Of a stretch of 64,000 nt of DNA, positions 1 to 64,000 are shown piece after piece; the first letter of the stretch is position 1; the number at the start of each line of letters is the position of its first letter. The notes under the pieces were generated by a model. The model had not been told where the DNA came from. It saw only the letters and a list, made by a program, of their open reading frames with translations, and searched no databases. The stretch is from Ruditapes philippinarum. Lineage: Eukaryota. A program made the translations under genes and the position numbers. The stretch is taken from the NCBI RefSeq assembly GCF_026571515.1, contig NW_026851725.1, positions 1 through 64,000 of the forward strand, given 5' to 3'.

Positions 1-744
1 ATGCAAATTTTTCAGAACAAATGGTCGCAAATAAGAACAACAAGATTTTTAATAAAAAAAAGTTTAATTTAGACAAAAGTCACTGATAACTTAACACATA
101 TTGACATAGAAAACATACACAAATGTTAAAGAGTATACAAAGCCAGAAATTTTGTACATTTTCATATTAAAAACAAAAACTTTTTCTGAAAATATCAATT
201 TCAAGGCTCGGAATTTTTTATTCATTATGTATTAAAATTTAATTTTCGTGACAAATGACGTATTAAAATAAAACAATCTTTATTACAATAAGCACAGACA
301 AAACTAAAGAACAGTTAGACCAAAATAAAATATTATCTTTCAGTCAAATAATGAAGGTTCCCTTTTCAAGTCAATCTTTACAAGACCAATGTATAAAAAT
401 AAATTGTATGAATCATATTAAAAATTTGTTCCTCATGATTTTGGTCAGTAATAGCATGAAAAATGTATTTTAGGCAAGAATATTTTTAGGATAATGATTA
501 AGTCTTTTTACACAATGCTCACATATCATATAACATTGTCAAATGTAAATGTATTTTCCCAATTTTTTATTTATACATTTTATTTTAAAAGTGCACACAT
601 TTTTATATCAGTTACTAAACTTGCCCTGGAGCATGAGAATATTTATTATCTTAAATTCAAACATAATTACATGTTATTTTAATCTTTAACTTCACTTTTA
701 GCATTACAAGAAAAAAATCAGTTCGTCATATCACAGCTTTGACA

Positions 745-3700
745 TCAATATAGACTTGTTCACTAGCCAAAATTGTCCATGAATGGTTTTAACTAATTCA
801 TTGTTGCAAAGTTAATAAGTCCAAAAGTTATTGAGATAGGCAGCGCAGGTAAAAGCTTTCCTGAAGAATTGCTAGTAGCAAAAAAAGTGAAACATAAACC
901 CCTGAAAAAATATCAATAATGCCATATCAACATTGTAATAAAAGTATATGTATTCAAAATGATATAAAATATATGTTATTTACCTTTTTGCCTATATTAA
1001 TTCAAAATCTTATAGAAAATGGTTTCTAAAGTTACAAAAATATTGATTCCATAATGGTTGAAGTTTTTGTCCGAAGAAAACAACAACAACAAACAAACAA
1101 ACAATAAACATAATTTTGAATATTGTTTTTTTCCCAAAAATTCAAAACAAAAAATTCAGTGTAAACGAAAGCTTTCCAACCACACATCTGAAGAGTAAAA
1201 AATATTTCCAAAAATATTTGTTTTTCTTCTTTATAAGATTTTAAATTACACCACTGTAAGGTCATACAGTGACTGGGGGGGGGGGGGGGTCCCAGCTTTA
1301 CATTGGGAGGAGATCTCAGGTGGCCCTTGGTGCAATGTTTTTCAGGCACTCAAGTAAGAACCATGACCTTTGTAAGCTATTTACAATGCAATCCAACAAG
1401 TCCATGCAATGTCTGAAGCTTAACCTATGCACCTGGCTCTGTTTAAATGGTAGAGGAATAATTACAGATCTATGCCATCCAATAATATTAACACCATCCA
1501 GCATGTCCATGCATACCTGACCAAACTGGGTATAATGTACCATTGTATGTTCAATTTTTTAGTATTCTGATACGAAATCCTTTTCAATTTACTAATTCAA
1601 AGCAGGAAAGTCCATCTAACAAACATAGGTAAATGATTAATTACATCATAGCCCTGAACTATAACTGCTATAGACATGCTTCGAGCAGAACACCAATCTA
1701 GTTTTGCCCTTGAAATAGGTTTTTTCTTATTTCAATCTACACTATTTTGATACATAAAAAATGCGCAAGGTTTTTCTTTTTCAGGGTGAAAATTATTCTT
1801 ATTTAAGATTATTTCAAAAAAATGTTTTCTGTTAAAAAAAACTTCATAACAGAATCAATGTCTATAACATACAAAAATTGTTAACAGTTTGATGATTTTA
1901 ACATTCTTATCTTATCCTGACATACTTACTAGAAAAAAGCCACAAAAAAGCCAGTGTTGTGTTCCAGTCACCATATGATGATGCTTTACCAACAAGTACA
2001 CCATAGAATATAAAATCTCCAAACCCCAATTTTTTATACCTCCTGTAACAATGAAAATAAATCAAAATACTGTTCTTATCTAATATTTCAAAATAATAAC
2101 AAAAAAAAAAAGATTTTTCTATACTGACCAAAGTTCAAATACTAAAGAAATAATGAAACATAAGCTGACACTTAGTGACTATGGAAAGATATTAAATATG
2201 AAGTATATAAACTGTTAAATGAAAACATATTATTTAATAACAAAATATTATAGTCTCATGGGAAGATGCATTTTGACAAATCAATCTGTATCATCAAAGC
2301 CTTCATGGAACCTTCTTTAAATCTTCAGTAGATTTTTTTCACACCATTTATGGCACCAACATTTTAGTGTACCAAGTTACACAGTGAACAACAAGCAAGT
2401 AAATTTCTAAAAAAAGCTAAATCATTTTGGGCAGTGTCCTAGTATGGCCTCAAAAGCTTGGATCTCTGGAACATGTAATTCAGAACATAGGTCCTACACC
2501 AGGACCACTGCTCCGAAGATAAGCATAATTTTTAACTGATATGAATATGTAATGAACATTTGCCTGGCTAAGTAAAGAGTCTCTGGATTGTCAAACCTGT
2601 CTGCTAACAACTATACCACGCACAGCCCCTAAGCTCTTTTTTGTGCTAACTGGCTTTGAAAATTTTATGTCATGCTATCTTATATTGTGACATCAAACTT
2701 TATTACCCATTTATGAACTTCTTTTTAACACTGTTTCGGCAATTCAAGTCACATGTACAATCATTTTATAATGGCAAAATTCATTATTTAAAGTCTACTG
2801 ATCAAGAGTTGTTTAAAAGTGGAAGGGAAGAAAAGAAATAAGACGAGGTTTTAACATTATATCATTGTACTTACTCTCTTCTTGTTCTTCATCATTATCT
2901 GTTGGACCATTTGTCTGGTTTTCTGATTTTCCTGCCCCGAAGTCTTTGTCTTGTTCCCATCCCAGTTACTGGAGCATTTAGGCGACCTTGCCTGGTGGAG
3001 TCTAGCTAGCGCAGAACATGTTACCTAGTCCTTGTTCTGGGAAATTCTGTTAGCGTTGGTAAACCCAGCGTCATCACTATTGAACCACCATATTGTTGGT
3101 AGCATTTGAAATTCTCAATACAGCTGTAAAATGTATACAAAGAATATAGTGCCAAAAATGTTTTCAGAAACTTAAAAACCCTCTAGCTGGAATAAATTCA
3201 AAAATATAGTCACAACAAAAGCTTGTGTATAAGACAAATGAATATAAAAATAATGAAAATTGTCTAAGAATTCTTCATCAATCGATAAAGTAAAGGGTGT
3301 AAAAAACTATAACTGGAAAAAAGTAACTATACAATTTATCTAAACAGCACAAATCCCATATTGGTTTCCAAAACTTGAAGTCCCTTTCTGAAGTGAAATT
3401 ATTGAATAAGTCTCTGTTATTTTACACAAGCAAATTTTCTCCAATATTCAACCACAATTTTAGTATGTTAAGCAATGATTTTACTAAACTCCACCCACTC
3501 AGAAAAATAAACAAACATTATTTTTACAATTTAGGTCCCTTGGCATGATTTTTTTTATACATTCTACCAAATTCAGAAAACTCAATGCAGCCGGAGACAT
3601 TCAGGATTAATTTCAATGCCTTTTGAGAAATACAGCAAGTCAAAGATTTTCAAAACTTATCAATAACTTTTTTTTTGGAACTGATGAATATATGCCTCAA

Positions 3701-6700
3701 AACGTTAACTATTGACATGATTTTATTAAAATAAAATTCATTTACAATAGACAAACTAGTTACCTGATTAATTTATCAGAAAAACAACAGAAGGCTAAAT
3801 GAGATTATCAGCAGTAATGAAGCAGAAATACCCAGAGTGATGATTATCACATAAATACTCGCGTATAATGATCATACCTTTTTAGAGCTATTCAATACAT
3901 GTATTTAATTCAAAAGTTGGACACTTTGAAAATTTACAGTAGGTTTTGAGCAAGACGCCTACATTAATACTGTACTGGAAAGTTTGATGTAAAATGGTAG
4001 ATGGGATACAACAGTATCAAAGAAGATTGATTCAATAAATAAAGAATAAGATGATAAACAGTGATTATAAAAGAAGGGTATCCACTTTTTCACAGTCTTT
4101 ATCACTTTACGATTTTATAGCAAAAGTTGTTTTTCCTGTCTAAATTGTTACTAAATTAATTACATTGTATCAGGTTTAACCATTATATTATGATGAGAAG
4201 TAACTTCAATTTATGCTCAACAAGTTTTAATCTTTTATCATACCATTAAAGTGTATACTGCACTTGATGTGTAGAGACTTTTTTTTAAATTTCTAACAAT
4301 GACTTTCAACTAAGAGATAAAATAGGGAAGAGCCCCACGAAATGTTGTAAAAAACTCTTAGCCCAACCCTTTAGAATATTGTGTACATGTATTTATGTTG
4401 ATGTAAATAATTTGATGGTATATTTATATATGCAATAAAATATTATTAAAAACTAAATAAATAGGAATTTTCGGCCAAAGAAACCCCAAAAACATGTAGT
4501 ATTAAGTTTCAATAGTTGTGTGGTATTTTTTAGATGATATGTAATGAAAACTAAAACTAAGTATATTTAGATGCTTTGTCATAAATATGTCCATTTCCCC
4601 CTTATATAACCCTTGACAGAAACTCATATTTTATTAGTTATACAGTTTTTTTGATGGATTATATGGTTCTATGTATATGAATAACCCAAGCTACTAGGAG
4701 AGGGTTATATTGCAAACAATCCCCCTTTTAATATACAACATATAACCTGTCAGAATCTTTTTATGACGAATTTATAATACAGCAAATTTCTTTTTCAGGG
4801 CAAAAGGATTTCTTAATAAACTGACAGCAGCTGTGTCTATAAAACTGTATAAACATCAAAAAATGAAAAGCCACATTACAAAAATATGCGGTATTATATC
4901 GTGGTAAATATCAATATTGTCACGTCAGTTCTTACATCATATCCTCTGAGATCCTCTTCTGTACCTTCTTCTTCTTTTTCTTAGCTTCATCATTGAGGAT
5001 ATCCGAGTCAGCACCAAGTCGTCACCTGCCACAGTGGATTGTTGCTGTATAGAAATTAATATATAATTATATACACTTGAAATGTGTCTGAAAGACATGA
5101 CTGCCCCCATTATATGTTAGGAAACATCAAATACCATTATATTGTTAAGGAAAACAAATAAATAACAGAATAAAGATTATAATTACAGAATAATTGGTAA
5201 ATGTATATCATAACATTTTTGCCCTAAAGACCTTTTAAAAAAAGAACAGATGGATGTTGAAAAAACAGTCATGTATTTCAATATTCAACAAGGCCAAAGC
5301 TAGGGTGGCTGGGCCAAAATTTTTCCAGTTAAGTATGTACTGGAGGCCAAAATGGAAAAATAAAGTTAAATAGGTTTTTACTTATAAAATATTCTAAATA
5401 CACTTTTTTGATCTATCTAAATCTTATAAAGCTTGCAGTTCCAGAGTTTTAATAATAAGGTAAATATTTTTCTTATTATAAAAATCTGAATATTGCCTGT
5501 AATTATTTACTTTCTTTCCTGTCCCGGTACTTACATGAATAAATAAGAGCTGGGAAATATGGGCTCCCTTCTTTCTTGTGCTGTCTCCACTAACATTCTT
5601 AATGGTCCATTTGGGCAAAGTACCTGCTACTAAATCTGTCAAATATAATTTCATCAACTTATCATAACTGTTTACCATACGTAATAGTTAATTTTATTTT
5701 AAACTTTAAACCTGGCTTGAACCAAGTGATAAGCCTTTACCACCAATACAGAGCAAGGCCAGTTTTCTAACACAGACCAGGCTCTTTTACTATATGGTAA
5801 ATCAATTTTTTTTCATTATAATATTGAAATCCATTAAAAATTTCAAAGGGCTGTTCCCCAAATTCAAAGCAGGGCAAATCCATTACAACAAATTCAGCAT
5901 GAAGAGTTAAACGTAATGCCTAACAATAATGCATTAAATGATGTTGATTGGTGAAATAAAATGCTTTTTCATTTCTATTTCCATTTAACGCGTTTTACTG
6001 AATGCATATCAAATAACATTTCATCACTTAAGTGCAATTACAACTCCTATCAAATTTTAGATGGACTTTACCTGTTCCTGCACTAAGGTTACAAATTTGC
6101 CTTAACCTAAAAGCCCCAGCAAAACTAATGAGCTTTAAATAATTAATTTTAAAATTACTTTTAAAAAAAGTTAATTATTCTTAAAAAATTACATATGTGC
6201 CAGTAAGTTACACTTTAAAGAAATATCAAAAGACACATTTAGGGCTGACCCATGAAAAGAAAATAAACAAGCGTTTAATTTGTTTACATGTAAATACTTA
6301 CCCCATATCACCATGACACCTAGGACAACCCAGAGAGTCCAGTCTGGGAGATACTTGATGAAAACAAGGGACATAAAGTGCACAAATTGTAATAAGATAT
6401 CCCTGTTGTAAGAGTAGTGGCCCCTTCCAATGTATACACATCATTTCCCAGCACCACCAAAGTTCCACATGAAGTAAAGCAACACTGATGTAGTCCATAG
6501 GTACATTATACGCCTGCAGTATTACTCTGAAGAAACACGTAGAAACAGAAAAATAGCAAGTTTTTGTATATTTATATTCTTGCATATAAGAGTTATCTCC
6601 TGTTTACTCTGGTACTAGAAAAAAAAACTCATGTAAAAACAAGTGATGTCAGGTCAAAAATATATGCACATCCATGCCATGCCATTTTTACAGAGTGTCA

Positions 6701-9700
6701 AAAATGGCAAGGGAAATGTGGTAAAAAAACATTTAAAATTGTATTTTAAAGAAATTTTGACTTAAGTTCCATAACAACAACGTAAAATTTAAACCCTTAT
6801 TATAAAACTAGACTTACCCCAGGTAAGAGATATGCAAACAAGAATAGAAAGTAGGAGAGATGATAAGATCAACCAGAGCCATGTATCACCTACATCAAAA
6901 ATAAATAAGCCCGTCTTATTAATGAAATTTTAGAGTAAATAATGGAAAGTATCATACAAGTATCTGTAAAACACCATTTGAACAAATCTGTAAAGCATAA
7001 ATCAAACTAAACTTATAATAAGATAAATGTACTAGCATGCTTTATTACAATTAAGTTATAGATGAACATAAAGCTGTGAGTAATTGCTTGTCAAATTATT
7101 GTCTACTTATTAAACCTTATGCTCATTCATGAATAAGGTGGATGAAAAATTGTAAGAAAAATTTTTTTTAAAACATTTTAAAAATATATTTAAAATTAAG
7201 AAATTTGGCTTTTGTTTTTGTTATTTGGAATATAAGCTGCAAAAAACACTAAATTAAAAAAGTGGCAATTTTTTAAGTTTTCCGGTAGAGAATCTTCAAA
7301 CCCCTAGGAAACCCAAAGTTTAAAATATGGCATTGGCAACAGACTGCCCTACTTTAGTGCCTGTATCTGATTGGGTTTTTCGCATCAGGGAAAGGGTATA
7401 GATACTGAAATAATAAGAAATGACCATGCCCTATAATTAATTATATCTGCATCAGGAATGGTGTATAGATACTGAAAAATATAGAAAATGACAATCCCTA
7501 TAATACTATTATCTGCATCATGGAATGGGGTATAGATACCCGGGAAAAATATTAAAAACAGACAATGCCCCTTAAAATTACTATTATTCGGTTAAAAGGG
7601 AGGTAATAATAATTCTGATATAATTTTTTGCTAGAGTGTTAAACCTTGTCACATATGATGTGGTTGATGACGAAGCAACTTATATTTAAAGTTTGAAGAA
7701 AATACCCTTAAGAAATAAAGAACTTAATAGTGAAAAAACTTAAAAACTAGAATCAGAAATCTTGAAATTCAGTATATTTGTTGCCAATAGCAACCAGAAT
7801 TTTTCAACATAGGAAGATAAAAAAAAGGATGTGCATAATTTCCATTACTGCCATCTACCCATATGTCAAGTTTCATAAAACATATTTCAGTACTTTTCGT
7901 GTTATCACTGGATCCAGGTTTTGTGTAAAATTTGCCATATTTTTCAGACTATTTGTTGCCATAAGCAAACCAGAATTTTCAACATAGGAAGAAAAGAAAA
8001 AGACGTGCATAATCTCCATACTGCCATCTATCCATATATCAAGTTTCATAAAAATATTTTCAGTACTTTTTGCGTTATCGCGGGATCCAGGTTATGTGTA
8101 AAATTTGCCATATTTTCAGTCTATTTGTTGCCATAGCAACCAGAATTTTCAACATAGGAAGAAAAGAAAAAGACGTGCATAATCTCCATACTGTCATCTA
8201 TCCATATATCAAGTTTCATTAAAATATTTTCAGTACTTTTTGCGTTATCGCGGGATCCAGTTTTGTGGACGGACGGACTGACGGACGGACAGACGGAAGG
8301 ACTGACGGACAGACGGACGGAGGGTAAACCTAAAGTCCCCTCCGGTAAACCGGTAGGGGACTAACAAGCAGGGTCAAAATGGACGGAAACTTGAACCTAC
8401 CTTATAACATCTGAATTTATATAAGAGTAGTAGTATCATAGTCATCACTATGACAACGCCCAGTAAAATCATGGCATTGGCAACAGACTGCCATACTTTA
8501 GTGCCTGTATCTGCATCTGGTTTATCTGCATCATTGGAATGGTGTATAGATACTGAAATAATATAGAACATGACCATGCCCTATAATTACTATTATATCT
8601 GCATCATGGAATGGTGTATAGATACTGAAAATAATATAGAACATGACAATGCCCCTATAATTACTATGGTATATTCTCTGCATCATGGAATGGTGTATAG
8701 ATACTGGAAAAATATATATAGAACATGACAATGCCCCTATAATTACTATTATATCTGCAATCATGGAATGGTGTATAGATACTGAAATAATATAGAACAT
8801 GACAATGCCCCTATAATTACTATCATATCTGCATCATGGAATGGTGTATAGATACTGAAATAATATAGAACATGACAATGCCCCTATAATTACTATTATA
8901 TCTGCATCATGGAATGGTGTATAGATACTGAAATAATATAGAACATGACAATGCCCCTATAAATTACTATATATATCTGCATCATGGAATGGTGTATAGA
9001 TACTGAAATAATATAGAACATGACAATGCCCCTATAATTACTATTATATTCTGCATCATGGAATGGTGTATAGATACTGGAAAAATATATAGAACATGAC
9101 AAATGCCCCCATAAATTACTATTATATCTGCATCATGGAATGGTGTATAGATACTGGAATAATATAGAACATGACAATGCCCCTATAATTACTATCATAT
9201 CTGCATCATGGAATGGTGTATAGATACTGAAATAATATAGAACATGACAATGCCCCTATATTTACTATTATAATCTGCATCATGGAATGGTGTATAGATA
9301 CTGAATAATATAGAAACACGACAATGCCCTATAATTACTATTATATCTGCATCATGGAATGGTGTATAGATACTGAAATAATATAGAACATGACAATGCC
9401 CCTATATTTACTATTATATCTGCATCATGGAATGGTGTATAGATACTGAAATAATATAGAACATGACAATGCCCCTATAATTACTTTTGCAACAGTCATG
9501 CAACTTACCAAAACATTATTGAAACATAAGAATATCTACAGAAAATGCATAACTAAGAAATGTAATTAGATAGTAAATTTAGTATTCCAAGTTTGAAATG
9601 AATATCTTTGATTGTTTGTTTGTTTGTTCGTTTCATTTTACGCCTTTTTCCAACAGTATTTCAGTCATATAGGCGGGTAGTTTCCTAACCATCATTCCTG

Positions 9701-11667
9701 GAGAGTTACACCAGTACTAGACTACCTACCTCCTCGCTAAACTACCAAAGCATCTCCCGGGGATCGAACCCATGCCAGAGAGGTAACTGGATTAGATGTC
9801 ATCGACTCTAACCCCTCGACCACGGAGGCGGTGAATATCTTTGATACTTTTGGAGAAATGAACTAAAGTTTGTTTTGGTTGGTTTTACAGCACACAGACA
9901 CAATTTAGGTGATGTGGTGCTAAAACACGAATGATGATTTTGGCTAACCCTGGGTGTTACAAACTTAAAGCAACATCAGAGGTCAAAAACCATCTCATCT
10001 GCTGGAATTAGGAGATGCCACAGACTCCAGTTATTCAAATCCATATAGTACCTCTTACAATCACACAGGGATAAAACGATGGCTGCAATTCTGATGCCTC
10101 AACCCTTAGAGGCACACCCCTCAGCCACTAGGGGAAGTACTGTTTTCTTGAATTCTTTAACATCAATCAAGAATTTATTTCATCAAAATATAATTTTTTG
10201 GTTTTGTATTTTTAAGTCAAAATGAACATTACCAAAGACAAGAGTCATAATTATTGTGATTATACTAGGCTACTAGCTTTAACTGGCTCTATCTTTGAAA
10301 ACTGGTTCCAGGTTCCATTTTTAAACTGGTTGATTGAGACCAAAGATGCCCATGTATGCTTTATTCCAAACATGGACGGGCAAAGAAAAACTACTCTTGC
10401 CTTATAAATACATCTTTATAAAATATTGTTTGTGGTTAAGTTTTTTTTAAGTTTTCTTTTGTATATTTTTGTGGCAAGTTTTTTTGGGTTTTTTTTAGAT
10501 CACATTAACAGTTCAGTTAATAAGGACACTTATTTTTCTTTATTTCAGTATAAAACATGTACGAGATCTTTTTGACCCGAGATATCTCCGTCAATATAGA
10601 TCATGGGGTACTATACATTTTTTAAATAATACACTAGTTTATCATTTCAGGAGTTAAGCATTTTATATTACTTTATTTATTTTTAAGGCTTAAAAGGCGT
10701 TTATTTTAAACATTTTATTTAACTAGAGATTTTTCTTCACAATTTGTTTATCTTATACACTTACAGATATGCCCCATTTTTCTGTGTATAAAAATGAGAC
10801 AGAGCTGATGGTTGCCACAAACAACTATCATACACAATGTTACAGGTACAAACAACATGATCAACATGTTTTGCCCCATATTGTAACGTTTCCTCTTCTT
10901 CCTCAACAGCCGCCTCTGACTCGCTCCTCTGCTGACGTTCACAGTGACGCTCTCTCCTGGGCATGACGATTGATCGGGAAGTGTTTTCTACCTGTACAAA
11001 CAAAAACAAAATATATTTCAAACCAAGATCAACAATTCTTGCCAATCATCATTTTCTTGCCATGATACAAATTTATATAAAAATCCAAATCCATTTAAGC
11101 ATAAAACCGTCCTGTATTTCTCTTGTAGGCCATGTAAAGGAATGTGAAGGCTGGTAGTTAAAGTGTTTGCTTCTCAACATAATTATGTCTAAGCACTACT
11201 AGGGTCACAACCTTTCTCTTCATAAGACATTCATGATAATTAATATCAGTAGACTCAAAATTGGTTCAAATAAACAGTAGCTGAAATTTTTTTTGAAAAT
11301 GAAAGCTTAAAACTAATTACACTTGGAATGCTGCTTGTACTCTTTCATAACTACTTTCCAAAGTACAGTGCATTTTTATTATATTTATCATATAATTATT
11401 TGATATTAACTTGACATTAATCTTTTCAATCCTTTTCATCATGAACATGAAAACTAATAATATTAAATTGATGGCCTATTATAAAGTTCAGTATAAATAT
11501 ATAAAACAAAATGAATTAAATTAAATGATATACCACAAATTTCATGTTTAACAAGTAAGCTTACAGAAAGATCTCCATTTTCCTCTAATTTGGCATGTGT
11601 TACTTGTCCAGCCATTAGTCGAGTAGACTCGTTTGGTTCTTCTTCGTCACTTTGTAATTTCACTCAT
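745..11667 (-). CDS. PSEN: Presenilin (gamma-secretase catalytic subunit), about 10 coding exons, with many 1-nt indels in this assembly
   Basis: GT-AG exons at 11565-11667 ([17 protein letters not shown]), 10765-10991 ([22 protein letters not shown]), 8401-8552 ([29 protein letters not shown]), 6818-6889 (VIHGWLILSSL), 6302-6526 ([24 protein letters not shown]), 5535-5635 ([15 protein letters not shown]), 4936-5044 and 2875-3123 (loop), 1930-2042 ([24 protein letters not shown]), 745-901 ([22 protein letters not shown]). Both catalytic Asp motifs and PAL are present. Peptides are given after correcting indels by eye. Confidence 0.95.
7600..8366. mobile_element. Non-autonomous Helentron/HINE (pearl-like) element in a presenilin intron
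   Basis: About three tandem copies of a ~172-bp unit (7775-8265), a (GACG/GACA)n microsatellite at 8267-8320 and a terminal hairpin AGTCCCC-TCCGGTAAACCGGTA-GGGGACT at 8334-8362. The left end is approximate. Confidence 0.7.
8524..9484 (-). repeat. 73-bp minisatellite, 13 copies; each unit is intron end + splice acceptor + first ~28 nt of a presenilin exon
   Basis: Minus-strand unit ataatagtaattataggggcattgtcatgttctatattatttcag|TATCTATACACCATTCCATGATGCAGAT. Period 73 (TCATGGAATG at 8761, 8834, 8907). Confidence 0.95.
9613..9831 (-). mobile_element. Full-length tRNA-derived SINE
   Basis: A box TGGTCGAGGGG, B box GGTTCGATCCCC, (CAAA)n tail, 14-bp TSD TGAATATCTTTGAT at 9599-9612 and 9832-9845. 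A second copy lies at 28865. Confidence 0.9.
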
Positions 11668-12149
11668 GAAGAAATGCACATCAATGCATTAGTTTGACCT
11701 GTGTTACTGCAAAAAAAGTTTTGCAGAAATTATGACCATACTTTGTAGAGTACACTTACCATTTTGTCAAGAATTACATACTGCACCTTGGCATATCATT
11801 TTTTCTGAGTCAATCATGATGGGAGGAGTTTATATTCTAATGAAGTGGGCATGGAATGTTGTTATGTTTAGGTAAATTATAAATGTGTAGTTTTCAATAC
11901 ATGTATTTGATATTCATTTGTGGAAAGAAATCAACTACATGTATGTGTATTTTGTAAACTATATATATAAAACTATAATGGAAAAAAAAATTTAAACAGC
12001 TATGCCTTTGTTTTCAATCTTATTTATTGTTAAGATGATGCAACTATATTAAATTATTCTATTATATTATACACAATAATTACGATGAATTGAGTAAGAG
12101 TCAATGTACTTATAATTTGTATATTTATAAGGAAAGAACTTCATATATT

Positions 12150-13620
12150 TACGGTGGCATAAAAGTGACATTTGCAAATGTTTTTTTATTTGTTTTTGAA
12201 ACTTTTTTTTATTTGTTTTTCGCACATTTTTTTTTTTTTTTTTTTTTTTTTGAAATCTTTTTTTTTTTTTTGTTTTTTTGAAAATTTTTTATTTTTTTTG
12301 TTTTTGGAACTTTTTTTTTGTTTTCGCACATCTTTTATTTTTTTTTTTTTGAAACTTTTTTTTTAGTTTTTGTGTAACATATTTTATTTTAGTTTTTCGT
12401 ACATATTTTTTAGCCAATCAAAACAGATACACCTTATAGAAATAGTTTATCTTCCCATAGTATAAATTACGCCATTTCCTTGTTCAAAAATGGATGACAC
12501 ACATAGTTATTTCCCTTAGTATGAAATAAGCCGTTTATGTACCTCGGTATACACGATGGGGTCTCAAATCGAGGAATTTCTACGAAAGCGAGGGGTAGAC
12601 TTTTCAACACTGGCACGAATGGCCACGGATAAGGTAACTTGGATTTTTTTTTTTTTGGTTTTACGTCACACCGACACAGTATAGGTCATTCGGCGACGTT
12701 CCAGCGAAGACCTCAGGTGCCCTTCCATGCATTATTTCAGGCACAACCGTGGACAGCCGTACCGGTATATATATGCTTTTATATATCAGTACTATCTATA
12801 CAAAATTTAAATAATAAGATTGTTTACAAAATTCGATTTATGCACTTTTAAGTCACAAACTGAGTAGCTGCCTTTAATCACTATGTGTGGCTCAACGGTT
12901 TAGATTTACCAAAATTACTATATATAATTAAAATTATCTATAATAATATATGCCTCGGAACAAGTTACCTTGCCCGTTTGTGCCTGAAATAATGCTCGGA
13001 AGGGCACCTGAGGTCTTCGCTGGAACGTCGCCGAATGACCTATACTGTGTCGGTGTGACGTAAAACCAAAAAAAAAAAAAAAATCCAAGTTACCTTATCC
13101 GTGGCTATTCGTGCCAGTGTTGAAGAGTCTACCCCTCGCTTTCGTAGAAATTCCTCCATTTGAGACCCCATCGTGTATACCGAGGTATATTAACGGCTTA
13201 TTTCATACTAAGGGAAGTAACTTTGTGTGTTATCCATTTTTGAACAAGGAAATGGCGTAATTTATACTATGGGAGATAACTTTTTCTATAAGGTGTAACT
13301 GTTTTGATAGGCTTAAAAATATGTACGAAAAACTAAAATAAAATATGTACACCAAAACTAAAAAAAAAAAGTTTCAAAAAAACAAAAAAATAAAAAATGT
13401 GCGAAAAAAAAAAAAAAAAAAAAATTTACAAAAACAAAAAAAAAAAAAAAAAAAATGTGCAAAAAAAAACAAAAAAAAAAAAAGATTCAAAAACAAAAAA
13501 AAATTAAAAAATGTGCGAAAAACAAAAAAAATAATAAAAAATTTGCGAAAAACAAATAAAAAAAAGTTTCGAAAACAAAAAAAATAAAAAATTTGCAAAT
13601 GTCACTTTTATGCCACCGTA
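12150..13620. mobile_element. Non-autonomous foldback DNA transposon with IS3EU-type ends
   Basis: Ends TACGGTGGCATAAAAGTGACATTTGCAAAT and its reverse complement, ~600-bp inverted arms around a ~220-bp spacer, 6-bp TSD TATATT at 12144-12149 and 13621-13626. TAY..RTA termini with a 6-bp TSD are the IS3EU signature. Confidence 0.85.
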
Positions 13621-14394
13621 TATATTACAATTACTTCATGTTGTATCTTTACTACAGATATATTTAAGTACACATGTCCATAAATGATAAAGGTGATGAT
13701 TATTAAACTTTCTGAAGACATTATCTGGTGTTTTCTTTTTACGACTTCATTCTATTTTTTATCTTGATCATTATTTATAATTTTTCTTGAAAAGGAAAAG
13801 TTTATGAAGAAAAGTGAAAAATATAATGCTTAAAAAACGACAACTGGGTTGACCAGAGACAGACTGACTTGGAGCTGGACTGACTAATTTGGGGAAGGGT
13901 TGACCTGGCGCCGCCGAGAAGACTTGCACTCAGTACACATTAATATGGAAAGCAGTCTTGCTCGCTTAAGTTAGCCGTTCTCCAAAATCCCTGCTGCGGA
14001 TAAGGCACATGGCAGGTCAAAGTTAAGTCATTTCAAATACCAGAGATGATTGGTTGATCTGTTGTGACTATCTCGGGAGGAACTTGGTCCTGCAAAGCGT
14101 TATTTTGAAAGAAAATTAGAAATGCTTGAATGTTGTTGTTGTCACCTCCTGTTAACTTGATGTCTTGCAGACCCTGGGGTCTAAACCAAAATTATATAAA
14201 AAGGTTCATTCCCTTTTCTTTATATTAGACATACAAGTTTTACCTCTGAATTACACAATGGGGTCTAATCCAGGAGATTGCCAATTATACAATGATATTT
14301 AATCTTCTTTTTTTTAAGGTAGATCTAGAATTTCATTCTTTTTTAAACAGAAAAATAAATACAGAAATTGAAATTCAATTATAAAAAAAGTTAC

Positions 14395-14846
14395 CTGTAT
14401 AGAAAACGATTAAGAAGAAGGGAGATTACGTCTATTTCTTTTAAAATGAAAACTTTAATGCATCTAAAATGATGGAAAAAAAAGTAAATTACTAATTTTC
14501 CTACTTCCTGCTTTATATGTGTGTTTGATTAGCTATTATAGTTTTATTTATGAAGAAGAACAAATTCATATAAAAGGAAACTATCAATCTTCAAAGGGTA
14601 TTTACGCGCATGTTTATCTAGTCTAAATAGCTGAAATGCAATGTGATTTTGGAAATGTTAAGAAATTGAATAATTAATTGGTCGTGAGTATCAGATGATA
14701 TGATTTAAAACCAGCAGAAATCAATATACAAATATCTTTCATAAAAATCAAACGCATCGTCATCGTTTTTTCTGCCATCTGTAAAAATCGCTTAAAGACG
14801 TGGAAAAAAAGTTTACAGTTTTTTGGGGTTTTTTTTGTAATAGACA
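14395..14846. promoter_or_regulatory. Probable bidirectional promoter shared by PSEN and CCDC167
   Basis: Minus-strand donor CAG|GTAACT at 14394 (candidate PSEN non-coding first exon; matching acceptor at 11699), ETS-like ACTTCCTG near 14503, CpG-containing patch at 14600-14800, CCDC167 ATG at 14847. Confidence 0.5.
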
Positions 14847-16681
14847 ATGCCCACAATTGTGTCACAGGTTATAACTCTTAATAACATTTTTAAACTTTAT
14901 TTCCTACAATTGTCAAGAACTATCTTATACCAAATATTGTTCTTATATGATTTTAACTGTTCAATATTAGCAGGGTCTTTAAAATAGAAATTGTTAGTGA
15001 CAGCATTATCCTAGTATTAAATATGTATATAATCATAAGATGCCTATTCTTTGTCAGGGACCTTTACTTACCAGAGACAGTTTTATCTCGTTCAACAATA
15101 ACTAACCATAACAAATGTAACCCCAAAAAACGTCTTCATTTCCCTTAGGTTTTAATCAGTTAGTTTCTTAAACTTAGAATTTTTTTCTTTGTGTGCATTA
15201 TGTATTATTTTCTCATGATACATTTCAGATTGAAATAGCTGAGCAAGAACTTTTGTCATGTGAGTCAAGATTAGACAAGATTGAAAGAAAAATTAGAATA
15301 TCAGATTTGACAGATATACAACTGTAAGTACATGTATACTAATTACTGTAAGTATACTTAATTATAAATGCTATCCTGTTTTACATTTTCTTCGGAACAT
15401 AAAATAGTAAAGTATTTTGGTGATAAATGACTCTTATGAATTATTACCATAAATGGCATAAATAGTTGGCCTGTCTAACAACACCTTGTTAAAATATATA
15501 TGAATCTACATATTTGCCTCTGAATAGATTTACTTGAGACATTTTGTGTTAAAAATTGTAACACAAGACCCATGGATTTTATCTTTATTAATTTTCCTTT
15601 AAAATCCTAGCTTTTGTATAAGTTCACTAAGTTGTTCCACGATATAAAGGAAAAGTAATACATGTTTACATAAGAAAATTACCCAAGGTTCCTATTGTAT
15701 CACTGAACTGATCACCCATCTGTTCTTGTTTTACTATCAAGCACTGTGAAATGTCAAGGGCATTCTGTCTGACTGTTCTTATTTTCAGTCTATTTTCATT
15801 GTTAAACATTTAATGATATAATAATTTAAAGAACATGAATCATCAACATATATAATATGTAGATTTAGATATTCACTTGTACTTGTATTTTGTTTTTATT
15901 ATTACATAGAAAAGCATTAGAGAAGGAAGAAAAAGAACTTCAAAAGGAGAAAAAGAAGCATGGTAAACATTTTGTGTAACAGTACTGCTTAAAACATTGA
16001 CTGCATAGCAGCAATAATGACTACAGTGTCTTATGTCTTTTGTTATATTAAGTTAATTGACCTAAGAACTAAGCATTGTCTGTAAATGCATAAACTAGTA
16101 TGAGTTCTACCTGCCACACCCTTTTTAAGGTCAAAATGTCAAAGGTTCCAGTCACTAGAACCTATAACAGCAAAACTTGATTCAACTTGTTGAGGGACTT
16201 TGGAAACTTTCATGTAAGGAAGCTATCCAGCAAGCTCACATAATGTGGGTGGTTTTCTCAGGTGGTTTCACCCAGGTGCCCTTCATGCCTGAAATAGTGA
16301 GCAGAAGGGCACCATTCAAGCTGGAAAGTCACCATATGACGGACCTATACTGTGCTGGTGTAGGTAAAACCAAACAAAAGTTCATGGAATCCCCTAAAAC
16401 TTCAAATGAACTGTTTCATATTCAAAGCAGGGCTATTTCAAAATGTAAATTCAGCCTGTTACGTTAAACGTGGATTATCTATCATATAAGGGTTTAAAAT
16501 TTGCATGAAATTCTGCAGTTATTAAATATGTGTCATTCTATAACTAATTACTTCAATGATGTTTTTATTTTCAGAAACTACAATAAGTCAACTTCGGAAA
16601 GAAAATGGAAAAAACACGTTCATCTCTTTCGTTATTCTTGGACTTATATTGATTATATATTATACTTTTTGGAGTTCTTGA
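14847..16681 (+). CDS. CCDC167: Coiled-coil domain-containing protein 167, 91 aa, 4 exons (absent from the ORF track)
   Basis: Exons 14847-14867, 15229-15323, 15910-15962 and 16575-16681 splice in phase to MPTIVSQIEIAEQELLSCESRLDKIERKIRISDLTDIQLKALEKEEKELQKEKKKHETTISQLRKENGKNTFISFVILGLILIIYYTFWSS*. Coiled coil, LRxEN motif and C-terminal TM helix match CCDC167. Confidence 0.88.
16190..16378 (+). mobile_element. Diverged SINE-like fragment (second family)
   Basis: TGCCTGAAATA..GAAGGGCACC..GCTGGAAAGTC..GACCTATACTGTG..GTAAAACCAAACAAA matches the segment in both arms of the 12150-13620 element. Confidence 0.5.
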
Positions 16682-17059
16682 AACTATTGTGTTTATATAT
16701 GTACATGTAACTATATCTTATGTAAATAAATGAAGATTTATACATTTATTTTGACAATTGTTCATATACTGCTTCTTAATATACCATTTAACACATCTTT
16801 CTATAAAAAAAAATTTCATAAACAGTGACAGAAGATGACTTTATTATTATTTTCTTGGTCTAAAAGCTGTTATATTGTAGAATAGAACGGCCTCCCAGCT
16901 TTCATTACACATGTAAACCAATCCGCAAACCGTTATACACATTGGGACATTATACACATTGGTCCCATTCTTTGCAGATTGGCTCATACAATAGCTTGTT
17001 AATATCAGGTACATAGTGTTAGTCTTATTAAGACGGAAATAGGACATTTCGGACCATGG

Positions 17060-20000
17060 CCCGTACGAAAACTTCCGCCCTGACTGTAGGTGGAATCCGC
17101 CTATGTAGTAAAGCGGATTCCGCCTTAAACTGAATAGAGTTGAATATTGGTTCTTAGGCGGACCTTAAGCGGAATATGGTGCGAAATATTTAAATGAGCT
17201 AAGGTGGAATCCGCCTATCTAGACGGAATCCGCCTTAGCTCATTTAAATATTCCGCTTAAAGTCTGGCAATGTCAGCGGAATCCGCTTAAGGTAGGCGGA
17301 ATCCGCCTACCTTAGGCGGATTCCGCCTACCTTAGGCGGATTCTGCCTACCTTAGGCGGATTCCGCCTACCTTAAGCGGATTCCGCAGGAAAAATCCTAG
17401 GCGGAAAAATTTCCGCCTTGTAACAAATAAAAAATTTTAATTGTCATGTAATAAGGTATAATATTTTAATAAACTAATATTTAATAGAATTAATTTATTC
17501 ATTTCAACTAATATTTCTAGATTTACATTAGAGATCTTAACAAACATTATTCTATTGCACAAATACAAAAAATAATAAATGTCTACCAAGCTGAGAAAAT
17601 ATAAAACAAAATATTTATTTAAGATAACTGTTTGTTTTTTTTCCAAATAAGTATCCATGTTGTAATATGATAAATCATGTCCTTTACAGATGCAGTCTTT
17701 CAGAATGGCTTCACTGTGGCACACAACTATCCATATCATTTAAAGCCTGTTGTACACACTGAAAAATATTTGTATAATAATTAATTATTTATGTTTTGTA
17801 TGCATATGATTGGTATTATTATCATGTAATTAAAAAGATCAATATTTGAAAGCACAGGCATAGTAAAATATTATTTCTTAGGCAATAGTAAAATTTTATT
17901 TTTTGGCAATCTTGCCAGTTTAATTATTATTTATAAATTTAAAATTGTTCTTCAAGCTGCAATAGTTTTCAATTTTGTTAAATATTGCTATGAATAATGT
18001 CAACAACATGTAGATCTATATCTAGCAATGCAATTGTTTATAATTGTTATAAACAATACATTTGAAAATTATTTGCATTCCTACTGGTTAAATGACTGCT
18101 ACATCAGAATTGATCATGAATCTTTATTAGAACTTTTGCTTTAATTGACAACAATTTTAACTAGTGAAAGTATTACATGCATTTAAGTATTTTACAAACC
18201 TTTAAGATAAATAATATTGTAATTTAAGTAAATCTTTAATATACAAAAATTAAATCTATATCATTTTGTTTAAATGGAAATAATCCCGTACGAAAAAGTA
18301 AGACGGAATCCGCCTTATATAAGGCGGATTCCGTCTAAAATATTCAGAAAATCCACATTTTCCTGCTAGGTTAAGGCGGACATGGAATTTCTAGCAAAGT
18401 CCGCCTAAGTTTCTGAAATTTCCGCCTAAATTCTCAAACAGATTCCGCCTAGAGCTGAGCCAGAAAAGGATAAATGTAAAGTCTTAGGCGAAAAATTCAA
18501 CTTAGTCTTATTTCTTAGGCGTAACTTCCGACTTAGTCATTCAAGGAAACCTTGTGTGTTATGCGGACAACTCAATTTAAGCGGAATTTCGGACTTCATC
18601 ATATTTTGAATATTAGTACACACTGTCAAACAAAAATAACATAATTATGTATATTTACATATTCTAATGATTTAATCATTATTTTTACATAAGTATTTCC
18701 ATTATTGTTTAATGGTAGTCCTGATCTTTTACAGTAACTGTTAGTATTAGCTTTTGAGTATTAAAATGTGTGTCAGTTGAATAACAGTATTTAATTCTTA
18801 TCACTGAAACTTGTCTTATTTGACACCATTTTGTGTCGATTGTGACCACCCTCCCCAAACCAAAAGGAAAGCTTGCGGTAAGCTTGATGCAAGCTTACAT
18901 TGGCTATTTATGCTTGCTGTAAGCTTGCCAGTTAAATTTCATACAGAATTCTTTAACTTGCGCACTAAGCTTACAAGAACAATTTTTGTCACATTAGCTT
19001 GCGCAAGCTTCTTTGAAAATTTGGACTTAGAAAATTCTGTGATTAAAGCAGTCTGGGAAATAAAAAGTAGTGAAAATTTTCTAAGCACAAAAACTTTAAA
19101 ATGTTTATAAAAATCATTTCACTCAAACTAATTAGCATTTATATTATATAATGGGATTCAAATGATAACATTTCTTTCAATTAGTTTTTATCTGCCTGTC
19201 TAATACATTCTATGTTTTTAAGATTCATATAACTTTATCAAATTTTTTAATTACTGTTATTAAAATCTTGTTACTTTCTCAAAATTATTAATTGATGCCA
19301 TGTCAAAAATTAGATAACACCACAATGTGGCATCTGCATGATGTGACAGTAAAAAAAAGAAACCCAAAATCAAAATGAAAGAGGAAATCATACAAATTTT
19401 TAATAAAAGTTTTCAACACAATTAAACTAAGATAAAGTCAGTACTTTAAATTAATTATTATGAAAGTTAACAAAATTCACATTTCTTAACAACTGTGAAC
19501 AATTACAATCAAATATAATGTCAACATTATATATTGTCTAATGACTATTTTTTTTTTCTTTCAATCACTTGTTAATTTGTTTTATTTAGGTCTAATTTTT
19601 AATTCATTTGCACATTCAGTATATCCCTTCTTATAATTAAATATTAACTATCTTGTGCAGAAGTTATTGATAGTATATAAGATGGTCTCCCATGAGTATT
19701 AATTGTAGACTGTAACAGTAACATACTGTACATGCCATAAACATTTGTAACTGGTCAGAGTGAGTGGTTGGTCAAGTGCAACTAATTACTTTCTCCCTGC
19801 TGTTTACATAATGACCAATGTCAAACTCACCTATCTAATATAAAGGAAAGTGTGAGATAAGTGGGGTTTACAACATGTAATCTAATATCCTGAACCAATC
19901 TGGTATCAGGATCTGATCTCAGAAAATTCAAATATTACTCAGGAAGTTCATTTGGACCTCAGTGCTTATAACATTAGGAGTAGAGTTAAACATGTGACTT

Positions 20001-23000
20001 AAGTGCCATTTAGATGAAACAACTTAATAAAATTTAATGTGAACTTTAATAAAATTATAATGGGACATTAAATGAGTTCTTCATTCAGATGGAAATGGAA
20101 ATTTACTAATGTTCAATGGAATAATGGTAAGTTATTTACACTATTTTCATACAACAGTCTTTTCAAATTTACCTTGTAAATGATTTACACTTTTTAATTT
20201 TAGTTTTTCTTCATAAATTTTACATATGTGCTGGTGTAAATCTTTTTAACTTAGTGTTGTTGAGTGGGAATTTTCAAATCTGCCCTTTTTACCAGTAAAT
20301 TTCATTCCTGGTCATGATTTTTCATTAATAAACATTTACATTCTTGGGATATTTCAGTAAATTATGGGTTTATATTAACTGAGTACTTGAAACTTTTTTA
20401 ACTATCAGAAAAGCATTTTGAATTTACTCAATTTACAATAAATATATGTATTCAGTAGTGATTTTTTTTTAATTTACAGGAAAACTTACAATGCCCACAG
20501 GTACCATAGAAAGTTTCAAATTATAATGATGACGAAGAAGAAGAAAATTGAGTTGATAACAGAAATAATTGATGGTTAGTTTTGTTACTCAATAAGGTTA
20601 GATAACTGATAAAAATAATGAAATAAATAATAATCATTGATTTGAACAATTTTCAATCTTAGTATATACAACTTTCAATGTAGTATATTATTTCCATTTA
20701 AACAAAATGATTGTATAGATTTAATTTTTGTATATTAAAGATTTACTTAAATTACAATATTATTTATCTTAAAGGTTTGTAAAATACTTAAATGCATGTA
20801 TTACTTTCACTAGTTAAAATTGTTGTCAATTAAAGCAAAAGTTCTAATAAAGATTCATGATCAATTCTGATGTAGCAGTCATTTAACCAGTAGGAATGCA
20901 AATAATTTTCAAATGTATTGTTTATAACAATTATAAACAATTGCATTGCTAGATATAGATCTACATGTTGTTGACATTATTTATAGCAATATTTAACAAA
21001 ATTGAAAACTATTGCAGCTTGAAGAACAATTTTAAATTTATAAATAATTATTAAACTGGCAAGATTGCCAAAAAATAAAATTTTACTATTGCCTAAGAAA
21101 TAATATTTTATTATGCCTGTGCTTTCAAATATTGATCTTTTTAATTACATGATAATAATACCAATCATATGCATACAAAACATAAATAATTAATTATTAT
21201 ACAAATATTTTTCAGTGTGTACAACAGGCTTTAAATGATATGGATAGTTGTGTGCCACAGTGGAGCCATTCTGAAAGACTGCATCTGTAAAGGACATGAT
21301 TTATCATATTACAACATGGATACTTATTTGGAAAAAAAAAAAAAAACAGTTATCTTAAATAAATATTTTGTTTTATATTTTCTCAGCTTGGTAGACATTT
21401 ATCATTTTTTGTATTTGTGCAATAGAATAATGTTTGTTAAGATCTCTAATGTAAATCTAGAAATATTAGTTGAAATGAATAAATTAATTCTATTAAATAT
21501 TAGTTTATTAAAATATTATACCTTATTACATGACAATTAAAATTTTTTATTTGTTACAAGGCGGAAATTTTTCCGCCTAGGATTTTTCCTGCGGAATCCG
21601 CTTAAGGTAGGCGGAATCCGCCTAAGGTAGGCAGAATCCGCCTAAGGTAGGCGGAATCCGCCTAAGGTAGGCGGATTCCGCCTACCTTAAGCGGATTCCG
21701 CTGACATTGCCAGACTTTAAGCGGAATATTTAAATGAGCTAAGGCGGATTCCGTCTAGATAGGCGGATTCCACCTTAGCTCATTTAAATATTTCGCACCA
21801 TATTCCGCTTAAGGTCCGCCTAAGAACCAATATTCAACTCTATTCAGTTTAAGGCGGAATCCGCTTTACTACATAGGCGGATTCCACCTACAGTCAGGGC
21901 GGAAGTTTTCGTACGGGATATACTACATTGAAAGTTGTATATACTAAGATTGAAAATTGTTCAAATGAATGATTATTATTTATTTCATTATTTTTATCAG
22001 TTATCTAACCTTATTGAGTAACAAAACTAACCATCAATTATTTCTGTTATCAACTCAATTTTCTTCTTCTTCGTCATCATTATAATTTGAAACTTTCTAT
22101 GGTACCTGTGGGCATTGTAAGTTTTCCTGTAAATTAAAAAAAAATCACTACTGAATACATATATTTATTATAAATTGAGTAAATTCAAAATGCTTTTCTG
22201 ATAGTTAAAAAAGTTTCAAGTACTCAGTTAATATAAACCCATAATTTACTGAAATATCCCAAGAATGTAAATGTTTATTAATGAAAAATCATGACCAGGA
22301 ATGAAATTTACTGGTAAAAAGGGCAGATTTGAAAATTCCCACTCAATAACACTAAGTGAAAAAGATTTACACCAGCACATATGTAAAATTTATGAAGAAA
22401 AACTAAAATTAAAAAGTGTAAATCATTTACAAGGTAAATTTGAAAAGACTGTTGTATGAAAATAGTGTAAATAACTTACCATTATTCCATTGAACATTAG
22501 TAAATTTCCATTTCCATCTGAATGAAGAACTCATTTAATGTCCCATTATAATTTTATTAAAGTTCACATTTATTAAGTTGTTTCATCTAAATGGCACTTA
22601 AGTCACATGTTTAACTCTACTCCTAATGTTATAAGCACTGAGGTCCAAATGAACTTCCTGAGTAATATTTGAATTTTCTGAGATCAGATCCTGATACCAG
22701 ATTGGTTCAGGATATTAGATTACATGTTGTAAACCCCACTTATCTCACACTTTCCTTTATATTAGATAGGTGAGTTTGACACTGGTCTATTATGTAAACA
22801 GCAGGGAGAAAGTAATTAGTTGCACTTGACCAACCACTCACTCTGACCAGTTACAAATGTTTATGGCATGTACAGTATGTTACTGTTACAGTCTACAATT
22901 AATACTCATGGGAGACCATCTTATATACTATCAATAACTTCTGCACAAGATAGTTAATATTTAATTAAAAGAAGGGATATACTGAATGTGCAAATGAATT

Positions 23001-24320
23001 AAAAATTAGACATAAATAAAACAAATTAACAAGTGATTGAAAGAAAAAAAAATTAGTCATTAGACAATATATAATGTTGACATTATATTTGATTGTAATT
23101 GTTCACAGTTGTTAAGAAATGTGAATTTTGTTAACTTTCATAATAATTAATTTAAAATACTGACTTTATCTTAGTTTAATTGTGTTGAAAACTTTTATTA
23201 AAAATTTGTATGATTTCCTCTTTTTTTTTGATTTTGGGTGATTTTCTTTTTTTTACTGTCACATCATGCAGATGCCACATTGTGGTGTTATCTAATTTTT
23301 GACATGGCATCAATTAATAATTTTGAGAAAGTAACAAGATTTTAATAACAGTAATTAAAAAATTTGATAAAGTTATATGAATCTTAAAAACATAGAATGT
23401 ATTAGACAGGCAGATAAAAACTAATTGAAAGAAATGTTATCATTTGAATCCCATTATATTATATAAATGCTAATTAGTTTGAGTGAAATGATTTTTATAA
23501 ACATTTTAAAGTTTTTGTGCTTAGAAAATTTTCACTACTTTTTATTTCCCAGACTGCTTTAATCACAGAATTTTCTAAGTCCAAATTTTCAAAGAAGCTT
23601 GCGCAAGCTAATGTGACAAAAATTGTTCTTGTAAGCTTAGTGCGCAAGTTAAAGAATTCTGTATGAAATTTAACTGGCAAGCTTACAGCAAGCATAAATA
23701 GCCAATGTAAGCTTGCATCAAGCTTACCGCAAGCTTTCCTTTTGGTTTGGGGAGGGTGGTCACAATCGACACAAAATGGTGTCAAATAAGACAAGTTTCA
23801 GTGATAAGAATTAAATACTGTTATTCAACTGACACACATTTTAATACTCAAAAGCTAATACTAACAGTTACTGTAAAAGATCAGGCCTACCATTAAACAA
23901 TAATGGAAATACTTATGTAAAAATAATGATTAAATCATTAGAATATGTAAATATACATAATTATGTTATTTTTGTTTGACAGTGTGTACTAATATTCAAA
24001 ATATGATGAAGTCAGAAATTCCGCTTAAATTGAGTTGTCCGCATAACACACAAGGTTTCCTTGAATGACTAAGTCGGAAGTTACGCCTAAGAAATAAGAC
24101 TAAGTTGAATTTTTCGCCTAAGACTTTACATTTATCCTTTTCTGGCTCAGCTCTAGGCGGAATCTGTTTGAGAATTTAGGCGGAAATTTCAGAAACTTAG
24201 GCGGACTTTGCTAGAAATTCCATGTCCGCCTTAACCTAGCAGGAAAATGTGGATTTTCTGAATATTTTAGACGGAATCCGCCTTATATAAGGCGGATTCC
24301 GTCTTACTTTTTCGTACGGG
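17060..24320. mobile_element. CACTA/EnSpm(CMC)-like non-autonomous element, outer copy (~3.63 kb, split at 18284/21918)
   Basis: TIR CCCGTACGAAAA at 17060 and reverse complement ending at 24320, 2-bp TSD GG, many subterminal GGCGGAATCCGCC palindromes, no transposase ORF. Confidence 0.85.
18285..21917. mobile_element. Second copy of the same CACTA-like element inserted in opposite orientation inside the first
   Basis: CCCGTACGAAAAAGTAAG at 18285, TTTTCGTACGGG ending at 21917, 2-bp TSD AT. The empty-site sequence GGAAATAATATACTAC is visible (reverse complement) near 20680-20695. Mirrored ORF pairs 17437/21235 and 18811/23495 show near identity. Confidence 0.9.
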
Positions 24321-25537
24321 GGGCATTTCGGACCAGACATTTCGGACCAGATTTTGGGACACTTCGGACCATATTGAGGGACATTTCGGACCAGATTTTT
24401 GGACATTTCGGACCATATGTTGGACATTTCGGATCATGCGTTAGACACTTCGGATCACTGTTTTGGACAATTCTGACCATGTGTTGGACATTTGGGATCC
24501 TGCCTAGACACTTCGGACCACTGTTTTGGACATTTCGGACCATGTGTTGGACATTTGGGATCATGTGTTAGACACTTCGGACCATTGTTTTGGACATTTT
24601 GGACCTGAATAAATATAATTTTATATATATTATGCTTCAATTATTCTATAAACTAAAGTGTAACTTTAGAATATATGAGGCACCATGGGAAGATTTTACA
24701 CCTATCCCGATTTAGATTTTATAATTTTTGCACTATAAATGAAGAAACTTAAAAAACAAACTAGCAATGTTTTAATGACACACGTTTGCAGACAATTTAT
24801 TATGATGTGATCAACTTCCATGGCTATTTATTGTTTTTTGTTGTTTTTTTTTTCAATATTAAAACATGGTCAGCGTATAAAAATACATAAATGAATTATG
24901 ATAGAAATATTTTACATGGATAGTCAAAATAATGGTAATATAAGCTTGTCAGGAATTGTGAAAATCTCGTCGGACAGGTCATAACTGCATGCATTTTGAA
25001 TATCATAAAATATAAAAATGTCAAATATTTGTTGCATTTATTATTAGAAAATATTGTAAATACATCCTGAAATAACAAATAATAACATATGAAAAGGAAT
25101 ATATGTTCTGGTCCGAAGTGTCCCCATCATGGTCCGAAATGACCATCACATGGTCCGATATGTCCCAAAATCTGGTCCGAAATGACAAAAAAATCTGGTC
25201 CGAAGTGTCTGGACCGAAACGTCCATGGTCCGAAATGTCCGTAATTCATTAAGACACAGCTACATTGAAGTGCACTTTGTGTAACCTTTAGTGTGAATTC
25301 TACTGTAGTGTGCCTGCGCGGCAATATCGGAAAGTGTATTAACCACATATTTTCGTCAGTCTGCTTTTTGTGGAACCAACGTACACAAACACCATTTTAT
25401 TTGACTGATGCCTGCCATTTACAAAGTAACCTAGCGCACATGGTGGTGAAGCGTCTTAAGTAGCCCACGCCTGAGATTATGTATACTCCAAGCATTTTCT
25501 TAAATGCACTGTTATTTCACAGTCACCTACACAGTGG

Positions 25538-26158
25538 CGGCGGCACGAATTACCCAAATATACCCAAATGCACCCAAATATACCCAAATATAGCAATATT
25601 TATTTTTGTTTGTATATTTTAATATAGATTATAATGAGAAATAAATAAATATTTATTAAATATAATATGACTTAGCCTGCTATAATTTTCATTCATTCCG
25701 TTGAAATGGACACAGTTACGATGTTGTAAGAAAATAAAGTTGTGACATTTGCTTATCTTAGTACTATATAGGTTCTTTATGAATGTACTTGCAATTTTAA
25801 ATCAAGATATGATATTTGTTGTCTACACTTACATTTTTAAGGTGTAATTTTGTTGAAATTGCATATCATATACAAGTGTCCATGTTATTTAAAAAAATAG
25901 CTTTAATGGTGTATATATAGACTGTATTTTGGTTCAAAACACAATGATAGGGAAATGTATATTTGGGTATGGTTGATTATATCTTAGTGAAAATATATAT
26001 TGTATTCATGATAAAAACAGCACTTTTTTAGGATAAAACATTTATTTTAGTATAATTGGGCAATATTTGGGTATATTTAGGCAATATTTGGGTATATTTG
26101 GGCAATATTTGGGTATATTTGAGTGTATTTGGGTATATTTGGGTAATTCGTGCTGCCC
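25538..26158. mobile_element. MITE with 8-bp TSD, Merlin-like ends
   Basis: TIRs CGGCGGCACGAATTACCCAAATATACCC and (rc) GGGCAGCACGAATTACCCAAATATACCC, TSD CACAGTGG at 25530-25537 and 26159-26166, subterminal TACCCAAATA repeats. Superfamily tentative. Confidence 0.8.
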
Positions 26159-26384
26159 CACAGTGGTCTGATTCCGTTGCTGTTTGGTTCATGCAGTTCC
26201 TTGGGAATTGGCGCTGGCCTTGGAAACATGGTTGTAAGATACATGTACCTGCATGGTATAGGACTACACGGTGAATTTAGGTGGTTTCTACGTACAATTG
26301 TTATTACGATCAAGAGAAAGCCAAACCAACACGAACCTATTGTTATTCAATGTTAGAAATGAAGCTCAACATACATAGAAATAC

Positions 26385-28809
26385 GGTCTCCCTAATTACC
26401 GACAAGAACCGACAAGAAGTAAAAATAGGAAAATACGAATTAATTTAACTTATTCATCATTCAAAAATAACAATTCCTAATATTTTTTACATTAAAAACA
26501 TAATAAATTCGTTGTGAACCATGTTTATAGGCAAATATCTATACCGACAAGAAGTCAGTCTCAGTTTCTCACCGTCAAGAACTTGGCCATCTTCGTATCA
26601 TTGATATTACATTAAGAATTTGTGTATAAGTGTTAAATCTTAATTATTTTTTATTAAGATTATGTTGTATTATAAATAATAGTTATTATGTTAAATGTTT
26701 TCTAATTCAATTAAGAATATCATCATTAATGAATGATGATATGAGAATATTCGCGAATACCGACAAGAAAGTTTCATTATTGCTTTCAATGGCGTAGGTT
26801 TTTAAATGTGTTCAAATAATTTATTGTCAGCCTATCTATTCAATAAATAATTTTAAAACATTTCGTTGTCATTGATTACAAAATATCCTGCATTTAGGCC
26901 ATATTTCTGTACCGACAAGAAATGTGTTCATTTCAAAATATATTTCATATATAAAGTTTTACATACCTGCCATTTAAATTATCCAATTATAATCCATTTT
27001 CAATTTTTACACAAATACATCGGTAAAGCATACAATAAGGATATAGAAATAAAATAATGGACGAAAACATAAATTCAATTCAATTATTGTATTAGCATAT
27101 ATACATATAACATATTCAGGGCCAAATTTTTTTTTTCGTTTTTTCAAGTACAAACTTCAAAATTAATTGCTCAAACAAAATTGATTGATATTACTCAATT
27201 TAAGCTTGTGCGCGTGGGTTTCTCACTCAGTTAGCTTTGAGCGATTTAAAACAATTTCGAAATGAACAGCTGTGAAAGAAGAGATAATTCGTACACTGAA
27301 CAGAACAGAACAGAAACTTTATTACTTGGTTTAAGCATAAAAAGCTTATCACCATATTAAATATACAAATACAACATATAATACATAAATGACACATGAC
27401 ATGAATTATATTATAAAAAATTATATACTTGACTATAAAATAATGGTTTATGTGATGTGAGAATGTTTAATTTGAGATACGAAATTACTTAAAAAGCATA
27501 TGAATACATATATATAATACACAATAATTGGCCTATCTTTACCAAACATTATCAATTTAAGCTACAATACATTTTCAGTGCTGTAACTTATGTAAATAAT
27601 TTTAAATTTAAAAAAAAAAGTTAAAAATTTCTGCAACCTCTGGCGTGGCGTAACTGCCCGTAAGTTTTATGATAATAAAATATTAAAACCTATAGTGGGG
27701 ATATCTCTGTTTATTTCTTTACTTCTAGTGGAGAAATGAACCACAACCTGATGAGACCTGTGGTCGAAATAGGTTTCAATGTTTTTTTTTCATTAAACAA
27801 ATACAAGCGTATAATGCATAACATCACATCTTTGTACGTCATGATGTCCGTCTTTTCTTCTCAGTGGTGAGAATTAAGTCATCATCAATTTCTTCAAAAA
27901 CTGAAAAAAAGTACAAAAGAAAGATTATATACATGTTCTTTCTACACTACAGCTCGTTCTCAATTTCTTGTCGGTAAATCTTCATTACGCATGATCCCTG
28001 TTTTTTTCTTGTCGGTAATCGATTTGTTAAAATATATTTTAAAACTAAATGGAATAAACACAAATATTTTTTCTTATATGCATTAAAATATGAAAGTTTA
28101 AAGTCTTAAAAGTTATTTAATTACAAAAAAAAGATTATATACATGTTCTACATCTACACTACAGCTCGTTCTCAATTTCTTGTCGGTAAATCTTCATTAC
28201 GCATGATCCCTGTTTTTTTCTTGTCGGTAATCGATTTGTTAAAATATATTTTAAAACTAAATGGAATAAACACAAATATTTTTTCTTATATGCATTAAAA
28301 TATGAAAGTTTAAAGTCTTAAAAGTTATTTAATTACAAAAAAAAAGATTATATACATGTTCTACATCTACACTACAGCTCGTTCTCAATTTCTTGTCGGT
28401 AAATCTTCATTACGCATGATCCCTGTTTTTTTCTTGTCGGTTGCATATACATTCATTCAATGTCATGAAAAACTATTTAGACTACAGATAAGGTTGAAAC
28501 ATGTTTATAAATAAGATATTCTGAGCACAACTTTTGCAACTGATTATATTATATTGGAAATTACAAATCTTTCTTGTCGGTGTCAACGTAACAGTAACAG
28601 TACGCGTTGCACTCGAATTTTTCTTGTCGGTACGCATATATTTAATTTTCTATAAAAATACAAGAAAAACCTTATCAAATATAAAAAATATATATGCCCT
28701 GCATGTTTAACAATCATAAAAACACATTTGTATTTGTTTATTTGTAATATATAGGCTCTTGTCGGTTCTTGTCGGTTCCTGACGGTTCTTGTCGGTAATT
28801 AGGGAGACC
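26385..28809. mobile_element. MuDR-like non-autonomous DNA transposon
   Basis: TIR GGTCTCCCTAATTACCGACAAGAACCG at both ends, 11-bp TSD CATAGAAATAC at 26374-26384 and 28810-28820, internal ~211-bp tandem repeat (27920-28440, ~2.4 copies). Confidence 0.85.
27686..27776 (+). ncRNA. Type III hammerhead ribozyme-like motif
   Basis: Stem III AAACCTAT (27686-93) pairs with ATAGGTTT (27769-76); AUA cleavage triplet ends at 27694; core CUGAUGA at 27748-54; stem II GACC-UGU-GGUC; GAAA at 27766-69. Proximal stem I is imperfect. Confidence 0.65.
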
Positions 28810-28864
28810 CATAGAAATACATGGAAGTAATTTTATAACGTAAACGCGTGTTTAACGCGCAAAG

Positions 28865-29056
28865 CACCGCCTCCGTGGTCGAGGGGTTAGAGTCGATGAC
28901 CTCTCTGGCGTGTGTTCGATCTCCGGGAGATGCTTTGGTAGTTTAGCATGGAGGAAGGTAGTCTAGTACTGGTGTAACTGTCCAGGAACGATGGTTAGGA
29001 AACTACCCGCCTATATGACTGAAATACTGTTGGGAAAAGGCGTAAAATTAAACAAA
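28865..29056 (+). mobile_element. tRNA-derived SINE, same family as 9613-9831
   Basis: Near-identical to the reverse complement of 9613-9831, with a ~15-bp deletion between the A and B boxes. Confidence 0.85.
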
Positions 29057-31068
29057 GACTGGAGACTCCAATTAAGCAATAGGTCACGGTAAGCTCCGAA
29101 GAATGCATGTCCTACGAAAATTCGTAGATTTTAATACTGGCAGATAAAGTTGCCGCCTACATGTCACGCTGGTGATTCCTTGTAGTAAACTAGCATTGGC
29201 TAATTTGATACTAAAGCGTAACAACGGGCAAATCATAATTGGTTTCGGAAAATAGTGTTTTTGACGAGAGAAAGAACAAATCGCTTCACATAGTTAATCC
29301 ATTATTCCAATTCAGCAAGTTAAGGGTTAAAGACCACCTTCGATGAGAACAACTTCTGATACACCCGTTTAGGCCAAATGTAAGAGTTACGTATATAGCT
29401 CAAAATTAACGGTATGGGAAGAACGTCTGTTAATAATATAATTTAAACATTTCTTCAAATGACTACAGACTTGACTGTATATGACTGTCCGGAGCAATAA
29501 ATAAATACATGTATTAATACATGTATTAAGACATATGATGGAAGTTTCATAATTGGGGGAAAGAGGAATTGACTTGCGTAATGGTGGACTTTATGTTACT
29601 CGTTCACAAATATGAGACAGAAAAGTCTGTTAAGGAAAGTGTTGAAATCTGCGATAAAGTTTAAAACATGTATTTTTTTCCTACATGTAGTTATTTCTCT
29701 ATGATATTTTTTAAATAAAAAATGTAGGTAGTTATTTCTATGTTTTTTTTTTGTTTGTCGTTGTTGTTTTAAATAAAAAGTTAAAAAGGTAAATATGCAA
29801 TATAATCATGATTCAGGGGACATGTTAATGGATTAAACGATTTTTACATTTTATTGGCAAATTGACCAATATGGTATATAAAAAAATAGAAATACCTCGC
29901 TCTGACCTAAAAAACAAAGTACTTAACGTATTAAGAAATCTTAATTTTCTTTCTTCAATTAACTAGATTAAAGGATTAATCTTATATGACGTTATCAAAA
30001 GATTAAAGGCTCACGTTTCAATTGCATTTTGAGATGTTGAATAATTTAATTTCTGAATTGTTATTTAAATTAAGGTGAGTGATCCTAATTTATTTCAGGG
30101 AAGAATGGAATGTGCTGCGCACTTCTTACATAAATGTGAAAATCGCGGCGCAAAGAATTTTGTTTACTTATAAATAATAATAAAACGGACTAGTAACTTA
30201 AGGTAATTGTATTTTCTTATTTCATGAACTGAACTAGACCGGCGACTTTTAGCTTGTTTCTTCTGAAGAGCGTGAATTTCGTTCAATCTAAATTTGAAAA
30301 ATATACATGTATATTACACGTAAACAAGGTACTGTGCTATGTATTTTCATAAAGAAGATTGGTACAGAAATATATTCTTTCTAATGCAAAATTTGTGTAT
30401 AAACTGTGTAACAGCTGGGTTTAAATTATTTAATCAAACGCTCTGTAATTCTGAACGTTTCTGGACGGTATCCAAGAAAATAGCGATATTTGATGAGTAT
30501 AATAGTAATTATCATTACACTGTACAGATATCATTGTTGTAAAATGTAAATTAATTATAATATGTAATCATGATGATGATTATAAAATACATGTAATAAA
30601 AGTTACAATGCTACGTGAATTGGTCTTTCCCAATAGAAAGATTATTTCTTATTGCTCAACCAAAATTTCATACGAGCTTATATAGCTATATATTTTATAG
30701 TTTCTATCTCTTGAAAAATCTAATCTGGTCGACATGCTACGAATTTAAAATTGTAAGAATGCAACAAATAATGTGTAATTCTTGTCGATGCGCCTTATGC
30801 TCGAATGGCACGAGTCACATTCAAAAAGCTACAGACGCTACCGCTCTCTATGTTTTTATTTTACGATTACTAAACACAGTATAGACTTTGTTCAACTTAT
30901 ATGAAATAGAACATTTATATAAATTCGTGGACATTATTTTTTAATCGCTATCATCTAAAACAGTAATATAATTATTCATTTTTTTTTCTTTTATTCAGAC
31001 CCATTTCAAACAAGTACAACCACAAGAAATTTATAAAATTGGTGTAGCTGCGTCAAGAGAAAGACAAA

Positions 31069-32043
31069 ATGCCGGCCAACGTTCTACCGGATATGGATGA
31101 GCCCCGGCTCAAGGCTTTAGGCAAACAGTTGAATCGAAGTCGGAAAGCATCTATCATAAGTAATGGCAAAGTGAAAGACAATCTTGACGTTTATGTAAAG
31201 AGCTTAAATAAGGCTCAGAAAAGTTTGGACGGGAAGTATAATCTGAAAAGTTCCCGGCTAAAGAAAAACTTGGCTCGTGTAAGAGGGACACAAAAGGTGC
31301 TCAAGTCTAGGAGAGAGCAAACCTTCTGGGAAGACTCGGACGAATATCCTTATGGAATATATGAAGGTGAAAAACTTGATTCTTTACGTAGAGAAGTTGA
31401 CAACGTAATCGAACTTAAACATCCTAAACATCGAAGACAAAAGAAAGTGGAGTATAACCTACGTGAGGGTAAAAACATGGGTAAACTTTTGGACGAGGAG
31501 GATGCAAAAATGCAATTCAATATGATTATGTCAAACGACAGGAAAAACCCTTACTTACAGAGAGAAAATGCTCTTACAAGAACTTTCTTTCATAGAGCAG
31601 TCCCGAATAAGATAGAAGCCTTCTTAGACGATCTTCAAGTGGCAAAAAAGATTCAACACAGGAGGCCACTCATTGAAACACTTGATGAGAAAAGAAGTAA
31701 GAAACGGCCGGAAAACAACTTTGAACAGCCAGCAGGATTACGAAATGAGCTACATTTACATGACATTGGAAGTCCGTATGATTCAGGGGTGTGTACACCT
31801 AGTGAATTCTCAGAAGAGGATGTGTTCAAGGAATCATCTCGTGAACCTCAGCATTATAGTTTGCCTCCAATCACTGCTAGAAAAGAAGTTGTAACGAAAA
31901 AAGGACTGAAAGAGAAATCTAATTTGACACTCCCAAATCTCAGTGTGAGACGGGCGACAAAAGGCGATATTATGTCTATGAGTAGAGATCAATTGAAAAC
32001 GGACAGATTTAAAAGCAGGAGGGCAACGACTTTTATCTTTTGA
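31069..32043 (+). CDS. Uncharacterised 324-aa basic, hydrophilic protein in a single coding exon
   Basis: 975-nt uninterrupted ORF in AT-rich DNA, strong acceptor ttttctttttattcag ending near 30998, AAAATG start context. No recognisable domain. Confidence 0.75.
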   Translation: MPANVLPDMDEPRLKALGKQLNRSRKASIISNGKVKDNLDVYVKSLNKAQKSLDGKYNLKSSRLKKNLARVRGTQKVLKSRREQTFWEDSDEYPYGIYEGEKLDSLRREVDNVIELKHPKHRRQKKVEYNLREGKNMGKLLDEEDAKMQFNMIMSNDRKNPYLQRENALTRTFFHRAVPNKIEAFLDDLQVAKKIQHRRPLIETLDEKRSKKRPENNFEQPAGLRNELHLHDIGSPYDSGVCTPSEFSEEDVFKESSREPQHYSLPPITARKEVVTKKGLKEKSNLTLPNLSVRRATKGDIMSMSRDQLKTDRFKSRRATTFIF

Positions 32044-32719
32044 TCCAAATACGATAATTGCAGATAATGCCCGAAAACATATTACATGCACACATGCAAA
32101 CCACGGAAAACTAACTTGCGTAGGACTCTCCATTGCGATTGTACTATTCATTTACATTTATGTGCACGGGCTAGGTCCGACACTTGAACCTAGGCGTTTA
32201 TAGATGAGTTTCGCCAGGGTCTTTCAAATAGAATTGTATTTTAAAGACCCTGGTTTCGCATGTAGGGGACGACGTAATGTAATTCGAGGAAAATAATAAT
32301 ACGGATCTAACTCAAACGGAAATGCTCGAAATTTTAAATGTCCAATGCATGAACATTTGAAATTTACTTCACTTTGCGCAAAGAGGTACTGGGTGTTAAC
32401 GTTATTCCATGATTTTTTATTATTAATGCACATTGGTGCGATATTGTTGAGACTTTGATGGCAAAAATCGTTCTCTACACAAAGCTGACGAAAAACAACG
32501 GTTTATACTTATAATTAGAGAAACCGACTCAGTCGGGACTGCTTTTGAATTAGCTTCGAAAGTGAAACGAACTGGAAACATATCGATCCCTGGCATGATT
32601 TCGTTTACTTTTCGTTTACATATAACTCGGTTTGGTTTTACAAAAGTTGTGGGTGTAAACACATTTGTTAAGATTAAATAAATTTTGTAATTCGATTTTG
32701 CTAAAAGCAATTATTTCCT

Positions 32720-35700
32720 AATTCGCTACGCTCAAACGTAAATAAATTATTTATCCCATAATAAAGGAATCGAAGGAAGGAAGAACAACAAATACATAAA
32801 TTCACATTTAGGATTTGTTATCTGCATTGCCGTTTATCGAATTCAAAAACAAAGAACGGGTGCAAAGAAACACTTTATAATATTACAAACTGTTCAATGT
32901 TAACATAATATCAATCAATATCAATATAATATGCATTTCATATTTGATTTCAAATTTCAATATCAGATGCCCAGACTCTTTGTAACTGATAATCGTTTGT
33001 TTAAATCATCTTTGACATAACCGTCCTTGCTCTGTCCACTACGCCACCGGCCATGTCTTTAGAAATAGTCTATCAGAAATTCCTAAATTGGCAGCCGCTG
33101 TGACTCCCCCTGATCTTAAACTATTGTAATCCAAAATGAGATTTATCTAATCCGAATTGAAGAAAACATATTCCGAATGATCTCCCTTGAAATCTCGTAT
33201 AAGATAAAGAAGAGTCTGTGCATCTTAACTTATAACACTGTTTAGATTTACAGTAAGAGAGTGAACGAAATAAACTCATTTGAATCATCGTTAATTTGAG
33301 CACATTTGAGATATAATTTAAGCAATGATACTGGACATGTTCTATAAACCAGTTTTTGCTATTACACTCCAGTTTTATCCTTCCTATAAATGTCAGTTTT
33401 TACTCCTCTCCTTCATGAAAATTCCTACTATGATCGTCCACTGACCACATAATACTCAGAACGTTCTCTAATAGTAAAGTTAATTCTAGAAAATCTAAAG
33501 AATCCCTGATATCCAAGTACACAATGTAATACTTCTGAACCTATACAATCTCCCATTTGCATATCGCTTGCCTACTACCATAGACACAATTTATGTAACA
33601 CTTTCCGGTGTATTGGTTCTTTTTTTAGACACTAGATGATCCAAAGAATCCTGTGAGCCTGCCTGCCGAAACCTGACCTGTAGTTTAAAATTTGAATGAC
33701 ATGGGTTAATAGAACATCCGGCTAAATCATGGGCCACTTTAACTCCCGTAAAAGGGTCGTAAAACTAGACGTTGAATTAATTTTGAATTATAGAATCAAA
33801 TACAGTTAAAAATCGGCTGTCTAAGACTGCGTAAGAGTCTAGATTTGGTATTCGGACGCCCGATGACACCACGCCACCCCCCCTGACGGATCTTTGGTAC
33901 TTTTTGCTCCGTACTTGACAAGCCTCAGAGATCTCTCAAAAAACGTTCCGGCCAACCAAGGCACGCAGCCGGACGTACAATTTCGATTTTTTGCTCCAAA
34001 TGTATCTATTCCAATATTGAAGCTTACTAGATCTGTAAGAACACGTACAAGAAAAAATAATAATATTCTTACGACCTCATTAAACTCGTACCATAATATA
34101 GTTCTCCAACACTAATGACAGTCTAACATACAACCCCTAACTACTAAGAACAAAGTAACATAATTTGAAAACAGACTCCATAAGAAATAAACCGTTCATC
34201 ACGCGTTTTTTTTTTACAAGTCGATTCGTTATTCTGTAAAAAGATTAGAAAATATTACAATTTGCCTTCACAGCGGAAAATCAACCACAGTCAACCGTTA
34301 TTATGACCACTTAATTCAGGAAGTAAAATAGAAAATTAACCTATCAAATAATAATGTCGCACATCGACGCTTTCTATGACCTATCACTGGCGTAACTACA
34401 AATTTATAATTTTTTTTTTAAATTTAATCTCGCCAATCGGCGCTTGCCACTGCCCAACGGCTGGCATACCACAAAAAGTTTTATTTAAAAATCTCGCCAA
34501 TCGGCGCTTGCCACTGCCAAACGGCTGCGTACCACATGGAATTTTAAATTAATAAATCCGCCAATCGGCGCTTTCTGCACTGCCAAACGGCTGGGTACCA
34601 CATAATTTCTAATTTAATAAATTCGCCAATCGCGCTTGCCACTGCCAAACGGCTGGCGTATCACATAATTTCTAATTTAATAATCTCGCGCAATCGGCGC
34701 TTGCACTTGCCAAATGGCTGCGTACACATTATTTCTAATTTAATAAACTCGCTGCAATCGCGCTTGCCCTGCACCAACGGCTGGCGTACCACACAATTTC
34801 TAATTTATTGAATTTCGTCCCGTTTTTTTTTTTTTTTTTTTTTTTTTAAATAAACGAACTAGCTCGCTATACATATACAAAACATAAGCAACATAAGAGC
34901 GGTCATATTTCAGTGTGTACACACTGTGATATGATTTTACAAAAAGATTCAACAACCTATTAAATAAAAAAGCTTTTAACATAGCTTTCCAATATTTAAA
35001 CAGAACAATCTTAATCGTATAGCTAAAACTTTACTGTTGAAACTTTCAGATCAAAAATAGTTTGTCATATTTAAGTATTGTACAAAAATGTACTGTTTGT
35101 GGAAAAAACTCAAAAATACTCAAGAATGTATATTTCGAGTGTATAAATGCTATTACCAAACAACATTGGCCAGAACGGATGCAGATGGCCAATGAGGTAC
35201 AATTAAAAACTCCCCGTGCTTGGCCAAAGCCACCAAATGATTGATAGCTTTAGGCACAAAAGTACAGGGGAACCAGCAGTTATTTCCCCTGACCAATCAA
35301 CTGAAAATGCATCGACGTTGTTCTGTTCCCGGAACCAGAACGAAAAATTAAATCTTTTAACTTTACAATTGTAATGATTTGGCAAATCGATCTATCGAAA
35401 AAAGCGCCCACATATATCCAAAAAATTGAAAAATTCTGTAGTTTACGCCCAATCATCAACATCAAAAAGTTACTTATTTTATCTGCAAATTAATTTTGCG
35501 CCCTAGGAACCCAGTCTATATGTAGAACGCTATACCTTTTTTAATACAAAAAATCAAAATGTTAACAGCGAGGAAATGTAACTTGGTTTCATGCTCCCTC
35601 CGTTTGATAATTTTTACACAATTTTGATTATCGGTGCACATCGACTGATTTTTACCAAAATTAACAATACAAAACTTTGTAGAGCAAAATATATAGCAGA

Positions 35701-37950
35701 CAACTCCCGCCATGTTGAACTCTCAGTTTTTTCATACTCGGACCAATTTCTGTGACAAATACATTTATCAGAGTTAAGATATATAAGCCCCACATGCTAC
35801 GCTACTGGCATCGGAAAAGATATTTATAGTAAATGTATGTTCAATAAAAAAGGAACTTGAATAGGATTGTTTTTAAACTGGTCTCTCCAGAATAACAACT
35901 CCTGTACACACCTGTCTACAAAAGAGACATTGAAAACAGTATCCCAACTTAATCCATTTAAAATGGCTACTGGTGTAGATTTTTAGTCATTTAGTTGCAA
36001 ACTTCCCCTAAAATAGGCATCATAGACATAACTTTCCCTGTAAAACGTGCTAACTCTCTAGCAGACGAAAAGGTAAATTATTTAAAATAGAACTCAGGTG
36101 TGAATTTACATTTGAAAAACGTTTTCTCTGAAACACACTCATATGATTCTCAGATAAATTCCATACAAGTCCTAACCATTCTAATTTCTTGACGGGAATG
36201 AATATCGACTTAATCATAATTCAGTGCAAACCCTGCATTTTTAAGACGTTTTCGACAAAAGCTTGCATCTTTAGACGACGAATGAAATGATTTATTCACA
36301 CCCCACCCATCGTCAAAAAAAAAACCAAACGAATCCATTTCCCGGGCAATGTTTAACGATGCACTTAAACACTTAAGTGTAAATATAAAAGCTGCTGATG
36401 TTAACCCAAATGGCAATCGGAAAACAAAATACTTGTGGATACCGTTATATATTCCAAGAAAAACCTAAAAAGGTTGCTGAGAAGTACAGATCGATATGAT
36501 GATCGTGATCGTATATCAATTTGTCATAAAATCCATCTTAGAAGAAATCAAATGACTTTCCAATCCTCAACTTAAATGTTCTTTCAACTTAATTATTTAA
36601 GTTACTTAGATCTAAAATTACCGTTCCTTCCCAGAAGTTGACGGAAACAGAACACGGATCTATTCAAGGGCCAAAAAGCAGTACTTCTAAAACAGAAATC
36701 CCAGACTTAAGATAAAGTATGCTTAATAGCCCCAGTAACAATCTTCGGTGTGTACTAGAGAGATTGTTTATTATTATAACTGAAGCATTTGGGATATTAT
36801 AAACACGTCAATTTGTACAGATTCTTTTATGACATCCAATAAAATCAGGAGTCTTTAATTGTCTCTCAGAAATGATAATTTTTTAGTAAAATTCCCTTGA
36901 CAAAGATATATTAGACTTACTATTATGTAATATTATTATAATAAATGTTTCTGTTACTTCAATTCTGCATATAGAATTCACGTCTATTGAAACAGAATAT
37001 TTTGAACGTTGAAATATTATCAAGAATCCATACTTCTTCAACTTTTGATTTGGACTTGTGAGTTTGGGGTTGAACCGTTTTTAGAGCGTGCGATTGTGAA
37101 CCTGGCGAGATCCGCTGAAGCCTGATGAAAAACCGTTTGTAGGGTAATGACTGTCCGTTGACCTTTGGCATATACCGTGGAAGTGTTCCATCCCACAATG
37201 CGATAAACACGACTGACAGTCTTTCTTAGGTCGAAAGGAACGAAGAATGACCTGGTTTGAGCACAAAGAAGTTAGAATAGGAGTATAACCCCCAAAGTAT
37301 GGTTAACTCGCGTACAAGTAAGGAATCTAAGATAACGGTCTTTTCTCGCTTTTGTTAGAAGCGCACGACTTCACGCGTTCGTAGCCTTCTATCTGTCATC
37401 GCTGTCACAGAAAATGGCAACTGTAGGCTCAAATACTCTGCACGTTTCCAACGCAGAATTGTAAGGCAAAATATTTGATAGATTTGTTGTTGGTTTTACA
37501 ATTCTTTTTAGATATATTATCAGCTCTAGAGATTTTTCTTGTTCTCTGTTCTATGTTCTGCAAGCAGATCCAATTATATAGACGTCAACTTAATTAAATA
37601 AGAATGCTTTCTCTTTCCTTTGTTTGAAAATCTGGCATACACGTGCTTTCCTATGACTTTTGAAGTCATACGGTTGAACTGCTCATGTTAATTTCTCTGG
37701 CCGAATATTCTTTAACGATTTGATCATTGTCAAAAATAACATGGTGAGAGATCGAAAATTCCCGAGTTGAATCTGTCTGCGAACTGATGATGCCGAATTA
37801 ACTCTCTCGTGAGGCAGTCGTCCATTAAGTCTTCGTTAGTAGCCATTAAAATTTCAGTGTACGATATAGTACAATAAACGTGTGTAGCAATGCAGAAAAC
37901 CTCGAATGATGTACACGTCTAACCGACTTTATTATATATTACTGACGCAC
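32720..37950 (-). mobile_element. Decayed DIRS/Ngaro-type tyrosine-recombinase retrotransposon
   Basis: Fragmented in-order motifs on minus: gag (EQFN ~37680, DSDD ~37400, CG..HF..IC knuckle ~37190), RT (ILDLSNLN ~36610, PFGLTSAAFIFT and FFDDGWG at 36300-36416), methyltransferase-like (VDAFSVDW ~35310), recombinase (AHDLAG..NPC ~33720, KKEPI ~33620, SLRSGGVTAAANLGISDRLF..HGRWRS..KDGYVKD 33010-33125). Ends approximate. Confidence 0.85.
34427..34805. repeat. ~62-bp tandem repeat, about 6 copies
   Basis: Unit AATCTCGCCAATCGGCGCTTGCCACTGCCAAACGGCTGGCGTACCACATAATTTCTAATTTAAT, followed by a T run at ~34823-34847. Confidence 0.9.
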
Positions 37951-38685
37951 GAGAAAATCGTGCGTATCATATACAATGATTTTCAATACAGTAAAACTTC
38001 GATTACTTTAACCTAGGATAAATATATTTTAAACCGTTTGTGTCGCCGGGTTTCGTACAGTCTGTGCCGTTTAAAAAAGAAATTTATTAAAATTCTTCAA
38101 TAAGAATGCAACGTGTAAATATTATTAAATTATGTTGTTGTTGTTCACTCAAGTCAGCATCATATATGTAATTAAAATCATAATTATTTGAAGTTTCTTT
38201 GCTCTATAATTGGTTTAACCAAAATGATGTTAAAAGCTGTTTAGATATGTATAATTTAAGTTACAAGCATAGTATATATATGCCAACTGTTTGTTTATAC
38301 AATATATGACGCCGTGCTGGAAATCGAAGCATATTCCATGGCAATCTGCTATAAACGTAAAAGAGTGCACGGTGCAGTTGGCAAGTCAGGAAATCCACTA
38401 AGGTCTTATTAAAGGCATAAAAAATAAACAATTTATAACCATTGTTAGTCCGATTTTAGTTCAAAATTTAAATGATTTTCATGTTGTGGTCATTTTGGTA
38501 TAAGCAAAATATTTATTCTGGAAAGATAGTGAGCAAATGTTCTGAAATTTTTCACGCACAATTAAGTTATTATTGATCCAGATTTACACCAAATGGTTCA
38601 CAAATCTTAAAAAACTATTTCCAGTCCCGTCATGTCCAAAAACAACAATATAAAATCCCGCCAGTGGAGACTTAATGCAGTGTAT

Positions 38686-38928
38686 AATTGAGCCGTGTCA
38701 CGACAAAACCAACATAATGGGTTTGCGACCAGCATGGATCCAGACCAGCCTGCGCATCCGCGCAGTCTGATCAGGATCCATGCTGTTCGATATCAATATT
38801 TCTCCTTGCTATAGGGTTTGTAAGCGAACAGCATGGATCCTGATCAGACTGCGCGGATGCGCAGGCTGGTCTGGATCCATGCTGGTCGCAAACCCATTAT
38901 GTTGGTTTTGTCAAGACACGGCTCAATT
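38686..38928. mobile_element. Palindromic MITE
   Basis: ~110-bp near-perfect inverted arms (AATTGAGCCGTGTC..GGATCCATGCTGTTCG / CGAACAGCATGGATCC..GACACGGCTCAATT) around a ~35-bp spacer. Confidence 0.85.
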
Positions 38929-40464
38929 TATTTTTTCAATTCACACTATTCACTTTATAAATGCACATTTCACTGATGTCTGTGTTTGTCACTTTAAAAC
39001 TTAAGTTGTTTAACATAATATTGCATTGTAAATGAGAAGATTTACGTGCCCAGACGTTTAAGTTTATGCGTGTATTAACAATGAATCTTGAAAACGTTCG
39101 TACCTGGAAAAAGCACACGAATGGGTACCTGATGAAATCTTCTGGCAGTAAAGCTAAACAGTACATAAGTGAAAATGTACATACATGTATACATCTTGTA
39201 TTTTGAAAATATTCGATCATTCAACTTGTTGTAATTAAACATCGCGCAAATATACAAAAATTGACATTTGACACTTTTAATCACGAAAATTGAGAATAAC
39301 GTTTCAAAATGAAAAATAATCCTACAAAACAACAGCAACAACAACAAAAATAAACAAACAAAACAGCTACCAAAGGACTTTTAAATAGTATGCTACACAA
39401 ATTTTAACGCATCTAGAGCTATATCTCGCTTAAATGACAACAATAAAACCGAAGATACTAATCTACAGAAACTGGTTTTTCAAGATTCTGTTTTATGTAC
39501 ATGTACATTATACATTTTAATAGAAATCGAGATTTTTCTTAAAGAAACACTGGATACAAACATCTTTTAATAACCAGTTAAGCATGGACGGCGTGTCTGC
39601 ATACCAAGACATATTACAAAAAATAGCCTTAGGATAATCGACACTTTGTTCCCGTTTACAAATGGATGTTATAAAATTATTCTATTTATTTGTGCCATGT
39701 TTGAATGGTTTCGGCTAAAATAACGTACAAAGAAACGAAACAACGTACGTATATCCTTTTACATGTGCTGATTTTCATATAGGTAAGACTATTTAACTAA
39801 CTATTTAACTACGGTAATAATGTTGTATTTCTTGTAAATTGAAAAATTAGCTTAGTAATATACAAAATAGTTAATTATATCGCAATAATAGTTAATATGT
39901 TGGTTAGAATAATGATATAAACAACTCTGAGTAAAAAACGATGTTTCGTAATGGCAAAATTATAACATTTTGAAAAGATTATAACATTGGAAGAGTTATG
40001 CAAGGAATGGTTGAATAATTAAAACATCTAATCAAACAGCCTTTTCTGCGTAAGTATAATAAAGAAGAATTCAATAAAAATGCAAAATTGATGAGTCGCT
40101 GGCTATCCTACTTTCTCGAACATGTAGTTTTTTTTCTTTGGCTAAATCTAAGAACAACAATTCAGCACCTTTTTCTTGAATATTAATACATGTATAGAAT
40201 AGACATTTTGAATAGATTGTGCACTGTATCGTTTCATATATCATTGCTTTAATTAAAGCCGTGCATGCATGTACCCGTCAGGTTGCGATGAATAATCTTC
40301 TTTAAAGACCCATATTAGCGAAATGGTTCACTCAAGTGGCCATTGAAGACTTGAGAACTTTGAGCTTAGTTATCGACATTTTTGTTTTTAAATTTATCAT
40401 ATAAATCAAAACACCCTGAAAATGCTAACCTCTATCATTAATTTACACACAGTTAAGGCAAAAC

Positions 40465-42141
40465 ATGGGGAGAGAACAGAATAAACAGTCATCAAAGCGT
40501 CTACACAGAGGTACGAAGATAGTGCCAGAGGTTGTGAGCGAGAGGAGATCTTTGATCAACAGACAATCGCTAACGAGATTGCTTCAGATGTCGATGATAT
40601 CAAACGAGTTGACTAGACTACAGATTTACCAGGGTGACCAATGTATTTTGGCAGAAAGTAAGTTTCTGGTAAATGCCAACTTTTATTCCGCCTCTTCTGG
40701 TTCTTAGTTGCAATATTATGGGGCGTTTTAAACATGTCTGTATTTCAACACATTTTATTGATACAATTTCAAGTACAAACTGTACATATATAATAGTCAT
40801 CAGCTTTATACGATGGTCTAAGATTGAAGGTATCATTTTCATTGCAGACTGGCGAGAATTGTATGACATCGTTTCGGACCTCCATTATTCTGCTTTCTAC
40901 GGCGACCTCGTGTCCGTGAAACGAATTGTCAAAGAAAGACGGGGCAAATCAGATTCGACAGTGGAAGTCGACATTCCAACAGAAGATGGTCCAAAACTAC
41001 TTAAAGAATTGACACCGAATATCGGAGAGAATTACGGAAAAGAGAATTACGCCGGGTTTTTCTTGAAAACTACACCCCTTATGATGGCGGCTCAACAAGG
41101 CCGCTTGTCCGTGGTAAAATATCTCGTTGAATACTGCAAAGCAGATGTTAATGCCAATGACTCCTTAGGACTAACACCATTATCATTGGCATGCTCGTTC
41201 AACCGGCTAGAGGTTGCAAAATATCTTCTTACAAAGCACGCACTAATAAACGTGACAGAAAACAGGAACGGAATGACCCCGATAATTCTAGCAAGCGTAA
41301 ACAACCATAGTGACATGTGCAGGGTTTTACTGGGTCGTCATGCAAAAGTGAATATTGTTGATAAGTTTGGTAGGCAAGCCATTCATTACGCGGCATGGAA
41401 TTACAACAAGAAAGCGGTAACTGCCCTGTATCACCATGACAACCGGAGCATAAACGTACAGGACAACGACAGAAATACTCCGCTTCATTTACTGGTGTCT
41501 GATGAAAATGTTGATGTAGAGCTTAACAGTTTCACCGCAAAAACTGATCAACATTTACTGAGCGCTACAGCACAATTAGCAGAGTATGATGCCACTACGG
41601 CAGATATTAAAAGAGAAACAATCGCGGAACTAATAGAGTCGGGGAGCAATACGAATGCTTAGTACAAATGCTAGAGCTCGGGGCAAGTGTCACTATACGT
41701 AACAATATGGGCCAGGCACCATTGCATGTGCTTTGCAGCAGGCTGACTCCTGTAAAATACTCTAATGGATATTTGTATATCGATGAACCTACCACGACTC
41801 AGACCCTGTTGATAATGCACATGATTCTATATAAAAGAGGATGTTCGGGACATGCTCCAGATTTTCAAGGAAGGACACCATTTACTATTAGTGTTGATAG
41901 AATAAATTGGCTATCTGCCAAGATTCTTGGTGGGGACACAGCAATACGGTCAGAGGTGACAGTGGACTGGTTTGCCAAACTTGAAGATGCTGTTTCCATG
42001 TTCGGCTGGGGTCATTTGTTTGAGCATAAACACGTGATGTCAGAAATAGAATACATGTCGTCTGCTGTTTTGTCGAGACAGAAAAATGAAACGAAGGCAC
42101 AAAAAATGGCTAAACGAATCATGCACATATCTTACAAATGA
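40465..42141 (+). CDS. Ankyrin-repeat protein, 2 exons, reading frame broken near 41650-41662 (pseudogene or assembly error)
   Basis: Exon 1 40465-40657 (A|gtaagt) joins in phase to the acceptor ttgcag at 40847. Ankyrin motifs TPLMMAAQQG, GLTPLSLAC, GMTPIILAS, GRQAIHYAA, RNTPLHLLV, then GQAPLHVLC and GRTPF in the -1 frame after TAG 41660-62. Confidence 0.8.
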
Positions 42142-45100
42142 AATGAAATTATCTCAAGTACACTTTGTAAAAAACAAGTTATAAATATGATACAATGTCA
42201 TGTTACAGGTGTCAGAAATCTAGACTGCGTAAATCTCTGGTTTGAGAAAATATTGGGAGAAAAAATTGAGTAAAACGGTAGAAAAATAGGAAGTGAATAT
42301 CATCAGTCGAATTAAGTCGTATTTTTTTATTGTTTCAGCATTTATGGAACTTAAAAAATTTACACATATAAATAACCATTTTATACATGTGAAGAAATAT
42401 TGTTTATGCAATAAATATCTCGCACATTTGTCAATGTATTCCAATGCACATCAGTAAATAAATGAAGGTCATATGTGGAAATAGAGCAATAAGAATATCG
42501 CTGAAGACGATGGATTATCCGAAATCTGCACATTTGGCGATGTGTTCGATGCAAAGTCAATAAGGGCTGTGAGAGAAAAAACGTACAAATCTAATTTAAG
42601 CACCAGTGACCTGGACTCCAGTAATTCTTAACTCTACCCAAATTTAGAGGACAACCCAGCAAGGTAGCATTATGGTACATGGGCACTGAACTTTCTTTTA
42701 CTGGTCTCTAAAGTTTAAAAATCAAATTCCTTCAATACTTTGGACCAGCATATTATAAAGGGAGATAATAAAAAAAAGTGATATTGAGTTATGATCCTTA
42801 CGCACTTTTTTTCTGAACTTTAGGTCCACCTTGGTCCAATTAGGTCAAGGCAACTTCAACTATATTAGCAAAGGTGGTCTGCCGGGGTGCTTTCCAGCTT
42901 TTCTTCTGTCCAAGAAATCAACACAGCAAAATAAATAATGTAAACTTACAAACTTATGAAAATGTTTAATAATAAATATCATTAATAATCACAAGAACAA
43001 AAATATATATATAAATTCTACCATTCAAACAAATTTATGTTCTGTTTATTTAATATATATCTAGCAAATTAACTATTTGATGAAACTCTTTCAGAGATCA
43101 TTTTTGCCAATCATTTAAACTAGGGAATAAATATGTACACAAATACTAAGAGCATCACTTAACAATCTGTCTTCAGGTTATATAACTCTTAACATACCTT
43201 AACATAATAAAAGAAACTATTTAACCCTTGACTTCTGAATTTCCCAAGTGGACCTGTCCAAAATCTATTTTGAAATGGTCGATGAATCAAATCAATAAAA
43301 TTTTGGAAACTGGTCAACCAATAGCTCTCGGATGAAAGTGACTTTGTAACTTCGTTTAACACATTTTAAGGGTAAGCAAATTTGTTACAAATAATGAATT
43401 TTTCAGAGGAAATGATTCAAAAATGTTTGTAAATAAAGATAATAAAATCATCTGTTTTCAAAATTTCCCAATTTTTTTCATTTATAAATGCAAATTTACA
43501 ATGACACACAATGATATAGCATTACATATCTTATTTACTAAGCAATTACTTAAACAAAGAATTATTCAATACAAAACAGTAACAATATAAAGTCATCCTT
43601 TTGACCATTTTTTTTAATCCAATTCAAAATAACAATAACATTACATCATACTTTGACATCAATATCCATCAAACAAAGCAAAATAGCAATAAAAAATAAA
43701 TACTGATAATAAACAAAAGTAGTTGAAAAAAGTCTGTGCTTTAAGCACTCATGAACAATCATTTTTTTATTTGCAAAGATTTTTTATTTTTTTATGGGAA
43801 CCAGAATTACTGAGTACCAGAATCAAAATTCAAAATCATCCTGCGAAATTTATGCAATGGAATTGCCCTACTCTGAATTTTGAACAATCCCTTCAAAGAT
43901 AACAGGATTTCAGTTTAATAATACAAGATTGCCAATTTGTCAAAAAATACAGCCGTCACAATTGCCATTCACATTATAATGAACATTTACATTAATGACT
44001 AATACTCCTTTTTATTTTCATATCTGACCTTTGACATCTGCATGTGACCTTGGCCAAAAATTGGGATAAACCTGAATTTCACAAAATAGTACAATGATTG
44101 TTATACAAGAATTTAAAGAAGAGCACCACATGCCACATTAAAGCTAGTCTGTTACAATAACTACTTCTGACAAAAAAAAACAATCCAATAAAAAAATCCC
44201 TTTCAGAATTATGCCCCTTATCTAACATAAAACCATTTAACATGAAATCTGAATAAAAGGAAACACGAGGTGTCAATTTTATAAAATTTTCATGTTAAGC
44301 CTAAAGATGAATCTGAGTTTCATCATATACTATCATAATTTGTTCTTTGAGTTCATCAATCAACAACATTATTGCATTTTTCTTTTACAGTAAAGTTTTA
44401 AGTAAAACAAACACTGTATGTTGTAAATGATATGTGGCAACAATCCAGCTGTACTGTAGCAGGAAAACCTCAAGTCCACTCAAATTATTTCAGGCACAAA
44501 CAGGCCCTTAGTAGACCATCATATCTTCTGTAAACAAGGTGGATAGCTTCCTCACATGAAAGTTTTTTTAAGGGATTCAAACCCGCAAAGGTTGGAGGCA
44601 AGTGATTTCAAATCAGTCACTTTAACCACTTGGCTGAGGCCCCAAAAATATTGCATTTAACCCATAACAAAAAAAAAAGTTAAATACATTAACCGAAGAT
44701 GCAATAATGAAACTACATTTAACCAAAGTAAAAACACTGAATGCATTTAACCTACAATTAAACAATGTATATTGCTTTGAACTTTTCCTAAAAGAACTTA
44801 AATTCATTGAATCCAAGATAAAAATAATCAGACTAATATTGTAATGAACCTAAGACAGAAACAACTTAAATTCCATTATAAAACTGTACTTGTATTTAAC
44901 ATGTTAAACACAACTTAAATTACAGTAAACATGTTATTTATTAGCAACAGCTTAAACTGCATTAATAATATCATAGAAACAACTTAAATACTAATAGATA
45001 TACTCAACAAATGTGTTTTTTTTCCAAGGATATCCTCCAGTACAAACTTTTACCGTTACCGTTCACAATAGATAAGTCAACCTCTTGCGCTTAATTTCGA

Positions 45101-46610
45101 AGCTGTAACAGTTAAAGTTTGTTTGTACCACCTGAATATCTGGGAAAAACCCAACATATTCTTTATTCAAGAGTAAATCTATTTGATCAGTGTTGAGAAT
45201 ATATATTACTGACTGAAAGAGTTTGGCACTGATTATTTCAATAAATATTGAACTTTATTCATGATACAATTTAAATCTTTCTCTGCAACAGAAATACAAA
45301 CGGCCAGTCAGATTCATGGAAATTTTACACTTCCTCAAAACTTGCTTTCAATCAAAATTCTCTAAATCTTACATTGACAAGATGCCTAAAATATACTGTA
45401 AAAACAAGATAATTTGCGTGAGATCAAAATTTTATGAACTCAACATTTGAGACTATATAGCAAGGTTAAATGGTAGATACTTTAATAATATATCAACATT
45501 TGCAATTTCAATTTTCAAAATTTATTCCCTTGCAAAAATGTCTGATTTTAAAGCAATTTGTTTTCATTTATTATTTTTTGAGCTTTGCCATTGGTTTTAT
45601 TTCTGTCAAAGTTATCTTTGCCTTTAGAAAAAAGAAAGCAACACAAAAAAAAACAAGAAAACCTCTGTCAACAATTATATTACCTGCCTAAGGCTTTGAA
45701 TAAGTCAATAATTAAAGCAGTCAGTAATAGAACTTATTGTGTTATATTTTCATCTTTTAATTATTATAAATTATGCATACTAGTATATATGAAGCATAAC
45801 TGTCATCAACGAAATTTTAAAACAAGATATATCATGTCTATTTTGCAATAATTTCTATGTTGGAAATAGGATGACAATGTTTTGAGTACATGGTTATCAA
45901 TTATGCAAACATATTTTCTTTCAAAAATAATTTTCATTTCCAATATTTCACATACAAAAACATATTAGATTCTAACTTATCGGTGAAAGAAAAACATTCA
46001 TTCTTATTAAGTGTCAGACAGAAGCCCGGTGTAAAAAAGACTGATAATACTTTACTTAAGAGAAACTAAAAGAAACATTTATAATAAAATAAAAAAAAAA
46101 AATCTATGTCTAAATGCAGAATATCTTATAAACTGGATTTCAATTTCAAAAGACTTAATATCACATATTTCACAGATGTTCTTGTAATATCATGAATAAA
46201 TTACATGTACAAGCTTTTAGTACTTTTATTTGAGAGGTTCTAAAAAATTTAAATCATTACATATCAGTTTTATATTTTATTAATAAAAAGGTTCTGATAT
46301 TCAAAAGACCATATGCTCTGGTCTTCTGAGAAATAATAGCCAAGTGACAGAACTCTTGGAACTGTTATAAATAAATCAAGACTTTGCACAAAGTCGAGAC
46401 CTACAATTGCTAAATGTGTTCAATATTAACCAAAATCATTTATTACAAAATATAACTATATTTCTATGGCACAATCAGTTTTTTATTAAAAAATATAAAT
46501 AAAAAAAAGAAGAAGTCACAATTCAATTATAAGTTAGTAGTACATGTATGCTTTAAAAATTAATGTATTTATCTTAAGTGAACAGAGCTACATGTATAAA
46601 GAGAAAACAT

Positions 46611-46838
46611 TACTGTGAATTCACTTAATTTTGTGGGCAAGAAATTTTGTGGTTTTGTCACAATGAACATTTTCGTGGGTTCTTAAATTTGTATACTGCT
46701 TTTTTTTAAAAATAATCTTACAGCAGACAAAATGAAATTTCTTTGGATCTTAAATTTGTGGATTGACATATCCACAAAAAGACCAATCCACTAAAACCAT
46801 GAATTTTCACCACGAATATTAATGATAATTTTGCAGTA
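46611..46838. mobile_element. Old Tc1/mariner-type MITE
   Basis: Degenerate TIRs TACTGTGAATTCACTTAATTTTGTGG and (rc) TACTGCAAAATTATCATTAATATTCGTGG. Confidence 0.45.
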
Positions 46839-47250
46839 CATTCTTTTAATATTCATCATACTGACATTGTATATTAGACTTGTCTGCTTTTAAAAAATAG
46901 AACAGTCTATCGTTCTTATATTAGGGTTGGGAAGGGTAGGGGAGGGTAGGGGAGGGGTGAGCTTGGGGATTTCGCATTTAAAATGCTAAATTTGAGCAGG
47001 CAACAATATAAACACGTGTTTAACAGCACGGAAGAGCAGAGTGGTCTGGGCCATATTTTGGAAGCAATGAAATGTCATTTTAGCTATTTCAGGAAGTTAC
47101 AGTTAGTTATCGAAGTTGTAGAATCTAAGCATTTTTACTTGAACTTTGATTTAGCATGGTGATTTTTAATCTACACTTTTTTTTAGAGCATTAGGCAATG
47201 GAAGAGAGAGTTATAGTCTCTAGTCTATCTAGATATATCAGAATCTGTTG

Positions 47251-50200
47251 CTATGTATCTTGACTCATGGACATTGCTATAGCCTGCTTTAACATCTCCT
47301 CTTCTGACAACTCTGCAAGGAAAGAAAATTTAATGATTATAAGGTATTTGTGAATATAATCTAGAGAAACAAAAAAGTTATTTTACTTCTTAAAATTGTT
47401 AACTTTTTAAATACTATAGGGTTGTAAAGCCTAATCTAGGGTTTTTAGAAATCAGTCAAGAAATTGTTGGCATCATGACATGAATCATAGCAAAGTACAT
47501 GTATCTAATTTGAAAGAAAGACTAGTGAATAAAACTAGTGCATCAGGTGGGAACTTAATTTAAAAAAAAAATTCTAATGTTTAGAAACTTTTTTGTTGTG
47601 TATAACTCTTACTTATTGGTCAAGATGTATTACTAATAATGTCTACTAAACATGCCATGATCTGTATCAAATCAGTCAATGATTGTTCAGCATTATAGAC
47701 GTGTTGCTTTTTAAAAAGGAAACATAACGATTTTATTCTATGAACAGACAATATAAATATCTGTTGAACTAAACATCACAACACAATAAACAAACATGCT
47801 GTGAAAACTGTTCAGAAATGACTATGAGAAAACTTATGACATACAGAAGAATACATTGTAATATAGTTTTACACCCTTTGACAATCGTAACGAAGCAAGT
47901 TTAAACAATGACATATGGGAATATACACACTGCATTTGTATAATTATAATGATGGTTTATTTAAGTCACCTGGAACCATTCAAAGGTTCCCTGATCATTA
48001 CTCATTTCTTACCAGGCTTTACATGATATGAATTAAACATTCATACATACATAAAACACACCTATTTCTTGGTAATATGTAAGCACACTAAAAGGCTATG
48101 TCTTTTTCAAAAGGTAAAGGCTATATAGTGACAAGCCTGATTTGCTTATAGAGGAATACCTCAGGTGTCACTCTGATCATTGATTCAGGCACCAAATGCA
48201 CATAAGTCGAACCACTGACTTTCCTCATACTAGCTTAATAGCTTCATCGTATGACAGAATCAAAAGCCCGTGACAGGATTAGAGAGAGAGAGACAGGGAG
48301 ACATGTGACTCACAATCAATAACCTTAACCATACCATCATCATGTTAAATATATGCCCCACATATGATACTGGATAAAAAGTTTGCAATCCCCATTTTAA
48401 TTAAACATATCTCCATGTGATGATGAGAGCATATCTTACAAAGTTATTTCTTTACCTGAAACTTCAGTCTCTGTATTTGTTCCATTCACTGTCACATCTG
48501 ATGGGTTATCACAGGAACAATTCTCTTTGGTATCCTTGTCTTGATTTTGTTCACTAGAGTCTGTCTGACTGCCTAGTTTACTTAAAAAAGCTAGTCTTTT
48601 TTGTCTCATTTCATCTGCATCTGGCTTTTCAACTTCTGCTAGTTCATGTGACTGATCTGTGGTGCCACCTAGCTTATAACCTGATGTACTCTCCTCTTGA
48701 TTACTTTTATCAGTATTTGTGCTAGGTTTATCTTGTGCAGTTGAAGTGGACGGACCTGAACTAGATTCCCCAGAATGACATGCGGTCTCAATTCTGCTAA
48801 CAGACTCCTCTATATAACCTGTATATAAAATAATCATCAATTTTGTGTGAACGTATTTTTAAACAAATGCTGTCAGTAGGATAATATGCTCCACTTTCAT
48901 CACAGCATGAATAATGTATTAACAGAAAAGGACGGTTTCATTGAAATTTCATAGCTATAAGCTTGGAAATTGACATACAATTATGATCCAAAAAACTTAA
49001 ATATTAGTTTATCTGTTTAAATGGGTATGGTCAATTTTTAACTAAAAACTGGTTAGAGAATTCAATTACCTGTCAGGTTAGTATTTGACAAAAAGTAAAA
49101 AAAAAGTTTTAAATTGATTCTAAATATTACCTTAGTTTTTTTTTATATAAAGATATGACAATTTTTTTTCCGATATGATCAAGGATGGTACAGCCGCTCT
49201 AACAGAAAATAGTTGTTCCTTATTCAAATATGTATTGTAATACTACACCAAAATATGAACAAAATGTCATATCTCAATTGTCATAAAGAAAAATATTAGT
49301 GATTATGACAAAACCTGTGGTAGTAGTAACTTAATTCATGTTTTACACATCATTTCAATTTTACTTAATCCAGAGGATAATCAATACATATAATACAGAC
49401 ATTCAAAGCCAAAATAAATCACTTGTTACCTAGCAACATAAAACAATAATAATGATAGAGCATTAGAATACTTTTCTTGACTGCTTTATCACTTGTAATA
49501 ACACATATTATGTGATATTTTACAATATAGCAAAAAGTGTTACCATGAGCAAACATTTTTATTGATTTTGGTACTAAATGGACTCATTTGCTGAAAACTA
49601 TCAACTTTATTCTATGCACTTTGCCATCCTTTTAATTTTTAAGCAATTTTTAGAGAAATTTTTGCACTTCTCAAACACTTTGTAAGTGAGTAACAAAATT
49701 CAAGGACTTTAAAAGACTTTTTTATCCACTTTTCAAGAAACTGTCTCAATTTTAAGCCCTTCTTAAAATTGTAGGCACTGAGGAATGTGATAGTATCAGA
49801 TTTATGAATTGTTTGTCTAATTACCTTCCATACTCATCTGAAATTGTTTATCTAATTACATTCCATTCTCATCTGTAATTGTTTATCTAATTACCTTCCA
49901 TACTCATCTGTAATTGTTTATCTAATTACCTTCCATACTCATCTGTAATTGTTTATCTAATTACCTTCCATACTCATCTGTAATTGTTTATCTAATTACC
50001 TTCCATACTCATCTGTAATTGTTTATCTAATTACCATCCATACTCATCTGTAAAATTATTGAAATAATTACCTTCCATACTCATCTGCAGAGCTCGTTGT
50101 AAGGAGACATCATCTGATTCTATCATACTTTTGCTTTCCTGCAGAGCCTTTTCTACCTCTGGGTCTTCCTCCCGCCCTCCAGTTCCACCTGAAGCCCCGC

Positions 50201-53200
50201 CTTTTCCAGCTCGTGATTGCACATTATCTGTTATAAGCTGTGGTTTGATTGGCTGAACAGCCGGACAGAGGCGGAGCAACTGATCTGCTTCACATTCTGA
50301 CAGATCCCCGATCACAATGAATATTGAGTATCCTAAAGGTAATATTATCGTCATAAAATTCCTTCATACTTTCAGGATACAAGTTCTTCATAAAAAATAT
50401 AAGCTATCTTAAAAACTTATATAACAGAATATAGGTGTTTTTTGTACTTCAATAGCACAACTATTGGCAACAAAAAGATGATCATAGCCGATTGTATATT
50501 AAATCTCTGTCTGGTACTTAATAGATCTGTGATTTTGTATCTATTTAATCTTTGTATCAATATTATCATCATTAAACTATTCCTAGAAATGCTACAGGAT
50601 CATTATACAACACTTTCCTAAACTCATTTCATATGAACTGAAAACTTGTGTAAGATCCTTAATAAAGTAAGTTTGAAAGTATTATTAACTTTTTATCAGG
50701 GATAAAACATGTAAATTAATGTATTTACCATCTTGTTGTAGCTGTGTTAGGAACATGTTCAGATATGTATCAGATATAAGTTCAGGACCCGTCAGTAGTG
50801 AGTTCAAGTTAAACCACTGATTTCCTATCTTACGTACAGTCAGCCAGTGCTCGCCAAAATTACAGATGTATGACAGCATCCGTCTGAAAACATATGTAAA
50901 TGTATACAAACACATAAATACATTTAAACCAGGGCTAGCCAAATCTGATTTTTACTTACTTGTCCAGTGTTACCTGTATCATTTATTTACTTGTCTGTAT
51001 GATATTTATAGGGTAAATTCTTGAAAAATTCATTTGCCCCAACAAAATCGATTAATTATGATGCATTGTTTACACATTATCTCACACTTTCATCCAAATA
51101 TGTATACTAATCCTGACTTGCTTTGAAATTGAAACTGTTTGTTGTTATTTTAAGAAGTATAGAAATCAGAAATAAGATATATGTAACATGTAATTGTCTG
51201 ATATCTACCAGGCCATACAGATGTCTCTCTTATAGAAGCCAAAAGGCTCAAGATAAGAACATTACATTGTCTTATAGAAACCAACACCTGAAGGGCTCAA
51301 AATAAAAACACTACATCATGTTTTTCATTTTTATCTGAGGCAACAGATGTGTTAACTTAAACACAGAATTTGCCAGAGATCAAGGGGATATTTTAATCTA
51401 CAGGTTAAAAACAGGTTTACACAGCAGTTAATCAATGATATGGACCTCCAATCTTTTAATAATCAAAAGCCAGCTACATATTTTATCATTTATTCCCGGC
51501 CTCATATTTTATCATACATTTCAATAAAAAAAAGTATGCATAAATGAAATTACATCTGAAAGTTTTGGTCCATTAATGAAATAATTTAAACTTGTAATAC
51601 ACTAAACAAAATAAAATAGGGGTCAATAATATATTTTAGGGTATTTTGATAATAACTTTATATTTTAATCTAAATATATCACTTTCACCTTGTGCACCCA
51701 TGTACTGTTAGCAACGAGATTTTATAACCATGAAAATATCGAAAAATCCGTGCAAAACGCTCATAAAGACATGTACCTTCAAAAATTGCATTGAAAATGA
51801 AGATATCATATCCAACCTGATTGTTATGTCTTTATACCGCTGGAGTTTTAACACAGGTTCTTGTTTTCTGTGCTTCAAATTTAATTACCTTTATCACAAA
51901 ATATGCCGAGGAGGCACCTGACTCGAGATGAGGCTGCACAAGCCCTCGGACGTTTGCTAGCAGGCCAAAGTCAGCGTCAAGTGGCACAGGCCCACAACAC
52001 CAATCAAAGCGTCATTCAGCGGTTATGGACAAGGTACCTAGCCACCAGATCTGCATTTAGACGAACAGGAAGCGGTCGTTTGAGGGCAACATCTGCCCGA
52101 AACAACCGTGCAATGGTAGTAATGGCGAAACGGAAATGTTTTGATTCTGCTGTTTCATTGAATAGAGATTTTGCAAGGGCAACAAATGTGAATATTTCTG
52201 TTCAAACGTATAGAAATAGACTTCATGAGGCTAATTTACGCGCTCGGAGGCCAACTGTACGTGTACCACTCACTCCAAGACATCGTGTTAATCGATTGGC
52301 GTTTGCACGTGATCACCAGAATTTGAGGCTGCGTCAGTTTAGACACATTTTGTTCACAGATGAATCAAAATTCTGCTTGGACTTCCATGATGGTCGGCGA
52401 CATGTCTGGCGGCAACGTAATGAGCGTTTTAGAGACTGTTGTATAGTTGAACATGACCAATGGGGAAGCGGCTCAGTTATGGTTTGGGCTGGCATCTCTT
52501 ACGATGGGCGCACGGACCTACATGTGTTTATGAATGGCTCTGTTACCGGTCAACGTTATAGGGATGAGATACTCGCACAATATGTTGTTCCTTACGCTGG
52601 TGCTGTAGGTCAGGAATTTATTCTTATGGACGATAATGCCACTGCACACCGCGCCAGAATCGTAAACGCTTTTCTCGATGAACAAGGAATCGAGCGGATG
52701 TACTGGCCAGCACGGTCTCCAGACTTTAATCCTTTGGAACATGCATGGGACATTCTGCAGAGGCGAGTTAAAGCCCGGATTCCACAACCGTCAACAAGAA
52801 TTGAGCTCGCCAACGCTCTTGTTCAGGAATGGGCACTGGTACCACTTGCTGACATCCGTACACTTATCAGGAGCTTTCCAACCCGTATTCAGGAATTGAT
52901 CAGGGCTAGGGGAGGTCACACTCACTATTGAGGCAATTTCTACGACAGAAACTTGACACTTTAAAATCTTTTACCCCACCCATAACCTTAATTAAAGACA
53001 TTTTGGACACCGTGAACCTAAGTCATGGATTAAATGGAATACTTTTGTTTTTGCATCGAAATGTGTCAGTAGATAATGGATTTACTAATGTATAAACTTC
53101 AACAAATGTAAAATAATATGTTCATATTAAATATGCATATAATTTGTATGACCCCTATTTTATTTTGTTGAGTATATTTTAAAGTGAAAATTTAAAAACA

Positions 53201-56200
53201 TCTGCAGGAATAATTCATCTGAACAACAATTTATGGAATAGTTACAGTCCATTTAGATACATAAGTGTGCTTCAATATGAATGGTCTATGTAAAAATATA
53301 AACCAAACATGTACTTACGTTGGATCAGCACGAGCCTCCTTCGCTATGTAGTTTTGTGAGGTATATGATATAAGCTCCAGTCCCATCACACTTAATGCTT
53401 TATCTATCACTTGTACAGAAAAGAACCCGCTGTCATCAAAATTATTGGACGGTTGCTGTAAAAAAACAAAACAGGACACCTGTTAAATATCTCATTGGAG
53501 CACTGATACATGTACATGAAAGTTATGTAAGTTTAGAATAACACATGCATATTATTTATTAATACTGCCATCCCATTATATGGCACCCTATTTTAACTGT
53601 CGTGGCTCATCCAGGAGGGTTGTTCTGGCAAAACCTTTCTGTGTATAACAATTTCGCTCTCCCGATATATCAGAGAGAAGTCATTTGCCAAATCCCAATA
53701 TATCCAAGAAAAGTCAAGTTCACCAGAAAAATTGAGTCCAAATTAAAGTTTACTCAGCAATGATTATGTCATGTAGAATTTCAGTATCTAAATAAATGTG
53801 GACTACTAACATTAGCCAATCATAGCTTCATGAAAAAAAATCTTATTTTTAATTGATCACAAGACTGCATCTTTATAACTTGTGCTTTATCATGTTTTAT
53901 ACATTCACATAGTTACAGGTGAACAAAAATATTTTCTAAAACAATATTATTTACTTATTTCAAATAATATGATGATGAGGGTTTTATGTCAGAACCTCAA
54001 TTTATATCACGGTTATATAACGACTTATTAAGACCAAAAGCCCAAATTTGAGCATTATACAGTAATAGCCCCTATTCAAATTATATGTACATGTATACCT
54101 GGCATTCCAGAACTAGAATGAGGCTTAATTGTCATGAATGTTATTAAGTAAACACACTGAATACTCTTATCTTGTAAAACATATTGCTTGAATGTCTAAT
54201 GTTTAAATTGTCATTGTTGTGTGCCTGTGTGCAATTTTGATGCTAGATATCATTCCACAACTTAACATACATGTATGCTGCTTTTTTTTACAATTTATTA
54301 ATATTTTATAGGATAAACAAATGATAAAAACAATTACAAAACATGACAATTTTGCTTTTTACACTATTCACAGATGGTCTTTAACACAGGTTAGACTGTA
54401 TTACATAGAAGAAACCACAGAAGCTGGAAAAATAAAGCTGCTTCATAAAAAATGTTAAAAGTCAGTCATTGTGTTATGTGTACCTTTATAAAATGCTGAT
54501 ACCCCTCTGTTTCTGTACCCCCCTCTGCCATTTGCTGTCTTTCTGACTCATCTAGCTGTCTACCAATGTCTGCTAGATCTACAGCAGAGAAATATGGACC
54601 TTGAAGCAGTGCATTCAGACAATGCTGAGCACATAGTGATCCTTCTTGCTGAAAGAAGAAAAAGAATTTAATATCAAATTACCATGGTAGTCTTGAGTCA
54701 CTCTATTACAATAGCCATTTCAGACTTCTCACCAACAAGTTTCTTTTTATATAAAATTGTGCATTTTATGTATATATTTGGTGACAGGGTTTCCACTTAA
54801 GTTACAAAGGTTTTCTGTCTTTCTGATGCAGGTTTTTGGTTGCAGAACATTTTCCACCAGGGGTTTATCCCAAGGACTCAAAAAATCAGCGTATATCCCA
54901 TTAAGGACCCCCAAAATCAGCAACAGTTTCATAATTTCCATTCCTCAACAGCCAATGATTTTGGTAATTTTGTATGAATAAAATTAGATTTTTTGTATCA
55001 TTTATGCACTTTCTCTATCAAAATACCCTTGTTTACAAGCTCCACATGTTATTTCTAAGACGAATGTCCCTGAAATATAAGCCTTGTAAAAATAAGAAGC
55101 TTCTTATTGCAATGGGTTTATAATATTAGTTTAAATACTTCACAACAAAATTAGGGGGGGATTTTATATTGTTGAATATCTTATAGTTAATATCATTCAG
55201 AAGCACTGGCACATTTTTTGTGCTAGGCAAATAAAGCAGATTTCAAATACTGTGTACTCAAGTTTATCAATGGGACTTCATGTACTTAGAATGTAATATT
55301 TATGCAAGTTACTGGGACTATCATTTTGTGCTAGAAGACAGATATATCTAGGGTAAACATATTACTAAGAAAAAGTTTTGGCTAACTGGACAGGTAAATA
55401 CACCTAGTCAATTCTTTAATAGTACTTAAGCAGGAATCATTCAACAGGTCTAGTATATCGCAGGTGCATGATGCACATATTGGTATATAATACACAAATT
55501 GATGTATTTAATCATAGTGATACACTGATTTGTGAATAAAAATTTTGATAATTGCGTTTCTGTAAATAATTAATGGTTTATTTATAATCATGTTTTGGCA
55601 CCTGCACATAACATTGGTAATAGTCTGTTTTATTGACAAAGAAGAAACATAACTTCTGATCTACATGAACTCCAGGAGATTTTAATGTTTTCATCCACTG
55701 AAAAATTGTAACTTTCAGACATAAATTCATTTCCATATTTCATATCTAGTTATTATTCTGATCAGGTATACTCAGTCTTAAAATTGTCTCTTGACTGGAA
55801 AGTAAAATAATAACCACTTCCAATTTTTGGTTATTAGTGTATCATGCAGATTTTTTTTTTAAAAAGTGCAAGAATTGCCAGTGTTTACACCAATATCTTT
55901 AGTTTTAAGATATTTCTATGAATATTATCTATAGTAAGTGCGGTGCCACTATTCACACTGCTATATTATCAAAATAATGGGTCTTCAAAAATTTGAATGA
56001 TAGTCTGGTACATCAATTGGTGCATCACAAAATACACCAATTACTGCATCATACACATACTGGTGCTTCATGCACTTATTTGGTGATATATACTAGTCCA
56101 ATAGATTAGACGTTACAGGCTTGTTATAGTTTTATGTTGGTCAAGCCTGACGTCTAATAGTTATTGCTCAAAAACGCGTAGCATTTTGAAAATTAAAAAA

Positions 56201-57179
56201 AAAATGTCTGTTGACTTGCCTTTCAAGCTTTATTCAAAAGCTTATCTTCTGTTCTTTCAAATGCATGGTCTATCATTAACAAAAACTTTCAAACAATGTA
56301 CTTATCAATTGAAAATAAAATATACATATCAGTCTATTTCGCTCATCGGCCATACTGGTTAAGTAAAGTGTTTTACAGATTGATTCCAATTTTTTGAACG
56401 GAAAAATATATTCGAACACACTGATGGTGCATGGGCAATTATTTCGTTGAAAAAATATTCTGTTAGAAACTTCTGGACTCATTTAAACGCTTGCATTTGA
56501 ATTAGCCAAGCAGATTTCGCGCACTGTATGGCGGCCATTTGTATATTGGCTGTACAAGGAATTTAATTAAATGAGAGGATTTAATCATGACTTTTCGGAT
56601 GTGACAGTTCAATTATTTTGTTAAAAGGTATTTATTTTTTAGTTTTGTTCATAAATAGGTCAAAATTAATGTGAATACACGCTGTTTTAATTCATTAGAT
56701 CTAAATCGATGTCTAATGTCAATTTTTTTGCTACACGATTTTGCAAAGATCTGTTAAGACCTAACGTAACATGGATAATGAAAAATGTAAAATATCAGAT
56801 TAATGAATGATAAATATGAAATAGGTTACGTATAGGTCTTATAATTAGGACTAGATATATACTAGACCTGTTCAAGTGATTTAGCAAATACTTTTTTTCA
56901 GGACTTGAGGGCTGGGTTTATTCTTGTCATCTTAGTTACTGTTACTATATCCTGTGCCAAAAATCAGGCAATTTATATAATGTACTAATAGAACTTTAAA
57001 TTACACTCTACAGTACTGTATTATTAATTCAAAACATATCCGAAATACTGATTATCCGAAAATACATCTGCTCAGCAGTTATAAAAAAATCACTTAAAAG
57101 AAGACAGTTATCATCAACAATTGGCGGTAGAATGTTAGGAAAATCATTTAATAACCTTTTCGTGAAAAATAGCCTCCAT
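47251..57179 (-). CDS. ATXN3: Ataxin-3 (Josephin deubiquitinase), 7 coding exons, 388 aa
   Basis: Exons 57156-57179 (MEAIFHEK), 54484-54648 (QEGSLCAQHCLNALLQG), 53319-53455 (NFDDSGFFSVQVI), 50729-50883 (EHWLTVRK..WFNLNSLLTGPELISDTYL), 50072-50332 (GYSIFIVIGDL, UIM1, UIM2), 48456-48818 (VCP-binding DEMRQKRLAFL), 47251-47312 (UIM3 SEEEMLKQAIAMSM*). All phases match and the Cys-His-Asn triad is intact. Confidence 0.97.
49808..50087 (-). repeat. 35-bp minisatellite; each unit is the last 16 nt of ATXN3 exon 5 + splice donor; 7 extra copies
   Basis: Minus-strand unit CAGATGAGTATGGAAG|gtaattagataaacaatta. Plus-strand TTACCTTCCA-type copies at 49821, 49856, 49891, 49926, 49961, 49996, 50031; true donor at 50068-50071. 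Confidence 0.95.
51600..53174 (+). mobile_element. Full-length Tc1 transposon in ATXN3 intron 3
   Basis: 26-bp TIRs CACTAAACAAAATAAAATAGGGGTCA / (rc) TACTCAACAAAATAAAATAGGGGTCA, flanked by TA at 51598-99 and 53175-76. Confidence 0.93.
51903..52931 (+). CDS. Tc1-family DD34E transposase, 342 aa
   Basis: N-terminal HTH region with GSGRLR (GRPR-like), FTDESKF, VMVWAGI, MDDNATAH, SPDFNPLEHAW; 34 residues between the second D and E. Confidence 0.95.
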   Translation: MPRRHLTRDEAAQALGRLLAGQSQRQVAQAHNTNQSVIQRLWTRYLATRSAFRRTGSGRLRATSARNNRAMVVMAKRKCFDSAVSLNRDFARATNVNISVQTYRNRLHEANLRARRPTVRVPLTPRHRVNRLAFARDHQNLRLRQFRHILFTDESKFCLDFHDGRRHVWRQRNERFRDCCIVEHDQWGSGSVMVWAGISYDGRTDLHVFMNGSVTGQRYRDEILAQYVVPYAGAVGQEFILMDDNATAHRARIVNAFLDEQGIERMYWPARSPDFNPLEHAWDILQRRVKARIPQPSTRIELANALVQEWALVPLADIRTLIRSFPTRIQELIRARGGHTHY

Positions 57180-58634
57180 TTGCAGTTAAATGATTTTAAA
57201 ATATCACTCGTTATGAAAATAACAAAATAATTGCAGATCGGCGTGCTTGATTATTTATAGAAATATCAAATGGAACAATATTCAACCCATAGATGAGAAC
57301 TAGCATCCTTAGCAAAAATATCTGGTTTACAAATTAATTAGAACAAGTTTTAAAGATCAGTTGCTTGAAACATTTATAATGACTACAAATACTCCAGTAG
57401 TATATCTAAAATTGTAAATGATTTTAATTAGCAAACTATGTTACCCTACTCTACAAAATCCAACACAATCTTGTAAGGGTTGACCGTTACTATCTGACAC
57501 CCACCAGAAACCTGAACTATATGTACCTAATACAATACCCAAAGACACAATAGCACTCCTATTTATTTTATCCCAGAAGTATTCAAATGTTGAATGGCCT
57601 ACCCGTGTCATTACAAGCTAGTCAGCTAAATTTTACAAAATTGTTACATAGTGATTAAAGTGTATACATGTAAAGAATTTTAGAAGTGGTTTGTCAATAA
57701 ATTACCTATTACTATCAAACAATGTTCGACTTTACAATCTTTCAAAAACAACTGTAAAATTTATTTTCTTAGTTTACAGTTAGATACATGATGAAAATTG
57801 ACCACTTTATATTTTGATTGTTGTAAATGTTGATATCATCCTTTTTGCCATTATCTTATTAAAATCATCACAATTTATCTATAATTACTATAATTAATAT
57901 GAGTGTCAGTCGGATGAATGAATAATAATATGTAACCTTTACATTCCAGAATATATATATATTTTGTTTTGTTTATACAAACATATTTTAAATTTTGTAT
58001 AGATCTACATTTTTTCTTTGTTATTGTTAATTTAGAAGGCCATATACTGAAAATAAGTATACTTCTTACTGTGTAAACTTTGTATGTTACCTTCTATAAA
58101 TAAAGATTATTATTTATGATACAATGCTTGTCAGCATTCGACGACGGATTGAAAACGCCAACATACATATGTACAAGAGACTCCAACTTTTTCATGTACA
58201 TTTGAAGATGAATATGGTTTTAAGCATATAGCTAAAATATATCCTCCAATTAAAACTAACAGTTGCTCCAAAATGATAGCTTCAATATAATTATCTATGA
58301 ATTATTTCATTAATAATGGTATACATCTACTAGCTTTCAGTTTTCGCAAATTAATGCAGCTTTCTTTAATTTCAACTTATAGTTTGATAAAAATCTGAAA
58401 AGGCATTAACAGCCACATTTTTATAATTTACATTTGTAGTACTAAATATGAAGCAACAAAAAAATTACCTGTAGATTTGGTGAGCCATATGTTGCCATTG
58501 AATTTCTCCGTTTTGAAGCCTTGCAGCAAGCTCAAATAGCAAGCAAATTTCCATCTTTTTCATTTTTTTCTATCCATGTAAATGTTCTTTTCCATTCAGG
58601 TTTTCAGGCATTCCTTTCCCATTTCAAGTTATTT

Positions 58635-58791
58635 NNNNNNNNNNNNNNNNNNNNNNNNNNNNNNNNNNNNNNNNNNNNNNNNNNNNNNNNNNNNNNNNNN
58701 NNNNNNNNNNNNNNNNNNNNNNNNNNNNNNNNNNNNNNNNNNNNNNNNNNNNNNNNNNNNNNNNNNNNNNNNNNNNNNNNNNNNNNNNNNN
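58635..58791. other. Assembly gap (N run)
   Basis: About 157 N characters. Confidence 1.
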
Positions 58792-60479
58792 CAGGAACTT
58801 TTATAGATTTAAGTTTTATATGCATCCGAACCCGTATACGTATTTATATAAATCAAAGGACTGCAGGCTCTGTGGTATTTTCTGATCTTTGCAATCTTAA
58901 TCGTACTGTATATCTGTATGTATTTTTCTGTACAAGTTTATTTTCATATACTATAATTCATCTTGCAGGGCACCAGGATGCAGCGATTTTACTATAACAG
59001 TTTGAGTTTCATTTATACGGAATTTTGCATGACTAGAGTGGCATCAAAAATCATTTATGTTCCTTTTTTGTGACAGCCACTTTATCCTTGCAGATCTGTG
59101 AAGTCGCTCTGAAGTTCGGTAATCGATCGCTAAAAATAGCATTTTCATTGATTAAAATGATATTCATCTGCGTAATTTGTGATTGTGCATTTACTGACAA
59201 TTCTATAAGTCAATGCTACTTAAAATTTCATACCTTGAATGCGTTGTAATTTGTTAGATACTTGTAACAAAATAAAAATATTTCTTTCTTTTACATCGCA
59301 AGTTTTTTAAAAGCTGTTTTGAGAACTACTTGTTGCTATGTTTGTCGTGAAGAAATTTAATGTTAGCATTCTATTTCTTAATCTGCGATCAGAAAATACA
59401 AAAATATATGTATCTTCTAGAAAAGCAGTCTAAAATATGTTCTCAAAATATTATAATTCTTTCAAGAATAAGAGAATTTTATTTAATTGGAATGATTTAT
59501 TTTCCATTTAAATATAATCAATAATTTTTGGGGAAAGTCTATTCAACGTTTTCGAAGGCCTGTTAATATTTGCATTATTAATTCAATATCAACGTCGTTT
59601 TTTCTGTGATAATGCAAAACTACTGTGATAATAAGATTCTAAGATTAATTTGTAGTTTTTTTCATTGTCTATTTTTATTTGACAAATGAATGTCTCCCAG
59701 GTTTCATCTTGTTTCCATCTATTTGGTTAACAGGACCCCATTGGAAATAAGCACACCAGCTACATGTAAATGGGATATCCTTGTAACCAAAGACACTCTT
59801 AAACAAAACCATTGTATTGAAATTTTATTATTATCATTTATTTATTTTCTTTTAAAATCTAGGTTTAACTATTTAGTTTTTATATATCATGTCTATCAGT
59901 AACTTTAAACAATATTCTGTGCTAATTATAATTCTGACTTGTTGTAGTCTTAATCTGAACCGTGATTTTTTTTTTTTTTTGATAATTTTATCCAATGCCT
60001 CATCTGATTTTAGTCATTAACATAATTTATTTAATTTACTTTTTATATGAAATGATATTTTAATTTGTTAAACTGTTATTTTATATATATGTATATCTTA
60101 TTATGTAACTGTGATCTATGTTGTTGTAAAAATAAAATAGATAAAAAAAAATCGTCTGTATATAGTTGTGGCATGCGGCAACTGTTGATTGTTGTTCGAT
60201 TAATTCATTTAACGCGCTGTTGAGCAATGATAAAAAACAAACGTATCAGGATTATCGACCCAATAATATTCGAACCAATGTAAACTTCTTTTTCAGTTTA
60301 AATATGTATAGAATAGAAATAAAATAGATGCAATTAAATGTAATCAGGTATTCAAAACAGTTTTATTTTTTTTAAGAATTAAAGTTTTCTTACATTCCTT
60401 GTTTCAGAAATTATTATTGAACTAATGAAAAATTGTCGAATCAGATCGAAATTTCTTTAGGGCGAAATGTTTGACAGCA

Positions 60480-60513
60480 ACATGCTGTTTCCGGTATTTT
60501 GTAAACTATCAAG
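60480..60513 (+). promoter_or_regulatory. Candidate ESF1 promoter / non-coding first exon
   Basis: ETS-like TTTCCGGT at ~60487, donor AAG|gtaatt at 60514, and an acceptor ttttgtttaag at 62337 just upstream of the ESF1 ATG. Confidence 0.45.
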
Positions 60514-60648
60514 GTAATTTATTTTATTGCAGTTGACACGTCTTAGACGAATTAAAAAGGCTGTTTATCATTTTCACGAGTTTCTGATATTTAGTAAGTT
60601 CATTCTCCTTGTATTAAGATGCTAGTTTAAATCAAACACTGTTAAACA

Positions 60649-60832
60649 CAGTGTCTATTCTAGGAGGGGCGATGGGGGGATTCACCCATATTTTTGAGAA
60701 TTCACCCCTATTTTTTGAGAGGGAGGGGGAAAATTTTACATAGACAAAGAAGGAAAAAGATCAACAAATGTAATAATCTCTCACTATTCGATAAAAATCC
60801 CCCCTATTTTTCGAATCCTAGAATAAACACTG
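60649..60832. mobile_element. Small hAT-like MITE with 5-bp TSD
   Basis: TIRs CAGTGTCTATTCTAGGA / TCCTAGAATAAACACTG; AAACA duplicated at 60644-48 and 60833-37. Confidence 0.7.
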
Positions 60833-62377
60833 AAACAGTATCTGATAGCCTGTATGGTTAACAGGTTAACTTTTAAATAACTGTACTGTAGATCTAGCCC
60901 AACTTTTTGTGCGCCAGGGCTTTATATTATATTTAATGGTCGACCTTGGTAAAGATCAACATCTAGGTATGTAAGTTTGTAAAAGCGATCGGTCTTGCAG
61001 TCAAAATATTGGGACTAGGATAAATGTAGTTCTGGCTTCCAAAGCTTTATAAGCCGCCAATTAGCATTTTTGTTTTTCATCTGATGCGGCATTTTGGATT
61101 AGACCCATTAGTTACGAAACCTAACCAGAATAACATAAGTTGATTTGACCTTAATTATTTTTCACTTACAAATACCCATGTCCCAATCGATTCTTGTGCA
61201 TTTTACGATAAAACAATTATATTAATATCGTTTACCATTTAAAGTATCAAAATATTAATACCGTCATTAAAATTGCTTATTTAATTGTAAAACATCAATT
61301 ACGCCAAGGTCAAGGTGGTAACTTTTTTTTTTTTCGAAAAATAAAAACTACAAGAGTTTCAAGTTGAACATTTACATGCATACACTATATGGCAAGGACA
61401 TTTAAAATCAATATAACTATAAGCATTTTTACATTTTTAAACTTAAACAATCTAACAAATGTACAGAGAAATATAACAATATTTGTATTTTGTAAGGTAT
61501 ACATTTTATTCAGTCAAAAATATATTAAAACAATGAATATTTATATATCACCATAATTTGATTACATCTCACACGTTTCACCTTCATTATATGAAACAAA
61601 AACTGGATGGGGGAGGGGGTTGAAGTGTCTGAAAAAATTGGCTTGCTGTGAAATGTCTGAGAGATGAACTGTCTGTAAATCGTATAATGCAAGTTCAAGA
61701 GTAATTAACTTCAAGTCTTGTCATTAGCCAGATGTTCGTTGTTAATTGAAAAGGCAATTTTCTTTTGGATCTGTGGGTGTTTTAAGCAAAATTTAAATTG
61801 TTTTCTCCCAATAAAAGAAATATATTGTGTATTTTTGAACAAATAGTTTGCTAATACACTGTCAGCTAAGTGAATATAAACTAAAAGTTTAAAGAACTAA
61901 AACAGAACCAATCAGATTCTGTAAACTGTTGGTGCCACATACATGTACTTGTCAGTTGTAGATAGTTGTTCAGAAGTTCAGCATCCCAAAATAAACTATA
62001 ACAAGTGCATTATATCTAATATTTTGGACAATGGAGATACCATGCTATATATCATTAAAATTAGACATTTTGTATTTATAATTCATATGACAAATTTAGA
62101 GAATAAAAAATTGACTTCACAAAAATGGTTCGCTTTATAACATTTTAGAATTACTCTAACATGGTCATCTATACATGTAGGATTCTGCAACAGTTATTTG
62201 TTTAGTTTATTAATTTTAGTTAATACTTCAAGAAAGCAGGGATTGGAATCGGTACAATCAAAGATGTAAACATTGTCAAATTCTGAAGAATAGAAAAGCC
62301 TAGTTTAAAGCTAATTGTACTGTTTCTTTTGTTTAAGGTACATTGTATTGTGAAAATCACAGCTTAACAAAGCAAAG

Positions 62378-64000
62378 ATGGATGACATATCAAAGGACAA
62401 AAGGTTTGCACATGTGACCAAAGATCCGAGGTTTCGTAAAATGCCAGTGGGACAGAGAAAGGTCAAGATTGATGATAGGTTTAAAGGAATGTTTAAGGAT
62501 AAAAGATTTAAGCTGAAATATTCTGTAGATAAAAGAGGCAAGCCAGTCAATCTCACAACTGATGAACACCTTAAGAAATATTATGAGTTGTCAGATGAAG
62601 AAAGTTCTGACAGTGATGAAAACATTGATGACAATTCAAATGATACTGACCTAGATAAACACAGTAATAAAGTTCAAGATGCACCAAGGGTAAAGAAAAG
62701 GACTACTAAAGAGGTTGATAGTGGTAAAAAGGCTCTCAACAAAAAATCTGTGAAGAAAGTCTCGTTGAAAAGCAAGAATATTTCTAATGTAGGTGAAAAT
62801 GTATCTGACTCAGATAGTGACATTGGTTCAGATAGTAAGAGAACAGATACAGGTAAAGGAATTATCAAATCAAAAGTCCAGTCAAAATTTCTCAATACTG
62901 CAAATAAAGTCAATAAAGACAAAGGGAAGAAGAGGATTTCTGAAGACATTGATGATGAATCAGATGATGACTCAGAGGAGGGTTCTGAAGACAATTCTTC
63001 AGATGAAGATTCTGATATTGAGGAGAGAAAGACAGTGGGTAGGTATTAGCAATAACAACCTTGCCTTTGTACTTTCACTTTGCTAAAATTCCATTTAAAT
63101 ATATACCAGAAAGATACCTTAATATTTCAGGTATAGATTTTAGTCTTATTTGACAGAAGTAATTGTTGTAGAAGCAGAGAAATTGTCTGCTAGATTTTTC
63201 AAACAATGTTTGTTAAGTTTGTTGTCTTAAAGTTACTAAATTTTAATTGCTTTGAGTTCAGAACTCATTGAAGTAGGACTAAAGATTCTTTTATTTGAAC
63301 ACGCTATATGTCAAGCTTACAGAAGGCATGCAGAATCCAGTTTGTAGCAGAAATAATGCTCGGAAGAGGTCTGCTATAATGTAATTATATGACTATTATC
63401 AGTATTTATTTGAATTGAAATAATGAATTATGTACATGTACATTAAAGGGAATGATAGTGGTGTAGACTTTGCAAGAGGTGAAGGAAATGTCTACAGTAG
63501 CTCTAGCGATGATGACGATGATGATGATGGTAATGATAATGAGAGGGGTGGTGAAATTGATGACAAGGATGTTTCAAGTAAGTGCTTGATTTCGTATTTT
63601 CTGTATATATTTAATTTATAAAATAAATCTAGTAAGTTGAAATATTTTAATTTAAATTAGAGAGAATATAATTGTATTTTTCATTAGAAGTTATGACAAT
63701 TTCTTTCTTTGTGTAAAAGTGGGAAAAAGATTTACGCAGAGTAAGTAGAATTACTTGTAATATAACATTAGAATTATCCAATGACAATCAACTGTAAGGC
63801 TGTGCAGTATTATAATACATTATATGATATGTTGTTGCAGAGTTTGATCATAAATGGGGAGAAACAGATGATACTGTTATATCTATGGAAGAGGCTACAT
63901 ATCGTCTGGCAGTGTGTAATATGGACTGGGATAGAATGAAAGCCAAGGATATCTTTGTGCTCCTGAACTCTTTCAAACCTTCTAATGGAATTATCAAGTC
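62378..64000 (+). CDS. ESF1: ESF1 nucleolar pre-rRNA processing protein, 5' part (runs off the window)
   Basis: Exons 62378-63038 (DKRFAHVTKDPRF..KVKIDDRFKGMF..VDKRG), 63449-63577 (DFARGEGN) and 63841-end (TYRLAVCNMDWDRMKAKDIFVLLNSFKP), all phase 1. Confidence 0.95.

Follow-up and report, generated by a model that had tools for sequence, protein, structure and literature searches.

Two minisatellites in a 64,000-nucleotide stretch of the Manila clam (Ruditapes philippinarum) genome span splice junctions, one at an acceptor of the presenilin gene and the other at a donor of the ataxin-3 gene. Throughout this study, the whole stretch is called the window. The question is whether such arrays are seeded at exon edges by a special process, whether they have a role in splicing, or whether each founding duplication simply crossed a junction. 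We think it likely that both arrays are "mirage"-type minisatellites, in situ tandem duplications that began with a unit lying, by chance, across an exon-intron junction.

The presenilin array is located at 8523..9485 on the minus strand, with a period of 73, 12.9 copies, and 93% matches in TRF. It was also followed by a unit-by-unit listing, by a genome search, and on the allelic haplotig C8994. Each 73-bp unit contains about 44 nt of the intron 3′ end (polypyrimidine tract and CAG) and about 29 nt of the exon start, and the array overlaps about 29-30 nt of the array exon. The sequence ...TTTCAG/TATCTATACACCATTCC (slash, splice junction) occurs 13 times in the array, as 12 decoy acceptors and the authentic one. 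The AG is kept in all 12 decoys of the window, whose exon-like starts are at 9445, 9372, 9300, 9226, 9153, 9076, 9002, 8927, 8854, 8781, 8703, and 8624 (minus strand). The authentic exon (8401..8552, minus strand) was identified by PF01080 matches, by tblastn of RefSeq and transcript proteins, and by translation (exon-encoded stretch ending in ...RCYK), and it has its acceptor AG at 8554-8553 and its donor GT at 8400-8399. In the window, indel noise puts the upstream exon (10765..10991, minus strand) out of frame. The donor of this exon is spliced to the authentic acceptor. The array is in the 2.2-kb intron between them, and it runs into the intron side only. In addition, a DNA search of the 1.4-Gb assembly found the presenilin unit only at its own locus and on the allelic haplotig.

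The window contig is a noisy long-read consensus. A comparison with the haplotig over 7.4 kb gave 271 one-base gaps and 202 mismatches, and frameshifts affect several presenilin exons of the window. Because of this noise, neither the precise number of copies nor one-base differences among them can be relied upon. For instance, the window copy of the array exon carries one extra base (CCAATGATG versus CCATGATG), which is most likely a consensus error. The presenilin junction was set on the haplotig, where the sequence is cleaner than in the window. There, the upstream exon ends in ...GCATATCT/GTAAGT, and the array exon starts at cag/T ATC TAT ACA CCA TTC. The resulting ...GAYL/IYTPFHDAD is the same as in the RefSeq and transcript proteins. 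Haplotig C8994 was assembled independently, and on it the same array has 11 acceptor copies versus 13 in the window. One unit of the haplotig array contains a MITE with an 8-bp target duplication. Furthermore, its higher-order pattern is a 146-bp alternation, unlike that of the window, in which variant units recur with a five-unit periodicity of about 372 bp.

The authentic acceptor is used in all five presenilin coding sequences (two RefSeq models and three Logan proteins), a result compatible with minor decoy use. All five read ...QKNGAYL/ at the junction. The three Logan proteins are distinct and have 497 aa; their contigs are 1.5-2.3 kb long and are therefore spliced. Across the junction the protein does not differ from the Mercenaria orthologue, and the gene agrees with other bivalve presenilins in its coding sequence and in where its introns lie. 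Meanwhile, a stop codon follows every one of the 10 decoys on the haplotig, mostly within about 31 codons (31-67).

The ataxin-3 array (49807..50087, minus strand) was defined by TRF (period 35, 8.0 copies, 94% matches), by a listing of its donors, and by genome search. Its 35-bp unit consists of 16 nt of the exon end (CAGATGAGTATGGAAG) and 19 nt of the intron start (GTAATTAG...). The GT is intact in all eight donor copies, namely the authentic one and seven decoys that follow exon-like ends at 50035, 50000, 49965, 49930, 49895, 49860, and 49825 (minus strand). From domain homology, the reading frame, and a Gly codon split with the next exon, we infer that the G of the authentic donor is at 50071 (minus strand). 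The exon before it (50072..50332, minus strand) would encode UIM1-UIM2, preceded by the last part of the Josephin domain, and it ends with ...LQRALQMSME, the G/ being carried into the next exon (48439..48818, minus strand; GT TAT ATA GAG..., G-YIEESVSRIE...). This next exon joins in frame from the authentic donor only. The assignment to ataxin-3 has three bases, which are Josephin matches, a UIM match, and the motif GYSIF(I/V)V.GDL..CEADQLL, which matches residues 159-182 of human ataxin-3 (PDB 1YZB, 2AGA). A protein search with the last ataxin-3 exon matched genomic ORF calls only and no transcripts.

All seven ataxin-3 decoys share the first 7 intron nt (GTAATTA) with the authentic donor, and five of them share all 16 exon nt. 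Divergence within the array is greatest in the intronic portion of its first, authentic unit. Each decoy leads to MEGNYFNNFTDEYGW and then to a stop, at once or six codons on. As in presenilin, the array runs into the intron side only. In the 1.4-Gb assembly, the unit was found at a single locus on one noisy contig, and the array ends show microhomology of only 2-3 nt. The preliminary description of this DNA was right that the two arrays straddle an acceptor and a donor junction and that they are polar. The junction is fixed by transcripts for presenilin and by homology and frame for ataxin-3.

A third case, a duplication at a CCDC167 donor, had been added in the same description, and it proved weak. 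The exon-2 donor (exon 15229-15323) and a second ACTGTAAGTA..TATACT.AATT motif (15321..15363, plus strand) form a weak two-copy repeat, which takes in 3 nt of exon and occurs on both haplotypes. TRF made no call for this pair at score 30, and the window has 15 small local repeats of a comparable kind, this pair among them. Chance can explain such a motif pair. The window's remaining long arrays are carried by transposons or are dispersed, such as the array at 34430-34814, which is present on at least 15 contigs.

It had also been supposed that no named system matches these arrays. In amphioxus, however, "mirage" minisatellites are known as tandem repeats that span exon-intron boundaries, on the 5′ and 3′ sides, in Adh3, TnC, globin, and PGBD5 genes; they are length-polymorphic, and regular splicing is undisturbed (PMC3087553, PMC3902484). 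The clam arrays are a real and already described kind of repeat. Both they and the amphioxus mirages (Adh3, troponin C, globins BflGb6/BflGb9, and PGBD5) have a unit that spans the boundary, with copies in the intron adjoining the authentic exon. In both, AG or GT is kept in many copies, copy numbers differ between haplotypes (in the clam, for presenilin), and the inner units are homogenised while the boundary units are diverged. Normal splicing is retained in amphioxus; in the clam it is seen in the five presenilin coding sequences, which leave room for minor decoy use. The differences are that the clam, a venerid bivalve, belongs to another phylum, and that its arrays have 8-22 copies versus the 3-6 reported for amphioxus globins. 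Somatic instability is a feature of amphioxus Adh3. No report of a bivalve mirage was found in the literature that we searched. The mirage literature calls the generating mechanism unclear, and the origin of new introns or microexons from such repeats is a published hypothesis for mirages.

Two further systems are comparable. The first element of the 37-bp VNTR in human F7 IVS7 spans the exon 7 donor, and 50 constructs showed that only the most upstream donor is used (PMC1557585). The ataxin-3 array has the same layout, an authentic donor followed by pseudo-sites, with a unit of 35 bp. The F7 pseudo-sites are identical to the authentic donor, and so are the ataxin-3 decoys, all seven over the first 7 intron nt and five of them over the 16 exon nt. 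The two differ in that donor usage was shown experimentally for F7, while the ataxin-3 array is described here from sequence. In the Rogers model, introns are gained by tandem duplication of a segment containing AG/GT (discussed in PMC3087553). As in the clam arrays, the duplication makes extra splice sites, which could later define a new intron or small exon. Unlike in that model, the mature presenilin coding sequence of the clam contains no new intron or exon.

How might such arrays arise? The founding presenilin unit has a 6-nt direct repeat, TGCAGA, at its two boundaries, one copy in the intron (GTTGCAGAAG/TAATTA) and the other at exon nt 22-27. A simple slippage model on TGCAGA does not explain 6 nt (TATAAT) of the unit. 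We propose that a short local duplication between microhomologies, by replication slippage or template switching, would have come first. The array would then have grown and shrunk by slippage and unequal exchange, often by several units at once. The polarity would reflect a filter and not a target. Because the gene stays intact through the copy contiguous with the remainder of the exon, arrays that survive would be wholly intron-side, and the authentic site would thus come last among acceptor copies or first among donor copies. The decoys may be silent because they carry only 16-29 nt of exon, without the exon remainder and a partner site. Neighbouring copies, 39 or 22 nt apart, would be too close for splicing to each other, and any decoy that was used would bring an early stop codon. 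We infer that the arrays are neutral and that the ataxin-3 decoys are silent. The splicing of neighbouring units as 13-nt or 34-nt microexons was rejected as a normal fate, because spacers of 22 and 39 nt are below the workable minimum intron length.

For the frequency of junction arrays, the comparison sample was about 185 kb of unrelated gene loci of the Manila clam genome, chosen regardless of repeats. An exon-centred test drew on 60 loci, of which 30 kinase loci were mostly intronless domain matches, and the usable myosin part was 74 kb. About eight in situ arrays were present in the 185 kb, including one verified and one possible junction array, both from the 74 kb of myosin loci. The verified one (L077) is a donor array of 22 copies of 29 bp at a verified myosin-head exon; the pattern recurs in this genome. 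Its first and last units are more diverged than the inner ones. In the ataxin-3 array, the same holds for the intronic portion of the first unit, and published mirages show this behaviour too (PMC3087553). The possible one (L051) has a 45-bp unit in at least nine copies. It ends with ACAG/, and the ORF that follows has an ...ALTQK motif resembling myosin; Pfam and PDB sequence searches gave no confirmation of an exon there. No arrays were found at the Pfam-listed exon edges of the sampled loci, an underpowered test given the 74 kb of usable myosin sequence.

Geometrically, the founding duplication of a unit of length u straddles a junction from u start positions. This gives an expectation of about 13% in the intron of presenilin, about 6% in that of ataxin-3, and about 16% in the exon-dense myosin genes, with an overall range of 5-16%. 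The earlier view that chance is unattractive had underestimated this geometry. With one or two of about eight arrays against 5-16%, enrichment of junction arrays over chance is neither shown nor excluded. In all the DNA examined, strong locus-specific non-coding arrays numbered three verified and one possible at junctions versus one elsewhere (L044/L045). That junction-anchored arrays are truly over-represented among the large in situ minisatellites of the Manila clam genome seems to us doubtful. If they are, there are three possible causes. First, the exon-side copy, protected by selection, may be a permanent seed for re-expansion. Second, exon edges may be hot spots of breaks or template switches. 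Third, clusters of U1 or U2AF binding sites near the exon may be mildly favoured.

A stronger version is a junction-targeted duplication, whether by R-loop repair, by RNA-templated repair, or from a break hot spot at the exon edge, that would found arrays at splice sites more often than elsewhere. The preliminary description had suggested such a process, and it would fit the position of both locus-specific arrays of the window and the two arrays, one verified and one possible, in the repeat-blind myosin loci. Nevertheless, we regard it as improbable. The splice junction is inside the unit, away from its ends, and the three verified arrays have units with differing lengths of exon (29, 16, and 4 nt). 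The units are contiguous genomic exon and intron, and they have no spliced or lariat ends, no poly(A), and no marks of reverse transcription. The presenilin unit is bounded by plain 6-nt microhomology. Moreover, geometry alone gives 6-13% per array in the two introns and about 16% in myosin genes, and the one or two junction arrays among about eight in the unbiased sample do not reject chance.

The other proposal had been a rheostat, in which some transcripts use decoys, gain a stop, and are degraded, and array length sets expression. The AG or GT kept in all 12 and all seven decoys, the premature stop from every decoy, and the unequal presenilin copy number between haplotypes would all agree with it. 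However, young homogenised arrays keep their sites anyway, and whole units are 93-97% alike, not the splice signals alone. Copy-number variation is the norm for minisatellites, and all available presenilin coding sequences use the authentic acceptor. In experiment, the F7 pseudo-sites do not compete (PMC1557585), and mirages leave amphioxus splicing undisturbed (PMC3087553, PMC3902484). A rheostat is thus very improbable. Taken together, the junction copies, their polarity, and their recurrence stood; targeting is not indicated, regulation found no support, and a named kind exists.

Mis-assembly of noisy long reads, as the source of the arrays or of their size, is hardly credible: although the contig is noisy, with its excess of one-base gaps and its frameshifted exons, the ataxin-3 array is on a single contig, and two exact-pattern scans of metagenome contigs gave no second copy of the ataxin-3 or presenilin unit, two contigs assembled independently of each other share the presenilin array but differ in its copy number and in their insertions, the arrays (281 and 963 bp) are far below long-read length, and like arrays occur at other loci. 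A transposon-derived satellite taken up as an exon was rejected, the units being locus-specific and the exon start being conserved in Mercenaria.

If mirage-type arrays at junctions are ordinary, they offer, ready-made by nature, identical splice sites in competition (12 acceptors and seven donors), and they are handy material on how the spliceosome picks the authentic site. To our knowledge, acceptor arrays have no experimental precedent comparable to the donor work on F7. If over-representation is true, junction arrays would generally supply invertebrate genomes of high polymorphism with new splice sites, microexons, and introns, a source not quantified so far. The Manila clam genome seems rich enough in them for a simple genome-wide count to settle the question of chance. 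For annotation, junction arrays can mislead gene callers. RefSeq has its presenilin model not on the main contig but on the short haplotig, which has intact exons. In addition, the next presenilin intron contains, at 7330..7584 (minus strand), an old and diverged (about 86%) copy of part of the presenilin exon, reaching to about nt 82 of that exon, together with about three array units. This copy lies within a 1.06-kb insertion (7302-8363) absent from the haplotig.

TRF reported 12.9 copies of a 73-bp unit at 8523-9485 in the presenilin gene, which lies on the minus strand. The authentic exon carrying this array (8401-8552, minus) and the upstream exon (10765-10991, minus) were placed by protein-to-DNA mapping. 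The unit includes about 44 nt of the 3′ part of the intron, with a polypyrimidine stretch and CAG, and nucleotides 1-29 of the exon, and ...TTTCAG/TATCTATACACCATTCC is kept in all array copies (slashes mark boundaries). In the haplotig C8994, the upstream exon ends with ...GCATATCT/GTAAGT and the array exon begins with cag/T ATC TAT ACA CCA TTC CAT GAT GCA GAT. The join encodes ...QKNGAYL/..., and this junction protein matches two RefSeq models and three distinct 497-aa proteins of the Logan assemblies, which come from spliced transcripts because their contigs are only 1.5-2.3 kb. These proteins fix the junction, and the acceptor array across a functional splice site, as claimed in the preliminary description, is real.

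The assembly holding the window comprises 1.4 Gb in 15,874 contigs, with about 31% G+C. C8994 (32,272 nt) is allelic to window positions 1 to ~17,000 in reverse orientation, and this haplotig, instead of the main contig, holds the RefSeq presenilin models of Ruditapes philippinarum. Over 7.4 kb compared, there were 271 one-base gaps versus 202 mismatches; several presenilin exons (e.g., 10765-10991 and 6303-6554) are frameshifted in the window and intact on C8994. Because one-base indels exceed substitutions and the exons are intact only on the haplotig, the window is a noisy long-read consensus, in which copy numbers and single-base details are unreliable, and its presenilin frameshifts suggest inadequate polishing, not a pseudogene. 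In addition to the authentic acceptor, there are 12 decoys (other array copies of the splice site) in the window and 10 in C8994. Translation from any of them would reach a stop after 31-67 codons.

The second array is located at 49807-50087 in ataxin-3, also a minus-strand gene (TRF: 35-bp unit, 8.0 copies). Josephin-domain exons lie upstream of it on the minus strand. The exon at 50072-50332 (minus), recognized by a PDB sequence match and a match to the ubiquitin-interaction motif, starts with GYSIFIVIGDLSECEADQLL, which matches residues 159-182 of human ataxin-3 in structure entries, and terminates with two such motifs, ...DDVSLQRALQMSME. The unit consists of the final 16 exon nucleotides and GTAATTAG..., and GT is retained in all eight donor copies. 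The in-frame join to the next exon (48818), through a G/GT Gly codon, is offered by the first donor only; if spliced to that exon, the seven others would give MEGNYFNNFTDEYGW and then a stop. This array, too, is real by TRF, and homology and reading frame suggest that it spans the donor. An ataxin-3 intron also contains an intact-looking Tc1/mariner transposase ORF of 342 aa (HTH_Tnp_Tc3_2 and DDE_3) at 51903-52931 (+).

Tandem repeats across exon-intron boundaries carry the name mirages in amphioxus, where they were described for Adh3, troponin C, globins, and PGBD5 (PMC3087553, PMC3902484), so the earlier statement that no named system matches these arrays does not stand. Mirages are found on the 5′ as well as the 3′ side, differ from one haplotype to another, and do not disturb splicing. 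New introns have been suggested to arise from them, and the mechanism that generates them was called unclear (PMC3087553, PMC3902484). Furthermore, the 37-bp VNTR in intron 7 of human F7 is a donor-type counterpart, of which experiments showed that the most upstream site alone is used (PMC1557585). No report of a bivalve mirage was found in the literature searched. The presenilin and ataxin-3 arrays are a real feature that was correctly observed, and they represent a known kind of repeat in a new taxon.

The sequence patterns indicate that both arrays are products of ordinary minisatellite turnover, in which boundary units would escape homogenisation. The presenilin array differs in copy number between the two haplotypes, and its higher-order pattern is an alternation of variant units in the haplotig versus a five-unit periodicity of variants in the window. 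Meanwhile, the intron part of the authentic first unit is the most diverged of the ataxin-3 array. Amphioxus globin mirages behave alike, with diverged boundary units (PMC3087553). The hexamer TGCAGA is present at both ends of the presenilin unit, in the intron before the first unit (GTTGCAGAAG/TAATTA, haplotig) and at exon nucleotides 22-27, and such short direct repeats point to slippage or template switching as the origin of this array. Six bases of the unit, TATAAT, are left without explanation by the TGCAGA slippage model, and the ends of the ataxin-3 array have only CA(G) in common. Alternatively, the arrays could derive from a process cutting at the junction, through spliced, lariat, or RNA-templated intermediates. 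However, the junction lies inside the unit in all verified arrays, and the exon share varies (29, 16, and 4 nt), which argues against such a process. The junction targeting and the regulatory role proposed in the preliminary description are unsupported. The polarity of the arrays requires no mechanism, because an array can survive only if one of its copies stays joined to the remainder of the exon.

The haplotypes also carry different insertions at the presenilin array. One array unit of the haplotig contains a 372-bp MITE (G000:C8994:13172-13543; L016 3172-3543), which the window allele lacks. The inverted ends of this MITE measure about 17 nt, and its target duplication is 8 bp long (ATAGAACA). 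Beside the presenilin array, the window has a tRNA-like SINE (~9592-9830, minus) with a GGTTCGATCCC-type box, bounded by the direct repeat GAATATCTTTGA and absent from the haplotig.

In a geometric model, there are u start positions from which a founding duplication u nucleotides long spans a given junction. With the arrays removed, the chance of straddling is about 13% for the presenilin intron and about 6% for the ataxin-3 intron. It is about 16% in exon-dense myosin genes, whose 74 kb include ~126 conserved coding segments. An exon-centred test drew on exons that Pfam identified across the genome and covered 60 loci (~185 kb) picked regardless of repeats, in which TRF and inspection gave about eight non-coding arrays, in situ, whose units are at least 16 nt long. 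One of these was verified as a donor-junction array (C9155, 29 bp × 22, unit CTTG/GTGAAC...); it is locus-specific, and its exon was confirmed as Myosin_head positions 436-494. It occupies L077 409-1045 (G000:C9155:157097-157733), with the authentic donor GGCTTG/GTATGTGA and the unit CTTG/GTGAACTAATTAATATATCAGATGA, including 4 nt of exon. Deeper in this intron is a second array that is older and more diverged (73-78%). An acceptor array on C9722 is possible only, as Pfam and PDB sequence searches did not confirm its exon. This locus-specific array (L051 15-194; G000:C9722:46978-47396; 45 bp, at least nine copies) ends with ...GATACAG/ directly 5′ of an ORF whose ...LLELSEDWLKQALTQK motif resembles myosin. 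The other sample arrays are not at junctions. Among them is a strong in-situ intronic array, 40 bp × 23, whose end is some 100 nt upstream of a kinase-domain exon's acceptor; it is present in two paralogous or allelic loci (L044 2198-3329 and L045 794-1395), with 13-23 copies. One or two among about eight does not reject the 5-16% expectation; on the other hand, most large arrays are junctional. An enrichment of junction arrays in R. philippinarum is therefore neither established nor excluded.

A donor duplication had also been described in CCDC167. Downstream of the exon-2 donor (exon 15229-15323), both haplotypes have a second copy of the motif ACTGTAAGTA..TATACT.AATT, and TRF at score 30 reported no repeat there. 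Small local repeats comparable to this pair number 15 in the window outside TRF arrays versus about five in shuffles. One such hit on a junction among 15 is not remarkable, especially since introns often contain GTAAGT.

The view that the presenilin and ataxin-3 arrays are the only long ones outside transposons largely holds, as an assembly search confined both units to their own loci; the exceptions are transposon-linked, dispersed, or of low complexity. Pattern scans of metagenome contigs for the two units gave no match. The 64-bp × 6 array at 34430-34814 is a member of a dispersed repeat family, with relatives at 76-92% identity on at least 15 other contigs. The 170-bp array at 7768-8267 is part of an element that also has a (GGAC)n tract and ends in a hairpin, an architecture recurring in unrelated loci, and the remaining arrays lie in transposon nests or are low-complexity A/T runs. 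The region 7302-8363 is a 1.06-kb insertion missing from the haplotig, which contains an old (~86%) partial presenilin exon and about three array units (7330-7584). The adjoining element (7600-8363; 170-bp repeats × 2.9, (GGAC)n, terminal hairpin) looks like a satellite-bearing element of Helitron/Helentron type and may have carried or captured the exon fragment; L041 and L064, two other sampled loci, show the same combination of repeats and a tetranucleotide tract. In addition, an ankyrin-repeat open frame of 329 aa is located at 40673-41662 (+), where the window is richest in G+C.

What the first reader, a model, noticed from the sequence alone, without database searches (positions are those of the whole stretch)
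49808..50087. Seven extra splice donors trailing the UIM2 exon of ataxin-3, each also shaped like a microexon
The unit copies the exon end (QMSMEG codons) and donor; five copies keep AAG|GTAATT exactly. Most units also read ttacAG-ATGAGTATGGAAG-GTaatt, a 13-nt cassette bounded by AG and GT. Read-through past the true donor gives ..MEGNYFNNFTDEYGW*, a product lacking the VCP-binding motif and UIM3, or an NMD target. This region is otherwise error-free, so an artefact is less likely than for PSEN.
Basis: partly seen in the sequence, partly recalled or inferred. Interest (0 to 1): 0.78.

Follow-up and report, generated by a model that had tools for sequence, protein, structure and literature searches.

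The report
Splice-donor minisatellite in clam ataxin-3 intron
The end of one exon of a clam ataxin-3 gene and its splice donor really are repeated seven more times at the start of the next intron, but this is a known kind of repeat and the assembled transcripts use only the first, genuine donor.

Summary
On the minus strand, the ataxin-3-like exon 50332..50072 ends in AAG|GTAATT. Seven more copies of its last 16 bases plus the donor follow: 35-nt unit, 8 copies, 49807-50087.

The array occurs only once in the 1.41-Gb assembly. Its two edges are also present in DNA contigs of another sample.

The exons match the public protein 'ataxin-3-like [Ruditapes philippinarum]' at 100% on two exons. That protein reads across the first donor. 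Two RNA contig sets also join the first donor to the acceptor at 48819. No transcript or protein on record uses a later donor. Any later donor would meet a stop codon.

This is a junction-spanning minisatellite, a known kind:
- Amphioxus 'mirages' (PMC3087553).
- The human F7 intron-7 37-bp VNTR, where only the most upstream donor is used (PMC1557585).

Earlier follow-ups of this scan reached the same reading for other arrays in this genome (for example s1-810597, s1-808180).

Minor or NMD-degraded use of the extra donors was not testable. The only raw-read run behaved like GATC-ligated DNA, not mRNA.

Verdict: new member of a known kind, low interest.

The parts
50072..50332 (-). Ataxin-3-like exon that ends the Josephin domain and carries two UIM-like stretches; it ends ..LQRALQMSMEG.
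   Evidence: RNA contig joints at both ends in X15 and X19. tblastn of P0120 residues 153-248. Pfam UIM hit is weak, 17.2 bits against a cut-off of 21.
50070..50071 (-). Authentic 5' splice site GT, in the context AAG|GTAATT.
   Evidence: Joint 48816/50070 'cut +2', skipping 1253 nt, ends CT..AC on the + strand, in 1 contig each of X15 and X19. Context.
49807..50087 (-). Junction-spanning minisatellite of 8 units (37 + 7 x 35 nt). Each unit is the last 16 nt of the exon plus the donor and about 19 nt of intron.
   Evidence: Unique in the assembly.
49824..50034 (-). Span holding the seven pseudo-donors. The G of each GT is at 50034, 49999, 49964, 49929, 49894, 49859 and 49824.
   Evidence: No joint from any of them in any of the 4 runs laid.
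48819..50071 (-). Intron of 1253 nt. It begins with the array and holds a high-copy repeat fragment near 49028-49209.
   Evidence: joints and depth tables.
48457..48818 (-). Next exon (YIEESVSRIE...ETEVS). It carries the ..EMRQKRLAFL.. stretch and ends at a CAG|GTAAAG donor.
   Evidence: tblastn of P0120 residues 248-368 at 100%. Sequence. X15 contig has a loose end at 48456.
47254..47319 (-). Last coding exon piece with the C-terminal UIM (..LSEEEMLKQAIAMSMSQDT in P0120).
   Evidence: tblastn of P0120 residues 367-388.
50729..50883 (-). Upstream Josephin exon.
   Evidence: Joint 50331/50728 'cut +1' in X15 and X19, and X15 record 6. Pfam Josephin E 1.4e-19.

Best explanation
This is a junction-spanning minisatellite: a 'mirage', of the same type as the human F7 IVS7 VNTR.

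Origin (inferred): a short tandem duplication covered the last 16 nt of the exon, the 5' splice site and about 19 nt of intron. It then expanded by slippage or unequal exchange to 8 units. The inner units stay identical through continuing exchange, and the edge units drift. In the first unit only the exonic half is held constant, by selection on the protein.

Why it is tolerated (shown at the level of assembled transcripts; mechanism inferred from the F7 experiments): the splicing machinery commits to the most upstream donor, so all later copies are removed as ordinary intron. The extra donors are therefore silent pseudo-sites, or at most minor ones. The array has no demonstrated function. Any slip to a later donor gives a stop-containing transcript.
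For: Structure:
- 35-nt x 8 array whose first unit holds the real exon end and donor.
- Units 3-6 are identical. Units 2, 7 and 8 carry 1-4 changes. Unit 1 is unchanged in its 16 exonic nt but diverged in its intronic half. PMC3087553 (passages of section 16) describes this same pattern for mirages: homogenised centre, excluded boundaries.
- The unit is found at 1 place in the 1.41-Gb assembly, so it is a local duplication and not a dispersed element.
- DNA contigs of another sample (X5) carry both edges of the array.

Splicing:
- The first donor is joined to the 48819 acceptor in 2 of 2 RNA contig sets, X15 and X19.
- The only public protein of this species among the hits (P0120, a cluster of 1) reads ..QMSMEG|YIEESV...

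Precedent:
- Human F7 IVS7 has a 37-bp VNTR with 5-9 repeats whose first monomer spans the exon-intron boundary. Only the most upstream donor is used, and the pseudo-sites are functional only when the upstream ones are mutated (PMC1557585: abstract, Introduction, Results section 6, Discussion).
- Amphioxus mirages do not disturb normal splicing (PMC3087553, PMC3902484 passages).
Against: - The RNA evidence is contigs only, at word depth 4-8. Contigs drop rare variants, and NMD would hide unproductive isoforms, so use of pseudo-donors below perhaps a quarter of transcripts (my rough estimate, not computed in any call) is not excluded.
- The one raw-read run was uninformative.
- In two human cases (the 6-16 gene and CBS) the two nearest pseudo-sites are used (PMC1557585 Introduction), so silence is not guaranteed.
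- Copy-number polymorphism, expected for a minisatellite, was not tested.
- No orthologous intron could be read.
Confidence: 0.8

Rival explanations
1. One reading: the extra donors are really used. Part of the pre-mRNA is spliced from a later donor. That would give either a stop-containing NMD target or a truncated Josephin-UIM1-UIM2 protein, so that copy number tunes ataxin-3 output.
For: - 5 of the 7 pseudo-donors are identical to the real one over -3..+6.
- In the human 6-16 and CBS genes the two nearest pseudo-sites are used (PMC1557585 Introduction).
- NMD would hide such products from the low-depth contigs.
Against: - No joint from any pseudo-donor in the 4 runs laid.
- No RNA contig covers 49392-50028 in X15 or X19.
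- No truncated isoform among the hits.
- In F7 identical pseudo-sites stay silent even when strengthened to a consensus value of 91 (PMC1557585).
- The nearest pseudo-donor (unit 2) is weakened to ATG|GT.
Confidence: 0.12
2. Assembly artefact: the array, or its copy number, was created by mis-assembly of reads.
For: Tandem repeats are error-prone in assemblies. The central four identical units cannot be checked with short-read contigs. A follow-up on another array of this genome reported corrupted sequence next to it (s1-810597, not checked here).
Against: - X5 contigs from another sample and study carry 50006-50338 (units 1, 2 and the start of 3; all 4 differences listed lie in the exon) and 49493-49845 (flank plus unit 8).
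- The variant units 2, 7 and 8 are distinct, which a simple stutter would not give.
- Summed word depth in the array bins is 28-37 against 8-18 beside it. The tool itself warns that this is not a copy number.
Confidence: 0.04
3. The units act as 13-nt microexon cassettes, or as a pad of U1-binding sites that strengthens a weak donor or suppresses premature polyadenylation.
For: - Every extra unit has AG + 13 nt + GT.
- The real donor lacks the consensus G at +5 (consensus MAG|guragu as quoted in PMC1557585).
Against: - Cassettes are 22 nt apart, and the first AG is 24 nt from the real donor. That is too short for an intron (from general knowledge, recalled).
- Pyrimidines in the 20 nt before the AG are 8 of 20 in units 3-7 and 9 of 20 in unit 8, against 11-12 of 20 at the real acceptors. 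Unit 2 has 12 of 20.
- 13 nt shifts the frame into a stop (frames).
- No RNA contig contains them.
- No special RNA structure: z = +0.62, and 67 of 100 shuffles fold at least as well.
- The U1-pad idea has no test here.
Confidence: 0.04

Closest known systems
Human F7 intron-7 37-bp VNTR (Borensztajn et al. 2006, PMC1557585)
   Same: The first monomer spans the exon-intron boundary, so the donor is reiterated in the intron. The unit size is almost the same (37 bp against 35-37). Copy number is similar (5-9 against 8). Normal mRNA uses only the most upstream donor.
   Different: The F7 monomer holds only 4 exonic bp, against 16 here. F7 polymorphism and pseudo-site competence were shown by experiment; here neither was tested. 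The gene and phylum differ.
Amphioxus 'mirages' (Adh3, globins BflGb6 and BflGb9, TnC, PGBD5; PMC3087553, PMC3902484; original paper Canestro et al. 2002 not held)
   Same: Minisatellite-like tandem duplication of an exon-intron boundary. Both 5' and 3' boundaries occur. Regular splicing is not disturbed. Inner units are homogenised and boundary units excluded. Reported Adh3 units are 10-72 bp.
   Different: They were described in cephalochordates. My searches of the held library found no paper describing them in molluscs. Somatic and allelic instability was shown there but not tested here.
Human 6-16 (interferon-inducible) and CBS intron-13 minisatellites (as summarised in the PMC1557585 Introduction)
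   Same: Reiterated donors after the authentic one.
   Different: There the two nearest pseudo-sites are used as well as the authentic donor. Here no such use was seen, and the nearest pseudo-donor carries a -2 change (ATG|GT).
Intron gain by tandem duplication of an AG|GT proto-splice site (Rogers' model, as discussed in PMC3087553 section 16)
   Same: A local duplication creates extra AG and GT signals that could in principle define new exon-intron structure.
   Different: No new intron or exon is seen here. All copies lie inside one existing intron.

Membership tests
Junction-spanning minisatellite ('mirage' / F7-IVS7 type) | Head-to-tail tandem array of short units (tens of bp) | tested here: met
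   Period 35, 8.0 copies, 94% matches; spacings 37, 35 x 6.
Junction-spanning minisatellite ('mirage' / F7-IVS7 type) | The edge unit contains an authentic exon-intron boundary, so the splice site is reiterated inside the intron | tested here: met
   The exon end at 50072 is proven by RNA contig joints and the P0120 alignment. There are 7 further GTAATT copies.
Junction-spanning minisatellite ('mirage' / F7-IVS7 type) | Normal mRNA uses the outermost (authentic) site only | tested here: inconclusive
   Met at the level of assembled contigs (2 of 2 RNA sets) and of the public protein model. Minor isoforms are not testable because the raw-read run was uninformative.
Junction-spanning minisatellite ('mirage' / F7-IVS7 type) | Concerted evolution: inner units homogenised, boundary units divergent | tested here: met
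   Units 3-6 are identical. Units 1, 2, 7 and 8 carry the differences.
Junction-spanning minisatellite ('mirage' / F7-IVS7 type) | Allelic length polymorphism or instability | not testable with these tools
   Short-read contigs collapse the identical inner units. Only one copy of the locus exists in the assembly.
Ataxin-3 (Josephin domain plus UIMs) | Josephin domain followed by ubiquitin-interacting motifs | tested here: met
   Pfam Josephin E 1.4e-19 on the 50685-50942 ORF. UIM scores 17.2 bits, below the cut-off of 21, on the exon peptide alone. The exons match P0120 'ataxin-3-like [Ruditapes philippinarum]', which has precomputed PF02099 and PF02809, at 100% on two exons.
Regulated alternative 5' splice-site use / unproductive splicing coupled to NMD | Junction reads from the alternative donors; stop-containing isoforms that rise when NMD is blocked | tested here: inconclusive
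   0 joints from pseudo-donors in the 4 runs, but sensitivity is low. NMD block is not testable here.
Microexon cassette | Flanking introns of workable length, a pyrimidine tract, and inclusion in RNA | tested here: not met
   Spacing is 22 nt. Pyrimidines are 8 of 20 (units 3-7) and 9 of 20 (unit 8) against 11-12 of 20 at the real acceptors; unit 2 has 12 of 20 but is 24 nt from the donor. No RNA contig holds a cassette.

The most novel reading that the evidence does not exclude
The clam's many junction minisatellites may not be neutral debris. Under this reading, the ataxin-3 pseudo-donors are used at a rate that depends on copy number. That would shunt part of the pre-mRNA into stop-containing transcripts, or into a Josephin-UIM1-UIM2-only protein, so that array length acts as a heritable dial on ataxin-3 output. 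The abundance of such arrays in this genome would then reflect a process that preferentially amplifies splice junctions.
Probability: 0.08. Interest if true: 0.6.

Novelty: new member of a known kind. Interest (0 to 1): 0.22.

Why it matters
By itself it matters little. It adds one small donor-type 'mirage' in a conserved deubiquitinase gene of a bivalve.

Its use is as one more data point. Exon-junction minisatellites, so far described in amphioxus and in a few human genes, appear to be frequent in the Manila clam genome. A second one sits in front of a presenilin exon in the same window, and earlier notes of this scan list many more.

If that frequency holds up, clams would be a natural system for two questions:
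- How the spliceosome picks one of several identical splice sites.
- Whether such repeats seed new introns.

For annotation, the point is practical: gene predictors should take the first donor and not be misled by the copies.

Tried and rejected
1. Dispersed satellite or transposon origin of the unit: rejected. The 280-nt array matches 1 place in the 1.41-Gb assembly. The caveat is that this search skips very common words.

2. Pseudo-donors masked by RNA hairpins. I noticed a 6-nt inverted repeat around each cassette. Rejected: MFE -44.8 against a shuffle mean of -47.05, z = +0.62, and 67 of 100 shuffles fold at least as well.

3. Same array in metagenome contigs: 0 matches to one 35-nt unit.

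ORF fragments of other species that run past the same exon end were read (24 and 11 proteins). None of those that read on past the exon end shows the clam's repeat-derived peptide. The nearest ones, P0107-P0109, continue for only 1-15 residues. That is too short to exclude an array.

5. Truncated or read-through isoforms in the protein collection: none among the 120 best hits or. P0120 is a cluster of one. This is weak evidence, since only proteins of 0.55-1.75 times the query length are candidates.

6. Raw RNA reads (X24) were uninformative.
- 99 reads were laid, and 90 of them only partly.
- No joints were listed.
- Introns were covered as well as exons.
- Depth was zero at 49392-50119, which lies inside the one GATC-free stretch (sites at 49177 and 50282).
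- 8 reads have a loose end exactly at the GATC of 50282-50285.
I read this as ligation-type DNA reads, whatever the library label says.

7. Copy number from depth: not claimed. The tool states that summed word depth is not a copy number.

The exon peptide, the raw ORF and public proteins were used instead. In one search the downstream exon was translated frame by frame without joining.

9. Supplementary files of the papers were not opened. Additional files 4-6 of PMC3087553 (unit alignments and trees) might refine the comparison.

Full report
WHAT IS THERE

The window is AT-rich animal DNA, about 27-40% G+C in 2-kb bins. On the minus strand lies a gene whose exons match the public protein P0120, 'ataxin-3-like [Ruditapes philippinarum]', 388 aa. 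Identity is 100% over residues 248-368 (48819..48457) and 10-63 (54645..54484), and 94-96% over alignments that run slightly past two other exons. Pfam finds Josephin (E 1.4e-19) on the ORF at 50685-50942. It finds a sub-threshold UIM (17.2 bits, cut-off 21) at the end of the exon in question. By that protein's name, the window is from the Manila clam or something extremely close to it. Two RNA runs that hold parts of the stretch are labelled 'mollusc metagenome'.

The exon runs 50332..50072 and ends ..LQRALQMSMEG, with donor AAG|GTAATT. From 50087 down to 49808 the last 16 exonic bases, the donor and about 19 intronic bases are repeated head to tail:
- Period 35, 8.0 copies, 94% matches.
- Anchors at 50087, 50050, 50015, 49980, 49945, 49910, 49875 and 49840.
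- Units 3-6 are identical.
- Unit 2 has ATG|GT.
- Unit 7 has AAT|GT and one more change.
- Unit 8 has changes in its intronic part.
- Unit 1 is unchanged in the exonic 16 nt but diverged, and 2 nt longer, in its intronic half.

The 9-mer across the donor occurs 9 times in the window, 6 of them in the array, against 1.75 expected; 0 of 100 shuffles reach 9.

IS IT REAL DNA?

The 280-nt array matches only this place in the 1.41-Gb assembly of 15,874 contigs. It is therefore not a dispersed satellite or transposon piece.

In DNA contigs of a different sample and study (X5), one 333-nt contig covers 50006-50338. That is the exon, units 1 and 2, and the first bases of unit 3. All four differences listed for it lie in the exon. 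A 356-nt contig covers 49493-49845, which is the flank and unit 8.

So the two ends of the array, with their private variants, exist independently of this assembly. The number of identical inner units cannot be checked with short-read contigs. Summed word depth is higher in the array bins (28-37 against 8-18), but the tool warns that this is not a copy number.

WHICH DONOR IS USED?

Two RNA contig sets each hold one contig that joins 50072 to 48818. X19 is labelled RNA-Seq. X15 is guessed to be RNA and is shown to be spliced by its joints. The skipped stretch is 1253 nt, GT..AG on the gene strand, at word depth 7.68 and 4.27. Each set also holds one contig that removes the upstream intron, 50333-50728. 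Neither has any contig over 49392-50028.

The public protein reads ..QMSMEG|YIEESVSR.., which is the same junction. It is the only protein of this species among the best 120 hits, and it is a cluster of one. No truncated form was seen.

The one raw-read run (X24, labelled RNA-Seq cDNA) gave no joints. Of its 99 laid reads, 90 fit only partly, and it covers introns as much as exons. Its coverage gap at 49392-50119 falls inside the only long stretch without a GATC site (sites at 49177 and 50282). Eight of its reads break exactly at the GATC of 50282-50285. I take these to be ligation-type DNA reads, so this run says nothing about splicing.

The first donor is therefore the main one. Minor use of the others, or use followed by decay, remains untested.

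WHAT WOULD THE OTHER DONORS GIVE?

They would add 37, 72, 107, 142, 177, 212 or 247 nt.
- An in-frame TAA lies in unit 2, so donors 3-8 all give ..DEYGW*.
- Donor 2 shifts the frame and stops after six more codons in the next exon (frame 1).
- A 13-nt cassette also shifts the frame.

All these stops lie upstream of at least one further exon junction. That junction is the donor at 48457/48456, seen as a loose end of the X15 contig and as CAG|GTAAAG. Such transcripts would be candidates for nonsense-mediated decay (inference).

As microexons the cassettes are implausible:
- They are 22 nt apart, and the first AG is only 24 nt from the real donor.
- The 20 nt before their AG hold 8 pyrimidines in units 3-7 and 9 in unit 8, against 11-12 at the two real acceptors. 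Unit 2 holds 12.

The array RNA is not unusually structured (z = +0.62).

WHAT IT IS

A lead from earlier notes of this scan pointed to amphioxus 'mirages', and I checked the papers. Ebner et al. 2010 (PMC3087553; I read the abstract passage, passages of section 16, the legends of Figures 6-7 and reference entries 68-70) report the following:
- They cite the Adh3 gene (units 10-72 bp) and other loci.
- They state that both 5' and 3' boundaries can be duplicated, and that regular splicing is not disturbed.
- They report that alleles differ in copy number, that inner units are homogenised, and that cluster boundaries are excluded.

Pavelitz et al. 2013 (PMC3902484; one passage read) say the same of the Adh, TnC and PGBD5 genes. 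The original paper (Canestro et al. 2002) is not held, and I know it only through these citations.

My own search found Borensztajn et al. 2006 (PMC1557585; abstract, Introduction, Results section 6 and Discussion read). Its points that bear on this array:
- The human F7 gene has a 37-bp VNTR in intron 7 whose first monomer spans the exon 7-intron 7 boundary.
- It has 5-9 repeats, and only the most upstream donor is used.
- The pseudo-sites become active one after another when the upstream ones are mutated.
- The authors argue for 5'-to-3' oriented selection.
- Their Introduction lists further human cases: 6-16, CBS, LMNB2 and PDGF. In two of them the two nearest pseudo-sites are also used.

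The clam array fits this class feature by feature (see the membership table). The exception is polymorphism, which I could not test.

MECHANISM (BEST READING)

- Shown: a local tandem repeat that includes the splice junction, and use of the first donor in assembled transcripts.
- Inferred: origin by duplication and slippage or unequal exchange.
- Inferred: tolerance because the spliceosome commits to the first donor, so the copies are simply intron.
- Inferred: homogenisation of the inner units and drift at the edges, with protein-level selection holding the exonic half of unit 1.
- Speculative (recalled knowledge, not tested): the first unit's intronic half is richer in T than the other units. 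U-rich tracts just downstream of a donor can help U1 recruitment.

HOW NEW

This is a new member of a known kind. Searches of the held library for the term together with molluscs, or for the clam's name with tandem repeats and splice sites, gave no paper describing such arrays in molluscs.

The scan has already noted many such arrays in this same genome. Follow-ups s1-793113, s1-805752, s1-803757, s1-803783, s1-808180 and s1-810597 reached the same class. I did not re-examine their DNA.

The same window holds a 73-nt x 12.9 array next to a presenilin exon (note s1-810614). With 7 extra copies, the ataxin-3 array is a small example.

LIMITS

- There were no informative raw RNA reads.
- No allele survey was possible.
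- Supplements of the papers were not opened.

Noticed in passing
window 8523-9485 (also 7382-7539): A 73-nt x 12.9 tandem array (93% matches) lies directly upstream, on the minus strand, of a presenilin-like exon ORF (8374-8577). Its units share peptide words with the start of that ORF. This is a second junction-type array in the same 64 kb. Incidentally, the amphioxus presenilin locus is one of the loci cited for such repeats in PMC3087553 (reference 70; reference entry only seen).
   Followed up: partly
window 51903-52931 (+): An uninterrupted 342-aa Tc1/mariner-type transposase ORF (Pfam DDE_3 E 6.8e-18, HTH_Tnp_Tc3_2 E 1.7e-14) sits inside an ataxin-3 intron, on the opposite strand.
   Followed up: partly
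window 49028-49209: A short stretch of the same intron has very high summed depth (381-491 in DNA contigs, 41-103 in X15). Many reads break off at 49100-49143. It is a high-copy interspersed repeat fragment.
   Followed up: no
window 50282-50285 and run X24: The run labelled RNA-Seq cDNA behaves here like GATC-ligation DNA. Coverage tracks GATC sites, 8 reads break at a GATC, introns are covered and there are no spliced reads. It should not be used as expression evidence on this locus.
   Followed up: partly
protein P0021 (another species; DNA not seen): An ORF fragment running past the orthologous exon end (..AMSMQG) continues with a 17-residue tandem repeat (two near-identical copies and a third degenerate one). 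Its unit end resembles the exon end. It may be an independent junction-adjacent minisatellite in the same intron of a distant animal.
   Followed up: no
window 48456-48457 and 47254-47319: The ORF that seems to end the protein at ..GKEITL* is cut by a CAG|GTAAAG donor at 48457/48456. The X15 contig and P0120 continue into a last small exon carrying the C-terminal UIM.
   Followed up: partly
window 58635-58791: A run of 157 N (gap or masked). It was left untouched.
   Followed up: no
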